From a virus (Duplodnaviria > Caudoviricetes), in the IMG/VR virus record IMGVR_UViG_3300044953_000267, positions 1-62,568 of that record: DNA of 62,568 bases; one strand, written 5' to 3'. How positions within the stretch are numbered: position 1 is the stretch's first letter; every line of letters starts with the position of its first letter. Shown here in pieces: positions 1-62,568 of the stretch. Both the position numbers and the translations under genes were made by a program. Under the pieces are notes generated by a model. The model did no database searches. It saw only the letters and a list, made by a program, of their open reading frames with translations, and was not told the origin of the DNA.

Positions 1-445
1 TGGCATTTGTTGCCCACGAAGCTGTGTTTACGTTAGTAGCCCAACTAGAGGTTTGTGCCCAGCTACTTGTACCAAAAAATAAACTTGCAGTGATAACACT
101 TGCACTAATATTACTTGCAGTTAAATTAGTAACTGTATAACTTAATCCGCTATTTAAAGCATGTGCTGTTGTGGCATTTGTTGCCCAACTTGCTGTTCCT
201 ATTAAATTTCCATAAATATCTGCTTCACCAACCCAAATACCGGATGCACTTACAGTTCCACTTGCACTAATATTACTTGCAGTGATATTAGAAGTACCAA
301 TTAAAGTTCCAGCTCGATCAGTAACAAGAAAGAGATTACTACCGGTAATTTGACGTTCTATAAATGCAAATTGACCATTTGACAATGAACTTCCGCTCGT
401 TTGTGCAATAACGATCATTGATGCAGTTAAATTAGGATATGGCAT
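1..445 (-). CDS. Tail fibre/virion protein, N-terminal part (runs off the window), with TASWA/TSSWA repeats
   Basis: Not in ORF track. Manual translation from ATG at 445 gives MPYPNLTASMIVIAQTSGSS...GTASWATNA...GTSSWAQTSSWATNVNTASWATNA, open to base 1; same repeat style as 53436..56626. Confidence 0.7.
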   Translation of the reverse strand, partial: MPYPNLTASMIVIAQTSGSSLSNGQFAFIERQITGSNLFLVTDRAGTLIGTSNITASNISASGTVSASGIWVGEADIYGNLIGTASWATNATTAHALNSGLSYTVTNLTASNISASVITASLFFGTSSWAQTSSWATNVNTASWATNA

Positions 446-505
446 ACGTTAAAGAGTTTATATTTCTATAATAAATAGAAAAAAAAAATAATAAAAATAA
501 TAAAT

Positions 506-1675
506 TTATTCAAAATCAGATATAGATTGTCTTCTCCAACGACCTCCTACGTATATATAATGATAATCACCATCATACGCCATCCAACCTTCTTCACCCG
601 GACTAGTTGGACTTGCTGGCGGATCATGCCAAATGCTACAACAAGCACTTCCACTTGATGGTGTAAGAGTTTGTTGAATTAAAGCGGCATAACTTGTACG
701 TATTTTTGTTAAAACTTTGCCTCCTTCAGTTGTTGATTTTTCAGTAACAATAGAAGGTTCAGGAAATCTCCATGTTGTATTATCATCTACAACTGGATTT
801 ATATTATAATAAGGATTTGATTTATTATAATACGAATTGACTTTAACATCTTTATTTACAGCTTGCATTTGTGCTGAATTTACTACTTCACCTGTTATAC
901 TTATTTTTCTAGGAGTCAACATTTTTTGTACAGTAGACTTTCTATCTTCAAAACTTTCAGGTAAAAGATATGCAAAAACACTTAAACTAAAAGTGGTTCT
1001 TACCATTCTATCTTTATCAGTAGAAACTTCAACTGTATGAGTATAATCATTTATACTAACTCTGAATTTAAATCTTTGTTGATCTCCCCAATAATCTTCG
1101 CTTGCAAAATTTATTTTTTCTAAAATTTTGTTCATTTGCTCTAAATACTCTGCCCATACCATGAATTCGTATTCAACTTTAACATGATCTGGTAATGTGA
1201 TAGCAAATATTTGATTAACAGGAGCAACTGTGTCATTTAATAAACTAAATTTATCATATTTATTTTTTTCTGAAAACTTGGCCATTACTGGATATGTCAA
1301 ATAACGATTGAACGTTTGTAAATCTTGATTTTTACTAAATGAATTTCTTTTAAACATTAATGCGGGTAATTGAATCTTACCAGTTTGATCTCTAAAAAAT
1401 CCATCGGTTTGCACAGCTTTCCAACGTTCAGGATTTCCATATATAATAGGAACTTTTACATTTTGACCAGAGTCAACAACACTTGGATTAATTATAGTTT
1501 GTAAATATTCCATTATTGTCGTATCGATATCAATCAACGTGACCGTGAAATCCTTTTTCTTATCTTGATCTCTACGAACATCCAATGCCGTATTTTGTGT
1601 ATTTTTAAAATACGGATTTTCCTTATTTTTATTTTCGTTAGAAGGAACTGGATTATTTTTATCTCCTTGCCACAT
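506..1675 (-). CDS. Tail sheath stabilizer/tail completion protein (T4 gp15-like)
   Basis: KVPIIYGNPERW...IQLPALMF motif; position after neck genes; extra C-terminal module. Confidence 0.7.
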   Translation of the reverse strand: MWQGDKNNPVPSNENKNKENPYFKNTQNTALDVRRDQDKKKDFTVTLIDIDTTIMEYLQTIINPSVVDSGQNVKVPIIYGNPERWKAVQTDGFFRDQTGKIQLPALMFKRNSFSKNQDLQTFNRYLTYPVMAKFSEKNKYDKFSLLNDTVAPVNQIFAITLPDHVKVEYEFMVWAEYLEQMNKILEKINFASEDYWGDQQRFKFRVSINDYTHTVEVSTDKDRMVRTTFSLSVFAYLLPESFEDRKSTVQKMLTPRKISITGEVVNSAQMQAVNKDVKVNSYYNKSNPYYNINPVVDDNTTWRFPEPSIVTEKSTTEGGKVLTKIRTSYAALIQQTLTPSSGSACCSIWHDPPASPTSPGEEGWMAYDGDYHYIYVGGRWRRQSISDFE

Positions 1676-1681
1676 ATATTT

Positions 1682-2149
1682 TTATCTTTCTACAAGATTA
1701 ATTTTACTGAGACGGCTATAATGAGTATTACAAATAATGCTATGACTTTTATCAGCTTGACCACCTAATAATTGTTCTTGTATTACATTATTAATTTCGT
1801 GATATCTATTATTAAATAAAATTAAATCTCCAACTTGTGGATAATAATTTGCATCTTTACAAGTATTTTCTCTAAATCTAAATACAACACTTTGATCTCT
1901 ATCTGGTCCAAATCCTTCATCATCGGTAGATGGATCGTTTCGTTCAATTAAACAACTCAATTCAACACCATCATAAAAAGTTTTGCCTTCTTCAGGAGAA
2001 CTTTCTCCATATATGTTTGTTTGTGTTGTATCAGCAGCAATTTTAAAACAAACAGCTAATGTTTGAATAATATTTCTAGTCAATTCAGCATTAATTGAAT
2101 TGATAAAAATTAAATCACGTTCACTATAATATCTTCCAAATAAACTCAT
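1682..2149 (-). CDS. Neck/head-closure protein (T4 gp14-like)
   Basis: TNIYGE and YPQVGDLI motifs; synteny between gp13-like and gp15-like genes. Confidence 0.6.
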   Translation of the reverse strand: MSLFGRYYSERDLIFINSINAELTRNIIQTLAVCFKIAADTTQTNIYGESSPEEGKTFYDGVELSCLIERNDPSTDDEGFGPDRDQSVVFRFRENTCKDANYYPQVGDLILFNNRYHEINNVIQEQLLGGQADKSHSIICNTHYSRLSKINLVER

Positions 2150-2167
2150 AAATATAAATATAATATA

Positions 2168-3196
2168 TTATTTTTTATATTGATTTATTACATCCAGTAC
2201 TATTGCAGGAGAATCTGTTTCTTTAATTCTATATAATGGTATATTATATTTTTTAGCAATTTCATTTTTATGAATATCATTATAATATGATTCTTTTTTA
2301 AAATTATATTTACATTCTTCTAATGTTTGTTTATGCCAAAAATCTCCATCAAATTCCAATAAAATATCATAATCTATTAAATATGCATCAAACAATTTAT
2401 AATTCAATTCATATTGTTTTTTATATTTGATATTATTATCATCAAGAAATTTATATATTTTTATTTCTAACGAAGTTTCTCCATTGTGTTTAAATATTTT
2501 TTCAAATCCCTTTTTTGATGCACTTAATAAATGTTCTCTCCATTTACATTCGTCTTTTTCTTTAACTTTTTTCCAAATATTTCCAACAACTATTTTTCTT
2601 TCTGGATGTTCTTCCCAATATTTTTTCTTTGCGATTGAAATTTTTTTATTTCTTTGCGGAGTGTATATTTTATTTTTAATATCAGGGTTATTTATAAATT
2701 TTAATCTAGCAGAATTTGATTGTTTTTCGATTGTTTCTTGAGATTTAGGTTTACGTACTGCATTTAAATGATTCTGTTTTACATCTTCTCTTTTCATTGC
2801 GATTTTTGTCAAAATAGAAATTTTTTTTCTATTATTTAAATCAGAAAAATATTTTTTTACAAATTTAGAATGAGTATGACTATGTTCATTCGTTTTTGAA
2901 TAATGCTCTACTCCATATTTATTCATAATTGTCTGTTTAGCTTTGTTTCTAGCATCAGTAGTGTTCATCAATTTTCTAGAACAAGCACGACTGCATGTTG
3001 GCGCATATCCAATCGATAAATTTATGTATTTTGTTGTTTGTTTACATATTTTACATAATATGTTTTCTTTTTTAATAAACTTATTATAATAATATTCAGA
3101 TTGAGTTTTGTGTTCTTTTATCAAATGTGTTCCTAAACTCTTAAAATTTTTACATTCACGTTGACAAAGTTGGCATGTTAATTGAGATAAAATCAT
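2168..3196 (-). CDS. Free-standing homing endonuclease, Vsr/DUF559-like PD-(D/E)XK C-terminal domain, with N-terminal zinc fingers and NUMOD-like segments
   Basis: CxxC..H..H finger, KYGVEH repeat unit, C-terminal FDAYL..LLEFDGDFWH...D..KN..A...RI. Confidence 0.75.
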   Translation of the reverse strand: MILSQLTCQLCQRECKNFKSLGTHLIKEHKTQSEYYYNKFIKKENILCKICKQTTKYINLSIGYAPTCSRACSRKLMNTTDARNKAKQTIMNKYGVEHYSKTNEHSHTHSKFVKKYFSDLNNRKKISILTKIAMKREDVKQNHLNAVRKPKSQETIEKQSNSARLKFINNPDIKNKIYTPQRNKKISIAKKKYWEEHPERKIVVGNIWKKVKEKDECKWREHLLSASKKGFEKIFKHNGETSLEIKIYKFLDDNNIKYKKQYELNYKLFDAYLIDYDILLEFDGDFWHKQTLEECKYNFKKESYYNDIHKNEIAKKYNIPLYRIKETDSPAIVLDVINQYKK

Positions 3197-4436
3197 ACAT
3201 GTTAATACATATTAATCCAAACACAAAAACGCCAACATATATAAGTAAAGGGGTTTTTCTAAGTGTTTCTTGTATTTTTTCTGCTTCAGTTGCTTTAGCA
3301 TCTAATTGAGCAGCACGACCACTTGCTTCTAAGTTTTCTCTCAATTGTGTCATGAGAACTTCTTTTTCCGCAGTTGCTTCACTTCTTAGTTCAGCACCAT
3401 CAAGAGTTACTTCTCCACCCGGAATAGGCACTGTATTATATTTCTGTAAAATACGACCTAAAGTTTCTTTACATAAAGCTAAGAAATACTTTTTAATCCA
3501 TTGTTTTCCAACAGCGTTTATACTCTTATAAACTACATTTTGATATGGTGCATTACTATAATCACTTACAACATCATAATTGCTACCACTACTAAATAAA
3601 GATCCAGTTCCAAATTTATCTTTTTCGACTACATATTCAATATAAACAGTATGATCGTAAGTAGGTATTGGAAATATCTTTAATTTATTATTTACAATTT
3701 CAAAACTATATCCACTTTTACGAACTGTATCATTAAATTCAATAGCTTGTCCGCGAAGTAAATCTTCAAAGATAGGAGTCATCAAAAATTGAGTAGCAGG
3801 ACTAAATCCGGCGAATCCCATTTCATTTAATACATTACTATATGACATACCAGTCATACTAAATGGATCGTAAATACGTGCAAATGCAGGAGGAGGACCG
3901 TGAAATACTCTTCTAACTTCAATTCTGTTATTTGATTCAGATATATTACCTATCAATGCTTGTAAATCATATGTTTGTACACTTTGTGTCAAATGTATTC
4001 CGGTTTTCTTAATATTAACATTTCCACCTACACCAACTTCACTGCCATATTGTTTTGATAATTCCACTATATATGGTATACCACTTCCTTTTACATTCAT
4101 ACCAGTAATATTAGGAGCATTTACCACTGGCATGCCTTGTAAATTTAACATATTATTTCTAATATTAAACTGATTTACTTGTGCTCCATATTCAGTAACA
4201 GCTTCTTCAAAACATGCATAAAAATTAACGTCAATCATTTCTATATCAACAATCGGATATCCTAATCTTTTTGCTGCCCAACTTGCTGCTGCTTGACAAT
4301 CAAATTCAAAATATCCTATACTTCCTGTGGCAGCACCTTCGTTCAAATAAAATCCATACGGAACATTAGATGCACTTACTGCTGATCCACTTCCGGGAAA
4401 ACGTACTCTATCTTGGTCTATATTTGCATTTGGCAT
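3156..4436 (-). CDS. Neck protein/head-tail adaptor (T4 gp13-like)
   Basis: RLGYPIVDIE, WIKKYFLALCKE.LG..KY..PIPGGEVTLDG motifs. Confidence 0.8.
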   Translation of the reverse strand: MPNANIDQDRVRFPGSGSAVSASNVPYGFYLNEGAATGSIGYFEFDCQAAASWAAKRLGYPIVDIEMIDVNFYACFEEAVTEYGAQVNQFNIRNNMLNLQGMPVVNAPNITGMNVKGSGIPYIVELSKQYGSEVGVGGNVNIKKTGIHLTQSVQTYDLQALIGNISESNNRIEVRRVFHGPPPAFARIYDPFSMTGMSYSNVLNEMGFAGFSPATQFLMTPIFEDLLRGQAIEFNDTVRKSGYSFEIVNNKLKIFPIPTYDHTVYIEYVVEKDKFGTGSLFSSGSNYDVVSDYSNAPYQNVVYKSINAVGKQWIKKYFLALCKETLGRILQKYNTVPIPGGEVTLDGAELRSEATAEKEVLMTQLRENLEASGRAAQLDAKATEAEKIQETLRKTPLLIYVGVFVFGLICINMYDFISINMPTLST

Positions 4437-4449
4437 ATATTATAAATAG

Positions 4450-4725
4450 TTATTTATTTACTAATTTAGTTATTTTTACAATTAATTTCCCAGTTCCTTT
4501 TATAACACGGTGATATGTTTCTTTCGGTATGAATAATTTTTGTTTTAATAAAATAGGTAATTCATTATCCATTTGAAATAACCAATCTTTATTTTGAACT
4601 ACTTCAACTATTCGATCTTCACGGTCACGATGCCACTCAAGTTCATTACTATCAACATTTTCAGGAAATTCTCGTAAATATTGATTGGCACCCAAATCAA
4701 TTTGTTTAAATGGTAAATTATTCAT
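4450..4725 (-). CDS. Small cupin-fold protein
   Basis: WHRD.EDR...FIPKETYHRVIKG cupin-type His motifs. Confidence 0.55.
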   Translation of the reverse strand: MNNLPFKQIDLGANQYLREFPENVDSNELEWHRDREDRIVEVVQNKDWLFQMDNELPILLKQKLFIPKETYHRVIKGTGKLIVKITKLVNK

Positions 4726-5972
4726 TTAAATATACCTTTTAACCATTCAAGTATTTTTTGCATCCAAGATTTTTTAATCGGTAAAGTAGATATAAATTGA
4801 TTATCTATTAATTTAATTTTAGTTTCATCTACACTATTTCCCCAAAAACAAAGTAATTTTGTACTTTCTTCATGAGAATTAAATTTTTTTCTATATCCTA
4901 ACTGTACTTTATTTTTTGTAATTATTATATTTTCAAATCCGGGATATTTTGCATGATCTACATTCGGAGCATTTACATATCCTATAAAATTAGAAACAAT
5001 AGATGGTTGATACCAATGCCAATAACAATCTCCGATTGAGAGTTCTATATTATTATTAGAAACCTTTAAATTTTTATTAAAACTGATTTTCTCAGTGTTG
5101 TCCCAATGTTGACAGCTTAATTGCAAAAATTGCCAAACATTTTTTGCAACATTATTTTCAATTATAAAATCTATATTTGTCCAACTATCCATGTAAATAC
5201 AAGCACCGTTAAAATTAATAAAAGTATTATCTATAATTTTTGCATTTTTTGTATTTCCTATAGAAATTCCGTGCAATGGACTTTGTTGATTTACAACATC
5301 AAAGTTCATATTTTCAAATATATTACCTTTTACTAAGGTATCAAATCCACCAACAGCAACAACTGTATTTTCCGGAACATGTTTTGTTGTACTATTCGAT
5401 TTTCTTCCCGGCAAAGTAAAATAATTATCTATTATTTGCGTTCCTCTACCATTATTGTTTATTGGTCCAATTATAATTTGAAAACATTCGTGTAAATCTC
5501 TAGAACCCACACCAAAATTTATAAATTTACAACCTTTTACAATATTGCTTTCTCCTCTTATTCTAATGCCCATCAAAGTTGCTGTACTTTTATTATTTTC
5601 ATAATTTCCATCAAACGTTATACCTTCAATTAAATTATCATCACAACTTTCATTCCAATTAGTTGTAACCATTACTACTACGTCCTTTGGTTCATCAAAC
5701 AAATATGCTATATTACAATTATCAATCCATCGTAATATTGTTTTATCTCTACCGGCTCCAATTATTTTAATTTTATGTTTTCTACTCCATCCCCATACAA
5801 TACTACTATCACTCCATACATGACCAAGATGCCAGTTTTTATCGTTTCTTCCTATAATATGTTCACCTTCACTGATATAACATTCACCTGTAACATCAAT
5901 ACACTTATTAATGTATGGCGCAATATTTTCTCCTATTTTATAACCATAAAACTCTGGAGTATTTTCATTCAT
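4722..5972 (-). CDS. Right-handed parallel beta-helix (pectate lyase-like) protein
   Basis: IIGAGRDKTIL, IEGITFDGN, repeated I.DN.F/I.NN.I coils. Confidence 0.7.
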   Translation of the reverse strand: MNENTPEFYGYKIGENIAPYINKCIDVTGECYISEGEHIIGRNDKNWHLGHVWSDSSIVWGWSRKHKIKIIGAGRDKTILRWIDNCNIAYLFDEPKDVVVMVTTNWNESCDDNLIEGITFDGNYENNKSTATLMGIRIRGESNIVKGCKFINFGVGSRDLHECFQIIIGPINNNGRGTQIIDNYFTLPGRKSNSTTKHVPENTVVAVGGFDTLVKGNIFENMNFDVVNQQSPLHGISIGNTKNAKIIDNTFINFNGACIYMDSWTNIDFIIENNVAKNVWQFLQLSCQHWDNTEKISFNKNLKVSNNNIELSIGDCYWHWYQPSIVSNFIGYVNAPNVDHAKYPGFENIIITKNKVQLGYRKKFNSHEESTKLLCFWGNSVDETKIKLIDNQFISTLPIKKSWMQKILEWLKGIFK

Positions 5973-6172
5973 ACTTTTATTTTATCTATAACAGTAATAA
6001 TATTAGAATTATATACAATAAGATGTGTTACATTATCGGTTAATGGTGTTAATTGACCATCATAATATTTTGAAAGTGTTTGCAAGTAAATCTTCGAATC
6101 TGACTTATAAAAATCGTTTGCAATAGTTTGATATGCATCACATGCATATTTATTTTGCAGATAAACATTCAC
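5969..6172 (-). CDS. Hypothetical protein; true 5' end uncertain (possible frameshift from ATG at 6254)
   Basis: Frame stays open upstream to 6235; stop overlaps next start (ATGA). Confidence 0.45.
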   Translation of the reverse strand: MNVYLQNKYACDAYQTIANDFYKSDSKIYLQTLSKYYDGQLTPLTDNVTHLIVYNSNIITVIDKIKV

Positions 6173-6259
6173 CGCAGTTATAAATGCTTTTTTTGGATTT
6201 TCATCAAATTTTCTAATACGTAATCTTTTTCTGGACTACTATTAATTTAATCATATAAT

Positions 6260-6871
6260 TTACCAGTATTTTCCCTTGCTTTTTGTTCCCAAACTACGAA
6301 TTCGATGACTACGGCAACTCCAATATCCTGCTGTTGTACGATCTTTCTTTTGGCTACATTTATGACGAGCAGCAAAACTCTTACGACGAGCTTTACTACT
6401 TGCACGAACACGCATTTTTGGATCACCGAATGTTACCTTTTTAATTTTTCCAGACTTGCTTTTTACATATACTGCAAATTTTTTAGGTCCACCCGGTGTT
6501 CTAAATGGACGATTTAATTTAACATTACGACCACGATGCTTTGCTTCATTGATTAGTTCTTCATCAACATCTTCTTCAATAGGAGCATCCAAATAAACTT
6601 CACGACCTTCATACATTGCAGTTTCACCCAAATCACTTTCAACAATATCTGCATCATATTCATTTAATTCAATCGCATCTTCATTATATAATTTTTTAAT
6701 TTCGTTTACTAAATCAAAATATGCTGTGCTATATTGACGAAATACACATTCTTCTAATGTCAATTTTTTAGTTAGATGATATTTTAAATTTGAACTAACA
6801 GACACCTCTTTAATTAATTTCATAGGTTCTGCTGGATATACAATATTTTCAACAATGTCAGTTAATTTCAT
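6260..6871 (-). CDS. Hypothetical phage protein, acidic N-half and basic C-terminal domain (KKVTFGDP...SFAARHKC...TAGYWSC)
   Basis: Intact ORF, upstream TATTTAT motif, MKLTDIVE leader. Confidence 0.6.
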   Translation of the reverse strand: MKLTDIVENIVYPAEPMKLIKEVSVSSNLKYHLTKKLTLEECVFRQYSTAYFDLVNEIKKLYNEDAIELNEYDADIVESDLGETAMYEGREVYLDAPIEEDVDEELINEAKHRGRNVKLNRPFRTPGGPKKFAVYVKSKSGKIKKVTFGDPKMRVRASSKARRKSFAARHKCSQKKDRTTAGYWSCRSHRIRSLGTKSKGKYW

Positions 6872-6886
6872 ATGATAATAAATAGT

Positions 6887-7633
6887 TTATAATTTTCGTT
6901 TATAATACTTTACTAGTGTTTTACTAACACTATATTTTTCAGATAATTGCTGTAATGTATAATTATTTGATTGTAAATCCACTTTAAATTCAGCTTTTCT
7001 AATCTTAAATGCCGCCTTGCTTTCACTTATACGCTTTTTATCATTGTCACTCATCGCACCACGTTGCTTTCCCTTCAATCCATTGTCATAAGCATAATTC
7101 ATTTTGCGATTTTGTAGTTTTATTCTACGCTCATTATATAATTTATTACCATCCTCTTCTCCATGCTTGTCTACGAACCATTGCAGTGAATAACGACCAA
7201 TTGCTGCTTCTTTTTGCTTTTCAATAGATTCAGGTTTGTGAGTTTTTCCATGCATATGACCTTGATTGTTTGCAATTTTCATTTTTTCTAATATAGCAAT
7301 TTTATCGGAATGGTTTGTGAAATTATCACCGCCACATGCTTTGTCTGAGATATTATAGCCAATTTGGCTTGGTTTAAACATATCAAGATAAAATTGTTTG
7401 CGTTCAAAAAGTTTTGTTTCTTCCACAGTTTTAACTATTGTAAATTCAAATGAATCTTTACCATGATAATTCCATGCATGTTGCAGTTTAGGATTTATAT
7501 GTTCATTTTTTATTAAATCATTTTGATGTTCTCACCATCTTCTATCGAGATTTTTGTAAGATCCAATGTAAAATTTACCGTTGTTTTTATTGGTTATTTT
7601 GTATATTCCGCTATTTTTAGTATTGTCATTCAT
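6887..7633 (-). pseudogene. GIY-YIG homing endonuclease with NUMOD3 domain, interrupted by in-frame TGA (7532-7534)
   Basis: From ATG 7633: MNDNTKNSGIYKITNKNNGKFYIGSYKNLDRRW*EHQNDL...LQHAWNYHG...FERKQFYLD, in frame with track ORF 6887..7426; HGKTHKPESIEK is NUMOD3-like. Confidence 0.85.
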
Positions 7634-7654
7634 AAATTTAATTAGTACATGACT

Positions 7655-7685
7655 ATGTATAGCAGGATTTTAAGGTAAAATCAAT
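7655..7685 (-). promoter_or_regulatory. Sigma70-like promoter upstream of the GIY-YIG gene
   Basis: Minus strand TTGATT-N17-TATACA. Confidence 0.35.
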
Positions 7686-7703
7686 ATATAATAATTAAAA
7701 AGC

Positions 7704-7733
7704 AAAAAACCCCAGCAAATGCTGGGGTTTTTG
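7704..7733. terminator. Intrinsic terminator after the major capsid gene
   Basis: AAAAAACCCCAGC-AAAT-GCTGGGGTTTTT perfect stem with A/T tracts on both sides. Confidence 0.9.
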
Positions 7734-7757
7734 TGTTATTTTAATTTAAATTATGGA

Positions 7758-9467
7758 TTATACTTGGTCGAGATCACCAATATATACTTTTCCATAAAAT
7801 TCGGGACGGATTACCTTCTTAGCATAGCGAGTCAATACACCACGACGTGGAGTAAAGTTGACTGGATCGTATACCATTGGAGTTTGAACGAGTGGGATGT
7901 ATGGAGCGTAAACTGCACCGGTTTCGAGGAAGTTGTTTCCACGGAAACCAACCAAGATTACGTTTTCAACCATATATGGGTTCTTGTAAACTTGGAAGCG
8001 ACTTGCGAAGCTGCCAACACGAGAAACACCCATTGCAAACTTAGCGCTGTCACCATCGGTGTTAACAACATATCCCGGAATAGATTCCAAGATGGTTGCT
8101 ACGTCTGGTGAGCAAACCAAGAAGTTTGCACCACCACGGAGAGTCAATTGGTGAATCTTGTTAGATACCTTTTGAATCTTATTACCAAGAGTTTGGAACC
8201 ATGTGCTCTTGACATATGCTGTCTTGTTAGCAACATCAGTACCAACACTGATTGAACTAACGTTTCCGTTACCATCCAATGAGGTTGTCAATTCACGACC
8301 AACAACTGCGCTCCAAGCTTGAGTTGTTGCTCCCGGAGCAGCACCAATTAACATGTCAAGGATTTCAAGATCGATTTCCATTGAAACGTATTCGCTCAAG
8401 AGAGCGGTCAATTCGGCTTCAGCATCAATACTGTGGTAAGCATTCAAGTCTTGAGCCAATTCTGGGGTCCAGACTGCCTTTAACTTACGGGTCTTAGCAA
8501 CGATTGGTTCGCTCTTAAGTTCCAAGTTAACTTCTGGAATTCCGATTGAATCCAAGCTATCAGTCGATGTCTTGTCTTCGAAGTCACCACGAGTTTGATC
8601 AGTTGGTTGCTTGTTGTAAGTTACAGTGTTTCCACTGAATTGTCCACCCTTAGCACTAATTAAACCAGCAGAAGCACTGAAGAACAATACAATGCTGTAT
8701 TGTGGACTTGAGATACTTCCAGTGTTATATGCTTCGTTGAATTCATTCAAGTTAGTATAAGCACTTGCGCTTGCGATAGTGAATGAACGAACTGCATTCA
8801 AGTCTGCGTTGAAAATTGCAGAAGCATTTGGGTTACCAGCACCAGAAGTATTGTCACCCAATACAACAGTTGCTTTGTAAATTCTTGCGGCAGCAACACT
8901 TGCGCTATAATCAATATTATTATTAACATCACTATAAGAAGCAGTGTTAATAGTTAATGTTGCACTTGAAGTAGTGAATGTCAATGCACTTGAAGTAGCA
9001 TTGTTGATAGTATATCCATAACGTCCTACTCCGTAAAGACCTCCACTTGCAGCGTCGGTAGAACCAAGTTTCTTATCAGTACCACCGAACAATGATGTTC
9101 CGGAAGTAAATGGAGCCTTAGTTGTACCATACTTGAAGTCTAAATAGAAGATAAGACCGCTTGGAAGATTCATTGGTTGTACACTAACGAATTCCTTAGC
9201 ACTGATTTCAGCAAATACACGGCGAACCAATGGAAGAGCTACGCCAGCCCATTGTTCACTGTTTGCTGAAGTACCAGTTGCGGTAGCTTCATCAAGCAAT
9301 TGTTTTGCTTGGTTTTCGAGCATGATAGACATATTTGCCTTCTCAACACCTTGAAGACCTTCAAGAAGACCAGTCTTATCCCACTTTGATTGCAATCCAC
9401 GAGTTTCAGCCATTAATCTGGCTTGTGGATTCATATTATTTGTCAATAATGATTTAATATCACTCAT
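7758..9467 (-). CDS. Major capsid protein (T4 gp23-like)
   Basis: LPLVRRVF, VSVQPMNLPSGLIFYL, AKTRKLKAVWTPELAQDL.AYHSIDAEAEL, YAPYIPL, FTPRRGVLTRY. Confidence 0.97.
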   Translation of the reverse strand: MSDIKSLLTNNMNPQARLMAETRGLQSKWDKTGLLEGLQGVEKANMSIMLENQAKQLLDEATATGTSANSEQWAGVALPLVRRVFAEISAKEFVSVQPMNLPSGLIFYLDFKYGTTKAPFTSGTSLFGGTDKKLGSTDAASGGLYGVGRYGYTINNATSSALTFTTSSATLTINTASYSDVNNNIDYSASVAAARIYKATVVLGDNTSGAGNPNASAIFNADLNAVRSFTIASASAYTNLNEFNEAYNTGSISSPQYSIVLFFSASAGLISAKGGQFSGNTVTYNKQPTDQTRGDFEDKTSTDSLDSIGIPEVNLELKSEPIVAKTRKLKAVWTPELAQDLNAYHSIDAEAELTALLSEYVSMEIDLEILDMLIGAAPGATTQAWSAVVGRELTTSLDGNGNVSSISVGTDVANKTAYVKSTWFQTLGNKIQKVSNKIHQLTLRGGANFLVCSPDVATILESIPGYVVNTDGDSAKFAMGVSRVGSFASRFQVYKNPYMVENVILVGFRGNNFLETGAVYAPYIPLVQTPMVYDPVNFTPRRGVLTRYAKKVIRPEFYGKVYIGDLDQV

Positions 9468-9517
9468 ATTGTATGTTTCCTGTTTTATTTATTTGTTTGG
9501 TTTGCTCACCGTTAAAA

Positions 9518-10573
9518 TTACTTCTTGATTCCGGCGAGACGTTGGAATCTGGAAGCCATCTCATTGGTATTTTCAACAATTACACCCTTGGATGGTTTAG
9601 TAGATGCAACTGCTTTGCTTGCCAAACCTTCGGTGATATTTTTTGCAACAGTATTGGTCTTCTTGACTGTTGATGCACCAGAACTTAATGATTCGGCTAA
9701 AATTGTATATGCATACTTGACTTCACGAATAGATGTAGCCAAGTCGAATTTTTCAACAATATTTAATTTTTGACTATTGTTTAAACTATATTGTTTGAAA
9801 AGTTTATTAGTATAAAGAAGTTTTGCATTCAACAAATTAATTTCATTAATTTGTTCACGCAAATATTCAATTACTTTGACGTGTTCTTGAAGTTCTTGAC
9901 GAAGACCGGCAACTTCATCATCATCAACAGTTTCTTCACCTTCTTCTTCACCTTCTTCTTCTTCTTCTTCTTCTTCTTCTTCTTCTTCTTCTTCTAATTG
10001 ACTCAATAGTTCTTCGAGATTAATTTCTACCATTTCTTCTTCTGCTTCAGCAACAGGAGGTTGTGGAGCAGGAGCAGGAGCGGGAGCAGGTTGTGCGGTA
10101 GCATAAATTGGAGGTACTGGAGGTACGGAAGCTACTGGAGCTTGTTGAGCCATAGGATCAACTGGAACAGCAGGAGGAACAACTGGAGCTTGTTGAGCCA
10201 TAGGATCAACAGGAGCAGGGGCAGGAACAGCAGGATTTTGTGCCATTTCTTCTTCTAATCCACGAAGAATTTCTTCTAAATCTTCACTTGTAATTTCTTC
10301 TGAAACTTCTTCTTCTTCATCAAAAGTTGCACCAGTTTCCAATCCTGCGTTGTGAGTTACACTTTTTTTTGCAGGAGCGGCAGTACCACTTCCATTCTTG
10401 GAACTATCCAATTCGTCCATTGATTCTGCTTGTAATTCTTCAGCAATCTTTTTTTCAAACATTCCAGTTACTTCACGCTTGAATGTTTCTTCCAATGCTA
10501 CTTTAGCATTTTCAATTGCCATTGCTTTGACTGCCTTTGCGTCAGCAATAGCTTCTTTTAATAGATTTGACAT
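9518..10573 (-). CDS. Prohead scaffold/core protein
   Basis: Directly upstream of MCP; acidic coiled coil, poly-Glu, C-terminal RFQRLAGIKK. Confidence 0.8.
   Translation of the reverse strand: MSNLLKEAIADAKAVKAMAIENAKVALEETFKREVTGMFEKKIAEELQAESMDELDSSKNGSGTAAPAKKSVTHNAGLETGATFDEEEEVSEEITSEDLEEILRGLEEEMAQNPAVPAPAPVDPMAQQAPVVPPAVPVDPMAQQAPVASVPPVPPIYATAQPAPAPAPAPQPPVAEAEEEMVEINLEELLSQLEEEEEEEEEEEEEEGEEEGEETVDDDEVAGLRQELQEHVKVIEYLREQINEINLLNAKLLYTNKLFKQYSLNNSQKLNIVEKFDLATSIREVKYAYTILAESLSSGASTVKKTNTVAKNITEGLASKAVASTKPSKGVIVENTNEMASRFQRLAGIKK
9953..9994 (-). repeat. (GAA)14 microsatellite encoding poly-Glu in scaffold
   Basis: Uninterrupted TTC run on the plus strand. Confidence 0.9.
10136..10210 (-). 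repeat. 48-nt-period duplication encoding PVDPMAQQAPV twice
   Basis: tggagcttgttgagccataggatcaac at 10136 and 10184. Confidence 0.85.
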
Positions 10574-10722
10574 ATTTTAATATTCCTTTGTTTCTGAAGT
10601 TATTGAGATTCAACTTCAATAAAAATGTTGGTTTTATGTGCGACAAAGGAAATGTCGTATTACTAAATAATAAATATAAATAAAAAATAAAAAATATCAA
10701 TTATTTTAATATATTTATTATC

Positions 10723-11196
10723 ATGGATCAAAATAAAAAAATAATACTAAAAAAGTATATTAAAAAAATATTGAAAGAATCACAAGCATTGCCTGTACAA
10801 TCTTCGGATGAAACAACAATATTATCACAATTAAGTCAAACAATATATAAACCATTTCCTATTGGCACACAAGAATTCGAAGCAATAAAACAATCAATAA
10901 AAAGTGTAAAGCCTGATAAATTTTCAGTAGATATTGAAAATAATACAGTTTCATTTACCATTTCTGGTACTTTTAAAAATTTTAATTGTACACTTAGAAA
11001 AATAATTAATCAAGGTAAACAAAATCAATTTAAATATGTATTGTGGAGGGTTCCATTTAAAGAAATGGAACAACTAGGTTCCGAAGAAAAAATTTATCCT
11101 GTATTTAGCGATGTATTTGATTCTAATATTAGTCCTCAAAATTTATTGTCGTTGATAACATCATTCACGAAAAAAGCGTTGCTAACAAATATATAA
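10723..11196 (+). CDS. Hypothetical protein with capsid-targeting-like leader
   Basis: ATG preceded by TATTTATT on plus strand; LKKYIKKILKE leader. Confidence 0.7.
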   Translation: MDQNKKIILKKYIKKILKESQALPVQSSDETTILSQLSQTIYKPFPIGTQEFEAIKQSIKSVKPDKFSVDIENNTVSFTISGTFKNFNCTLRKIINQGKQNQFKYVLWRVPFKEMEQLGSEEKIYPVFSDVFDSNISPQNLLSLITSFTKKALLTNI

Positions 11197-11206
11197 TACA
11201 AATAAT

Positions 11207-11587
11207 ATGAATAAAAAAATGTTCAATGTAAACAATAAACGTCATTCAGTTAACTATACAAACTTTAATAAATCCACTGCACATTTAAGAAGTGATTATC
11301 ATATTAAAGATCATGAAAATAATAAATATTATAAATTAGATGACTTTGATAATCCAAATGGATGGTCCATGCAAGATATTGATATGTTTAGTGGTATGGG
11401 ATTTAATATACAAGGAGATACGCATATGGAGTTGAATGTTCCCGGAGAAAATGATTCATATCGTTATACAGTTGCAATGCACAAAGATTTAGGACCGGAA
11501 TTAAAAATCAATGAAAGAAAACATTATTTTAAATCATTAGAACATATGATGAAAAAAATAGATGAACTTGGTAAATTAGATATATAA
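11207..11587 (+). CDS. Hypothetical protein
   Basis: Intact ORF tandem to 10723..11196, ending at a terminator. Confidence 0.7.
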   Translation: MNKKMFNVNNKRHSVNYTNFNKSTAHLRSDYHIKDHENNKYYKLDDFDNPNGWSMQDIDMFSGMGFNIQGDTHMELNVPGENDSYRYTVAMHKDLGPELKINERKHYFKSLEHMMKKIDELGKLDI

Positions 11588-11614
11588 AAAACCCCGCTAA
11601 AAAGCGGGGTTTTT
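11586..11614. terminator. Bidirectional intrinsic terminator between convergent genes
   Basis: AAAAAACCCCGCT-AAAA-AGCGGGGTTTTT. Confidence 0.9.
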
Positions 11615-11630
11615 AATTATCATGATAAAC

Positions 11631-12158
11631 TTACATGTTAAAGTAACGTTCTAATTTAATACCAGCTTCTTCATATAATGCTTCTGCTTCTTTAATTGGT
11701 TTATAGCATTTATCAAGAATTTTTGATATTTCAGTTGAAAGTTTCTTTAATTCTTTCATATCTCTTTGAAGAGTTACTCCTTCAAACCATTCACTAGTTT
11801 CGTTCAAACCATATTTTTCAGTCAATTCTGCGATGTAAGAAATCTTTTCTGCAACTGTTTTTAATTCATCGGCAGATTTAAAAGCATTTCTATAATGATT
11901 AAATTCTCTTACTAATTCTAGTAATTGACGTTTTTCTTGTGCGCTTAGTTTTTTTTGATTTACTTTAATAGGAGACCCAATAGGAGCAGGTGCAATTGGA
12001 CTACTTGTAGTAATAGGATGTCTATCTGGATGAACATCATTTGTTTTAACAGGAGCACCAACTGGTGCTGGTGCCTCTGGAGTATCAGAAACTGTATAAG
12101 CACCTTGTGCAAATTGAGATTCATCAATTTCTTCTAATATATTTTTTAAATTTATCAT
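11631..12158 (-). CDS. Hypothetical head-module protein
   Basis: MINLKNILEE leader, helical C-terminus, upstream TATTTATA. Confidence 0.65.
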   Translation of the reverse strand: MINLKNILEEIDESQFAQGAYTVSDTPEAPAPVGAPVKTNDVHPDRHPITTSSPIAPAPIGSPIKVNQKKLSAQEKRQLLELVREFNHYRNAFKSADELKTVAEKISYIAELTEKYGLNETSEWFEGVTLQRDMKELKKLSTEISKILDKCYKPIKEAEALYEEAGIKLERYFNM

Positions 12159-12261
12159 ATAATTATAAATATTATCAATTCTATAAACACATTAAATTGT
12201 TTTATTGTTTATATGTTTTTGTAAACTTTGCAGCACCAGTTTGTTTGAATCCACCCATTGC

Positions 12262-14568
12262 TTATTTTGAAGAACCACTGGTTTTATTATTTGGTTTTAC
12301 TGGTTCTTTTTGTTGTCCTTCTATTTTTACAGCAGTTCCTTTTGGAGTAATACCGAACCATGCAAATTGAACTTGTGTTCCCATTGCTTTGTAAGCACTC
12401 TTTACAAAAGCATCGATTGAACTTAATGATTTATTAAACGCAGCGTCGTTGATTAAATTTTTCCAAATAAACTTTTTGATTTGAGGAGTTAATTGTTCAA
12501 TAGTCATTCCACCAGAAGCTTGTGGGTTTTTTGCATACATATTAGCAAATACTTCTGCAAGTCTTGTTGAAAATATATATGTTAAAGTTTTTTTATCATT
12601 AGATAACACTTCAAATAACAAATCGTTTTTGTATTTTAGTGCAATTTTTTTAGATTGTTCATTTTCAAATACTTCAAATTTACCAATGCTTGGCATATTG
12701 AATTGAGCATATAAATCGATATTACCTGTATTTCTATTTAATCTAAATAATAACTTAGCTCCATTAGTTTTGACCACTCGATTTTTTTCTAACTCTTCTT
12801 TACCCATCACTTTATATTTTTGTGCTCCGAAAATTTCAAATGATGACGCAAGTGATTTTAATTTTAATCCGAGATCAACTTTGATATTTTGAGATAACTC
12901 TTGTGATGTGCTTGTTGGTGTAGTTGGTTTTACTGGAGATGCACCTTCACTACTTCCAGTTGCACCGACCAAATCATATTTATTCAAATAATCAAGAATA
13001 TCTTTAAAACGAGTTCCTTGACTTTGCATGAATTTAATTACATTAGCACGTCCTTTTTCAGTTCCTGCTCCACTTTGATTCAACATTTTTGAAAGATCAT
13101 CTAAGAAATCATTTAATGCAGCCAATTGATCTACTTCTAATTGCTTTGCTTCTTCCAATTTATTATCTACTTTTTTAAATTTAAAAGTATTATTTGATTG
13201 TTTTTCAAATATTACTGCATCTTCTCTTACAACTCCTCTTGCTCTATCAAATGCAACTCTTGCTTGTTGTGGAGTCAATGCAGATTTAAAACGTTTAGGG
13301 GATGCTTGAGTTGCTTGAGCATCTTGAGTGTACATTCCTTGATTAGGATCGTTTGAACTACCCGGAACAATTTGAGATTGATCAACATTTGCTGTTGCAG
13401 ACACATCAGAAGGTGTGCCAGTATCTGGATAAAGTTTATTTGGATTAGTTTGATCAAATGGATATGCGCCACCTGTATTTTGTGGATTGATTCTATTTCC
13501 TTGAGCATCATACTGATTAGTATCAGCATCATAATCATATCCTCCTTGACCTTTTAATTCTTCAGGAGAACTTGCGATTCTATTTCCTTGAGCATCATAC
13601 TGATTGGTATCAGTATCATAATTATATCCACCACTTGTCTTCAAATCTTCAGGAGCAACATATGGTTGAACTGCGGCAGCAGGAGATTTGCTTGGAAATT
13701 GTGCTTGCACACCTCCACCCAACATATTATGAACTGCATCTACACCTTTTTCAGCAGCAGTTGCAAGTAAATTAGTAACACTAAAACCAGTACCAGCAAG
13801 TGCTCCACCAGCAATTGCTCCACCAACACCTGACATCAAACTATCACCTGTTCCACGTCCTTGTATTTTTGCTAATACAGCATTACCAATTCCGTTAACT
13901 AATCCACCAACAACTTTAGCTGCAATAGGATTTCCTCCACTCACTCCAGCAGCAGCAACACCTGCACCAAATGCCAATGCACCCAATAAAAATTTAACTT
14001 TACCCGGATTTTGACGAATAGCTGTTAAAATCTTGTCTTTTAAACCTTTTGGTGCAGAAGTTTGTGCAACAATTTTTTCAGCTTGTTTTGGACTAGGAGT
14101 AGGAGACGGATCTTTTTTAGTTTTATCTTCAAGTCTATCTAATGCAATTTGTCCAGCCTTTACAACATTAGGAGCAGTGTTTGCTTGTTGCGGAAGTACA
14201 GAAGGACGATTAATTAATGGTTCAAATTTACGTTGAAAACTCTTAAATCTAGAAGCAATTCCAGCATCTTTGCTGTCGGATGTTTGAGTACCTAATCCGG
14301 TTACATTTTTTACTGCTTGAACTGCTCTAGAAAATCCTGCTTTTAAACGGTCAAAAAATGCTTCATCAATATCTTTACCTTCTGTAAGATATTGTTCAGA
14401 CATTACATTTACGTTGGCACCATATTCAGCACCTTCATCGTAACATTCTTTTAAAAACGATTGAAAAGAAGAATCTAACGACTTAAATTCAGTTGATTCT
14501 CTTAAAATATCAAAAGAAAGATCTGCTTTTAATTTTGCTTGTTCAAATATTAAATTATAGTTGCTCAT
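12262..14568 (-). CDS. Large hypothetical head-module protein (possible internal/ejection protein) with Gly/Ala-rich hydrophobic segment
   Basis: Likely start is ATG 14568 (the track's start at 14652 overlaps the protease); FLLGALAFGAGVAAAG...GVGGAIAGGALAG segment. Confidence 0.6.
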   Translation of the reverse strand: MSNYNLIFEQAKLKADLSFDILRESTEFKSLDSSFQSFLKECYDEGAEYGANVNVMSEQYLTEGKDIDEAFFDRLKAGFSRAVQAVKNVTGLGTQTSDSKDAGIASRFKSFQRKFEPLINRPSVLPQQANTAPNVVKAGQIALDRLEDKTKKDPSPTPSPKQAEKIVAQTSAPKGLKDKILTAIRQNPGKVKFLLGALAFGAGVAAAGVSGGNPIAAKVVGGLVNGIGNAVLAKIQGRGTGDSLMSGVGGAIAGGALAGTGFSVTNLLATAAEKGVDAVHNMLGGGVQAQFPSKSPAAAVQPYVAPEDLKTSGGYNYDTDTNQYDAQGNRIASSPEELKGQGGYDYDADTNQYDAQGNRINPQNTGGAYPFDQTNPNKLYPDTGTPSDVSATANVDQSQIVPGSSNDPNQGMYTQDAQATQASPKRFKSALTPQQARVAFDRARGVVREDAVIFEKQSNNTFKFKKVDNKLEEAKQLEVDQLAALNDFLDDLSKMLNQSGAGTEKGRANVIKFMQSQGTRFKDILDYLNKYDLVGATGSSEGASPVKPTTPTSTSQELSQNIKVDLGLKLKSLASSFEIFGAQKYKVMGKEELEKNRVVKTNGAKLLFRLNRNTGNIDLYAQFNMPSIGKFEVFENEQSKKIALKYKNDLLFEVLSNDKKTLTYIFSTRLAEVFANMYAKNPQASGGMTIEQLTPQIKKFIWKNLINDAAFNKSLSSIDAFVKSAYKAMGTQVQFAWFGITPKGTAVKIEGQQKEPVKPNNKTSGSSK
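13491..13651 (-). repeat. 87-nt tandem duplication (PE.LK..GGY.YD.DTNQYDAQGNRI x2)
   Basis: ttctatttccttgagcatcatactgatt at 13491 and 13578. Confidence 0.85.
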
Positions 14569-14569
14569 A

Positions 14570-15187
14570 TTATTTAATTTCTCCCAAAATGTCTCTGATA
14601 ATATTTTCCACTTTTTCCCATTTGTTTGAAATAGGATTTTTAACAAATTCAACTCCTTCTTGAATCGTTGATTGTGGCATCATGAATGCTCCTCTGGTAG
14701 ATGGATTACTAACAAAATCAAATGCGATCAATTCAAAGTCATCTTGAACTTCATCAGCACCTTCTGCCATTTTGCGTTTTACACTTCCAACTCCACGGCT
14801 ACTAATACCAACATTAATAGAACTTCTAAAAAGTTCTTTTAATATATTTCCACTTGGAGTAGGTAAAATTTCAACTGTTCCAATTAAATTATCACCTTCC
14901 CAATGTATTTCTACAACGTTATGACTTGCGTTTTGGAGATTTACAACACTTGATTCTGGATGATCTAATTCTCCTAAAGCTCTACGTTGTTTAATAAAAT
15001 TTTCAGTATATTTTACTACTTCTCTTTCCAATACATTTTTTGGATATACTCTACCATTTTGATTTTTTACATTGGCTCTTTGTAGAACTCCTTTAACAAT
15101 AAATGGACCTCCACTATTTGTCATTTCATTAATGATATCTCTACCGACTTCAAATGATATGCAATCTACGAGTAATTGTTTGTTCAT
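14570..15187 (-). CDS. Prohead maturation protease (T4 gp21-like)
   Basis: KNQNGRVYP, ALGELDHP, SH, GISSRGVGS, FDFVSNPS. Confidence 0.95.
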   Translation of the reverse strand: MNKQLLVDCISFEVGRDIINEMTNSGGPFIVKGVLQRANVKNQNGRVYPKNVLEREVVKYTENFIKQRRALGELDHPESSVVNLQNASHNVVEIHWEGDNLIGTVEILPTPSGNILKELFRSSINVGISSRGVGSVKRKMAEGADEVQDDFELIAFDFVSNPSTRGAFMMPQSTIQEGVEFVKNPISNKWEKVENIIRDILGEIK

Positions 15188-15190
15188 ATA

Positions 15191-15706
15191 TTATTTAAAT
15201 AAATTCTGTTGTTGAGGTTGTGATGCAACGGGTACAACTGGCTCAACTGGTTTTGGAGCTTTTTTTCTTTTAGAAATTTTTGGAGTAAATTGAGCACTTC
15301 CTAAAATTTTAATTCTATGATTTGGTTCTAAAAAATATTCTTTGTCATCTTCATCTTTGAAAACGACAACATATCTTTCATAGTAAAAATCAATACTGAC
15401 TGATTTTACATTAATAGTATAATCTTTTATTGGTTGACCGTATCCTTTACTTCCTCTCAATAATACTTTTTTGTTACCAACAATACTCATTAACTTATTT
15501 TGAAATAAATTTTTTGAGTTTTCAGTAAAAGAAGCTAGTGCTCTTTCAAAATTTGTAAAATCTAAACCAACATTATACTCTTGTCCTTGTTGTGCAGCAG
15601 GCGATACAGCAGCAGGAGGAGGAGCAGTAGGTGCAGATGGCATCACTTGTGATGGAACACCTGCATCTTCCCCTAATTTAATAAGTCTTTTTAAACTAAT
15701 AGGCAT
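15191..15706 (-). CDS. Hypothetical head-module protein
   Basis: Intact ORF in operon; ISLKRLIKLGE leader. Confidence 0.6.
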   Translation of the reverse strand: MPISLKRLIKLGEDAGVPSQVMPSAPTAPPPAAVSPAAQQGQEYNVGLDFTNFERALASFTENSKNLFQNKLMSIVGNKKVLLRGSKGYGQPIKDYTINVKSVSIDFYYERYVVVFKDEDDKEYFLEPNHRIKILGSAQFTPKISKRKKAPKPVEPVVPVASQPQQQNLFK

Positions 15707-15714
15707 AGTTTATA

Positions 15715-16116
15715 TTACTTTTTCAAACTTTGTTTGCGTGTTCTATACAAAAAATCCAATTCAGTTTCTGCATTTTGTAATGCATTTTTAATCTTTTCTA
15801 ATTTCTTAATGCGTACTTCTGGATCTAAAAGAGGATTCTTTTTACGTTTGGTAGGTTTGATCATTGGTTCATCATGTCCCTTTTTTTCTTCTGGTTCTTC
15901 TGTTGACTTTTTCTTTTCATCAATAGAACCAACAACTTTTGATCCCGGTAAACCAGCAGTTGGATTACTTACTTTACCAAACGCTTTTGGAGTCATATAC
16001 GATCCTGCGCTTGCACTGTTAGAAGTTTCCTTCATGTGTTTGCGAATAAGATCTTTGATTTTTTCTTTTAAATCTCCTACAATAAGTTTAGAATCTTTTT
16101 TCTTTATATTTTTCAT
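15715..16116 (-). CDS. Hypothetical head-module protein
   Basis: Intact ORF; LKEKIKDLIRKHMKE followed by AGSYMTPKAF. Confidence 0.6.
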   Translation of the reverse strand: MKNIKKKDSKLIVGDLKEKIKDLIRKHMKETSNSASAGSYMTPKAFGKVSNPTAGLPGSKVVGSIDEKKKSTEEPEEKKGHDEPMIKPTKRKKNPLLDPEVRIKKLEKIKNALQNAETELDFLYRTRKQSLKK

Positions 16117-16118
16117 AA

Positions 16119-16988
16119 TTAAGACAATTGTGTTTTTATTTCTTTTATCAACTCATATGACAATAAAAGAACCATGATTTGATTATCTTTTATATTTCTT
16201 GAAGGTTTAACTTTGTTGAGTTGCTTTATCGTTTCATTAATTTTAATCTTCATAACATCAGAATCTATTTTTTCCAACAAAGTATTCAATTCATTCTTGA
16301 TAGTTTCTACTTCAGTAGATACCATACTATTTAATGAATTAATATTAGTTATATTATTTATAAACTCTCTCAATAAACGCTTTTGATTACTATCAAGTTC
16401 TTGATATTTTTCATTTAAACTATCAACCATTATCTTATATGATAATAATCTAATATCTTCACTTTGTTTTTTATAGGTAGCAATCAATTCATCTGTGGAT
16501 TCAACAATTTTCTTCTTATTGCCACATAAATTTTCAGAAATACAGTTACGAGCTTGAACGATTTCTTTTACATCAAATTTTGTTTTATTATTTACATAAT
16601 CTTCAAATAATTTATATATAGATGCAAACAATCTATAATTTTTTAAATTTGATTTTAATAATGCATCGGCAGAATATACACTATTAATTTCCTTTATTAA
16701 ATTATATTTTTGTTCTACTAAAGTTTTGTTATTTATTTTTTCTCGTTGTTTGAGTGCGATTGTTATATATTTTTCGGCATGAGTTTCATCTTTGGCTCTT
16801 TCATTTACCAAAAAATTATATAATTGCCATTCACGTCCCAAATCTGTATTGGGAGAAAAATATTTAAAAAGAAGATTTTTTGCTGGAGAATTTTCATTTC
16901 CAGACAAAATATCTGAAGTCACTTGTCTCGTAAGCAATTCAAACAATAATCCAGTATTTTTAAACTTAGAATGTTTTGCTTTATGCAT
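16119..16988 (-). CDS. Hypothetical head-module protein (helical)
   Basis: KHSKFKNTGLLFELL N-terminus; between portal and protease. Confidence 0.65.
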   Translation of the reverse strand: MHKAKHSKFKNTGLLFELLTRQVTSDILSGNENSPAKNLLFKYFSPNTDLGREWQLYNFLVNERAKDETHAEKYITIALKQREKINNKTLVEQKYNLIKEINSVYSADALLKSNLKNYRLFASIYKLFEDYVNNKTKFDVKEIVQARNCISENLCGNKKKIVESTDELIATYKKQSEDIRLLSYKIMVDSLNEKYQELDSNQKRLLREFINNITNINSLNSMVSTEVETIKNELNTLLEKIDSDVMKIKINETIKQLNKVKPSRNIKDNQIMVLLLSYELIKEIKTQLS

Positions 16989-17065
16989 AATAATAGTCTA
17001 TTCCGTTAAAATATAAATATAATAAAAATGTGTAAAAATCATTTAAAAATGATATTCTCACAAAT

Positions 17066-18937
17066 TTACTCTATAATATTAGATTCATCTAAAAATGATT
17101 TGGGTGTTTCTACATTTTCAGTTATAATTTTTTTATCTTTTACATTCAAATACGTATTTAAGTGTTCAAAATTTAAAGGTCCGTTTGAAAATTTATGAGA
17201 AATTGGATTTTCAGTGGTAGTTTTGTTGGCTTTTCTAGTATTCTCAATATTTCCTAAAGGATCTTCTCCAAAAAGATAATCACTTGCTTTTTTACGCCCT
17301 GTTTGATCTCTCTTTTTTTCAGCAATTGGTTTTGGAGTTTCAGTTTCTCCTGCTGTTTTCTCTCCTTCTGGTGGAGTTCCCGTTTCACCACCTGTTTCTG
17401 GACCACTAGAAGCACCACCACCAGTTTCTTCATCTGGTTTTATTTTGTTATAAGGTTTTGCGGGATCAATACCTTCATCTTCTATTTGTTTTACTCTGTA
17501 ATTTTGTTTAGTATCATCAATAATGTCATTAGTTACAACTAATATATCATCATCACTCATATGGAACACATTTTCATATATCCATTTACGACTAAACATC
17601 TTACTTTCTAACATATCCTTAGAAAGACTGACTTTTTCTTGCCATACACTTACTTTTTCTTTTTCAAATATTGTTGATGGATTAGTCAAACTAATATCAA
17701 AATTGACTAATTCAGCATCTCTATATCCTTGAGAATATAAATGAACAATAGCAATCTTCTTTAATTCATTTACAATAAATTTTTGAACACGATGTACAGT
17801 TCTTGCAAAACGAACATCTTCTTGTGCTAATGTAGCTTTGCCACTTAAATCTTCTTCATATCCCAAGAATGCTTTTGGTATCTTAAGTGCTGCCATCATC
17901 TTGTTACGAAGATATTCAATATCATCAATTCCTGTAAATTCCATGCCGCTTAGTGGTTCTATGCTTGTGCCACTATCACTTCCACGAACAGGTAAATAAA
18001 AATCTTCAACCATGTTTTGAAGATTGAATCTTAAATTATAATCACCTGTTGTTTCATCAATATACGGTACTTTCTTCGTCTTGTTCATCAATCTTTCCAT
18101 GTATTGATCAACTTCATTAGGAGGAATATTACCAATATCAATCTTAAATATGCGTTTTTCGGGTGCTCTCATGATGCGATGTATCAACATAGCATCTTCC
18201 ATCAAACTTACTTGCTTCCATACTCTTCTACCACCCTCAATTATACTCTTACCGTATGGTAAGAAATTACTATCACTCAATAATCTAAAATGAGCAACTT
18301 CATAACTTTCTAATTCTTCAATTTTTCCTCCTTCAGGAAGATTAACTTGAAATTTTACATAATTTTTATTATTTAAATCACTATTTTCAACACGAGTTAC
18401 ATTATAACTACTTATTGGTTCAATCATGTATACCCCAAACTCAGGACTAATATATAATTTTAAATAAAAATCTCCATACTTGACCAAATTACGAGTCCAA
18501 CTCCAAAGATTAAACTCAATATTTAAAATATCATAGTATAAATTGTATAATATTTGTTTTATATTATCATTTTCACTTTTTACGGTCAACATTTCTCCCA
18601 TTTCATTATTAGTTAAACATTCATCTGCATAAATGTCTAAAGCAGAACTAATAATTGGATCCATATCCATCGTATCATAGTCTTTAAATAATTCGATACG
18701 ACTACTTTGATAACTTAAAGTAAAATCTCGACTATATTGATTATATGCACTAGTACGTATTCTATTGAATCTGTCTCTTAGAGTATTTCTATCAGTAGCA
18801 TAAGACAATTCATCTGTATCAATTATTTTTAATTTCTTACCGCCGATATTACGGACAATTACATCAGTGCTAAATAAGCGTTTTAACTTTGAAAAAAGTG
18901 AACGTTGTTTAAGCTCTTTAAATTCATCATTTGGCAT
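17066..18937 (-). CDS. Portal protein (T4 gp20-like)
   Basis: LMEDAMLIHRIMRAPEKRIFKIDIGN, EDFYLP.RG, DDIEYL..K...ALKIP. Confidence 0.95.
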   Translation of the reverse strand: MPNDEFKELKQRSLFSKLKRLFSTDVIVRNIGGKKLKIIDTDELSYATDRNTLRDRFNRIRTSAYNQYSRDFTLSYQSSRIELFKDYDTMDMDPIISSALDIYADECLTNNEMGEMLTVKSENDNIKQILYNLYYDILNIEFNLWSWTRNLVKYGDFYLKLYISPEFGVYMIEPISSYNVTRVENSDLNNKNYVKFQVNLPEGGKIEELESYEVAHFRLLSDSNFLPYGKSIIEGGRRVWKQVSLMEDAMLIHRIMRAPEKRIFKIDIGNIPPNEVDQYMERLMNKTKKVPYIDETTGDYNLRFNLQNMVEDFYLPVRGSDSGTSIEPLSGMEFTGIDDIEYLRNKMMAALKIPKAFLGYEEDLSGKATLAQEDVRFARTVHRVQKFIVNELKKIAIVHLYSQGYRDAELVNFDISLTNPSTIFEKEKVSVWQEKVSLSKDMLESKMFSRKWIYENVFHMSDDDILVVTNDIIDDTKQNYRVKQIEDEGIDPAKPYNKIKPDEETGGGASSGPETGGETGTPPEGEKTAGETETPKPIAEKKRDQTGRKKASDYLFGEDPLGNIENTRKANKTTTENPISHKFSNGPLNFEHLNTYLNVKDKKIITENVETPKSFLDESNIIE

Positions 18938-18950
18938 ATAGATATATATA

Positions 18951-20135
18951 TTAAAGTAACCAAGTTAAATTTTCTTTTTTATTACTTCCCAAATTCATTT
19001 GCCATGCTTCATGTGCTTCTAAATTATTTGGTTTGTACACTGCTTCTGAAGCTCCGGTTCTATTAATTCCACTTAATAAAGATTTATTTAAGTCGATTCC
19101 TTGTTGACGCAACTTTAATGCAGTATCTCTGACCCACAATCCTATTCCAAATGACATAACTAAATCGTCATGATGATTTGGCATAGCTTCAGGTTTATTA
19201 CCATTCCATATAAATGTGCTTAATTCGTTCATTAAACGAACTGAACGAACTTCAATACTACGTTCTCTAAAATACATTTCCATTCTAGATACCAATAATG
19301 GTCTTGTTTTCATCGTAGTTGTAAACCCCGGAACCATTTTCTTTTCTTCTCTATAGTATTTGTTACTCAATTGTCTTTCAACGTCTACATATTGAAGATC
19401 TGCGCTGCTATAAAATGTATTTGGATACTGTCTGTCAATAATTTGTTGTAATACTGCCCATCCAATGTTTGCATTTTCTACAACCAACAATGCATTGTTA
19501 TATTCGGTTGCCGCTCCTACCAAAAAGTTACCATAATCTTTAGTTCCTATTTGTCCTTGATATTCAGCAACTTGAGTAAAGCTTTCAACGTCAATTACGT
19601 GAAATGCACTATAATCTGAACTATCACCACGAGCTACGTCAGCACTAATTATATAGTTACGAGTATAGTCTGGATATTCCCAAATCCAATATCCTTTATC
19701 TATTCCTCTCATTTCAATTGGATCTTTTACTTTTTCTGCTTTATAAAATTCTATTGTTGGAATTTCAATAACAGTATTACCGGTTGTTGTAAAATCACAA
19801 TTATGTGATACAATACCATCTACATAGAATAAGTTTCCTCCAGCAACATTAACTATATCATATAATTCTATCTGGGAATTTATAATCTTCTTTGCTTTTA
19901 CAAATGTTAAAATTGAGTTTTCACTATCTATTTCATCTCCAATATTTAATAATTCCGCAGCTATTTCTTTTTCTTTTTGTATGAATTTATGTTCTTTTGA
20001 ACATTTAATAATTTTATTGTTTGATAACAATATTTCAACATAAGAATCTTTAATGACTTTTCTTAAACCAGAGAACGATTGATATCCACTTGGAGTTAAA
20101 ATTTTGTATTTATTGTTATTTTTTAAAGAAATCAT
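18951..20135 (-). CDS. terL: Terminase large subunit C-fragment (nuclease) fused to split intein C-part
   Basis: Residues 1-112 are intein (KILTPSG, CSKEH, LYDIVNV, VSHN); extein starts CDF and has ISADVARG, VVENANIG, HDDLVMS. Confidence 0.92.
   Translation of the reverse strand: MISLKNNNKYKILTPSGYQSFSGLRKVIKDSYVEILLSNNKIIKCSKEHKFIQKEKEIAAELLNIGDEIDSENSILTFVKAKKIINSQIELYDIVNVAGGNLFYVDGIVSHNCDFTTTGNTVIEIPTIEFYKAEKVKDPIEMRGIDKGYWIWEYPDYTRNYIISADVARGDSSDYSAFHVIDVESFTQVAEYQGQIGTKDYGNFLVGAATEYNNALLVVENANIGWAVLQQIIDRQYPNTFYSSADLQYVDVERQLSNKYYREEKKMVPGFTTTMKTRPLLVSRMEMYFRERSIEVRSVRLMNELSTFIWNGNKPEAMPNHHDDLVMSFGIGLWVRDTALKLRQQGIDLNKSLLSGINRTGASEAVYKPNNLEAHEAWQMNLGSNKKENLTWLL
19800..20135 (-). mobile_element. 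Split intein C-fragment (112 aa)
   Basis: Block B CSKEH, block F LYDIVNV, terminal HN followed by Cys+1. Confidence 0.9.
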
Positions 20136-20872
20136 ATTTTTATTCTTATGAATTTACATTTTAGATGGTTTTTAATTTCAATTTGTCGTATTTTATCTTT
20201 TTTTAAATACTTTGGATTGTTATGACGATTTTCATCTATTTCTAATACAACATTTTTTATTGGATCGTAGGCATCTAAAAAATATCCTAACTCTTTTATA
20301 TAAAATTCTCCTCCGTTTTCAGCATGTATAAAATTATATCCGTATTTTTTTCCATAATTTTCAATTATGGATATTGCATTTTTATTATATCTAGGAACTA
20401 TTTGATTACCAATTTTTGATTCTAAATGTTTTAATGTAGATATTCTCTGTTTTCTTTTTGTTTCTATTGAATGTGTTTTTCCCTCCCATGTATTATGATA
20501 TGAAGGACATTTTCTACAAAAAGAAGTCCATACATACTTTTTTCCACATTCACATTTTAATTTATTAATATCACTATTATATTCAATTAAAAATTTTACT
20601 CGATATTTAAAATTATAAGAACCTTTCCACGTTTTTTGTTTTTTTAATATCAATTCTAAAATTTTTGTATGATCATAAATAGATAAATATAGTATTGGAT
20701 TTTTCTTTATTAATATTCTATTTTTTCCTTTTCCGTATAAATGCTTATATAAGTCGTTTTTTTTCAATTCACTAATTGTTTCTGATAATGTATATCTATC
20801 AGTAATCGAATTAAGATTAGTTTTTATCTTCTCCCATCCTCGTTTAACATTAACACTCACTTTTGCATTCAT
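20132..20872 (-). CDS. Free-standing Vsr-like homing endonuclease between the split terminase halves
   Basis: GKTHSIETKRK (NUMOD3-like), YFLDAYD..NVVLEIDE..H...D..RQ..I...RI; overlaps both terminase ORFs. Confidence 0.8.
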   Translation of the reverse strand: MNAKVSVNVKRGWEKIKTNLNSITDRYTLSETISELKKNDLYKHLYGKGKNRILIKKNPILYLSIYDHTKILELILKKQKTWKGSYNFKYRVKFLIEYNSDINKLKCECGKKYVWTSFCRKCPSYHNTWEGKTHSIETKRKQRISTLKHLESKIGNQIVPRYNKNAISIIENYGKKYGYNFIHAENGGEFYIKELGYFLDAYDPIKNVVLEIDENRHNNPKYLKKDKIRQIEIKNHLKCKFIRIKI

Positions 20873-21704
20873 GTATATACATATTATAGAATTCTTCCAA
20901 TGTTATAAATTTTTTCTCATTCGTTTCTGTGTTTAGAACTGAAATTTTTGACTGTCCCCATAAACAATCACATTCTTGTGCGGATCCTTTTACTCCACTT
21001 AATGCGGTTTGTTCATCTCTCCACTTTTGATTTCTTTCTGGATGTAAGTGCCAAGGCAATTTAATTGTATTAAATTTATTTCTTTTTGCTTCAGCATCAA
21101 CCCATGTTTTATAAAAGAAATTACCAACTCCATTTGGAGTACTCAATATAATTGCACGACCACCTGTACTTAGTGTGTATTGTGCAGAAAGCCATATTTC
21201 TTCAATATTATCAATAAAAGCAGCTTCGTCTATTATTAACAATGAAAGTGCAGCAGAACGACCAGCAGTACCCGCACTACTTTCTGCTTTAATAGTTGCC
21301 CCATTCTTTAATATTAAGGAAAGACGATTATTTTCAGCAAATGGAACTTTTAACCAAGATGGTAAATTATCATTTGCAAAACGAACACGAGTCACTATTT
21401 CTTTACTGGTTTCTTGTGTAATACTAATACAACGAATATTTTTATCTGTATGAAACACCATCATCCATAAACTATATGCCGCTACTAATGTACTAATACC
21501 CATTTGACGAGCTTTTAATATAATATTAAAATCATGTTCAACAATACCAGTTAATGCTTCTTCTTGAAATGGATATAAATCAAAATTAATTGTACCACGA
21601 ATAGGATGTTGAATCTTGACATATTTCTTCATGAAATATATCGGATCTTTTAAACATTTTTTATACTCTTCCTTAATTATTTCTTTTAATGTTTTTTCAG
21701 ACAT
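20850..21704 (-). CDS. terL: Terminase large subunit N-fragment (ATPase) fused to split intein N-part
   Basis: LYPFQ, KARQMGIST (Walker A), LLIIDEAAF (Walker B), STPNG; extein ends AQECD, then CLWGQSKI... Confidence 0.92.
   Translation of the reverse strand: MSEKTLKEIIKEEYKKCLKDPIYFMKKYVKIQHPIRGTINFDLYPFQEEALTGIVEHDFNIILKARQMGISTLVAAYSLWMMVFHTDKNIRCISITQETSKEIVTRVRFANDNLPSWLKVPFAENNRLSLILKNGATIKAESSAGTAGRSAALSLLIIDEAAFIDNIEEIWLSAQYTLSTGGRAIILSTPNGVGNFFYKTWVDAEAKRNKFNTIKLPWHLHPERNQKWRDEQTALSGVKGSAQECDCLWGQSKISVLNTETNEKKFITLEEFYNMYIHECKSEC
20853..20966 (-). mobile_element. Split intein N-fragment (38 aa)
   Basis: Block A CLWGQSKISV...ITLEEFY, then stop. Confidence 0.85.
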
Positions 21705-22377
21705 TATTTTCCTTATCTTTTATTTTTCGAATAACAATATCTTTAATATTTTTTTCAACACTTTTATCGTATTTATTGTGCTCCAATTCTGTATTTGCTA
21801 AAGTTATAAGATTATTAATACGATCCAAATCTTTTTTTAAATCCGCTAATACAATTTCACGACGATCTGTATCATCAAGCCAAGTTTCTTTACTTCCATC
21901 TTCATTGAAGAATTGTAAAGTTTTAGAAGATGCATAATACTTCTCTAAATACTCAATACTTTCAGTAATTTTTTGTTTGAAATCTATAAGTTGAGTCAAC
22001 TCATTATTTACAGTCTTATATTTTTCATAATCTTGAAAGTATCCTTTTTGTCTCAAAGTTCCTTCAAATTCAATATTACATTCATAACAACGTTGAGTTT
22101 TAGGATATGTTTTTTCGTCCAAATAATTACCCCACTTCATATCTGCGTTACAAATAGTACAACGTGGTTCCAAAATAAACTGTGCTTTTTTACTAACACG
22201 ATGTTTATATCCATTCTTTTTTACCCATTTAACTCCATTATTATCTTCCCATTCTTCTCCCTCTTTTCGACTTCGTAACGCTACATTTTCGTCATAACCA
22301 ACTTGTACGAATGGACGCTCTCCGCTTAAATAATCACGAACTATACTAAGATTGCTTTTACCAGTGGCTTTTTTCAT
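21697..22377 (-). CDS. Hypothetical Zn-ribbon/coiled-coil protein upstream of terminase
   Basis: CTIC...CYEC; overlaps terminase start. Confidence 0.65.
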   Translation of the reverse strand: MKKATGKSNLSIVRDYLSGERPFVQVGYDENVALRSRKEGEEWEDNNGVKWVKKNGYKHRVSKKAQFILEPRCTICNADMKWGNYLDEKTYPKTQRCYECNIEFEGTLRQKGYFQDYEKYKTVNNELTQLIDFKQKITESIEYLEKYYASSKTLQFFNEDGSKETWLDDTDRREIVLADLKKDLDRINNLITLANTELEHNKYDKSVEKNIKDIVIRKIKDKENNV

Positions 22378-22470
22378 AAATAATTATAACAATTTATATT
22401 AAATATATGTCGAATTTCATTAACGTTTTTATTTTTCTATATACTGTATATCTATAAATATAATAAAATA

Positions 22471-22501
22471 AAAACCCTGTCAGATTTATTCTGAAAGGGT
22501 T
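22471..22501 (-). terminator. Probable terminator after tail sheath gene
   Basis: AACCCTGTCAGA-TTTAT-TCTGAAAGGGTT stem (one mismatch), followed by U-rich tract on minus strand. Confidence 0.65.
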
Positions 22502-22520
22502 GTGAATTAATATACTTTAA

Positions 22521-25500
22521 TTACGCACCGGGAAATTGAGCACCTGTTGGCAAGATGTTAAAGTCAAGTACGATAAATTCAGCAGTCTTAGCTGGTTGAA
22601 GATAGATTTGTCCATAAAGAATGTTTCTATCAATCAAATCAGGCGTATTATTTTGGTCATCCATCTTAACTTGGAAGGCATACAAACCACTGCGTTGTTG
22701 TACACTTTCAAGATATGGATTAACAATACCTAAGAAACGATTTCTTGTAGCTGCGACATTTTGTTCAAATACCAAGAACTTACTGCTACTTGCAATAAAT
22801 TTCTTGAGTGCAATCAACAAGCGACGAACATTAATACGATCCAATGCACTTGCCTTGAATTGTAATGTTTTTTGACCCCATACACAAATTCCTTGACCGG
22901 GGAATGCAGCTATTGGATTAACTCTTCCTTCATAGAGAGTATCTCTTTCAGCATGAGTCAATCTGTCAAGTACTTGAACTGCTTGTGGAATTCCACCACG
23001 ATTCAATCCGGCAGGAGCAAACCATTCAGCACTTGCATTATCATTTGCTGCGTATACAGATGGCATGATAATTGAAGGAGGAACACTTACAATCTTGTTC
23101 AAATTAGTATCAAGAATCTTGACCCAAGGATAATATGTTCCTACATAGTTACTATCAACCGTCGATACATCATTGACAGCAGCATCAATTAATCCAACTG
23201 TTTGATTGCTACGAGGAAATACGATGTTATCCATGATATAGAAACAGTCTCCACGAGATTCGCACATATCGGTTACTAATTGTGCAACATAACTATGTTG
23301 ACTGTGGAAAATACCCGGAGTAACAATTAAGTTTATATCGAATTCATCCGCATTTCCAAGAGCACCAACACATTGTTTGTAAGCAATACTACCTGCACTA
23401 TTAATATTAACACAATTTAATCCTTGTGTATTTCCTGCGGTAATATCACTTCCAACATTGATTGGAACTGCTGGTGATTGACCATCAAAGCCACCTTGGA
23501 ATCCTAGTACAAATTTGCGCATCTTAACATAATTTGTTTCATTTGCTGCATCATATGTACTTGGAATACTTCCACTGGTTGCTGCTGGTAACAAAGATCC
23601 AGTTGTGCTAAATTCACCAATTGTTACATCTTCCAAATTGAAGTCTTCATTAACTCCATTACTGTCAGATGCTCCAAATGCTGGAAGTGGTGCGAAATAT
23701 TGCAACGTATCTGCGGCAACAGTTACACCAGTACTTGCAGTTGGATATAATGCAGCTAATTCATCATCAGCACCTAATGGAATATCACCGAATATTGTAC
23801 CAGACGGATACTTACCCGGAGCTTGACCATAAATACTTGCTTTAGAGTATTTTACTTTTGGAACATATGATGTTAGTGAACTTCCAATTGGAGTTGAATA
23901 TGCTTTGAATCCATAAGGAACTGCACTGACTGGATAAGCAATATCACTCATTTCAATGCGAACATATTTACTCAAGTTTGAATATGTTCCGAACTCAATA
24001 ATCTTACCTGCATAGGTAATATAATTGTATCTATCACCAATACGACGTGCAATAAAGTTTGCACTGTCAGGATCAAGAGTCAAGTTTTGGAAAATTTCCA
24101 AATACTTAGGTTTTTTGTCTGTATCACTATAGTCACGAACTGCCAATGTAAAGCTGCCCCAGTCACTTCCAGCAACTGTTCCTGCTAATTTTACATTGCC
24201 AATTTCAATCTTATACTTATTATTGGTACTTGTTCCATCTGAAAGAGTATGAACTTTAAACAATTGGAACTTAGTTGATGTAGTTGAACTACCATCGGCA
24301 CTCCAAGGAGCAATTTTTTGACTTGTTACCCAAGGAGTTGTAGCATTTGTTAATGCAAACGCACAATCACCGGCATTCAAGTTAGTTGAATAACTATCAG
24401 TAAATGTCAAAGGTTCACCAGTAGACACAGATCCTGATGGTAATGCTGCTCCAACTAATCTCCACCCATCACTTGTAGAAGTATAATTTGCAGCAACTCT
24501 CTTCAAGCTACTTTCAAAGAATTTATACAAATAAGCAGCTTCAATCTTAGTTCCACTGACTTGTTTTGCTGGATCTCCAGCAGTTGGATCAGTACCAAAT
24601 ACATTTGAAATATATTTAGAACTTGCTGGATCAATTGAGAAGTCATAGGTGCCGACAGTCGAACCATTTGATTTAAGATTCAATTTGAAATTCAAATTGT
24701 CATAATCAAAACTTCCACTATATACTCCACTTGTAGCAGAAGCAGTAATTAATGTACTTCCGCTAAATCCGGGAGCATTAAAACTACTATCCAATGACGC
24801 ATATTGGGTATCTGCCAATACTGCTAATACAAGAGGTAAACGAGCACTACTTGTATTTGGGCTACAAGGATCAGCAGATGGTGTATAACCTGCTGTAAAT
24901 GACCCGTTTAAGTTACCAAACGATCCACTAACTACACCAGAAATAATAATTTTTACTCCGCAACCATTAGTATCTCTTTGTGCTTTGAATGATCCGCTAA
25001 CTAACTTAATTGAAGAACCATCTGTGCTGATACCTTGATCCAAATTGACAATAGTCACCGAAAGACCAAATGAACCACTTACTCCAGCACCGGTAATACC
25101 ACCAACTTCAGTTAATGCTTGCAACAATTTTTGTTGAGAAGTATAATTATTATTTCCTTGTATACTACTAGATACATAGTTAATGGCTGATCCGATTGTT
25201 TGTGCAGCATTGAATGCAAATGTAAATTGTTGTCCGTAATATAATAAACTTCCACTTGGAGAAGTTACTGTTAAGTCAGTATCATCTGCGGCTACGGATT
25301 GAAATTTACCGACAAATGAACTTCCACTAGTAAATACTAAAGATCCTGCGCTTACAGCACTATTTGATCCGGTCGTATAAGTAAGTGTTTCAGCTAAACT
25401 TGATGTAGTAGTAGCATCAAAAAGCAAATATGAACTTCCACTATTCAAAGCACCTGCTGAATTGCTTCTACCCCACGTTCCGGGTTCAGCATAAAGTACA

Positions 25501-25817
25501 AATGGTTTTAATTGATTATATCCTGTCAATGCACCCACACGGCAAACGGTTACGAACCCTTTTTCTTTTAGATATTCTTTTGCTGTATAAGGTCCGTAGT
25601 AAACTCCATCTGCAACGCCGAACTTTTCTTCAAGTTCAGCCGTGCTTCTTATGAGTGTAGGGGAAAACCCCGGACCTTGTGCAAATGGTGCAACAACAAC
25701 TGCACCAATATCTGCAACACCTTGTGCGATGCCGCTAAGATCGTTTTCGCGTGTAAATACACCGGGACTTACGATTCTGTCTGTTGGACTAAATTTTCCA
25801 CCTTCAGTTATTGGCAT
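22521..25817 (-). CDS. Contractile tail sheath protein (T4 gp18-like) with large inserted domains
   Basis: SPGVFTREND, YYPWV, WFAPAGLNRG, WGQKTL, DRINVRRLL, P.KTAEFI.LDF. Confidence 0.95.
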   Translation of the reverse strand: MPITEGGKFSPTDRIVSPGVFTRENDLSGIAQGVADIGAVVVAPFAQGPGFSPTLIRSTAELEEKFGVADGVYYGPYTAKEYLKEKGFVTVCRVGALTGYNQLKPFVLYAEPGTWGRSNSAGALNSGSSYLLFDATTTSSLAETLTYTTGSNSAVSAGSLVFTSGSSFVGKFQSVAADDTDLTVTSPSGSLLYYGQQFTFAFNAAQTIGSAINYVSSSIQGNNNYTSQQKLLQALTEVGGITGAGVSGSFGLSVTIVNLDQGISTDGSSIKLVSGSFKAQRDTNGCGVKIIISGVVSGSFGNLNGSFTAGYTPSADPCSPNTSSARLPLVLAVLADTQYASLDSSFNAPGFSGSTLITASATSGVYSGSFDYDNLNFKLNLKSNGSTVGTYDFSIDPASSKYISNVFGTDPTAGDPAKQVSGTKIEAAYLYKFFESSLKRVAANYTSTSDGWRLVGAALPSGSVSTGEPLTFTDSYSTNLNAGDCAFALTNATTPWVTSQKIAPWSADGSSTTSTKFQLFKVHTLSDGTSTNNKYKIEIGNVKLAGTVAGSDWGSFTLAVRDYSDTDKKPKYLEIFQNLTLDPDSANFIARRIGDRYNYITYAGKIIEFGTYSNLSKYVRIEMSDIAYPVSAVPYGFKAYSTPIGSSLTSYVPKVKYSKASIYGQAPGKYPSGTIFGDIPLGADDELAALYPTASTGVTVAADTLQYFAPLPAFGASDSNGVNEDFNLEDVTIGEFSTTGSLLPAATSGSIPSTYDAANETNYVKMRKFVLGFQGGFDGQSPAVPINVGSDITAGNTQGLNCVNINSAGSIAYKQCVGALGNADEFDINLIVTPGIFHSQHSYVAQLVTDMCESRGDCFYIMDNIVFPRSNQTVGLIDAAVNDVSTVDSNYVGTYYPWVKILDTNLNKIVSVPPSIIMPSVYAANDNASAEWFAPAGLNRGGIPQAVQVLDRLTHAERDTLYEGRVNPIAAFPGQGICVWGQKTLQFKASALDRINVRRLLIALKKFIASSSKFLVFEQNVAATRNRFLGIVNPYLESVQQRSGLYAFQVKMDDQNNTPDLIDRNILYGQIYLQPAKTAEFIVLDFNILPTGAQFPGA

Positions 25818-25921
25818 ATGTATTAATTCCTTTCAAAATAGTTTAAATTTATCAAATAAACTAAATATAAATATAGTTAATTTTTTCAAGATTATAATAT
25901 TTATCGGAAATTTTATAAAAA

Positions 25922-27949
25922 TTATGCCGACTCCGCTTCATATAATTTTCCAGTATTTGGATCCACTGCTACAAATTTGTATCCTGCTTGTGAAATTGAA
26001 GGTATAGTTGGCAATGCATCAAAAAAAACATCGGCATCAACTTTTAAATTTGATGCAGTAACTTTAGTAGTAACTGTTAAATTGTTAACTATTAAATTGT
26101 TAAATACAGCGTCTTGATTAGATCCGCCCGAAGGACTGCTACTACCAGATGGATCAAATGTTTGAATTGTTCGTAAATTAGAATATATCAGATTAGAGTT
26201 ATTATCGTACAACTCAGCTTTAATATCAAATAACTCATTTGCTTGATTTACGTTAAATGGTATTCTAACAGTGTATGATGATAAACTAAATCCACTAGTT
26301 TGATTTGGTTTAATTGATAAATTATTTATAATTAATGTATTCAAGTATCTAGGAACAATTACTAATGTACCATATAAATCATTTGATGGAGTAAATTTAA
26401 ATTGTAATGTTTTTATAAAATTTTTACGTGTAGTTGCGTCTGAAATTACAATATCTGCCAACTTTACTCCGTAAGTTGTATTATAATTTTTTTCTTTTTT
26501 ATTATCAATATAAGAACCAGTTAAATAAAATTCTAATGTTGCCACAGAATTTGGGTTCTTTGAACTAAAAAAACAATTAAAACTTAAAACATACTCTGTA
26601 TTTTTTATAAATTTCAAAAAATTAGTATCGTATGCAGATCCACTTTGATTATTATATTCTAATTGATCAAACGGAACATATGTAGAATTTCTGTATAAGG
26701 TTGAAGAGTTTAATTTTGTTATAATATATCCATTTGAAATATTGTTGCCGTCAATTTTTAATGCATCAATATATGTTGTATCATCATATGATAAACTTAT
26801 ATCATTTGAACTTGTAAACCAAAATCTATTTATAAAATCTAAAGAATAAAAATTTCCTAAATTTTGAAATGATTTTAATGGTACAACATCATTTTTTAAT
26901 ATTTCATTAACATTAAAATTTTCATCTAAAATAAGAGAATAATCACCTGCTATATTTAAACTTTTTCTATATATTTTATGACCTGAAACAATTCCACTGA
27001 ATGTATCTAAATTTCTATAAGTTATTTCTGCAATAGAGTATTTTTTGAATCGTGTTTGCCCAGTTAAACCTATACTTTCAGTAACATAACTTGAAGGAGT
27101 GAAAAATTGTGAATCATATGCATAACTTGAATATAAAATATTATAAGTGCCTTCAACAATATCAGTAACAACATTTTTGTTGTTTACTGTATTTTTGTAA
27201 ATAAAAGGATTTTCTAACTGAATAGTATTTTTATTTATTACATTTTTTATTGTAATTGAAGAAGTCTGTGAAATTAAAATATCTGAATTTGAATTATAAT
27301 TTTTAACTTTTGTTATATACAAATTTGCTTGAAATGGAACAAAACTCGCACTAAATATTGAATTAGTAGAAACGATTTGATAATCGACCAAATTTTTATC
27401 ATAGAAATTTTCATCAACGTTAAAATTACTAGAAGGATAAATTGATTTTCCATAAAATGTTCCAGTTGCTGTTTTTGGATTTGTTTCACTTACACTTGTT
27501 TGTGTTGCAAATGTTAACAATGGAAAAACTTCTATAGTTGGCTGACTATAAAATCTAGATTTACTTCTAGTTACTAATGAGTTATCTATATTAAAATAAG
27601 CTGTATATCTTACTATTTTAGAACCAAATGTACCTAATAAAAACAATTTTCCAACACCTTTATTGTTTTGTGGATATACATGAAAAGATAAAGTAATAGA
27701 TGTTGTTTTTCTTATAATAAAGTCATTATTTATTGCTTTTTCAACATATAACACGTTCCCTCCGGAATCTATAGCTTCTACTTGTAGATCAGATGGAGGG
27801 TTATTTACAACAAATGAATTTTTGCCACCATAAAAATTTTCATCAAACTCGGTTAAAATAAAATATGCAGAGGACAACAATGAAGTGTCCTCTACATCAA
27901 CTTTTAATTTCGATAATTCTAAACTAGTACCTGTTTTAAAATCTGGCAT
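25922..27949 (-). CDS. Putative virion structural protein
   Basis: Beta-rich, S/T/N-rich, upstream motif, adjacent to sheath. Confidence 0.5.
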   Translation of the reverse strand: MPDFKTGTSLELSKLKVDVEDTSLLSSAYFILTEFDENFYGGKNSFVVNNPPSDLQVEAIDSGGNVLYVEKAINNDFIIRKTTSITLSFHVYPQNNKGVGKLFLLGTFGSKIVRYTAYFNIDNSLVTRSKSRFYSQPTIEVFPLLTFATQTSVSETNPKTATGTFYGKSIYPSSNFNVDENFYDKNLVDYQIVSTNSIFSASFVPFQANLYITKVKNYNSNSDILISQTSSITIKNVINKNTIQLENPFIYKNTVNNKNVVTDIVEGTYNILYSSYAYDSQFFTPSSYVTESIGLTGQTRFKKYSIAEITYRNLDTFSGIVSGHKIYRKSLNIAGDYSLILDENFNVNEILKNDVVPLKSFQNLGNFYSLDFINRFWFTSSNDISLSYDDTTYIDALKIDGNNISNGYIITKLNSSTLYRNSTYVPFDQLEYNNQSGSAYDTNFLKFIKNTEYVLSFNCFFSSKNPNSVATLEFYLTGSYIDNKKEKNYNTTYGVKLADIVISDATTRKNFIKTLQFKFTPSNDLYGTLVIVPRYLNTLIINNLSIKPNQTSGFSLSSYTVRIPFNVNQANELFDIKAELYDNNSNLIYSNLRTIQTFDPSGSSSPSGGSNQDAVFNNLIVNNLTVTTKVTASNLKVDADVFFDALPTIPSISQAGYKFVAVDPNTGKLYEAESA

Positions 27950-27975
27950 ATACTCATAAATATATACCAGATTTA

Positions 27976-30900
27976 TTATATATGAACAATCTTAGAAAAA
28001 CCATTTTCCTTTTTGATCTCCAACTGAGTATCAACCATGTCTTTCATAATATCCAAATGGCTTACTACCCATACAAAATCAAAATTGAACTTAAAGTAAG
28101 ACAATAATGATGACATTGAATTTAGATTTTCTTTATCTGCACATCCAAATCCTTCATCAATTGCTATAAAATTAGGACGTGGTAAATTTGATATATTGAT
28201 TAATGCAACCCTAATCGCCAATGAAGATACAAAACGTTCTAATCCACTTGCCATTTCAAGTGCCCATTTTTTACCATCATAATTTATATATCCAATTACA
28301 TTTTTACCATCAGTTTTTAATTCAATAGTAAACTCGACAATTTGTTGTAAAATATTATTTATCTCACCTTCAAGCGTAGGTAACGCCTGAGAAATTAAGT
28401 CATATGGAATTCCATCTCTATCAACTGCCATAACATAATATTTATACGCTTCCTGTTCTAACTGTAGAACCTTTGAGTGTTTGATAGTTTCTTCATAATT
28501 TTTCTTTTGTTCATTTGCAACAGTTTTCTTACCTGTAAAATCAATCAATTTCTTATTAGAAGCTTTTATAGAATCTTCTATAGTTTTAATAATTCCTTTA
28601 ATAGAAATAATGTTTTGATTAATTATTTTATTCTTTTCTATTGCTTCTTTTTCTTTATGATATGCATTAATTTGAGTTTCTATCTTTTGAAGTTCATGTT
28701 CAATAGACTGAATTCTATTTTCATTCTTTAATATTAAATTAGATTCGATATTAATTTTATTTTGAATTTCATTTTTCTTTTTCTCTAACTCTTGATATTC
28801 ATTATTTTTATCAACTGTATATTCTAATTTTTTTGCGTCTTCATTAAGTTTTTGTTCTTCTTTTAATAAAGAATTATAATCAGTTTCTAATATTTTGAGA
28901 TCTTCAATCGTTTGTGTAAGTTCTTTTACAATAGCATTACTTCGACATGCTTCACAGTCTGGATTATATTTGTGTTCCTTTAACTTATTAATACGCTTTG
29001 TCTTTGTATCAATATCATATTTTTTAAAATTGATTTTAGATTTTACTTCCTTGCCCAATTCAATTAGTTCATTATATTTAATAGTATCATCTTTTAATTT
29101 ATTTAAATCAATTTTCTGAATATTTTTATTTTCAGATTCGAGTAAAGATTCAAATTGTGTAAGATAAGGCTTTTGTTTATTAACTAATTCAATTAAATCT
29201 TGTCTTTCTTTTGTTAACTTTGTTTTAGAAGTATTTAATTCATCTATGTTTGTAGGTGCATTTTCTGTGTTTATAAGTTTCTTCGATTCTTCTAGAAGTT
29301 TTTCATTCTGAATTGATAGTTTGTCATTCAATATATTTAAAGCAGCATTTTCTTTGTTTAATTCTGCATCTAAAATAACAATATCATGTAATCTTTCTTC
29401 TAATAATCTAGGATAATCTGTTTTTTCATAGGTTTTTAACAAGGTATTTATTTCTTTTGACTTATCTTTTGATGCCTCTGTCAATTTATCGAAAATAGTA
29501 ATTCCCATAAATTTAGAAATTAGATCTTTTCGATCAGCTTGTCCCATATCAATAAAACTTCCTTGATTATTGTTTTGAATACTCAAAACAGTCAATAAAA
29601 AGTCTTCATATGTACCAAGATATTCACGAATTACATCGTTAGTATTGCGTCTAGCTTCTCCATTTAAGTCTTCAATATTACCATTTATGTTACGGTAAAC
29701 TTTTACATCAACTTTTACATTACCCTTCTTATCTTGTACACCTTTGCGTTCAATAAAGTAATCTATATTATCAATTTCAAAGTTAAATTTACAGTTGAAA
29801 CTCATTTTTTGAGTATTCATCACATGAATTGCTTTAAATGCGCGGTCACATTTATCGAAAATACAGTAACAAAGCGCAGACAAAATACTACTTTTCCCTG
29901 ATGCATTATTTGCGAACAATCCAATAATATTTTTCATATTGGAAAAGTCAATCACATTACCACTTCCATATGAAAACATATTTTCAAATTCAAACTTTTT
30001 TGGTTTCCATCTGATGTTACGAACATTCAAATCTTTACTGATTTGATTATTCATTTCTTTATTAATGTTGTATACTTGTTTAGCCAAATCTTCTTTTAAA
30101 TTGATAGATCTATTCTCGAAAAATGCAGAGATTAATCTATTTTGGTAATCTAAGTTTCCAACATTATTTACATTTAAGTTAGTTACATCAATGATATTTT
30201 TCTTTTCAGATTCTTTAAAGTCTATTTTTTCATAAACAACTTCCAAAACATCAGACGTTTCTTTGATTTTCTTTAAGACTTTTTCTATCTCTGCTTTAAT
30301 TGTTTGATTGCATTTGGCTCTAAGAAACACCTTTTTAGGAAGATTATCCACAGAAGTGTATAACTTTCCATTCTCTATTTCTACTGTGTAAAATCCATAA
30401 TCATTTTGAATTTCAGTATGAGAATATTGCTTTGTTTTTAAATCCCATAAAACATATCCATGTCCATTAATTTTTTCACCATGATTTTGTTGAATCAATG
30501 ATCCGGCATAAACAATTGCTGGTTGACTGTAATTATCACTGTATTCTTGCAAACGTTGATGATGATGAATATCTCCGAGCAAAACAATGTGATGTCCATC
30601 AAACGTATTATTGTTTATAGTTTTACTGGCAATACGAAATCCATAGTCAGTCATAGCATCTTGAACTGTACCATGATATAAAGCAATATGATGTTCAGTT
30701 TCATTCAATGCTTTCTTTGGAATTTTAAAATAATTTATATATTGCGTATAATCATCAAAAACACAATAATGATTAAATAATATATTTCCAAAAACATAAA
30801 TTCCACCATCTCTTAAGAAAAAGAGATTAGGATGATTAATTGCATTAACAACAGGAGACGAACTGTCTAATCTATTTTTATTATTTAGATTAGAATCATG

Positions 30901-31176
30901 ATTTCCGGGAATTAATATTGTAGGACGAAGGTCCGCAATATTTCTAAGAAAATCTACGGCAATTTGTAAACATTCTGGAGTTAGCTCACATTTACTATGA
31001 AATAAGTCTCCCAAAATTGCGACCGCCGTTTCTTGTGGAGTTTTTTGAATTTCAGCATACAATTTTTGAAACACTTGAACATACTCTTCGTGACGCTGAC
31101 GAAGACGAATGTGAATATCTGAAATATGCAAGATATGCGTGAATCGTTTTACTGATGGATATAAGTAATTTATCAT
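27976..31176 (-). CDS. Fused Mre11/SbcD nuclease-Rad50/SbcC ATPase (T4 gp47-gp46-like)
   Basis: SDIH, GDLF, GNHD, GDIH phosphoesterase motifs; NASGKSS Walker A; coiled coil with CEAC hook; ASGLE signature; IAIDEGFG. Confidence 0.92.
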   Translation of the reverse strand: MINYLYPSVKRFTHILHISDIHIRLRQRHEEYVQVFQKLYAEIQKTPQETAVAILGDLFHSKCELTPECLQIAVDFLRNIADLRPTILIPGNHDSNLNNKNRLDSSSPVVNAINHPNLFFLRDGGIYVFGNILFNHYCVFDDYTQYINYFKIPKKALNETEHHIALYHGTVQDAMTDYGFRIASKTINNNTFDGHHIVLLGDIHHHQRLQEYSDNYSQPAIVYAGSLIQQNHGEKINGHGYVLWDLKTKQYSHTEIQNDYGFYTVEIENGKLYTSVDNLPKKVFLRAKCNQTIKAEIEKVLKKIKETSDVLEVVYEKIDFKESEKKNIIDVTNLNVNNVGNLDYQNRLISAFFENRSINLKEDLAKQVYNINKEMNNQISKDLNVRNIRWKPKKFEFENMFSYGSGNVIDFSNMKNIIGLFANNASGKSSILSALCYCIFDKCDRAFKAIHVMNTQKMSFNCKFNFEIDNIDYFIERKGVQDKKGNVKVDVKVYRNINGNIEDLNGEARRNTNDVIREYLGTYEDFLLTVLSIQNNNQGSFIDMGQADRKDLISKFMGITIFDKLTEASKDKSKEINTLLKTYEKTDYPRLLEERLHDIVILDAELNKENAALNILNDKLSIQNEKLLEESKKLINTENAPTNIDELNTSKTKLTKERQDLIELVNKQKPYLTQFESLLESENKNIQKIDLNKLKDDTIKYNELIELGKEVKSKINFKKYDIDTKTKRINKLKEHKYNPDCEACRSNAIVKELTQTIEDLKILETDYNSLLKEEQKLNEDAKKLEYTVDKNNEYQELEKKKNEIQNKINIESNLILKNENRIQSIEHELQKIETQINAYHKEKEAIEKNKIINQNIISIKGIIKTIEDSIKASNKKLIDFTGKKTVANEQKKNYEETIKHSKVLQLEQEAYKYYVMAVDRDGIPYDLISQALPTLEGEINNILQQIVEFTIELKTDGKNVIGYINYDGKKWALEMASGLERFVSSLAIRVALINISNLPRPNFIAIDEGFGCADKENLNSMSSLLSYFKFNFDFVWVVSHLDIMKDMVDTQLEIKKENGFSKIVHI

Positions 31177-31178
31177 AA

Positions 31179-32102
31179 TTATTTTAGTTTCAATCTAATC
31201 AAATTTTTAAAAGTTAGTGCTGGCGTATTATTTATTATGTTCCAAGTTTTTTCAAAACCTAATGAAGAAGGATCTTTATCTGGTAACTGAACCATATGTG
31301 TTGGTATTCCATTTTTTAGTAAAAACTCACATATTTCAATTGCATCATCGGTTGCATCATTATCTAACAATACATTTACTTTAGGAACATCTGATTCTAA
31401 TAATTTTGTTTTTAATTTTTCTGACAAATTTTTTCCAAACAAAGGAATACTATTTCGTCTCACTGCAATTGCATCAAATTGTCCTTCAACTAAAGTAATA
31501 GGTTCTTCAAAATTGATAAAGAGTTCAAATCCAATTATGTTTTTACTAGATGAACATAACTTATATTTCATATAATCATTTCCATAATAATCTCTAGCAG
31601 AAAAGAAATTCAAAATTCCATCCGAATCATACGAAGGAATTACAATTCGTCCTTTATATAAACCGGAATCACAATATCCCATATTATATCTTAAAATATC
31701 ATGTCTTCTAATATTTCTTTGTAGTAAATATTTTATTGCATTTTTATAATCAGGATCATTGACGGGCACATACAAAGGTTTAAATTCAGATGGAAGTTCT
31801 ACTTTAGTATCAATTGAACACGACTTATTATTATTTGTTGGTCCTGTATATAATGATAAATCATTTAAAATGATATAGTATTCAGACGAAGCATTAAATT
31901 TTTTAAACAACGATCCTAAACTTACTCCTCTAAAATTGCATACCCAACAATTATATTTACCTGTAAGTAAATTAATTTCAAGTTTTCTTTTATAGTGATT
32001 ACAAATTGGACAAAAGTATACTGCATCAGTTCCTTTTCTAATTTTAGGAGTCTGATTTAGTAATTTATTCAGAGTTGTTAAAATTAATTCTTGCTTCAAC
32101 AT
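31179..32102 (-). CDS. DNA primase (Zn finger + TOPRIM)
   Basis: CPIC...CWVC; RIVIP; VEGQFDA; LDND; KDP. Confidence 0.9.
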   Translation of the reverse strand: MLKQELILTTLNKLLNQTPKIRKGTDAVYFCPICNHYKRKLEINLLTGKYNCWVCNFRGVSLGSLFKKFNASSEYYIILNDLSLYTGPTNNNKSCSIDTKVELPSEFKPLYVPVNDPDYKNAIKYLLQRNIRRHDILRYNMGYCDSGLYKGRIVIPSYDSDGILNFFSARDYYGNDYMKYKLCSSSKNIIGFELFINFEEPITLVEGQFDAIAVRRNSIPLFGKNLSEKLKTKLLESDVPKVNVLLDNDATDDAIEICEFLLKNGIPTHMVQLPDKDPSSLGFEKTWNIINNTPALTFKNLIRLKLK

Positions 32103-32108
32103 CTATAC

Positions 32109-32750
32109 CTACACACTATCAGAAAGGTATTTCTTCTGCAAGTTTTTTTCTTTATCTGGTTTTGACCAAGGATTTTTATCCAATGCCACCGCTATTTTCA
32201 TTAATTTAATCGGATCAATCGGAGTTTCTACATCTTCGGAAATATTTTCAGATGCCTCTGATTTTTGAGATGTTTCATCTATATTTTCTGAGTCTTTATC
32301 GTTATTCTTAACATCTTCAGATTGAGATGTTTCAGTTGGTTTAGATTTAGGAATATAACCTATTGCATTTCGAGACATAATACCATGAATCAAATATCTA
32401 CAATAATCATCAAACATAGATTTATAATAATCATATGCATTTATTATATCGTCATATTGTTGATCTGTCAATTTAATTTTTACTGTATTTTTTGATTCTG
32501 ACCAATGAAAAGCAGGAACTTCTAATATCATACAAATAATATTCGATAATAAAGTTTTATAAAATTTATTTCTAATTATTATAAATCTATTAGTGGGAGG
32601 ATCTACAGAAACAAAATCTTCTTCTGAACAATTGTATTTCTTACAAAGTCTTTGGAATTTTTCTTTCGCAGCATCCGCTTCACCACCCACTCCCGCATCT
32701 GCCAATTTTTTTACTTTCTTTATAAGTTCAAGTATCGTTTGCCTATCCAT
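32109..32750 (-). CDS. DUF2786-like N-terminal domain protein
   Basis: IKKVKKLA....GEADAA...RL.KKY. Confidence 0.6.
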   Translation of the reverse strand: MDRQTILELIKKVKKLADAGVGGEADAAKEKFQRLCKKYNCSEEDFVSVDPPTNRFIIIRNKFYKTLLSNIICMILEVPAFHWSESKNTVKIKLTDQQYDDIINAYDYYKSMFDDYCRYLIHGIMSRNAIGYIPKSKPTETSQSEDVKNNDKDSENIDETSQKSEASENISEDVETPIDPIKLMKIAVALDKNPWSKPDKEKNLQKKYLSDSV

Positions 32751-32751
32751 A

Positions 32752-33285
32752 TTAATACATAGAACATACTATTGAATCATACATATCAAAATTTCGATCA
32801 TCCCAATTTCCATTCTTTTTAAATTTATCCCATTTCGATAACGATACTATCTTTTCTAATTCAGATTTAACAAATTGTTTGGATGGTATTCCTTTAATTC
32901 TACATTTACCAAATGCCTTTTTTCTCATTTTATTTACACTAATTAAATTAACAGGAATTTTCCAATGCTCTCCTATAATGTATTCAAAAATAGCATTGAA
33001 TCTAGCTAATTTTATTATAACTTGCTGACTTGTTCTGCCTCCCATAAATCCACTAAGGGCAGCTTCTAAATTTATTTTTTCTATATCTTTTATTAGTTTA
33101 TTATTATCTAATACAAAAATAACATGTAAAGTTTTATCTTTATTATTTTGTAATTTACTGATATCAATAAATCCACAATCTAATATCTCACCAGAATGTT
33201 CTTTACGACCATTGGGTCCGATTCCATCATTAAAAAAAGACCACCCAACGGTGGCCGTACTAGCATCAAATCCTAAAATAACCAT
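32752..33285 (-). CDS. RuvC-like Holliday junction resolvase
   Basis: ILGFDAS..TVGW, LE, D.YDSIV acidic catalytic pattern. Confidence 0.8.
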   Translation of the reverse strand: MVILGFDASTATVGWSFFNDGIGPNGRKEHSGEILDCGFIDISKLQNNKDKTLHVIFVLDNNKLIKDIEKINLEAALSGFMGGRTSQQVIIKLARFNAIFEYIIGEHWKIPVNLISVNKMRKKAFGKCRIKGIPSKQFVKSELEKIVSLSKWDKFKKNGNWDDRNFDMYDSIVCSMY

Positions 33286-33307
33286 ATATTATATATATGG
33301 ATGAAAA

Positions 33308-33604
33308 TTATTCTTTATATTTTTTATTTGAAAATCCTTTAATATAAGTTGATAATTGGTTTGAATTACTATTAATACGATCTGGTACATCTGAAAAATC
33401 AGACAATCCAACTGGTTGTTTGGTTCTAAATTTACCTTTTGTTAAAGAAAATAATTGTCCTTTTAACGAATCATCATATGTTGGTGCTAAATCGTCATCT
33501 GAAGTTACAATATTTTTTGCATCAAATGATCCTCCAACCTTTTGGTTGTTGTATCTGTTTACAAGATCCGTATTCAATGATTGTCTATTAATAGGAGTAG
33601 GCAT
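33308..33604 (-). CDS. Hypothetical protein
   Basis: Intact ORF with upstream TATTTATA. Confidence 0.6.
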   Translation of the reverse strand: MPTPINRQSLNTDLVNRYNNQKVGGSFDAKNIVTSDDDLAPTYDDSLKGQLFSLTKGKFRTKQPVGLSDFSDVPDRINSNSNQLSTYIKGFSNKKYKE

Positions 33605-33631
33605 ATATTATCTTTCTATTTATAAATATAA

Positions 33632-35947
33632 TTAAATATCCCATTTAACTAAAATATTTAAAGGTAATTCCCCAGAATTTTTTATGGGTGTGCCTAATTT
33701 TGCAATAGCGACTAATTCAGTTCCAGAATACAATCCAATTGATGTCACATATGGAGCCAAATACGAGCCGGTTTTATCTAATGAAGAACTATATTGAAAA
33801 TTAAAAAATTCAGGAACTATTTTTCCATATCCATTTTTTCCAACTTGTGTGTCTAAATATGAAATAATTGATTCTAACGCTTTGCGGGTAGATTTTGTAT
33901 CTACAAATTTAAACACTGTATTTTTATCAAGTTTGTTTATAAAATACTTCCATATCAAATACATGTCACTAAATGATATTTTATTATTACCATCAATATC
34001 AAATAAATCATATACAGATTCAAGTTTAGTTGTATATGAAGCTAAATATGTAGAAGGAACATTAGTTAAATTATATTTGGAATAATAATATAAAAACCAG
34101 TAATATTCTCCTTCATCGAATGTAAAATAATTAAACCATTCTTGGTCTGCGTTTAACATATTACTAATATATCTAAAAATAAGATCCAAATCAATAAAAC
34201 TAAACTGTTGATTATTATCAATATCAAAATTAAATGTATTTCTTATTAAAGCCGTTGGGTTTGTACTATAATTAAATTCTCCCGGTTCTACTCGACAAAC
34301 AATTTGCTTTTCATATAAAGTAACTTGAGATTGATAATTTATATCAAATTTAGGAGCTTGGGAATTTATACGATTTTTTAGTAAATTATCAAAATCAGAT
34401 CCACTATTAGATAAAATTAATTTTCCATTTCTATAAAAAACATTACCAACTTGATAGTTTCTCGTTAAATTTTTTATATCATAAATATATGACAATCCGA
34501 ATACACTAGATGAGAAAGAACCAGTAATATTTTCAGGGTCATGTAAATTTACTGGAGAACCAACAATTATATCATCATTTGTGATAGAAATACTTTGTCC
34601 AAATGTAGAATGCGGATAATTTATTTTTTTCTTTTTTGTGACTAAATCAAACATATCCCATTGAGGATCTAATAATGACGATGTATTAAGTTTATAAATT
34701 TGAAATTGTCCTATTATCAAATTAGTTGAATTAAACACATCGTTGATAGTATTAGCTATATAACTTGAAGAATACGTGGTGATATCTAATACACTAGATG
34801 CAACTGCATAAGTGTTTGTCATATCAACACAATATCCAAAATTGTTCGTTTTTTGTAAATCAGCATCACCAAATGATTTTTCTATCAAATAATAATCTGT
34901 TGCGTCATTACATTTATTATAAAAATATACCGCTCCTCTATTTCTTAATGTAGATGCACCTTCATATTCACGATAATACATGTCACTTGGAGATCCAACC
35001 ATTAGAAAATCTCCGTATAATGCTACACTTCGACCATATCCGCTTCCACTTGCAACATTTTCAATATAAGGAGGAAAATCTACATTATTTAAAGAACCAG
35101 TTAATGTTCTATCTTCAAAAACAGTTTCTGATTTTGCCCAGAACCCGGTAGATGAATTATAAGTATAAACATCAACGCCAAAAATTGACGACGTTGAAAA
35201 ATTACCAACGGCAATTCGCTTTGAACCGCTTGGATCAATTTTTACAGATCCTCCGTATCTATGTCCAGCCGCAGACCCTGAAAAACTTTGATACAAATCC
35301 CAAGTATTGCTTAACGATTGAGTATAAATATAAAATGCTCCTGACGTATTACTAGATAAACTAGAACCTACAACCAACACGTTTCCAGCAAGAGATATAG
35401 ATTCTCCAAGCGTATTGTTTACTTCGTAAGATGAGCTGTTGTATATAACATAACTTGGAGATGCCACACTTGCACTTGATGTTATTGAACTTAAATTATA
35501 CAATTCTATTGTTGCAGAGCCAGTCAATATAGCAGATGTAGGAAAATTTTTATAATAAAAATAAGGACATCCTATTGCTAATATAGAACCAGATAAAGAT
35601 ACTGATGTTCCAAATCCATCACTTAGTTTTATAATACTAGCTGAGTCAAGATCGATTAATAAATTTAAACCATTTGCATTTGATGATGTATCTGCATTCA
35701 AAAATGTTTCTATAGCACTACTCGTATCAACTGCTAAAACAGAATTATCATTAAATGAATATGTCTTCTTTATGTTTTTTAAATATTGATAACTGTCATA
35801 TTCACTAGAATACTTATAAACATATACACTACCTGTTCCTACATAAGTGTTATGTAAATAAAAAGAAGAAGGATTTCCGATAACTGCATATGTTGCATTT
35901 ATATCGGTTGCCGTTCCATATTTAAATTTTTCAAAATTTTCGCTCAT
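33632..35947 (-). CDS. Virion protein with FG-GAP-like beta-propeller, paired EF-hand/dockerin-like loops and tail-collar-like C-terminus
   Basis: FGTSVSLSG..LAIGCP, YGRSVAL..LMVGSP, FGQSISI..IVGSP; DIDNNQQFSFID and DIDGNNKISFSD; IGLY..ELVAIAKL..PI. Confidence 0.7.
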   Translation of the reverse strand: MSENFEKFKYGTATDINATYAVIGNPSSFYLHNTYVGTGSVYVYKYSSEYDSYQYLKNIKKTYSFNDNSVLAVDTSSAIETFLNADTSSNANGLNLLIDLDSASIIKLSDGFGTSVSLSGSILAIGCPYFYYKNFPTSAILTGSATIELYNLSSITSSASVASPSYVIYNSSSYEVNNTLGESISLAGNVLVVGSSLSSNTSGAFYIYTQSLSNTWDLYQSFSGSAAGHRYGGSVKIDPSGSKRIAVGNFSTSSIFGVDVYTYNSSTGFWAKSETVFEDRTLTGSLNNVDFPPYIENVASGSGYGRSVALYGDFLMVGSPSDMYYREYEGASTLRNRGAVYFYNKCNDATDYYLIEKSFGDADLQKTNNFGYCVDMTNTYAVASSVLDITTYSSSYIANTINDVFNSTNLIIGQFQIYKLNTSSLLDPQWDMFDLVTKKKKINYPHSTFGQSISITNDDIIVGSPVNLHDPENITGSFSSSVFGLSYIYDIKNLTRNYQVGNVFYRNGKLILSNSGSDFDNLLKNRINSQAPKFDINYQSQVTLYEKQIVCRVEPGEFNYSTNPTALIRNTFNFDIDNNQQFSFIDLDLIFRYISNMLNADQEWFNYFTFDEGEYYWFLYYYSKYNLTNVPSTYLASYTTKLESVYDLFDIDGNNKISFSDMYLIWKYFINKLDKNTVFKFVDTKSTRKALESIISYLDTQVGKNGYGKIVPEFFNFQYSSSLDKTGSYLAPYVTSIGLYSGTELVAIAKLGTPIKNSGELPLNILVKWDI

Positions 35948-35949
35948 TA

Positions 35950-36570
35950 TTATATAGGAGAAAGTTCTTGAAATTTATTAAAGTAACTTCCACTAAAAAT
36001 TAAGTTTGTTTTTCCATCATCGATAATAGTATATGCTTCGTCAAATTGATTATCATATATAACAACACTGTTTGGTACAATCTTTTCTCCGAAATTAGAC
36101 TTATTTAAGCTAAATACATCCATTGCATCTGTTAATAACCTCATCGAAGAACTTAAATTAATATTTTCTAATCCTAATAATTCAGTAGGATTATCATAAG
36201 TATTAAAAAATAATCTTTGATGTGTATTATAAACTACTCGCATATAACTACCATCTTGATTACGAGGGTTTGATTCTGAAACATATTCGAACATTCCCTC
36301 TGTAAAAAATGTACCTGATTTTTTAATACCTCGTTGATAGGTTATGTATGAATTTACATCTTGTTGTTGTAAAGCCAGATAACTACTACTATTCACATAT
36401 GGCGTTGTAGATCCGTCGCCATAATCAGTATAAATTGCAGATAATTCCCCTGTTAAAGATCCTGACATCCACAAAATTAAATCTTCATTATCTAAATTTT
36501 GTAAGTTCCAAGATTTTTGTGCAATAAAGGGAGTAACTTGAATATCATCTTTATTTAAATTTTTTATCAT
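35950..36570 (-). CDS. Putative baseplate/virion protein
   Basis: FGEKIVPNSV...IDDGKTNL; in tail operon. Confidence 0.55.
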   Translation of the reverse strand: MIKNLNKDDIQVTPFIAQKSWNLQNLDNEDLILWMSGSLTGELSAIYTDYGDGSTTPYVNSSSYLALQQQDVNSYITYQRGIKKSGTFFTEGMFEYVSESNPRNQDGSYMRVVYNTHQRLFFNTYDNPTELLGLENINLSSSMRLLTDAMDVFSLNKSNFGEKIVPNSVVIYDNQFDEAYTIIDDGKTNLIFSGSYFNKFQELSPI

Positions 36571-36573
36571 TAT

Positions 36574-37671
36574 TTAAAAATCTAAACGAACACGAATTAA
36601 CAACTCATTATTAAAATCCTTTTGAACTGGTTGGCTTAACTTTGCAACCGCAACCAATTCATTCGATTCGTCATACAATCCAATTGTTGTTGGATATGTT
36701 TTTGGATCTGTTAAAAATTCTGTAATAAGTATAGTTCCTTTGGTATTACCATCAGTACCATCCGATACGTAAGTTGGATTATTACTGTAATTAAAATCTT
36801 GATTTTTAACACGCACAAAGTATTGTCTTGAAGGTAAAAATTCAGATTTTCTTACTTTCATTATACTTTTTTCAGCAAGAGTCAATCCTGCATATAAATA
36901 TTGTTGATTTACTTTATAAGCTCCGGTATTACTTCTATTTAATGTAATACCAATACTTGAACTTAATGTAGTAGCGTTTAAAACAACAATACCAGTTTTT
37001 GGATAAAATAGTCCCAAAGCTTTGTAATGTAATACACTGCTCGACAACGATGCACTTGGTACACCATCAACAATACTACCACTGATAATATTATAAACAT
37101 CTTGTTGCGTTTTAACTACAGAAGAATCGTCTATAAAAGTAAATAATCCTATCGATCCGCTTAAGCTAAATTGCAATTGACCTTCATCTACTCTGTCTTT
37201 ATATTTATCATTTGCAAATGTAATAACAAATATCGAGTCTGAGTTTGTTGTAGAAGTTGAATCAGTAATAATACTGCTTATATTACTATAACTTCCGGTT
37301 TTAAAACTAAACAAAGTATCTGTTGGACTTAATAAATAATTTTTATATTGAGAATATATTGCTTTAGTAGGATTTGCTAAACTACTTGTGTCGGCAGTTC
37401 CAGAACCAGAACCATAATAATCTCCATATGCTATAGAAAAGTGAACTTGTGCGCTCGCAAAAAATAAAGGATTTGATGAATATACATCATAATAATATAA
37501 TCCATTCTTAATATCATTAGTTCCACTGGATCCTGTTATTTGTGTTTGTGTAGATGACGTAAACAATGCAGATTGAGAATGCGCAAAGTTACCATCTGAC
37601 CAAAAACCAGATGAAACTCTGTTAGTTCTTCCTAAAACAACATCGGAATCAGAAAATTTGCTAAATATCAT
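36574..37671 (-). CDS. Putative baseplate/virion protein, C-terminus paralogous to 33632..35947
   Basis: FNYSNNP...TTIGLYDESNELVAVAKLSQP. Confidence 0.6.
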   Translation of the reverse strand: MIFSKFSDSDVVLGRTNRVSSGFWSDGNFAHSQSALFTSSTQTQITGSSGTNDIKNGLYYYDVYSSNPLFFASAQVHFSIAYGDYYGSGSGTADTSSLANPTKAIYSQYKNYLLSPTDTLFSFKTGSYSNISSIITDSTSTTNSDSIFVITFANDKYKDRVDEGQLQFSLSGSIGLFTFIDDSSVVKTQQDVYNIISGSIVDGVPSASLSSSVLHYKALGLFYPKTGIVVLNATTLSSSIGITLNRSNTGAYKVNQQYLYAGLTLAEKSIMKVRKSEFLPSRQYFVRVKNQDFNYSNNPTYVSDGTDGNTKGTILITEFLTDPKTYPTTIGLYDESNELVAVAKLSQPVQKDFNNELLIRVRLDF

Positions 37672-37675
37672 AATA

Positions 37676-38305
37676 TTATACGGTTACTTTTACTGGAATT
37701 GTTAAACTGCCTCCACTTTCATTGCCAACAATCGTAATTGTTGTTGTAGTTGTACGAGTCAATGCTGAATTAGGTACAAATTTAAATTGCAAACCAACAA
37801 CAACTTGTGAACTTTCAGCCACTGCATCTCCTGCAAAGCTTGGAATTGTACTCGAAACAGAATTTATACTATTAACTTGAGTTACAATAAGACTTCCAAT
37901 ATTTTTATTTCCAAGAATTGCAGTGTATCCTAACGTTGTATTGTATGTAGGATTTGTACTCGGAGAAATGATTATATCAGCGGCATAACTCTTTGGCACA
38001 TCGATTGAAGTTTGTGCAACGCTGATAATTGGAATCGCAGTAACACCAGATGGTAAAGTTACTAACTTATATTTCATTAATTGCGATTCATCACTAAATG
38101 GTTCTAATACAGGAGTATTTCTGATTGCTAAATCATAATAAGCAGATCCTAACGGATGATTTGATTGATACAAAGTATAATCAATTTCATCATCTGCTAA
38201 TGCAAACGATGTTATATTTAAATTTCCGTTCTTTGCGAGCAATTCTCTTCCTTTTTTAGTTAGAGTTGCAGTCACTGTAATTGTATTGTTGTCTAGATAT
38301 GCCAT
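37676..38305 (-). CDS. Putative baseplate/tail-collar protein
   Basis: LTKKGRELLA...ITSFALADDEIDY. Confidence 0.6.
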   Translation of the reverse strand: MAYLDNNTITVTATLTKKGRELLAKNGNLNITSFALADDEIDYTLYQSNHPLGSAYYDLAIRNTPVLEPFSDESQLMKYKLVTLPSGVTAIPIISVAQTSIDVPKSYAADIIISPSTNPTYNTTLGYTAILGNKNIGSLIVTQVNSINSVSSTIPSFAGDAVAESSQVVVGLQFKFVPNSALTRTTTTTITIVGNESGGSLTIPVKVTV

Positions 38306-38345
38306 ATTATTAATAAATATATGTTATATTATTTTTTATTAAATA

Positions 38346-41300
38346 TTAATTAGTACTTAAAGAATTTAAATTTCTATCTCTATTAATAAAAGTTATTTCT
38401 ACAGGAGACGTACCGTCTAAAATACCTTTTTCATTAACTGTCGTATATATAGTTTGTTCAGATTTAACAAATAAAGAAGAACTTATAGATTTATCAATCA
38501 ATTTATTAACTTTAAATGTTCTGCACGGTCTTGTTTTTAACGAATAATGTCCAACTGGATATGATTGTATATCTATGTTGCTTCCGTCTTCCAAAACACT
38601 ATCTGATTTAGCCAAATTATACTGTTTTAACGTTTTATAATAAATACTATTGTCAGAAGTAATATTATAAGGTTTAAATAAATTATAAATTTTATATGTT
38701 TCCAATGATCCAGTTGAATCAAATGTAGTATAACTACCTGAAATAGAAAATATTGAATTTCTGATTGCTATTGCATCGTCTGAAACATAATTAAATTTAA
38801 AATTATTTGTATTACCTATTGTATTGTTTCCATTTTTTGGAATATCAAGAAAAATAGAAGATGATTTCATACCGATATTAATTGCACTTGATGTATATCG
38901 TTTGTTAAATACATTTGCAGTTAAATCGGAATAGATTCCGCTATCAATTGGTTGATTTTTATATTTACTTCTTTCTAAAACAGAAGGTTCAATTAAAATA
39001 CCATCAATTAATTTATTTCTTAACGGTATTAATTGTCTAACTGTTGTAAAAAACGACTTATCAAAATAATTTTTATATAGTGTTAAAAATTCTTGATACA
39101 ATACTTTCTCAGCTAAATTATTTTTATTATAATCATTTCTTAATTGACGTAATGAATCATAGGATGATTGATAAATGTTGTTAGGATCTCCAATAACATT
39201 CATTAAATTATAATTTCCAAGAAAATCAATTATATCGTCTTCTTTAGTTTTAAATGGAGAAATATATACACCAATTAAATTAGAATCCTGTGTAACTGTA
39301 TTTGGAACTACACTTCTTTCATCTGGCATTAAACGAGCAACAACATCTTCGGTTGCCTTATTAATTTTTCTATTCTTATATTTGTTTGGCCCTGCGCTAT
39401 TAAGTTTTATATTTTGATTTGCATCAATTATATCGTATTGATATGGAAATATTGAAGCAGATGTAGGAATACAGTTAATTTCGGTAATTGTATTTGGTGG
39501 AAAATAGTATACCGAGGCAGTAAGTGTTGAATAATATTTATTTGCATTATAAAATGGATATAATCCAGAAGATGTATACAAATTTATTGGATAATCACGA
39601 CTATATCTAAAATGTAAGTCCGAATAACTAGAAGTAGGAGAATAATTATTATATCCATCAAAATTTTTACAATGGTCTAAAAATGCTTCATCGCTTAACT
39701 GAAATTTCCATATATTGATTTTATCTATGTTACCATAAAAATTATTTGTATTAAAATAATTTCCAACACGAATTGTAGATCCTGTAACAAATGACTCTAT
39801 TAAATCTTTGTGATGTATGTCTTGATGACTATTATCATATACAATACGATCATCCTCAACTGACGTTAATCTAATTTTAAACAAACTAGGAGGAGCATCT
39901 GTTCCATAGTCAAAATCTTCTGAAAGATCCACAACATTTAATAAACAATTAAATATTTTACCCGTGAACAAAGGAACATTTTCAAATACAACCTCATATA
40001 ATCCTGCGAATTTGCTTACAATGAATTTTCCCATTCCGTTTTTTACGTCTTTTTCAATTTTAATCTTGAAAGAATCCGTATCATCACAAATGAGAGTTAC
40101 CGGCACTTTTTGAGGATAATTGTGAGTAGAATCTACACGAAATTTAAATTCGATTGCCTTTTGAGGAGAAACTGGTGGAATTAAAATTTGAGTGCTATTT
40201 CCATTAAATTTAGTGAAATAGTAACGTTTTGAAAAAGTATAAGATGAATCATCATCGGTGGATAAATTATTTCCTCCGTATTCTTTTACACCTAATAAAT
40301 TATTAGGAATACCGTAAATATTTTCTATTAATCTAATACATTCTTCAGTTCCCTTCGTTTTATATATTACAGGAAGATTTTGAAGAATACGATTCCACAA
40401 TGTTTTATTTTTTTCGTCATTTGATATTGTATTTGATCCACTCAAATACATCGATTCAATAGACAAATCGTCAAATGAACTAATAGGATTCCATCCAAAT
40501 TGTTCTAATAGTACATTTGCAAATGATGAAACATACGATGAGCTACCATATGAAATAGATGCAGTATTAAACGATGATGAAAAATCACCACTAACATACT
40601 GTAATATAGGAAATTTGTTTATATAAAGATATAAGTTATCAAAATGATGACCTATCATTGATAAGAAAATTAAATAATCAGAATTATCTGAATCATTAAC
40701 AATATATGCAGGTACATTGTTAACAAGACTGTCTTTATTGTCTCTATCATATTCTATCGCAGAATTAATATAATCTTGGTAATCACTATTATTGGATCCG
40801 GATTGTATAAATGATAAATTATTTAAATAAATTTCATATCCATCAAAAGAATCATATATAGTGTTTATTTGTTTTTTTGCATTTGATGTATCGAATGCAT
40901 ACGACATACTTAAAGCACTGCTTGCTGATATAGATGAACTTTGATACTGTAAAATTTTATTGTTTAATGAATTTACTTTTAATAATTTATTTAATAATAA
41001 TTTTACTCTTATTTCCGCAGAAGAAAATAATATAAAGTTAGAAAAATTGCTATAATCTACATTTAATTCAGTTTCTTTTTTATAAAAATTTACACTATTT
41101 TTTACATCATCTGATAATTTTAAATCATTAGACGATTTAAAATCAACAGGATTTGATACGTAACTGTCAACTCTAACTTTGAAATTCGGAGGAGCAATTT
41201 TAAACGTTTGTCTTACTTTAGGTACATTTATTACTATCTTTTGAATCAAAGGTTGAATTGAAATATTAGATACCCAACAACGATCTCGTAATCCAACAGA

Positions 41301-42458
41301 TAATGGTAAGAAATCAAATAATTTAACAATTAAAACCGGAGAACCAGATTGATTAATATACCCTTTGAAATTTAAAATTGTTAAAAAATTACCATTTCCG
41401 AAGTTTAATGCGTTTTGTAAATATCCTAAAAATTTATTTTTATATTCAATATCAATAGTATCTAATACAATTTTAACAAAATTATCATAAAAAATACCAG
41501 TTATAAAATTTGTAATTTTTTCTTTATTTACTGCATTGTTTCCAAAAAATAAATTTAATTTATTTAATTCAGATTCAGTTGCTTTATTTATTATGTATTT
41601 AAATTCATTTTGTAAATCTTCTACTGATACTATTTTTTGATAGTAAGTATAGATCCAGTTTTTTAAGTAATTTAAAATGCCATCAAAAATTTCATATATA
41701 ATTTGATTATCGTTTCCTTTTATAGATTTAGTATATCCTATATAAGTATCATTTAAAAACTTTATTATATCCATGTCGGTTTTAAACCCGAACACAGACT
41801 TCATCAACGCAAATATAGCTTTATTATTATCAATTAATTGTTGTGATTGTGCGTAAATTTGATATTTTTCTAATTTAGAAACTAAAATATTTACAATATC
41901 TCGTAAAAGTATTTTCTTTTGACAAAATGCACTCAATTGTAAATTAACTAATACATTTTCATTATCGTTTTTGTCAATATTAAATGTAGGAGATAATTCT
42001 ATTTCTTTTCTATTTTGTGAAATATTTGTAATTAAAAGAGGATAATCTGTAGAACTTCCAATATTTCTAACAAAATTATAAGAAACGATATTATTACCAG
42101 TAGTTATTCCACTTGCACTTAAATTTGTTAATAGATTCAATAAAAAATTTCTATTGAATGAAACTGTATAATTACTATTATCAAATCTTTTATATTCGTA
42201 TGTTAAAGTTTTTTGATCAACATCTTTGTATGTTCTAGAAACAATATTATAAATCGGATTTACCGATAAATAATTCCATGCTTGTAAATTACCTTCTATA
42301 TCATAGATTGAAAATTCTACTAAATCTTGTTCTGAATTTCCAAAATAATAATCAGATACAGATCCTGAAAAAACATTATCCAGATCTTTTTGTTCGTAAA
42401 AAGACGCTGTATTTAATTGGTCTGTATAATTTGATATTGTTTTATATGCAAATGCCAT
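38346..42458 (-). CDS. Large baseplate wedge-like protein with LamG-like domain
   Basis: MIGHHFD, LPVIYKTKGT..I..I..IYG (gp7/tail protein I-type), FYGNIDKINIW. Confidence 0.6.
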   Translation of the reverse strand: MAFAYKTISNYTDQLNTASFYEQKDLDNVFSGSVSDYYFGNSEQDLVEFSIYDIEGNLQAWNYLSVNPIYNIVSRTYKDVDQKTLTYEYKRFDNSNYTVSFNRNFLLNLLTNLSASGITTGNNIVSYNFVRNIGSSTDYPLLITNISQNRKEIELSPTFNIDKNDNENVLVNLQLSAFCQKKILLRDIVNILVSKLEKYQIYAQSQQLIDNNKAIFALMKSVFGFKTDMDIIKFLNDTYIGYTKSIKGNDNQIIYEIFDGILNYLKNWIYTYYQKIVSVEDLQNEFKYIINKATESELNKLNLFFGNNAVNKEKITNFITGIFYDNFVKIVLDTIDIEYKNKFLGYLQNALNFGNGNFLTILNFKGYINQSGSPVLIVKLFDFLPLSVGLRDRCWVSNISIQPLIQKIVINVPKVRQTFKIAPPNFKVRVDSYVSNPVDFKSSNDLKLSDDVKNSVNFYKKETELNVDYSNFSNFILFSSAEIRVKLLLNKLLKVNSLNNKILQYQSSSISASSALSMSYAFDTSNAKKQINTIYDSFDGYEIYLNNLSFIQSGSNNSDYQDYINSAIEYDRDNKDSLVNNVPAYIVNDSDNSDYLIFLSMIGHHFDNLYLYINKFPILQYVSGDFSSSFNTASISYGSSSYVSSFANVLLEQFGWNPISSFDDLSIESMYLSGSNTISNDEKNKTLWNRILQNLPVIYKTKGTEECIRLIENIYGIPNNLLGVKEYGGNNLSTDDDSSYTFSKRYYFTKFNGNSTQILIPPVSPQKAIEFKFRVDSTHNYPQKVPVTLICDDTDSFKIKIEKDVKNGMGKFIVSKFAGLYEVVFENVPLFTGKIFNCLLNVVDLSEDFDYGTDAPPSLFKIRLTSVEDDRIVYDNSHQDIHHKDLIESFVTGSTIRVGNYFNTNNFYGNIDKINIWKFQLSDEAFLDHCKNFDGYNNYSPTSSYSDLHFRYSRDYPINLYTSSGLYPFYNANKYYSTLTASVYYFPPNTITEINCIPTSASIFPYQYDIIDANQNIKLNSAGPNKYKNRKINKATEDVVARLMPDERSVVPNTVTQDSNLIGVYISPFKTKEDDIIDFLGNYNLMNVIGDPNNIYQSSYDSLRQLRNDYNKNNLAEKVLYQEFLTLYKNYFDKSFFTTVRQLIPLRNKLIDGILIEPSVLERSKYKNQPIDSGIYSDLTANVFNKRYTSSAINIGMKSSSIFLDIPKNGNNTIGNTNNFKFNYVSDDAIAIRNSIFSISGSYTTFDSTGSLETYKIYNLFKPYNITSDNSIYYKTLKQYNLAKSDSVLEDGSNIDIQSYPVGHYSLKTRPCRTFKVNKLIDKSISSSLFVKSEQTIYTTVNEKGILDGTSPVEITFINRDRNLNSLSTN

Positions 42459-42461
42459 AAA

Positions 42462-42920
42462 TTATTCTGGTGGATTATCAACGTTTTTCAAATATGGAAA
42501 TTGACTAGAAAAATCAGACTCGACCTTTCCTTCTCCTAATTGAATTCTTAATTGTATGATAAGATTTTTTGCTGCGGCAACATCATCGTCTGTGGTTTTA
42601 ATTTTACTAGAATTTATTACTGCGTTCAATTGATCATTCAAAGCAGCTACTTCAATATTTAGTCTACTTATCGTATCTTTGTTAGATTCAGTCTCAATCA
42701 ATTCAGAAACCGTAGGTGTTGCTATCTCTTCCATACTAACATCGTATAATTCTTTTATTTTTTTGTTGTCATAAAGATTATTTAATAATCTAAATGATAC
42801 ATATTCTTCATTTATATTATTAGGAACGGAAAATATATTTATATTACCAAAATTGTCTAAATTATTAGTAAATTCTCCTGTTAATAAAAACTGATTTATT
42901 TCTGGTATGAAAGATTTCAT
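42462..42920 (-). CDS. Hypothetical tail-module protein
   Basis: Intact ORF, ATGA overlap with upstream gene. Confidence 0.55.
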   Translation of the reverse strand: MKSFIPEINQFLLTGEFTNNLDNFGNINIFSVPNNINEEYVSFRLLNNLYDNKKIKELYDVSMEEIATPTVSELIETESNKDTISRLNIEVAALNDQLNAVINSSKIKTTDDDVAAAKNLIIQLRIQLGEGKVESDFSSQFPYLKNVDNPPE

Positions 42921-44497
42921 CTTGTAATTTTAAATACATATCCATTGTCAAATATTTGTGTAGTATTATTTGTCACGGTTTTGATTAGAATTCTATAGTA
43001 TCTTTCTACTGCAAATGAAGTTGTATCTAAATTAAAATAATGAACATTACCATCACAACTTAATTTTGTATAACTATCAAAGTCTAAAATCATTCTTTCA
43101 CTTTCATTATCTTTAATAGCATAACAAGAACTTGTCGGAAGTAAACTTGATGTCAAATACTGATTCATTTGATATCCCTTTACAAAATTCTTCAAAGGAT
43201 TCTTTGCTCTTGCAAAAACATCAATTCTAGGTAATGATCCAAATTTATAATTTTTGCTTACATTTTTTAATACCACTGTAAATGGAACACTTTCACTTAC
43301 TGAAACTAAACTTCCACTTATATAAGAAGTATCATCCCATTGTGCGTCAAGATACGGTGTATAAATAGTATTTGAATCTTTACTGTAAAATTTAAGAGTT
43401 CCTGTGGTATTTTCGGCTTCTGATAACTCTAAAGAACTTAATAATATTATTCCTTCATTAGGTACGCATCCACAAATCCATGATTTAACAATAGATGTTA
43501 CATTCATATTAATATCTGATGTTGTATAATCAAAAGATTGTGAACAAACTAATGAAGATGTCGTTTGTAAATTTGAACAATATCCACTTGCAGGTACACT
43601 ATACGAACTTGGAATTGTATAATACCACGTTCCTCCTCCTTTTTGAAAAGATTCACTTGCATAAGAACTAGTATTTAAATAATCTACAAATTTATACGTA
43701 GCACTTGCTGTTATTGGATACCATTCTAAACTACCAGAGTTACCTGAATAGTTTCTATAATACCAACTTGCTCCTAAATGACTTCCTCCAGTTGCATATC
43801 GTCCGTTTCCCATTTCCCAACTTTGGCTAACAGGATATCCATAAATTGAGTAAGAAAGTGGCAACTCTTCAGACTCAGTTACAATTAATTTTAAATTAAA
43901 TTTCATTGATCCAGTATTCGATATAGTTCCATCTGCAATTGATTTAGAAATAGTAGTTAAATCAAATTTTAACAATGCTCTACTTAACTCTGGTAAATTT
44001 GAATTTACTGTTATTGGATTATAAACACTTTGAGTTCCTAAAAATGTTCCTAATCCAGTTCCACTAAATGATTGCACACTTCCAGATGCATTGTCGATAC
44101 ATCCAGACCAACTACCTGTAATTGAACCGGATATACTTCCGGTCATACTTGCAGATGTATTTGTAATACTTCCAATATATACGGTGCCTTCTAAACTTCC
44201 CGTTAAAATACCTGTAAAGTAATTTGATGCGGTTACATTAGCACTTCCACTAACAATCAAATATGATCCTGTGCCAGATCCACTTAAATCAGCATTTAAA
44301 CTTCCAGAGAATTTATTATAAGTTAAAACAATATTTGAACTTTGAGAAACACTGCTACTTTGATAAAACACTGTAGTTTGTATCAATTGAGTATTCGCTT
44401 TAACTTCTAAAATTTCATCAATACCCAAACTTTTAGAAACATAAGTGGTTTCGTTAGTAAGATAAGTATCTTTAGACGGATATATAAAATAATGCAT
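42917..44497 (-). CDS. Virion structural protein, SGS-rich (DNRLRE/CBM96-like fold possible)
   Basis: KDTY..N, RALLKFDL, YPVSQSWEMG, NEGIIL, KFYSKD..P.L. Confidence 0.55.
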   Translation of the reverse strand: MHYFIYPSKDTYLTNETTYVSKSLGIDEILEVKANTQLIQTTVFYQSSSVSQSSNIVLTYNKFSGSLNADLSGSGTGSYLIVSGSANVTASNYFTGILTGSLEGTVYIGSITNTSASMTGSISGSITGSWSGCIDNASGSVQSFSGTGLGTFLGTQSVYNPITVNSNLPELSRALLKFDLTTISKSIADGTISNTGSMKFNLKLIVTESEELPLSYSIYGYPVSQSWEMGNGRYATGGSHLGASWYYRNYSGNSGSLEWYPITASATYKFVDYLNTSSYASESFQKGGGTWYYTIPSSYSVPASGYCSNLQTTSSLVCSQSFDYTTSDINMNVTSIVKSWICGCVPNEGIILLSSLELSEAENTTGTLKFYSKDSNTIYTPYLDAQWDDTSYISGSLVSVSESVPFTVVLKNVSKNYKFGSLPRIDVFARAKNPLKNFVKGYQMNQYLTSSLLPTSSCYAIKDNESERMILDFDSYTKLSCDGNVHYFNLDTTSFAVERYYRILIKTVTNNTTQIFDNGYVFKITR

Positions 44498-44498
44498 A

Positions 44499-46481
44499 TT
44501 AAATCACTGCTCCTCTAATGTCTGTGTCTGGATATTTAATTTCAAAAACAGATGGGTCTAACGACGGATAAACAATTTTATTCACAGTTGCTTGCTCAAA
44601 ATTATATTCATGCGGAGAATATGTTCCATCATTAATTGTTAAATTTTTAAATTTAATCTCTACAACAGATTGTACACCTTCTGTATTTGCAATTTCTAAT
44701 TCTAATTGATTTATATTTATTGGTTGATTAAACGTCCATTTATCTATTAAAAAGTAATTTTTAACTTTTTCTATACATTGATTTAACACATCTCTTTTAT
44801 TATAGTTATTAAATACATAAATTTTAAAATCTATTCCAAAATTGATAATATATCCATCAATAATATTGATACCATCAGACAATAATTTATATTTTTCTAA
44901 ATATTTTTTGAGATTGTATAATAACGCATTATTAATTGATGATAAATTTTTATTTGAATCATAAGTTAAAACATATAAATTAATACTAAATGGATTTGAT
45001 ATATCATAATTTACTTTTCTAAAGTAATTATCAACCGCATTATTTAATAAAGTAACTTGATCGTTGTAATCATAAAATCCACTTATATTTTTATTTATAT
45101 TTACGTTTAAATTAGAATTTGTCACTGCAAAAACTTTTGCAATTGTTCCAAATTTTGCAGGTAAACTATAAACTCGTGTTATATAATCATCCGCTGTAAC
45201 TGCTCTGTTTTGTGAAGCGAAATATGCCAACGCATTTTGTCTAATTTCATCAACTGTTTCTTCGCCACCTCCACCAGTTGCTGGAATTGGATTATTTACT
45301 CTTAATGAGTTTTGAATAGTTTGTATTAAATTTAATTGAGATGGATTTAATGTTGAAAAATCATTTGCATATTCAACAGAAACAATAGTTTTTATATCAT
45401 CGGACGCACAATTACTTAATATACCACCTCCAATAATATATTTTATGTTTAATACAGTGTTTGCGGGGGCTTGACCCATTGAATTTGTTTTGAGCAACTT
45501 ACTACTATCATATGATAGATTTAAATTTCCTAAATTACTCAATCCTATTCCTACAATATCTTGAGTTGGATAAATAATTTCATCAGACATACTATCTGTA
45601 CCCGGACCAAATTGCAAAAAGGTCGTATTATTAGACGTAACATTAACAGTAAACTTTCTTGAAGTTTTCAATGTTTTTATTAATTTTGAAACCGTAGTTT
45701 TATACGCAGGTAAAGTTTGGTCATTATTAATTGAATTTTCTTCTTCAGTAAAAATTAAATCTTGTGCTAAATAATCAACTTGATACCATTTATTATTATC
45801 ACTATCACGTACATCTAATATATCAACGACATTTTTTTCAGCTAATGAAATATTTAAAAATGATTGCGCACTGTTTATATTAAATTCTGTATTTACAATT
45901 TGTCCAGCAATTACGGATGCAGATTTTTTCAATAAAAAGAATTGTGGAATTCCATAATCATCCCTAGAATAAATTGTTGATTCTCTAGGAGAAGTCTTTG
46001 TGTCTACTGCGAAATCAATAGGAGAAGTTGTTATGTAATATACACCCGCTGTATTCATAACTTGCATATATTCTCTTAATGCGAGAGCATATGTCAAATC
46101 TGGTTCGTATTCATTGGTTGTTTCATTTTTTACAGCGGGAATTAATTGATAAACATCAATAGTTGTTATTGCAGATTTTGTAGGTTTAGTTTTATATCCT
46201 AAATAATTTGCCAATGCTATTACATTTTTTATTTCTTCTGCATAAGCAAGTAAACTTTCTTTGAATTGATAGTCTGTGTAATATGCTAATACATCTCCAA
46301 CATAAGATGCTTGTTCGATAAACATTGTACCCGGAGAAGCAGCAGTAAAATCTTTGTATGAAGTAGGAAAATATGTTTGAGCATATTGAATTAATGCATC
46401 TTTAAAGGAAGCAAAATCTTTATTTATATATTTTATATCCTTTTTAGATGTATTAAATTGCTTTTGAATTATATCTGCCAT
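44499..46481 (-). CDS. Baseplate wedge subunit (T4 gp6-like)
   Basis: DF..FK..L, FGPG, GGGGEETVDEIRQNA, QNRAVTADDY. Confidence 0.88.
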   Translation of the reverse strand: MADIIQKQFNTSKKDIKYINKDFASFKDALIQYAQTYFPTSYKDFTAASPGTMFIEQASYVGDVLAYYTDYQFKESLLAYAEEIKNVIALANYLGYKTKPTKSAITTIDVYQLIPAVKNETTNEYEPDLTYALALREYMQVMNTAGVYYITTSPIDFAVDTKTSPRESTIYSRDDYGIPQFFLLKKSASVIAGQIVNTEFNINSAQSFLNISLAEKNVVDILDVRDSDNNKWYQVDYLAQDLIFTEEENSINNDQTLPAYKTTVSKLIKTLKTSRKFTVNVTSNNTTFLQFGPGTDSMSDEIIYPTQDIVGIGLSNLGNLNLSYDSSKLLKTNSMGQAPANTVLNIKYIIGGGILSNCASDDIKTIVSVEYANDFSTLNPSQLNLIQTIQNSLRVNNPIPATGGGGEETVDEIRQNALAYFASQNRAVTADDYITRVYSLPAKFGTIAKVFAVTNSNLNVNINKNISGFYDYNDQVTLLNNAVDNYFRKVNYDISNPFSINLYVLTYDSNKNLSSINNALLYNLKKYLEKYKLLSDGINIIDGYIINFGIDFKIYVFNNYNKRDVLNQCIEKVKNYFLIDKWTFNQPININQLELEIANTEGVQSVVEIKFKNLTINDGTYSPHEYNFEQATVNKIVYPSLDPSVFEIKYPDTDIRGAVI

Positions 46482-46485
46482 AAAA

Positions 46486-46881
46486 TTATACTTTATTTTG
46501 TGTCAATTCTACATTTACTGAATCCGATTGATTATTTACAATAAATTCTACTTTAATGTATACTTTATAAGTATCTTTAAAATTGTTTTTTTCACTATCA
46601 GTAAATTTTAAATTAACATTTTTAACAGTTACGCCCGGTATCCACAAATTTATTTTGTCTTGGATTACTTTTTTCAAAATTTCTAGAGTTTCTTCCAAAT
46701 TTTGTTCAAACAGATATTCTTGTAAACCACTTGAAAACTGTGGTTGCATTCTTCTTTCACCTGAATTAGTAAGCAATAAATTTATTATGTTAGATTTAAT
46801 TTGAGTCAATGTATCATATGATTGATCAAAAAATCCTGCATTTCCACGAGTTAATGGTAGTACTAATCCTATAGGTTTCAT
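46486..46881 (-). CDS. Baseplate gp25/gpW-like protein
   Basis: IKSNIINLLLTNSGERRMQP.F...L.EYLFE. Confidence 0.9.
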   Translation of the reverse strand: MKPIGLVLPLTRGNAGFFDQSYDTLTQIKSNIINLLLTNSGERRMQPQFSSGLQEYLFEQNLEETLEILKKVIQDKINLWIPGVTVKNVNLKFTDSEKNNFKDTYKVYIKVEFIVNNQSDSVNVELTQNKV

Positions 46882-46882
46882 A

Positions 46883-47416
46883 TTAGTCTATCGTTGAAAA
46901 ATCAGTCGGAACTCCACCGTCAATACTTAATCCCCCAACAGATCCTCCTAAAAAGCCACCAGCTTTCTTCTTCGTATCAACTGCTTTCATCAATTTTCTA
47001 TAATCTTTAAATATTCCCATTTTAGCTTGTGCTTTAGTTTCTTCATTTAATACTGGAGATGCAGAAGATACAGGTTGTTCTTTGATATTTAATTTTTGTG
47101 AAGGCATTTTTTTAACCGGAGGCAACATTTGTTGTCCATATGAAGCCTCTTGTGGAACTTCACCTTCAGTTTTATTCAATATTTGATTTATTAAAGGATT
47201 TGTTGAATACTTTTTTGGTGTCTTAACTTGTTTAGAAGAATTATCCTCTTTTTTTAGAGAACTAAAAAAGTCTTCGCTCTCATGTTTTTCAGAACTTTGT
47301 TTTTTTTCAGTTAAAATCTCTGATAAAACACTTGGAATTAAACTAGGCAATTCTTTTTGAATCTCTTCGTGAACAATTTTACGTATTATTTGTTTCAATT
47401 GATCGTTTTTTGTCAT
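46883..47416 (-). CDS. Hypothetical protein
   Basis: LKQIIRKIVHEEI leader; DYRKLMKA. Confidence 0.6.
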   Translation of the reverse strand: MTKNDQLKQIIRKIVHEEIQKELPSLIPSVLSEILTEKKQSSEKHESEDFFSSLKKEDNSSKQVKTPKKYSTNPLINQILNKTEGEVPQEASYGQQMLPPVKKMPSQKLNIKEQPVSSASPVLNEETKAQAKMGIFKDYRKLMKAVDTKKKAGGFLGGSVGGLSIDGGVPTDFSTID

Positions 47417-47466
47417 ATATAATAACTATCTTTGAATATTTTATTTTATCTATATAATTTTGATGA

Positions 47467-49098
47467 TTACCAACGTTTTTCTCGTCTTGACTTGGCATAA
47501 TATCCTCCCGGAACTCCTTTTCCACTATCAAGGTTCACCGTTGTAGGTATTACATTACTATCAGTATTGATTGGAGATACTCCGTCTGCTCCTAATGCAT
47601 ATCCTCCACCCGTAACAAATACTCGTCTACTCATCAAGTATTTCAATCTAGCTTGTAATTTTTCCAACAATTTGATTTGAGGATTTACAGGTACATTTGT
47701 CACATTTGGTACTGCGCCACCTGCATGAGGATGTGTATGATCATATAAGTGGATATGTGCTTTTAACCACTCACACAAATCATATAACCAATCAACAGTT
47801 GTTTGTCCTAAAAGTGCAGGTTCATTTGTTTCATCATATTGACCTAAGTAAATTACAGGACTATTAATTACAGTTTTTTTATTGGTAGTAATAACAACTT
47901 GATCATCTGCATCCACTGTGTATTCACTGTCAGTTATAACGGCATATCTTTTTTTACTATAATGAAAAGTTTCTGCCAAACGGCTACTTAAAATCAATCG
48001 ATCAGTATTTATAACAATTTGGTCTCCGTCTAATACAGAAGGATTAATAAACGAAGTTGCACCTTCTGGTGAATATTTAGATTGTTCCTCTTTCTTATTC
48101 TTACAGAATATAGTTTTATATACTGTGGTTTTCCATTTTGACTGAGTTAATCCACATGTAATATAAATTGAACTTCCATCATTGTTTATATCTTCCTCTA
48201 TAATACCTCCTGAATTCTTTTCTAAAGGTGGTATTTTCGGTATTTTTGGCAACAATTTATGAAGTCCTTCTGTTTCTCCATTTTCATTTCCCAATTGACG
48301 TTGACGATTTCGTATTATAATCATCGGATTACCTGCACCTGTATAATCAGGATAACGTGAATCTCCTATGTCAAATTTTCTATTAGAATCATATGAAGAA
48401 AACCTAATAGATTGACCGAAACGACTTTCAATCGTCATATCTCCTTCATATTTTTTTATAGTTCTTATTTTATTATTTGCTAAATAATATTCTCCCAAAA
48501 CCCCTCCATAATTTGCATTTTTTATTTGGGATGGACCTACATATGATATTGGACCTTTTAAAGGCTTATATGTATTATTTTTTGATACATTATCTTGTCG
48601 ATTACCTACTGTATTACCTTCAGTTTTTTCAATATCAAAACGAGCATTGTTATTTTGAAAGCCATTAATATTTAATTTTCGAAAATAATACCATTCTCTT
48701 CTAAATTTACCAATTAATACTACTTCATTTAACAGAGGAAATTCTATTATTCCAGTAGAATTCATTGGCTTTGCCCATACTAATTGTTCTCTTGGTACAC
48801 CTATTTGCGAATTCAATAAACGAAATAAAACTCTTCCTATGTACGTATAGTTTTTTGAACCTTTTTTTGTATCCTTATCGATTTGATCTGTTAATTGATT
48901 TTTATAATTATCTGGCCATTCTTCTGCCACCAAAGTTTCAATAGCAGGATGAGTCGCATCTAATATTACATCTAAAACTACAGCTTCTTCTAATTCATAA
49001 AATTCTGATAAATTTGATGTCTCTGATGTAGTTTTAAACCCATTTTCATTAAATTTAGAATTACTACCTATTGAATTTTTAATATTCCAGTAAGACAT
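47467..49098 (-). CDS. Baseplate hub/central spike (gp5/gpV-like)
   Basis: FPLLNEVVLI OB-fold-type motif, YEGD..IESRFGQSIRF, C-terminal HIH...HTHPH; upstream of gp25-like gene. Confidence 0.65.
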   Translation of the reverse strand: MSYWNIKNSIGSNSKFNENGFKTTSETSNLSEFYELEEAVVLDVILDATHPAIETLVAEEWPDNYKNQLTDQIDKDTKKGSKNYTYIGRVLFRLLNSQIGVPREQLVWAKPMNSTGIIEFPLLNEVVLIGKFRREWYYFRKLNINGFQNNNARFDIEKTEGNTVGNRQDNVSKNNTYKPLKGPISYVGPSQIKNANYGGVLGEYYLANNKIRTIKKYEGDMTIESRFGQSIRFSSYDSNRKFDIGDSRYPDYTGAGNPMIIIRNRQRQLGNENGETEGLHKLLPKIPKIPPLEKNSGGIIEEDINNDGSSIYITCGLTQSKWKTTVYKTIFCKNKKEEQSKYSPEGATSFINPSVLDGDQIVINTDRLILSSRLAETFHYSKKRYAVITDSEYTVDADDQVVITTNKKTVINSPVIYLGQYDETNEPALLGQTTVDWLYDLCEWLKAHIHLYDHTHPHAGGAVPNVTNVPVNPQIKLLEKLQARLKYLMSRRVFVTGGGYALGADGVSPINTDSNVIPTTVNLDSGKGVPGGYYAKSRREKRW

Positions 49099-49104
49099 AT
49101 TTGT

Positions 49105-49464
49105 TTATTTTTCTATTGGTTTACTTATTTCTTTGGCAATACTACTTGCTTCTTCCATCAATTGTTTTCGTTCGTCTTCACTTAAACCAAAACCAGTTTC
49201 TCCATCTTTTCCACCTTGATTTGAAGCTAATCTTTGAATAATTGCCGCTAATTTTACAAGCTGCTCGTCATTTTTTATAGTAACATCTAAATATTCTCGT
49301 ATTAAAGGAATAATTAATAACGCATCTTGTGGTGTTTTTACCATAGATCTTAAATCATTAATTAATTGCTCTATGGTATCATTTCTATCTTCACTATTAA
49401 TAACAATATCTTTAAGCAACGAAGAAAATTTCTTTCCTTTATATATTTCAAATTCTAAATCCAT
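49105..49464 (-). CDS. Hypothetical helical protein
   Basis: Intact ORF in operon. Confidence 0.6.
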   Translation of the reverse strand: MDLEFEIYKGKKFSSLLKDIVINSEDRNDTIEQLINDLRSMVKTPQDALLIIPLIREYLDVTIKNDEQLVKLAAIIQRLASNQGGKDGETGFGLSEDERKQLMEEASSIAKEISKPIEK

Positions 49465-49466
49465 AC

Positions 49467-50366
49467 TTATATTCCATATGATTGTTGTAAAATTCCATTA
49501 TTAACATAACACTTAGTTATATTCGTTTGATATTGTTTCATTTTATTTATAACCTTGGTTATTTGTTGTGTTTTACACGAACTAATTTCTCGAATATAAA
49601 GATACAATGCTTTTTTATTAAATACATCAATTCTTTCACTATTTCTAAACAATTCTATAACAGCATTAGCTATATTTAAATCTTTTTGCTTTGTAAAAAT
49701 TCTTCCCACGTTTTTTTCCCAATATTCAATCATTAATTTCATGAACTCTGACATTTCTGTGTTCTTATAATACTTATCTTCAACTTGTAAACACACCGCA
49801 GTCTCACTTGGTGTATCACTAATATCTACATTTTGATTAAATCTTTTATAATTATTATTGTTATGAAATATTAAATAATGTTTAGCGATTATACTAAAAT
49901 AGCTAAATGCTTTTCCTTTTCCCGCTTGAAATTTATTAATATTTGCAACTAAATGTGCAACGGTTTCTTTCTGTATTTCTATTGGAGAGTTATCAAAATA
50001 AGTAAATTTAAACGTATTAAAAACATTTTCTACTAATTTTTCAAAACTATATTTTATCTGGTTGTTATAAATATAATTTCTTTTTTCAGAATTTTCTTCT
50101 GAATTATACGATATAATCGCATTTTCAGTATCTTGTGTAAAATACATTGACGATGCAGATACTTTCTTTTCTTTTTTAACTTTTGGTTCTTTAACTTTTT
50201 GAGACTTTGATTCTTTATTTTTAATTACCTTCGGAATATCAATTTGAATTTTTATGTTTTTTGCTTGTTTCTTCGAAATCTTTGTAGACTTCACTCTGGT
50301 CTTTTTAAATTTTTTAATATTAATTTTTGATATTTTTTTATTTTTTATTTTCTTCTTGGTAATCAT
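49467..50366 (-). CDS. Phage sigma factor (T4 gp55-like, region 2) with Lys-rich N-terminal extension
   Basis: YFT..TENAII.YN, KF.AGKGKAFSYFSIIAKHYL region 2.3-2.4 pattern. Confidence 0.7.
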   Translation of the reverse strand: MITKKKIKNKKISKINIKKFKKTRVKSTKISKKQAKNIKIQIDIPKVIKNKESKSQKVKEPKVKKEKKVSASSMYFTQDTENAIISYNSEENSEKRNYIYNNQIKYSFEKLVENVFNTFKFTYFDNSPIEIQKETVAHLVANINKFQAGKGKAFSYFSIIAKHYLIFHNNNNYKRFNQNVDISDTPSETAVCLQVEDKYYKNTEMSEFMKLMIEYWEKNVGRIFTKQKDLNIANAVIELFRNSERIDVFNKKALYLYIREISSCKTQQITKVINKMKQYQTNITKCYVNNGILQQSYGI

Positions 50367-50646
50367 ATTTTGTTTTTATTTTTTCGATCAATGTTAAAAT
50401 ATCAGAAAAAACAAAGCCTACGTCTTCATCTTTTTCAAATATTTGTTTATCATCTACGATTTTTAAATTTTTATAAGTATTTGAAATATCTTCTACAATT
50501 TCTTTAATGATAGAATCCAATTCACTATTTTTATTAGCTAATTCTTCAGTTTTATCAAAAAGATTTAATAATTTTGATCCAAAATAAAAATTTAATATCA
50601 AAGATACTAACAATAATAACCCTAATATAACAATTGTCAATAACAT
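50338..50646 (-). CDS. Small membrane-anchored coiled-coil protein
   Basis: N-terminal TM helix; FEKDEDVGFVF. Confidence 0.65.
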   Translation of the reverse strand: MLLTIVILGLLLLVSLILNFYFGSKLLNLFDKTEELANKNSELDSIIKEIVEDISNTYKNLKIVDDKQIFEKDEDVGFVFSDILTLIEKIKTKYDYQEENKK

Positions 50647-50649
50647 AAT

Positions 50650-50787
50650 TTATTCCTCTTCTTCCTCTTCAACATCCTCTAAAAATTCATTCATATAATC
50701 AATACTATCTTGTACCAGATCCCAATCATTATTTTTAATTGATGTCTTCAACATTTTTATAATTTCTTTAATATAAGATTCTTCCAT
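50650..50787 (-). CDS. Small acidic protein (45 aa)
   Basis: Manual translation MEESYIKEIIKMLKTSIKNNDWDLVQDSIDYMNEFLEDVEEEEEE. Confidence 0.6.
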   Translation of the reverse strand: MEESYIKEIIKMLKTSIKNNDWDLVQDSIDYMNEFLEDVEEEEEE

Positions 50788-50833
50788 ATATTTCAGTAAG
50801 TGTTAAACTGTAATCTAAATATATACGACATTT

Positions 50834-51808
50834 TCAAAAACTAAAAAATCTTTTAGGATATTGTTCAGCAGAAGGTTGTGCGGGAGTTTCCGAAGGAATT
50901 TCGTTAACATTAGTAACTTCTGACGTAACTATATCTTTCGAAACCTCTTCAGATTTAGTTTCTTGATTTATATTTTCTTTTTCTTTTTCTAATATAGACT
51001 CTGGTTTAGTAAAATTAGTTACACTATAATTTTTATTGATTGTTGTATTATATGCCAACAACAAACATATTGCCAATGGATCGAACACAGATATTAATGC
51101 TATAATAAACCATTTTGCTACTTTATTAATATTTACTCCAAATTCATCTGCAACAAATTTAAACGTTTGTAAATCTTTTTTAGACCCAGATTGTATTTTT
51201 AACTGTCCTATTTGACTGTCTAGTTTTTGTAAATCGTCTATAGATAATTGAATCTTTTCATTTTCTTTTTGAATCGAAAGTTCACTTTGATCTATTAATT
51301 CTTTAGTTTGTTCTTGTATTTGTTTTAATTGTACAGGATTTCTTGCAATTAAAATATTGGTCATACTTTGACTTAAACGCGATTCTTGACTATTTCTTAA
51401 CTCGGTTATACTAGAAATTCTCGATTTTGATGAATTAATTTTATCTTTAATAGTTATTTTTTGATCTTCAATTACTTTTATTTTTTCTTGTAACAAACTA
51501 TCTTCTATACTGGATTGTTGATAAGCACTGCTCAAATATCCAAAAATTCCAAGTGAAGTAATTAGCATCAATACAAATATAGCCACAGTTAAATATATTT
51601 TTAAAAATCCTTTTGTTAAAGTCCAGTATCTGTATAGAAAACTTGTCGCAACAAGTTTTCCTAATTCTAATGAACTTGCCATCAACATAGCTGCGATAGA
51701 AGATCCACTAAATAGCATGCCAATACCGACAATACTAAAAAATGCTGCACAGGATGCGATAAACAAAGATGTTAATCCAACTAAATTTTCAAATTTTGTA
51801 AATTTCAT
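50834..51808 (-). CDS. Multi-pass membrane protein with long coiled coil
   Basis: 3 N-terminal TM helices (LELGKLVA, ITSLGIFGYLS), coiled coil, VFDPLAI TM. Confidence 0.7.
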   Translation of the reverse strand: MKFTKFENLVGLTSLFIASCAAFFSIVGIGMLFSGSSIAAMLMASSLELGKLVATSFLYRYWTLTKGFLKIYLTVAIFVLMLITSLGIFGYLSSAYQQSSIEDSLLQEKIKVIEDQKITIKDKINSSKSRISSITELRNSQESRLSQSMTNILIARNPVQLKQIQEQTKELIDQSELSIQKENEKIQLSIDDLQKLDSQIGQLKIQSGSKKDLQTFKFVADEFGVNINKVAKWFIIALISVFDPLAICLLLAYNTTINKNYSVTNFTKPESILEKEKENINQETKSEEVSKDIVTSEVTNVNEIPSETPAQPSAEQYPKRFFSF

Positions 51809-51821
51809 ATTAATAAATATA

Positions 51822-51856
51822 AAACCTCTGTTATTTTTTATATATAACAGAGGTTT
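51822..51856 (-). terminator. Terminator after Hsp20
   Basis: AAACCTCTGTTAT...ATAACAGAGGTTT inverted repeat. Confidence 0.7.
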
Positions 51857-51879
51857 ACTATAACCTTTATTTATTTGTT

Positions 51880-52365
51880 TTACTTAATAGGTATCTTTTT
51901 TGCTACTTGTTTTTCATTCGACGGTTTTATTTTAAACAATGTAACAGTTAATATACCATTTTCAAATTTTGCATCTATATTTTCTTTAGCTAAATTATCT
52001 GCTAATGTAAAACTTCGACGAAACGAAGAATGTTTTAGTTCTTTATAAATTAATTTTCCAAACTCGTCTTTTTGTTCTTTTTTACGTTTATTTCCACTTA
52101 TAACTAAAATATTTTCAAGAACTTCTACATTGACATCTTCTCTCGGTAACCCCGGTATTTCAGCTTCAATTACTATACGATCATTGTAATCAGTAATATC
52201 TACCTTTGGATATGATCCTTTTTCGAAAAAATCAACACCAAAATCTTGGGTGAAGTTAGGAGAGTTTGCTTTGAAGAATTCATCAAAAATTCTATCAAAT
52301 GGAGTTAAAAATTCTTCTCTTTGAAGAAGATTATACATCGGTGTTTTATATTTAATAATACTCAT
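51880..52365 (-). CDS. Small heat-shock protein (Hsp20/alpha-crystallin)
   Basis: PKVDI, AEIPG, SFRRSFTL, AKFENGILTV; likely start ATG 52365. Confidence 0.93.
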   Translation of the reverse strand: MSIIKYKTPMYNLLQREEFLTPFDRIFDEFFKANSPNFTQDFGVDFFEKGSYPKVDITDYNDRIVIEAEIPGLPREDVNVEVLENILVISGNKRKKEQKDEFGKLIYKELKHSSFRRSFTLADNLAKENIDAKFENGILTVTLFKIKPSNEKQVAKKIPIK

Positions 52366-52482
52366 ATTTTTTTCTAAATAGCTTATTAAGCCTATTTTCA
52401 TATATCTCATTTTGAGCATATATGGATGATTTTAATATCATCATCTATTATATATAGCAAAAAAATTATTTTTCAATTTTTT

Positions 52483-53412
52483 TTATTCAATTGGATTTGG
52501 TGGAGGTAAATTTTTTTTAGTATACTCACTAATAGTTCTATTTTTAAAGTTTATGCCTGCATATATTTCATACTCATGTAAAGATCTAATATTGCCAAAT
52601 CCATATTTGCCTATATTTTCATTATTTTCAAACAATTGCTTGTATCGATTCATAGACTTTTTATCCAAATCATACCAATTATATTTACTTTTATTAATAA
52701 TTTTATTGTGATCTTCCCAATGCTTGTGTCTATAAGCTCTATCATATTGATGCCATCCTATAATTTTATGCGGGTGATATAAATCATAGCCATGAGTAAA
52801 TGCTCGTACTCCTATGTTTGTTTCTTCACCAAAAAAATAGTAATTAGGATCATATGGAACTTTCTTAATAAAATCACCATCTACAAACGCAAAATGTCCA
52901 CTAAAAAAACGAGATGGAACAGGATATTTAATATTTTTTATATTTGGAATTTGTTCGGGAACAAAAAACAATGGTCCTTCATCCAAAAACTTTTCCAAAT
53001 TCATCTGCCATACTTCTTTTTTATAAATCTTTTTACACGAATCAAAATGTGGCAAATATGCTGTTAATAAAGGATTGGAACTTCCTAAACTTTTACATTG
53101 ATCATATAACTTATATAGTTTTGTATCCCACCCTTTTACAAATCTATGATGTGAATCTAATTGCAATATAAAATCTTCATCTTTATATTCTTTTTGTATC
53201 AAACTTCTTGCCCAACAAACACCTTTACTTTCGTTATACGGTATATCAATGTACTTGATATATTTTTTAATAGGTAAAATAGATTCATTAGAATCATGTT
53301 GCCATGCAACAACAATTCGTAGTCGTTTTGGATAATCTGCATTTTTTATTAAATCTAATACAGTTGGTATTAGTTGTGGATCTCTATAACTTGCGATTTG
53401 TACAAATATCAT
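52483..53412 (-). CDS. GT60-like glycosyltransferase (polypeptide/hydroxyproline GlcNAc-transferase family)
   Basis: IFVQIASYRDP, SKGVCWAR, LQLDSHHRF, FFGEE....R.FTHGYD. Confidence 0.8.
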   Translation of the reverse strand: MIFVQIASYRDPQLIPTVLDLIKNADYPKRLRIVVAWQHDSNESILPIKKYIKYIDIPYNESKGVCWARSLIQKEYKDEDFILQLDSHHRFVKGWDTKLYKLYDQCKSLGSSNPLLTAYLPHFDSCKKIYKKEVWQMNLEKFLDEGPLFFVPEQIPNIKNIKYPVPSRFFSGHFAFVDGDFIKKVPYDPNYYFFGEETNIGVRAFTHGYDLYHPHKIIGWHQYDRAYRHKHWEDHNKIINKSKYNWYDLDKKSMNRYKQLFENNENIGKYGFGNIRSLHEYEIYAGINFKNRTISEYTKKNLPPPNPIE

Positions 53413-53435
53413 GGATATAACACATAAATTTATCT

Positions 53436-54839
53436 TTAATACATATTTTGAGTTACCACAGCGTATATAACTGTATTATTTTTTGCACCAGATCCTTTTG
53501 GTCCTAGATTCGATGTATTTACTGAATAAAAAGTGAAAAAATCTGCACGAGCTGCATTTCCAGTAGAGATAGCCGGTTGACTTCCATTTTTCCAAACGAT
53601 AGGACAATCAAACGTTTCTCCACTGCTGCTTAAAAAGGATCCTGTAAAATAAATTTTACCATTCCACGAACCATTATTCTCATATGCTTGATTGACTATT
53701 ACGTTTAAATGAGTACCCTGACTCATTGTTATAGATGCGGTTCCGTCATTTTGGAGTTCAATATACTTTGTTGCGTAATTTTCCGAGTTCAAACTGATAA
53801 CTTGTCCCTGTTGTGTAATTGCAAGATAGGAATCACTCTTTAACTTTAATCCTCCGTTAACTTCTAATCTTCCTCCCATGTAAGTTTTACCACTACTACT
53901 TACACAAAAAGTAACATTATTTGTTGATCCACTACCATAATATACTTCAATCGCTTTGTGTAAATGATCAACAGTAGGATTTGCACTACTTCCACTATAA
54001 ATCTGAATCATTAATCTTGATTCGTGATTTTCTGAACTGGAATCAACACCGATATTAAATGTACCATCTTTTGAAATACTTTGCACTCCTGCCAATGGCC
54101 AGAAATAAAATCCGTTTGAACGCATTCGCATTACTCTTAAAATACCATATGCAAGATTATCTGCTGTATAATCTTTTCCTCCAAATGTCCAATTATTAGA
54201 TCCTGTATATGATATCCATTCAAATGAACCTCTTCCCCAACTTGCACTTAATGGACTTCCAAATGTATAATAATAACCATCTGCTCCTACTGTAAATATC
54301 ATTGCATCTGATGCAGTTGTAAGACTATCTAAAATTAACGAACTATTAAAAGTTGAACTAACTTGTATAATCGGTTGTGAATTTCCATAAACACGCAAAT
54401 ATTTATTTGTACCATGTACTTGAAAATTATCTGTAGAAATATTGCTACTACTTACAGAAGAATAATACATGCTCGCATCTGTCAAACTATTTGCAGAGTT
54501 CCACTTTGTAAAATATTGTGCTGTACCAGTTCCAATTAGTCCTCCTGCATTTTGTGCATAACTTGCAGATAATGCATAACTAGCACTATTAACAGTACCA
54601 ACTACTCTTGAACCAGTAACAAATGATGCAGTCAATGCATTATTAGCCCAACTAGAAGTACCTGTTAATGTTCCAATAAAACTTCCCGTAAAACTACCAG
54701 TGCTCAAAAAAGATTGTAATGAAGATATAGGTGCTCTGTGTGTAGTTAAACTACTACTCTTATTTACAGGAAAATAATCACTGCTAGTAATTGTTCCTAC
54801 AAATTCATTTAATTCACTTATTTTTACACTTGTTGACAT
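53436..54839 (-). CDS. Tail fibre/receptor-binding-like virion protein
   Basis: VKISEL N-terminus; TGSFTGS, TSSWA, SASYA repeats. Confidence 0.65.
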   Translation of the reverse strand: MSTSVKISELNEFVGTITSSDYFPVNKSSSLTTHRAPISSLQSFLSTGSFTGSFIGTLTGTSSWANNALTASFVTGSRVVGTVNSASYALSASYAQNAGGLIGTGTAQYFTKWNSANSLTDASMYYSSVSSSNISTDNFQVHGTNKYLRVYGNSQPIIQVSSTFNSSLILDSLTTASDAMIFTVGADGYYYTFGSPLSASWGRGSFEWISYTGSNNWTFGGKDYTADNLAYGILRVMRMRSNGFYFWPLAGVQSISKDGTFNIGVDSSSENHESRLMIQIYSGSSANPTVDHLHKAIEVYYGSGSTNNVTFCVSSSGKTYMGGRLEVNGGLKLKSDSYLAITQQGQVISLNSENYATKYIELQNDGTASITMSQGTHLNVIVNQAYENNGSWNGKIYFTGSFLSSSGETFDCPIVWKNGSQPAISTGNAARADFFTFYSVNTSNLGPKGSGAKNNTVIYAVVTQNMY

Positions 54840-54850
54840 ATTATTTTAAA

Positions 54851-56626
54851 TTAAGTTAATCCTACACATGGTGATTTTCCTACAATTCCTAATTGAACTT
54901 CTCCATTACCTCTAGTAATATATGACCAATACTTTTCATCTCCGGTAGTAGTATCATACTCTAAAGAAAATTGTGGATCCCAGTCATTATCATATGTAAA
55001 ATCTTTGTACGATTGTATTACAACTGCTTTTTCGTAATTTAATTGGCTAAATCTAGTTGCATCGGGTTGTTGAAACCACTCTCCTATATTAGCAGAATTG
55101 TATCCATTTATATTAAATACGTGACATGCACCACATCCAGATGTAATTAAATATAATCTTTTCTTAATAGGATTATAATTCGTAGAAAAAATATACTGAT
55201 TTTTATATGCTTCAAGTTTATAAAACGCTGCCCAGTTTGTAATATTTGCTTGAGCAGCAGAACCTATTAAATTCATCGGATATGAATTGTGAAGTGCTTG
55301 GTATGTATAAGTTGTTCCATTATAATAGATTTTATACATTTGCATGCCACTTAATGTACCCCTATTGACTCTACTTGCCATCATATAAAATGTAGGATTA
55401 GTAGTAGTTGCATTATTATCATTTTGATTTGCAGTTGTATTTACATATACACAACGTAATCCTTGCCAAGCTGCTCCTATGCTTCTACTAATTGCAGTTG
55501 GTGTACTAGATATATTGCTCAATACATTTATAAAACCACTAGCATCACCATATACAATACGGTCTATATTTCCTCCAAGACCTTTAGCATCGTCATATTT
55601 TTGAATTGAAAAAAATCCACCTATTGCAAGATCACTAGGATAACGATCATATACAAATTCAATATCATGATTTACTTGATCTTGTCTAATAATTTGACAG
55701 TACCATTGAGATCCTAATCCTTTATAAGATGCTATATAATGATAATCGCCATATGTAATACTACCTAACGGATCTTTGATATTGAATGATTGTGCAGAAG
55801 TAACTCCATATGTAGTTGTTGCGTTTGCAGTTTGTGCATAAACTGCATAACTAGCAGTTAAACTATAACTTGCTGATGCAGCGTTACTCGAACTAAATGA
55901 ATAACTTGATGTTCTAGCATTTGATGCAGATCTAGCGTTAGTTGCGTAAGATGATGTGCCTAGAAATCCAACTTCGTTTACTACACTTGATGTAAAACTA
56001 GAAGCAGATATAGACCCACTCAATGTTAATAAAGAGACAGTTCCTGTTACTGAATCTGGTTGAAATGTAAATGAGCTTTTTCCATTGAATAAGCCAACAG
56101 GATCATGATATTGAACTGAATATTGACTTCCTCCCGGACTTACAGTACTGCCGCTTATACCTGATAATGTAACTATAATATTATTACTTTCAACATCTTC
56201 ACTGACTGTCACACCACCTGTTCCAGTAATATTTTTAAAAGTCAAATTTGGTCCGTTTCCGTTTGCTACAACAGATCCGCCTCCAACACCTACACTTTCA
56301 GCAGTTACACTCAACGAATTTAATGCATAGCTAGAAGTCTTAGCATAACTTGAACTTCTTGAATTAACTGACCAACTACTTGTTCCTAAAAAACCAACTT
56401 CATTGACCACACTAGAGGTAAAACTGGAACCAGATACGGAGCCAGAAAAAGTAAAATTGCTGCCATTTTTATTTATACCTAAAGTTGAAACAGTGTATGC
56501 TCCAAAATCTCCCGCTGTTATTTTTTTAGTTTCCTGATGTGTTAAATCTGTTATATAAAGCAAATCAGTAGACTGTACTTCAGCGGTGGTATATGCATTT
56601 AAATCTGTAATTATTTTGCTGGCCAT
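54851..56626 (-). CDS. Tail fibre/receptor-binding-like virion protein
   Basis: KIITDL..ETKKIT N-terminus; SSYA repeats; PGGS..SVQY linker; internal duplication. Confidence 0.65.
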   Translation of the reverse strand: MASKIITDLNAYTTAEVQSTDLLYITDLTHQETKKITAGDFGAYTVSTLGINKNGSNFTFSGSVSGSSFTSSVVNEVGFLGTSSWSVNSRSSSYAKTSSYALNSLSVTAESVGVGGGSVVANGNGPNLTFKNITGTGGVTVSEDVESNNIIVTLSGISGSTVSPGGSQYSVQYHDPVGLFNGKSSFTFQPDSVTGTVSLLTLSGSISASSFTSSVVNEVGFLGTSSYATNARSASNARTSSYSFSSSNAASASYSLTASYAVYAQTANATTTYGVTSAQSFNIKDPLGSITYGDYHYIASYKGLGSQWYCQIIRQDQVNHDIEFVYDRYPSDLAIGGFFSIQKYDDAKGLGGNIDRIVYGDASGFINVLSNISSTPTAISRSIGAAWQGLRCVYVNTTANQNDNNATTTNPTFYMMASRVNRGTLSGMQMYKIYYNGTTYTYQALHNSYPMNLIGSAAQANITNWAAFYKLEAYKNQYIFSTNYNPIKKRLYLITSGCGACHVFNINGYNSANIGEWFQQPDATRFSQLNYEKAVVIQSYKDFTYDNDWDPQFSLEYDTTTGDEKYWSYITRGNGEVQLGIVGKSPCVGLT

Positions 56627-56652
56627 ATTTCATTAATATATATAAATATACA

Positions 56653-57390
56653 TCATTTTAAATTTTTTATTTTTTTAATAATATATTTTACCAAACCGCT
56701 TCTTACAATATCGTCTTCTGTAAATTTAAATGTAAAAATACCATTTTGGCGACTTTCTTCATCATCAAAATGATTCATCATCTTTAAAAATCCACTTTTA
56801 CCACCAATATCAGCTTGATCTGGATCTCCAAGTACAAAAACTTTGCTAAATTCACCAATTCTGGTAATTAAAGTTACTAGTTCTTTTTGTGTCATATTTT
56901 GAGATTCATCTGCTACGATACACTTAGCATTCCAGTTTAATCCTCTCAAAAATCCTATAGGAACACTACTTATACGACCGTCTTTTTCCAAAACATCTAC
57001 TTCACGCTTTGGTAATAACTCAGATAACTTTTCTAATAATGGTTGTATATATGGTTCCATTTTTTCATCGGCTTCTCCCGGAAGAAATCCAATTTTACTA
57101 TCACTGCTTTCAACTGCACTTCTTAAATACAATAAATCACTGACTTTCTTTTGATTTAATAACATTAATGCCACATAAATACTTACATAAGTTTTACTAG
57201 TTCCCGCAGGACCGCTGATAAAAATTAATTTTGTATTTTTATCAAGTGCAAGTTCAATAAATTTTTTTTGCTTTTCTGTAAACTCCTTTCTTACTGTTAT
57301 ATTTAATTCATTTTTAATTTTTTCCTTTTGTGGTATAACTGGACTAGTGTCTTTTTTATTTTTTTTATTTTTTTTATTTTTCATGCGCAT
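56653..57390 (-). CDS. phoH: PhoH-like ATPase
   Basis: GPAGTSKT, IGFLPG, FLRG, DESQN, GDPDQ.D, DIVRS; start may be 57384. Confidence 0.93.
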   Translation of the reverse strand: MRMKNKKNKKNKKDTSPVIPQKEKIKNELNITVRKEFTEKQKKFIELALDKNTKLIFISGPAGTSKTYVSIYVALMLLNQKKVSDLLYLRSAVESSDSKIGFLPGEADEKMEPYIQPLLEKLSELLPKREVDVLEKDGRISSVPIGFLRGLNWNAKCIVADESQNMTQKELVTLITRIGEFSKVFVLGDPDQADIGGKSGFLKMMNHFDDEESRQNGIFTFKFTEDDIVRSGLVKYIIKKIKNLK

Positions 57391-57721
57391 TTAATTTATA
57401 TGTAATTACGTTTAGTTTGTTTTCCAGACTTTTAACTCGTTTACACAATTCATATTTTTCAGTTTCAATATAATATTTATAAACATTTTCTAAATTATGC
57501 TTGAAATGATCATATGATAATATAACAACAAAGTCTGAACTTTTAAATTTAAAAACTTCTACGACCTGTAAATTTTTTTCTAATGCATATTCGATTGATG
57601 TAACCACTTGTTCTGTCATTGTCGTTTTATTATTGATTATAAACGAATTCATCTCTTTGAAATTAGATGGCAAAACATAAGGAGTATATACGACTTTTTT
57701 GGTTTTAATTTTTTTTGTCAT
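57374..57721 (-). CDS. Hypothetical protein
   Basis: Likely start ATG 57721 (MTKKIK), preceded by TATTTATT; E.EKYELC C-terminus. Confidence 0.6.
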   Translation of the reverse strand: MTKKIKTKKVVYTPYVLPSNFKEMNSFIINNKTTMTEQVVTSIEYALEKNLQVVEVFKFKSSDFVVILSYDHFKHNLENVYKYYIETEKYELCKRVKSLENKLNVITYKLNAHEK

Positions 57722-57761
57722 ACACAAATAAATAGAAGAAAGTAAAATACAAAAACAAAAA

Positions 57762-57790
57762 AACGTCATTGATTTTATGTCAATGACGTT
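57762..57790 (-). terminator. Intrinsic terminator
   Basis: AACGTCATTGA-N7-TCAATGACGTT, followed by U-tract on minus strand. Confidence 0.75.
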
Positions 57791-57821
57791 AAGTTTTTAT
57801 ATATCTGTATATATTATATTT

Positions 57822-58073
57822 TTACTTTTTCTTTTTTGTGAAAACAACCTTCTTTTGTTTCTTTGCCTTAACTGGCTTTGCTTCAGTCTTAACTTCTTTC
57901 TTTTGAACACCAGTGGCAATTTCTGTCAATCTACGTTTGGCAGTGTTATTCCATCGTGATCTTGTTCTGTAATCTACTTGTTCAAACGTCTTTCTTAAAC
58001 TAAGCAACTTATTAATTTCATCTGACGTTGTTGCATTCGCAATTTGCTCTCTCAAACCATGTGTATTATTCAT
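57822..58073 (-). CDS. Small basic hypothetical protein
   Basis: Intact ORF, Lys-rich tail. Confidence 0.6.
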   Translation of the reverse strand: MNNTHGLREQIANATTSDEINKLLSLRKTFEQVDYRTRSRWNNTAKRRLTEIATGVQKKEVKTEAKPVKAKKQKKVVFTKKKK

Positions 58074-58075
58074 AA

Positions 58076-58297
58076 TTAATAAACCTTATGCTTCTTTTCG
58101 TTATATTCTTCAACAACAATTTTAGTTCCATCCGGCCAACGAGAAATAATTTTCTTCCAATGTTCAACTTCATCAGAAGCAGATTCAATAGAATCATAAT
58201 CCTTCTCACTGACACGAACACCACTGCGAGTAACAACATACTTCTTTTTAGAGGCAGTTCCAACATTATTTTCTTGCTTACCAACTTTGGTTGTCAT
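58076..58297 (-). CDS. Hypothetical protein
   Basis: Intact ORF, abuts next gene. Confidence 0.65.
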   Translation of the reverse strand: MTTKVGKQENNVGTASKKKYVVTRSGVRVSEKDYDSIESASDEVEHWKKIISRWPDGTKIVVEEYNEKKHKVY

Positions 58298-58359
58298 ATA
58301 TATTACACTTTTTATTGTTTATATTATTTGGTTTTGAGTAAAAAATACATGATAACCAG

Positions 58360-58626
58360 TCATGTATTTAAATTTTTTTCTAAATAAGACAGAAGTTCTT
58401 TCGCCTTATCCTTGTTTAAGACTACCATATCAGTATATGGATGTCCAGTTTTTATAAAATGCCAGATACATCTCAACTTATCAGTCCAAGAAGTATATCT
58501 TCCTTCAAATCCTCTTTCATACATACTAATGTAAAATTCATCTTCGTTTACATCTTTTTCAAAAAGTAATCCGTGACTATAACAGTCGCACATTATAAAT
58601 ATATCTTTTTTAGATTGATTATTCAT
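58360..58626 (-). CDS. Hypothetical protein
   Basis: CDC..H motif; ATGA overlap. Confidence 0.6.
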   Translation of the reverse strand: MNNQSKKDIFIMCDCYSHGLLFEKDVNEDEFYISMYERGFEGRYTSWTDKLRCIWHFIKTGHPYTDMVVLNKDKAKELLSYLEKNLNT

Positions 58627-59072
58627 TCTATTATTCTACATTTTTCTTTTTTTATTGGGTGTAGTGCAACACTTTCATAATAAAAATATTGCATTTGATC
58701 AAATGTTTGATTATAAACTTTTACTCCTCCTCTTGGAAAAGAGGGCTTACCAGCATCAATATATTCTACAAAATATATTTTATAAAATGTGGGATATTTA
58801 GCAACTATAACTCTTGATCCAGTGTCAGTATCTTTACTTATTTTTTTATCAGACGGAATGTTTGCAAAAACAAGATGACATACAGTAGATGGAGGAAACA
58901 CTTTATTGATTGGTCGAAATACATTTGTTATTTCTGTTTGTTCCAATTCTTCCTCAGAGATGTCTGGTTTTTTTGATGTCGATACTTTTTTCTTTTTAAC
59001 ATCAGAGTCTAATATCTCATGTTTAATTTTAGTTTTTGCGACATTTTTAATACTGGATTTCTTTTTACGCAT
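58623..59072 (-). CDS. Hypothetical protein
   Basis: Intact ORF in tight operon. Confidence 0.6.
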   Translation of the reverse strand: MRKKKSSIKNVAKTKIKHEILDSDVKKKKVSTSKKPDISEEELEQTEITNVFRPINKVFPPSTVCHLVFANIPSDKKISKDTDTGSRVIVAKYPTFYKIYFVEYIDAGKPSFPRGGVKVYNQTFDQMQYFYYESVALHPIKKEKCRIIE

Positions 59073-59073
59073 A

Positions 59074-59247
59074 TTAGTCTATTGAGTTATAACAGTTTTT
59101 ACATAATTGTCCGGCTCCCTCAATATAACCATATCTCTCTGATACATCTTTAGTTAAAGGAATATTAGTTTCGACTTTACAAACAATACATTTTTCAAAT
59201 TGAATTACTTCAAAGTCATTTTCTTTTTTAATAATTGTATTATTCAT
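59074..59247 (-). CDS. Small Zn-ribbon protein (57 aa)
   Basis: Manual translation MNNTII...EKCIVCKVET...YIEGAGQLCKNCYNSID. Confidence 0.65.
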   Translation of the reverse strand: MNNTIIKKENDFEVIQFEKCIVCKVETNIPLTKDVSERYGYIEGAGQLCKNCYNSID

Positions 59248-59250
59248 AAT

Positions 59251-59511
59251 TTATTCAACTTGTTTAGTATACATTACTTTCCCCTCAGATGTATAGTACG
59301 CTCTATATACAGTCTCAACAATATTAGTAGTTTGTGTTACATTTGTTGATTGTTTTGAATATTCTATGTAGTCATTCATTATTCTTTTAATTTTACCTTC
59401 TTTTGCGACTTCGTTCAACGCAGGTTCGTAACTGTATCTAAGTATAGTACAACCAGATTGAGTAAGCAATCAAAAAAGTAACCAACAATTTATTAATTTT
59501 TTTATTTCCAT
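59251..59511 (-). pseudogene. Putative lipoprotein with in-frame TGA in the signal peptide (59470-59472)
   Basis: From ATG 59511: MEIKKLINCWLLF*LLTQSGC..., in frame with track ORF 59251..59469. Confidence 0.55.
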
Positions 59512-59526
59512 ATTATATAATTCATA

Positions 59527-60297
59527 TTAACTAAAATTTTTATCAGATTCTTGTATATATGTAATATTTTTAGGTTCTTTAATGACTCCTGTATTTAAAA
59601 ACGAATAACTATAACTATATTTACCGATGTGAGACAATCTTATAGTTGTATCACAATATAATTTTATTCCAATTTGTCTTAGTCTATGACAAAATGCAAA
59701 ATCTTCTCCTAGATATTCATCATCAAGAAGTATTGGATAAAAATATGGATATACATTATATTGTCCTCCCCATATTTTCACTTTTTTCATGTTTAAATCT
59801 TTTGCCATTTTTTCATATACACTTCTGTGAGTATACATAAATCCAGTGGCAGAATAATTTACTTCATACAATCTTCCTTGTTCACCTAACTTTACTTTAG
59901 TATCAACAAATTGGGTAGTTAATGAAGGCCAACCTTTTACACTATAAGGAGCACTTACAAATAATAACTTGTGATTTATTATTTTTTCTACATCATGTGG
60001 CCAAAATGCAACATCAGCGTCAATCCAAAACAAATGTTCGAATCCTGAATCTAATGCTTCTTGTGCCATTGCACATCTTCCTTGATCAATCGCAGACCAA
60101 CCATATCTTCGCCAAACTGTATATCCTAAATTTTCCAATTTTCGTAAAGATTCATCAACAGATGGTTCGATGCTATTAGAAACTGGTACTAAAATTACAA
60201 CAGATTTAGGAATAACCTTATTTGAAAGTACATTTTTTAAATCTTTTTGTTTCTTTTCACGAAACTTCCTAAATAAATTGACAATATAATCTATCAT
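59527..60297 (-). CDS. GT-A fold glycosyltransferase
   Basis: R...A..AL..GFEHLFWIDAD (DxD), ATGFM, GEDFAFC.R, L.HIG. Confidence 0.8.
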   Translation of the reverse strand: MIDYIVNLFRKFREKKQKDLKNVLSNKVIPKSVVILVPVSNSIEPSVDESLRKLENLGYTVWRRYGWSAIDQGRCAMAQEALDSGFEHLFWIDADVAFWPHDVEKIINHKLLFVSAPYSVKGWPSLTTQFVDTKVKLGEQGRLYEVNYSATGFMYTHRSVYEKMAKDLNMKKVKIWGGQYNVYPYFYPILLDDEYLGEDFAFCHRLRQIGIKLYCDTTIRLSHIGKYSYSYSFLNTGVIKEPKNITYIQESDKNFS

Positions 60298-60317
60298 AAT
60301 AATATAAATAAGTAGTA

Positions 60318-60800
60318 CTAATTTTTAAAATATTTAATAACTTTGCGCCCACCTTCAAATTCTTTTACAACTTCTTGTTTATCAAATAAATGCTCAAAAG
60401 GTGGCATATATGTATCTCCTTCATATTTTCCATTTACATGAGTGACATGAAATTCTGTAATATATGGAAGAAATAACGCATAAGTCTTTGCACCACCAAT
60501 ACATATCAGATTTGGTTGAGATTCTTTAATTACTAAGATATTTTGAAATGATTTATAGCATAACGCACTATTAAAAATTGGATCATAAGAATCTTCATAC
60601 CCGTTAGATGTTGATGTTACAACTATTATATTTCTATTTCTAAGAGGAGGTAGAGTATCAAACGTTCTATGTCCACAAAATAATATTTTATTAGTAGTAA
60701 ACTATTTAAAATACTTAAAATCATCTTTTATAGTTGGCCACGTAAGTCCTCCATTTTTACCCACGGCTCTGTTTTCAGACATCGCCATTATTGCTTTCAT
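60318..60800 (-). pseudogene. folA: Dihydrofolate reductase with in-frame TAG (60702-60704)
   Basis: Manual translation MKAIMAMSENRAVGKNGGLTWPTIKDDFKYFK*FTT...GHRTFDTLPPLRNRNIIVV...IGGAKTY...EGDTYMP. Confidence 0.9.
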
Positions 60801-60803
60801 AAC

Positions 60804-60890
60804 TTATTTGTAAAAATTTGGAGTTCTCCAATGTGGTTCTATAATAATTTTACCGTTAACATATAACTTTGCTCTATATTTATATTTCAT
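60804..60890 (-). CDS. Tiny ORF (28 aa) upstream of DHFR
   Basis: MKYKYRAKLYVNGKIIIEPHWRTPNFYK, downstream of a sigma70-like promoter. Confidence 0.4.
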   Translation of the reverse strand: MKYKYRAKLYVNGKIIIEPHWRTPNFYK

Positions 60891-60899
60891 AACTTGATT

Positions 60900-60927
60900 A
60901 GTATACTAAAAAATTTATCAACGTCAA
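60900..60927 (-). promoter_or_regulatory. Sigma70-like promoter
   Basis: Minus strand TTGACG-N16-TATACT. Confidence 0.5.
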
Positions 60928-60946
60928 GACTTTGGTGTGTAAAAAA

Positions 60947-61414
60947 TCAACTTAAATTAGTATAATAATCTTGATATTGACTGTGATTTCCTATAAAAAT
61001 CCACTTTAAATATATTTGATTTGTAGCATCATATCTATATGCGATTGCTCTATAATTTCCATTAATATCAACTGACCAATATTTTCTATTAATTTGTTTT
61101 AAAGGTTTGAAATGTAAACTTGGATCAAATGGATTTTTTAAAAATAATTGAAATTTTAATTTAGATACTTTCTTAACAGGTTCTGGTAATTTATCATACA
61201 TTTCCCAAAATTCTTTTGTAGGTCTGCTATCTACTAATATTTTTATGTTAGATGAAATCTCTGTTACATACTCCATTTCCTTTTCAAGTGAACGAGAAGT
61301 GTCAACTGGTGTATTGAAAATTTCCCAATCTGCTGTTTCTTCCCAATCTGTTGGATTTAAAAACTCAAATAATAATTTTTTGTGGCGTTCAAATGTATCA
61401 GAAAATATATTCAT
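60947..61414 (-). CDS. RelE/ParE-superfamily toxin-like domain with N-terminal extension
   Basis: F...Y.KLP..V...F..NPFDPSLHFKPL...WSV.INGNYRA...W.FIGNHSQY; likely start ATG 61414. Confidence 0.75.
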   Translation of the reverse strand: MNIFSDTFERHKKLLFEFLNPTDWEETADWEIFNTPVDTSRSLEKEMEYVTEISSNIKILVDSRPTKEFWEMYDKLPEPVKKVSKLKFQLFLKNPFDPSLHFKPLKQINRKYWSVDINGNYRAIAYRYDATNQIYLKWIFIGNHSQYQDYYTNLS

Positions 61415-61430
61415 ATCATATAAATATACA

Positions 61431-61463
61431 AAAAAACTCATAAGTAAATAATTACTTATGGGT
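61431..61463 (-). terminator. Probable terminator after tRNA-Ser
   Basis: Minus strand CCCATAAGTAA-TTAT-TTACTTATGAG-TTTTTTT. Confidence 0.6.
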
Positions 61464-61469
61464 CAAATA

Positions 61470-61559
61470 TGGCGGTAGAGGAGGGATTCGAACCCCCAGA
61501 GGCTTTGATACCTCTGCGGTTTTCAAGACCGCCACCTTAGTCCACTCAGCCACCCTACC
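61470..61559 (-). tRNA. tRNA-Ser(UGA)
   Basis: GGTAGGG acceptor, anticodon arm GCGGT-CTTGAAA-ACCGC, long variable arm, GGTTCGAATCC, encoded CCA. Confidence 0.95.
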
Positions 61560-61566
61560 ATGAAAT

Positions 61567-61767
61567 TTATTCTTCTTCTTCCTTTGAAGATTTAGTGATC
61601 TTCAAACTCAAATCACCATTTGCTTCTTCAACTACAGCTTTGATCTCATTTTCAAGCTCTTTAATCTTTTCCTTATAGCCAGCCGCTACATCCTTGAAGT
61701 CTTTTTTTGTAAAAATTAACTTTTCTGTTAATTCATAAACCTTTTTTTCTGCTTCTGTTTTTGTCAT
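61567..61767 (-). CDS. Small coiled-coil hypothetical protein inside the RNA cluster
   Basis: Intact 66-aa ORF. Confidence 0.65.
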   Translation of the reverse strand: MTKTEAEKKVYELTEKLIFTKKDFKDVAAGYKEKIKELENEIKAVVEEANGDLSLKITKSSKEEEE

Positions 61768-61809
61768 ATGTTAATATATATTGTAAATATTTTATTTATT
61801 CGAGAAATT

Positions 61810-62192
61810 TGGTGGACGTGGCGAGAGTCGAACTCGCGTGTTTAATATATTAACTATACCAGACTACATGTTTATTCATTTTGAATTTGTTTGTGACAAT
61901 TCTAATAAATGAAAAACAAAATTGTCCTTTAGATTGCTCAATGTTCAATCATATAACACAATCCGATTATATAATTTACTCTGATAAATGTCATTTACTG
62001 TAATATCAGATATTTTACAATAAACGGGCTACCTTTTAATTAGGCAGCAACGGCGACTTCATCATAAGAGAAGTCATATGCAATTACATTGTCGTCTGCA
62101 TTTAGTTTTTTAATGGATTTTTTAGGAAGCCAACCATTATCTTCCACATGCCTAGCATAACTAGTTTATTAAATCGAAACCAGTACACGCCC
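61810..62192 (-). ncRNA. ssrA: tmRNA; tag peptide (A)ADDNVIAYDFSYDEVAVAA
   Basis: 5' GGGCGTG..TGGTTTCGA pairs with 3' CACGTCC-ACCA including G3:U70; T-arm GCGAG-TTCGACT-CTCGC; resume codon GCA at 62099-62097, stop at 62042-62040. Confidence 0.93.
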
Positions 62193-62250
62193 GTAAATTT
62201 ATTATTTTTTTATTTATATTTTAATATTTATTATAGAAAGGATATTTACT

Positions 62251-62391
62251 ATGATTCTAACTATTATTTTAGTATTAGCAACTGCTGTTGGTGTATTCTT
62301 GTTTGTAAAGAATAATCCTCTTAGAGCAAAGAAAATCGATGATGTTGCAAAAAAAGTAATCAGCGAAGTTGAAGAAGCTATTAAAAAATAA
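62251..62391 (+). CDS. Small single-pass membrane protein (46 aa)
   Basis: MILTIILVLATAVGVFLFVKNNPLRAKKIDDVAKKVISEVEEAIKK; upstream TATTTATT and AAGGA; downstream terminator. Confidence 0.7.
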   Translation: MILTIILVLATAVGVFLFVKNNPLRAKKIDDVAKKVISEVEEAIKK

Positions 62392-62411
62392 ATATATAAA
62401 AGTTACTTTTC

Positions 62412-62437
62412 AAGCCGTACTTATGTACGGCTTTTTT
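62412..62437 (+). terminator. Intrinsic terminator
   Basis: AAGCCGTAC-TTAT-GTACGGCTT-TTTT. Confidence 0.85.
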
Positions 62438-62446
62438 ATTTAAAAA

Positions 62447-62521
62447 TGGCAGGGGATGCTGGAGTCGAACCAACTTCTTCTCGTTCAAAGCGAGACATAA
62501 TAGCCATTATACTAATCCCCC
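62447..62521 (-). tRNA. tRNA-Gln(UUG)
   Basis: GGGGGAT/ATCCCCT acceptor, TCTCG-CTTTGAA-CGAGA anticodon arm, GGTTCGACTCC, CCA. Confidence 0.92.
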
Positions 62522-62529
62522 ATTAAAAT

Positions 62530-62568
62530 TGGAGCGGGTAGTGAGAATCGAACTCACCTTGCCAGTTT
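62530..62568 (-). tRNA. 3' half of a tRNA, probably tRNA-Gly (truncated by window end)
   Basis: GTGAG-TTCGATT-CTCAC T-arm, TACCCGC-T-CCA end (U73 discriminator); anticodon not in window. Confidence 0.75.

Follow-up and report, generated by a model that had tools for sequence, protein, structure and literature searches.

The window (62.6 kb; 62,568 nt) covers part of the genome of a large aquatic T4-like myophage, whose clade has among its other members the complete 296-kb environmental genome G003, Flavobacterium phage immuto, Microcystis phage Mel-JY01, and Rhodothermus phage RM378. By description, the window and G003 match the traits given in the cited passages for the moraphages, an aquatic jumbo phage lineage with genomes of up to 307 kb and heat-shock genes in every member, near which a Rhodothermus phage falls in an MCP (major capsid protein) tree, and in which four core orthologous groups are putative glycosyltransferases (GTs) whose role was left open (PMC12619734). 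Those passages contain no motif or sequon analysis. The genes concerned are as follows, with sites given as [ST][GAS]S observed versus expected:

2..445, minus strand, large fibre protein, first 148 aa, running off the window (13 sites versus 2.67)
3156..4436, minus strand, neck or head-tail adaptor protein (phrog_211, E 7.5e-12; 5 sites versus 0.77)
7758..9467, minus strand, MCP, T4 gp23-like with a lineage-specific central insert (phrog_138, E 1.3e-69, residues 289-551; 7 sites versus 2.65)
8619..8999, minus strand, MCP segment of about residues 157-283, containing all 7 sites
22521..25817, minus strand, tail sheath, 1098 aa, with large N-terminal inserts (phrog_23, E 4.4e-67, residues 736-1095; 18 sites versus 6.68)
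25922..27949, minus strand, motif-enriched 675-aa protein adjoining the sheath gene (8 sites versus 2.90)
33632..35947, minus strand, 771-aa baseplate-module protein with FG-GAP repeats (PF14312, E 7.5e-17; 21 sites versus 5.02)
35950..36570, minus strand, 206-aa baseplate-module protein (4 sites versus 0.67)
36574..37671, minus strand, 365-aa baseplate-module protein (10 sites versus 3.34)
38346..42458, minus strand, 1370-aa baseplate-module protein (21 sites versus 3.98, z 8.6)
42917..44497, minus strand, 526-aa baseplate-module protein (20 sites versus 6.10)
51880..52419, minus strand, HSP20 small heat-shock protein, downstream of the GT60 gene (PF00011, E 2.6e-20)
52483..53412, minus strand, GT60-family glycosyltransferase by profile match, 309 aa, soluble (PF11397, E 4.3e-65, cut-off 21 bits)
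53436..54839, minus strand, 467-aa fibre-like protein directly upstream of the GT60 gene (20 sites versus 6.08)
54851..56626, minus strand, 591-aa fibre-like protein (16 sites versus 5.78)
59527..60297, minus strand, probable GT-A-type glycosyltransferase, 256 aa, soluble (language-model neighbours; IDADV (DxD) and GEDF motifs)

Counting revealed 109 copies of [ST]-[GA]-S in 12 motif-rich virion proteins (7212 aa) where local shuffles predict 28.8 (z 15.8), a ratio somewhat inflated because these proteins were picked by motif count, and 11 copies against 11.4 in the other 45 of the 57 open reading frames (ORFs) examined, with 120 observed and 40.2 expected for the window in total. The hydrophobic-flanked form was found 34 times (3.2 expected) in the 12 proteins and never (1.2 expected) in the other 45. 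The original prediction had described a wider pattern, [S/T]-[G/A/S]-S, which was likewise above chance over all 57 ORFs (177 observed, 64.6 expected from 2000 whole-protein shuffles each) and under the stricter 20-residue-window shuffles (163 versus 57.9, z 14.9, in the 12 proteins against 14 versus 18.9 in the others); its middle Ser was only 1.5-fold enriched, and the core motif is [ST]-[GA]-S. Among the tripeptides of the 12 proteins, SGS had the top z and TGS the third; of the remaining entries in the 22 highest-ranking, only TSS, TAS, and SAS exceeded 10 occurrences. All the examples quoted earlier for the MCP (ATSSA, NTASY, YSASV, NTGSI, FSASA), the sheath (VSGSF three times, FSGST, YSGSF, TSGSI), and the neck (GSGSAVSASN, ATGSI, SSGSN) were found in those genes, the "about 20 copies" estimated for the 526-aa protein were counted as 20, and the near-absence stated for a further set of proteins held, with one copy in the 1066-aa protein and none in the portal, protease, terminase pieces, and PhoH.

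The motif is also directional, with S[GA]S at 64/17.3 and T[GA]S at 45/11.3 (observed/expected) versus S[GA]T at 14/10.9 and T[GA]T at 11/7.1. Across 74 proteins with at least five sites, enrichment was limited to S (3.3x) and T (3.6x) at position 1 and to S at position 3 (3.45x; T 1.2, G 0.7, A 0.8, N 1.1), while position 2 was enriched for G (3.9x) and A (3.0x). These narrow preferences, together with the excess of the flanked form, make the motif too specific for composition or generic packing. The 107 sites inspected at the DNA level used 67 distinct 9-mers, with serines encoded by both AGY and TCN, indicating selection at the protein level rather than a DNA motif, and all-against-all blastp of the motif proteins gave a single 39-aa match, so paralogy does not account for it. 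An artefact of composition, low complexity, or DNA-level repeats was tested and rejected as highly improbable: although S, T, and G abound in the motif-rich proteins, the enrichment persisted under 15- and 20-residue-window shuffles, the mirror and Thr-ending versions were unenriched, codons were diverse, and the pattern held across genomes of 29-43% GC. The data support a real, non-random motif confined to virion-module proteins, an observation stronger than the original prediction put it.

Within the MCP, the sites (residues 158, 166, 175, 188, 233, 249, and 264) all fall between the stretches matching capsid profiles, and four alignment columns bear the motif in 47-57 of 70 MCPs, with TGS, SGS, SAS, TSS, and TAS interchanging. 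Of the 18 sheath sites, 14 (at residues 126-461) precede the conserved sheath domain on its N-terminal side, supporting that sites occupy lineage-specific parts of both proteins. The fibre fragment at 2..445 contains tandem [ST]AS-x-x units and GTASWATNA-type elements, and relatives have giant fibres as homologues of it, such as a 2234-aa one in G001 with 101 sites versus 22.8 expected. The proteins at 53436..54839 and 54851..56626 had no family match, nor did the former have a PDB match; it is named a fibre on its repeats only (TGSFTGSF and SASYALSASYA units). The 675-aa protein had no Pfam, PHROG, or NCBIfam match.

Conservation was evident in orthologues. Of the window sites, 48 of 88 (55%) had the motif at the same position in G003, where the position-3 Ser was conserved at 75% and other Ser at 52%, and the motif is thus kept above background. 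Orthologues were enriched in [ST][GA]S for the neck (G003 5/0.7, G001 6/0.8, Mel-JY01 4/0.7), the 675-aa protein (G003 22/5.8), and the 1370-aa protein (G003 16/3.1, Mel-JY01 13/2.4), with similar ratios for the G003 orthologue of the 206-aa protein (4/0.3) and five Mel-JY01 paralogues of the 365-aa protein (7/1.6, 7/1.6, 6/2.4, 9/1.2, and 6/0.8). Pooling 42 distinct orthologues of the 526-aa protein gave 272/55.6 for [ST][GA]S and 21/38 for [ST][GA]T. Genome-wide, seven relatives were enriched 1.4- to 2.9-fold, i.e., G003 (447/188.5), G001 (235/80.1), the partial contigs G005 (120/55.2) and G004 (125/87.5), immuto (177/90.0), Mel-JY01 (184/102.6), and RM378 (79/37.4), whereas seven unrelated control phages showed no genome-wide enrichment: T4 (44/57.2), HTVC008M (98/77.7), XacN1 (166/151.1), Ma-LMM01 (67/71.9), crAss001 (22/31.8), SPO1 (42/38.3), and P-SSM2 (174/150.4). 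The enrichment is thus clade-specific. Since Ma-LMM01 shares its host genus with Mel-JY01, and crAss001 its host phylum with immuto, and both are unenriched, the host does not explain the pattern. The clade restriction argues that a trans-acting factor particular to the clade is at work, more than fold physics, which is universal.

Hydrophobic flanks, preferred spacings, pentad arrays, and a low-confidence beta prediction nevertheless point to an intrinsic structural beta motif. A purely structural role, in which [S/T]-[G/A]-S with its hydrophobics is a fold element of the clade's fibrous and decorative beta domains, is possible and nearly as likely as a sequon; it could be a serine ladder or tight turn in the shafts of trimeric beta-helices or beta-spirals, reused in globular inserts as individual turns where strands begin, with the GTs serving another purpose, e.g., host envelope alteration. 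As had been stated, the motif often follows a hydrophobic residue, the hydrophobic fraction being 0.55 at position -1 and 0.57 directly after the Ser (background 0.35). Gaps between sites peaked at 4 (42), 5 (54), 6 (83), 9 (45), and 15 (36) residues versus about 3 each in shuffles, and the giant fibres carry regular pentad arrays (e.g., ISASVITASLFTGSVSGSLFGTASWA). Of two AlphaFold models, both poor in motif-relevant regions, that of the 526-aa protein (pLDDT 65.2) has a motif-dense N-terminus of roughly 140 aa predicted at low confidence as long beta strands (pLDDT 44-61) and a beta-sandwich within its C-terminal part, while its three sites in blocks of pLDDT >=81 (195, 313, and 455) all immediately precede a strand; Foldseek gave only Ig/macroglobulin-like matches for it, none with E<=0.001. 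Moreover, positional conservation suits structure as well as a sequon, and single S/G-rich fibre segments occur outside the clade in P-SSM2 (20/7.3) and HTVC008M. On the other hand, fold physics is universal, yet the seven control phages, with their beta-rich fibres and baseplates, lack the genome-wide signal, small-residue packing would allow G, A, and N at position 3, where these are not enriched, and proteins with no detectable homology to each other share the motif, the capsid insert and neck among them.

Regarding candidate enzymes, membership of the 52483..53412 product in GT60 is confirmed by its PF11397 match, as originally predicted. Its LDSH (DxH-type) motif was invariant in four orthologues, and no TM-like segment was detected (maximum hydropathy 0.79). 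The 59527..60297 product, also without a TM segment, is probably a GT-A enzyme, as its DxD motif and language-model neighbours (0.97-0.99; clusters auto-named 'Glycosyltransferase family protein', one of them having PF00535 in 24% of its members) suggest; the lack of a Pfam GT match keeps the earlier assignment at probable, and its PHROG match, phrog_1574 (E 3.1e-20), is of unknown function. As noted before, the GT60 gene starts directly downstream (23 nt) of two fibre-like genes. The PhoH-...-GT60-HSP20 locus is conserved, HSP20 being the downstream neighbour in 28 of 75 tallied cases (80 loci); fibre-GT60 adjacency was limited to near relatives (17 of 76 upstream neighbours), and distant GT60 loci have small, motif-free upstream genes.

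The original prediction held that this GT60, with the GT-A gene, reads [S/T]-[G/A/S]-S and adds alpha-GlcNAc particle-wide. Strong family membership, solubility, proximity to two motif-rich genes, and its presence in four of five long relatives searched (in G005 as a double-domain gene inside the baseplate block) favour this. However, the complete genomes of immuto and Mel-JY01 gave no PF11397 match, and RM378 was not among the four tblastn GT60 matches, the sole evidence of absence there, yet in each of these three cultured relatives the same orthologues remain enriched, while XacN1 bears a GT60 and is unenriched. The link between GT60 and the motif thus fails, and GT60 as the motif reader, also set against the distant loci, is quite unlikely.

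The relatives without GT60 nonetheless carry other clade-conserved GTs and are thus not motif-rich phages devoid of GTs. A syntenic GT4-GT4-GT2 cassette (two GT-Bs, of about 480 and about 436 aa, with a GT2 of about 220 aa) was found in G003, G001, immuto (gp181, gp180, and gp178), and Mel-JY01, adjoining amino-sugar pathway genes (DegT, dehydratase, PglD-like acetyltransferase), with only the first enzyme in RM378 and no match in the seven control phages; it lies outside the window and was not found in the partial contigs G004 and G005. Motif and cassette each characterise the clade, so finding them together amounts to a single evolutionary event, confounded by phylogeny. Additional GTs stand beside fibre genes in G003 and G001 (a 341-aa GT-B and the 59527..60297 homologue) or, for GT60, inside structural blocks, beside fibres or in the G005 baseplate block. 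A purely structural motif would leave the at least seven GT genes and sugar pathway of G003 without a target. In the available account of immuto DNA, LC-MS showed fdPreQ1 replacing dG with no glycosylated nucleoside reported, making its DNA an unlikely GT target. The core GTs matched only generic GT4/GT2 nucleotide-sugar motifs and no protein-glycosylation family model; by sequence, immuto gp181 had its top PDB match in the chlorovirus GT B736L, a weak one (E 0.0016).

A clade-specific, multi-protein, hydroxyl-specific pattern demands a shared reader without specifying its identity, and this could also be a phosphorylating or acylating enzyme, or the motif could be a docking site for a clade-specific chaperone or assembly cement protein. 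HSP20 is conserved beside GT60, and clade-core genes without known function (e.g., 50834..51808 and 49467..50366) exist; no kinase or modifying enzyme was seen among the annotated clade-core genes (10 of 41 shared ORFs by Pfam, plus others), and we know of no small heat-shock protein that reads short polar motifs. Such a reader is considered unlikely.

Characterised GT60 enzymes are polypeptide O-GlcNAc transferases (CAZy and Pfam descriptions), including Dictyostelium Gnt1, whose target is the hydroxyproline of Skp1, and the Dictyostelium and Trypanosoma enzymes that transfer alpha-GlcNAc to polypeptides. The window GT60 is soluble like Gnt1, with a PF11397 match far above the cut-off, but the known acceptors (Hyp in Skp1, Thr-rich mucins) are unlike [ST][GA]S; to our knowledge, no substrate has been established for any member from a phage or bacterium, and a literature search for GT60 in phages found nothing relevant. 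GtfA/GtfB, an adjacent GT-B pair followed by further GTs, O-GlcNAcylates Ser in S-A-S type repeats of Gram-positive serine-rich repeat adhesins in the cytoplasm. The clade cassette, in which a pair of neighbouring GT-B genes is followed by a GT2, resembles this arrangement, although the NCBIfam GtfA and GtfB models were not among the matches listed for clade GTs, and GtfA/GtfB substrates are long disordered repeats rather than folded virion proteins. AIDA-I and TibA autotransporter beta-helices are heptosylated and flagellin is O-glycosylated, in the cytoplasm, on Ser in strand-loop-strand or locally hydrophobic contexts of proteins that later form exposed extracellular structures; other enzyme families are involved than the clade GTs, and we know of no defined [ST][GA]S sequon in either system. 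Chlorovirus and giant-virus capsids are glycosylated, host-independently, by virus-encoded enzymes, with own GTs and rare-sugar pathways; the clade likewise has its own GTs and sugar pathway, while those are eukaryotic viruses, the glycans are mostly N-linked at atypical sequons, and no substrate homology to clade proteins was found. Mycobacteriophage virions (Che8, Corndog, Myrna) carry glycans on their capsid and tail-tube subunits, at the C-termini, for which phage-encoded soluble GTs were proposed (Freeman et al. 2023, as cited). In the examples available, these C-termini end in x-G-S (Che8 MCP KTGS, Che8 tail tube SDGS, Corndog MCP LVGS), with KGDS in Corndog gp49. As described there, those are siphophages with proven glycans at C-terminal sites, whereas this myophage has about a hundred internal candidate sites and putative glycans; Corndog gp35-38 showed no sequence similarity to the clade GTs.

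Taken together, the best, though tentative, reading of the motif is a putative clade-wide virion O-glycosylation sequon, and the whole-particle glycan coat of the original prediction is partly supported. The lack of TM segments in both window GTs, the polypeptide acceptors of characterised GT60 enzymes, and the mycobacteriophage precedent were counted in its favour; counted against it were the absence of GT60 in immuto and Mel-JY01, the single cassette enzyme of RM378, the GTs of P-SSM2 and XacN1 that occur without the motif, the generic core GTs, the location of the cassette outside the window and its absence from G004 and G005, and the inconsistent motif avoidance of non-structural proteins (G003 53/49.1, Mel-JY01 25/25.3, immuto 12/21.7). 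As a sequon, the hydrophobic-[S/T]-[G/A]-S-hydrophobic motif studding the peripheral parts (capsid insert, sheath inserts, neck, outer baseplate, and fibres) would serve as acceptor or as recognition site for a protein O-glycosylation machinery, cytoplasmic, phage-encoded, and common to the clade, in which soluble GTs would place a sugar on one motif hydroxyl, most likely that of the Ser-only position 3, before or during assembly. The initiator would more likely be a clade-core GT4-type enzyme than GT60, and GT60 and the GT-A-like gene, within late structural blocks, may be lineage-variable accessory enzymes adding or varying sugars, perhaps on some proteins only, for example the adjacent fibres. 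If so, the outcome would be a glycan-coated particle, and these phages would wear a sugar coat.

The record consists of a single contig of 62,568 bases with about 29% G+C, and its minus strand bears nearly all of the genes. Profile searches identified the following features:

7758..9467, minus strand, major capsid protein of the T4 type
3156..4436, minus strand, neck adaptor
22521..25817, minus strand, tail sheath, 1098 aa
44499..46481 and 46486..46881, baseplate wedge proteins

The portal, prohead protease, terminase pieces, PhoH and HSP20 were likewise identified, and a metallophosphoesterase N-terminus was found in the 1066-aa protein that the original prediction had named Mre11-Rad50, the Rad50 label being that prediction's own. 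In relatives the large terminase is a single gene product of about 531 aa, but here its region (18951..21704, minus strand) is divided among three ORFs (284, 246 and 394 aa) that overlap; Terminase_6N is matched by the N-terminal one, the 394-aa ORF gave weak intein/HINT matches below the cut-offs (E about 8e-4), and the split may reflect an intein or homing-element insertion. In addition, a 164-aa ORF (60947..61441, minus strand) gave a weak ParE-like toxin domain match (E 6.8e-4; 20 bits against a cut-off of 24.4), and a 771-aa baseplate-module protein (33632..35947, minus strand) carries FG-GAP (beta-propeller) repeats (PF14312, E 7.5e-17). A related capsid protein is encoded on more than 597 IMG/VR contigs. 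By capsid identity, the nearest cultured phages are Mel-JY01 of Microcystis and immuto of Flavobacterium (52-53%), followed by RM378 of Rhodothermus (38%), and megablast of window positions 40000-60400 against cultured phages gave no match.

It had been proposed that the tripeptide [ST][GAS]S pervades the outward-facing virion proteins as a glycosylation sequon. All of the quoted examples were found in the window proteins, with correct copy counts, and the 57 ORFs contained 177 copies versus 64.6 expected from composition-preserving whole-protein shuffles. With 20-residue-window shuffles, 12 motif-rich proteins had 163 copies versus 57.9 (z 14.9), a ratio that is flattered because these proteins were chosen by motif count, and the other 45 had 14 versus 18.9; a z of 15 with replication in other genomes is no selection effect, and an artefact is very improbable. 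The expected scarcity in the portal, protease, terminase and PhoH was borne out (0-1 sites), and three further proteins were equally poor in the motif: an ORF of 226 aa lying downstream of the sheath, a gp6-like wedge protein and, at 47467..49098, a protein of 543 aa.

The motif is narrowly defined. In the 12 proteins, SGS had the highest z of all tripeptides and TGS the third, and the only others exceeding 10 copies within the 22 highest z were TSS, TAS and SAS. It is also directional: S[GA]S (64 observed/17.3 expected) and T[GA]S (45/11.3) are enriched, S[GA]T (14/10.9) and T[GA]T (11/7.1) are not, and the permuted forms [GA]S[ST], [ST]S[GA] and [GA][ST]S occurred at expectation. Position preferences, pooled over 74 proteins of the window and six relatives that each carry five or more sites, revealed enrichment of only S (3.3-fold) and T (3.6-fold) at position 1, of G (3.9-fold) and A (3.0-fold), with S at just 1.5-fold, at position 2, and of only S (3.45-fold) at position 3 (T 1.2, G 0.7, A 0.8, N 1.1). 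The sites have hydrophobic flanks, and hydrophobic-[ST][GA]S-hydrophobic occurred 34 times versus 3.2 expected in the 12 proteins and 0 versus 1.2 in the other 45.

Several simpler origins were rejected. The 107 sites are encoded by 67 different 9-mers, with serine specified by AGY and TCN codons alike; this diversity indicates selection on the protein and rules out a DNA-level motif. Local composition was ruled out because the enrichment survived shuffling within windows of 15 and 20 residues and was missing from the mirror motifs. All-against-all blastp of the window proteins gave a single 39-residue match and no internal repeats, so that the recurrence is not detectable paralogy, and paralogy or internal repeats are ruled out at the BLAST level. 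Among sequons already described, the general O-glycosylation sequon of Bacteroidota, D[ST][AILVMT], was not enriched in the 12 motif-rich proteins (22/26.2), nor were the N-linked forms N-x-[ST] (105/112.5) and [DE]-x-N-x-[ST] (9/9.2).

The seven sites of the capsid protein are confined to residues 158-264, between the capsid-profile segments 33-103 and 289-551, and 14 of the 18 sheath sites fall at residues 126-461, N-terminal of the conserved sheath domain (736-1095); the T4 counterparts of these regions are the outer insertion domains. The AlphaFold model of the 526-aa baseplate-module protein (42917..44497) had an overall pLDDT of 65.2, with 36-61 at 16 of its 20 sites, and that of the capsid protein, built from an overly uniform 33-sequence alignment, had 41.2. 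At sites 195, 313 and 455 of the baseplate-module protein, in blocks with pLDDT of at least 81 within a model usable in part, the motif is placed in a loop immediately before a strand (3/3). With this model, Foldseek had no match at E<=0.001 and, above that value, nothing but generic beta-sandwiches of an Ig/macroglobulin-like kind, and PDB sequence searches with one fibre-like and one baseplate protein gave nothing useful. A purely structural role, which we regard as possible, if somewhat doubtful, would be consistent with several features: the motif is flanked by hydrophobic residues, its copies are preferentially spaced by 4-6, 9 or 15 residues, they form regular pentads in fibres, and extended beta structure is predicted. 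A reader acting in trans is favoured by the strict requirement for hydroxyl-small-Ser, by the occurrence in unrelated proteins and by the confinement to peripheral virion parts and to one clade.

Conservation was examined in the complete 296-kb environmental relative G003, where enrichment was present in the same orthologues as in the window and absent from the same ones (genome-wide, [ST][GA]S 447/188.5 and [ST][GA]T 178/162). When the window sites were aligned to G003, the motif stood at the same position in 48 of 88 (55%), and the position-3 Ser was retained in 75% versus 52% for other serines. Site retention was 34-35% in the partial contigs G004 and G005, and 27-29% in immuto and Mel-JY01. 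Across 70 capsid proteins, four columns carry the motif in 47-57 sequences, in the variants TGS, SGS, SAS, TSS and TAS, and 42 distinct orthologues of the 526-aa baseplate-module protein contained, when pooled, 272 copies versus 55.6 expected (Thr-ending form, 21/38). Distant orthologues of about 355 aa (loci L292-L351) lack the motif-dense N-terminal stretch of about 140 residues and retain 3-9 sites versus 0.5-1.6 expected.

The [ST][GA]S motif was enriched in three further relatives (G001, 235/80.1; G005, 120/55.2; G004, 125/87.5) and in the cultured phages immuto (177/90.0), Mel-JY01 (184/102.6) and RM378 (79/37.4). No enrichment was detected in T4 (44/57.2), HTVC008M (98/77.7), XacN1 (166/151.1), Ma-LMM01 (67/71.9), crAss001 (22/31.8), SPO1 (42/38.3) or P-SSM2 (174/150.4). 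Ma-LMM01 infects Microcystis, as does Mel-JY01, and crAss001 infects Bacteroidota, as does immuto; since these motif-negative phages share host groups with motif-positive ones, the host does not set the pattern, and a host-driven signal is ruled out. Non-structural regions of clade genomes were neutral (G003, 53/49.1; Mel-JY01, 25/25.3; immuto, 12/21.7), and motif avoidance in non-virion proteins was rejected as inconsistent across these three phages.

Two observations concern the fibres. In the G003 fibre cluster, a 1652-aa ORF (112999..117957, minus strand) is depleted in the motif (2 vs 10.1 expected) and its neighbours are 3- to 6-fold enriched. The Thr-ending [ST][GA]T is enriched instead in certain fibre-like ORFs at or beyond the clade margin: in XacN1 ORFs within 235607..261711 (14/4.9, 17/7.6 and 10/4.4; genome-wide 236/167), in an ORF of locus L245 (21/5.1), in G004 (1..3614; 53/25.1) and in Mel-JY01 (635..3052; 75/22.4). 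This Thr-ending enrichment may reflect collagen-like or other repeats.

The gene at 52483..53412 had been called GT60-like, and this assignment was corroborated by a PF11397 match of 220.9 bits (cut-off 21, E 4.3e-65) that covers, besides an N-terminal stretch, positions 96-350 of the 352 in the profile; its orthologues in relatives likewise exceed the cut-off. A metal-binding DxD/DxH motif of the GT-A type is a feature of the GT60 family, and the L-D-S-H at residues 85-88, invariant across four aligned orthologues, is the putative catalytic motif. The protein has no membrane segment, and a PDB sequence search with it gave nothing useful. PF11397 was found in four of the five long relatives searched. 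The complete immuto and Mel-JY01 genomes lack it, and RM378 was not among the four cultured phages matched by GT60 tblastn; in all three phages, the baseplate, sheath and neck orthologues retain the motif. In XacN1, GT60 sits among replication genes and the motif is not enriched. Thus, because the motif is kept without GT60 and is not enriched in XacN1, which has it, GT60 is not the enzyme that maintains the motif, and the GT60-specific version of the original prediction is decidedly unlikely; GT60 may act on a subset of proteins.

With an alignment query, 80 GT60 loci were collected (a single GT60 protein query found none), and these share a conserved frame of PhoH, a variable cassette, GT60 and HSP20. 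The upstream neighbour of GT60 is a homologue of the fibre-like gene in 17 of 76 cases, and the neighbours at distant loci are small and motif-free. G005 harbors one ORF of about 870 aa with two tandem GT60 domains inside a baseplate gene block (29722..32334), and locus L245 harbors two adjacent GT60 genes. As to GT60 as a possible DNA glycosyltransferase, neither GT60 nor PF11397 nor XacN1 is mentioned in two papers on phage DNA glycosylation.

The second proposed glycosyltransferase, a GT-A gene at 59527..60297, fared less clearly. It had no Pfam glycosyltransferase match at E<=0.01 (only DUF3131, at 0.0085), its NCBIfam match to the HpsN glycosyltransferase reached 19.8 bits against a cut-off of 425, and a PDB sequence search gave no match of note. 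On the other side, WIDADVAF (of the DxD type) and LGEDF are visible in it, and its language-model neighbours (0.97-0.99) carry the automatic name glycosyltransferase, with two clusters in which the shares of members with PF00535 and PF03452 are 24% and 12%. Overall, it is rated a probable GT-A enzyme.

A wider glycosylation gene set was found in the clade. For 41 listed ORFs of G003, immuto and Mel-JY01 both have homologues, and five of these ORFs make up a glycosyltransferase cassette, namely a GT-B protein of about 480 aa (split in G003), a GT-B protein of 436 aa and a GT2 protein of 222 aa, together with a GT1-domain protein of 872 aa in the vicinity. Synteny of the cassette extends to G001, immuto (gp181, gp180 and gp178) and Mel-JY01, and its first enzyme also occurs in RM378; the cassette proteins were unmatched in T4, HTVC008M, P-SSM2, XacN1, Ma-LMM01, crAss001 and SPO1, and in the partial contigs G004 and G005. 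Amino-sugar pathway genes adjoin it in both G003 and immuto. In G003 (23183..29849), its neighbours encode a DegT aminotransferase, an NDP-sugar 4,6-dehydratase, a TPP-dependent enzyme, two HpcH/HpaI aldolases and a 4Fe-4S protein, a gene content that points to an unusual sugar, amino or branched, as the product. Those in immuto encode two DegT proteins, a dehydratase, a PglD-like acetyltransferase, a methyltransferase and further GT2 proteins, and no phosphoglycosyl transferase was seen among the nine immuto cluster proteins scanned. The giant fibre genes of G003 and G001 flank a 341-aa GT-B gene and a homologue of 59527..60297. The clade GT-B proteins carry generic GT4 signatures only, with no protein-glycosylation family model matched; nine clade glycosyltransferases scanned against NCBIfam gave generic GT4 C-terminal matches and one 15.5-bit SdgA match, with none to the accessory-Sec GtfA/GtfB equivalog models among the matches listed. 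The anticipated co-occurrence of motif and glycosyltransferases failed for GT60 and was seen for the cassette enzymes, present in the motif-rich G003, G001, immuto and Mel-JY01. As the motif and these enzymes are both traits of one clade, the association counts as about one event.

DNA is apparently not the target of the clade glycosyltransferases, which was counted in favor of protein glycosylation. LC-MS of immuto DNA showed that fdPreQ1 replaces dG, and the available text of that report describes no glycosylated nucleoside (PMC10516641), so DNA is an unlikely target in immuto. The clade possibly corresponds to the recently described moraphages. These are jumbo phages from aquatic habitats, their genomes reach 307 kb and their predicted hosts are Bacteroidota; their capsid tree places a Rhodothermus phage nearby, and their four core glycosyltransferase groups were left without an assigned role in the text available (PMC12619734, 2025).

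The literature searched described neither this motif nor virion glycans for this clade. To our knowledge, virion glycosylation in phages has so far been established for a few mycobacteriophages only, where it affects the C-termini of subunits. In the part of the moraphage report available, these glycans are placed at the C-termini of capsid and tail-tube subunits (PMC12619734). The capsid protein of Che8 (genes 5051..5872 and 7613..8422 examined) ends in KTGS and its tail tube in SDGS, and in Corndog (20547..21779 and 24316..25131) the capsid protein ends in LVGS and gp49 in KGDS; all four end in Ser and three in G-S. This C-terminal x-G-S, with a putative glycan-bearing residue, is a suggestive parallel to the window motif. 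Like the mycobacteriophages, the window and its clade encode glycosyltransferases; unlike the C-terminal sites, however, the candidate sites here are internal, with none of the 57 window proteins ending in GS or AS, and Corndog gp35-38 had no phmmer match at E<=10 to 12 glycosyltransferases of the window, G003 and immuto. Phage virion glycosylation is thus already known; what would be new is an internal sequon, a whole-particle coat, a myophage and different enzymes.

The motif may, then, be read by trans-acting glycosylation machinery encoded by the clade. For glycosylation as the reader speaks the unusually large, conserved set of glycosyltransferase and sugar genes, which lie partly within structural operons, and we tentatively favor the motif as a virion O-glycosylation sequon, with somewhat less than even confidence. 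Another reader or modification, which the trans-acting features would equally accommodate, is unlikely. More specifically, it is conceivable, and held with greater reserve, that an aquatic large-myophage clade (possibly the moraphages with immuto, Mel-JY01 and RM378) has its own cytoplasmic O-glycosylation system with the sequon hydrophobic-[S/T]-[G/A]-Ser-hydrophobic. The sequon would be written hundreds of times, in every outward-facing virion protein, and capsid, sheath, baseplate and fibres would be coated by a phage-made glycan of rare amino sugars, which lineage-variable glycosyltransferases such as GT60 would diversify.

If true, no internal sequon for glycosylation of phage virions would have been defined earlier, and bacterial viruses would have their counterpart of chlorovirus self-glycosylation. 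The hypothesis is testable at once in the cultured immuto, Mel-JY01 and RM378, with sites predicted per residue. If the motif has a structural role, it would still be a new and highly specific sequence signature of the fibre and decoration domains of the clade. If it marks glycosylation sites, self-made glycans cover the entire particle in a phage lineage that is abundant and widespread in freshwater and the sea; such a coat would bear on particle stability, stickiness, grazing, enzymatic decay in water and receptor recognition, and on the meaning of the many "auxiliary" glycosyltransferase genes in environmental phage genomes.
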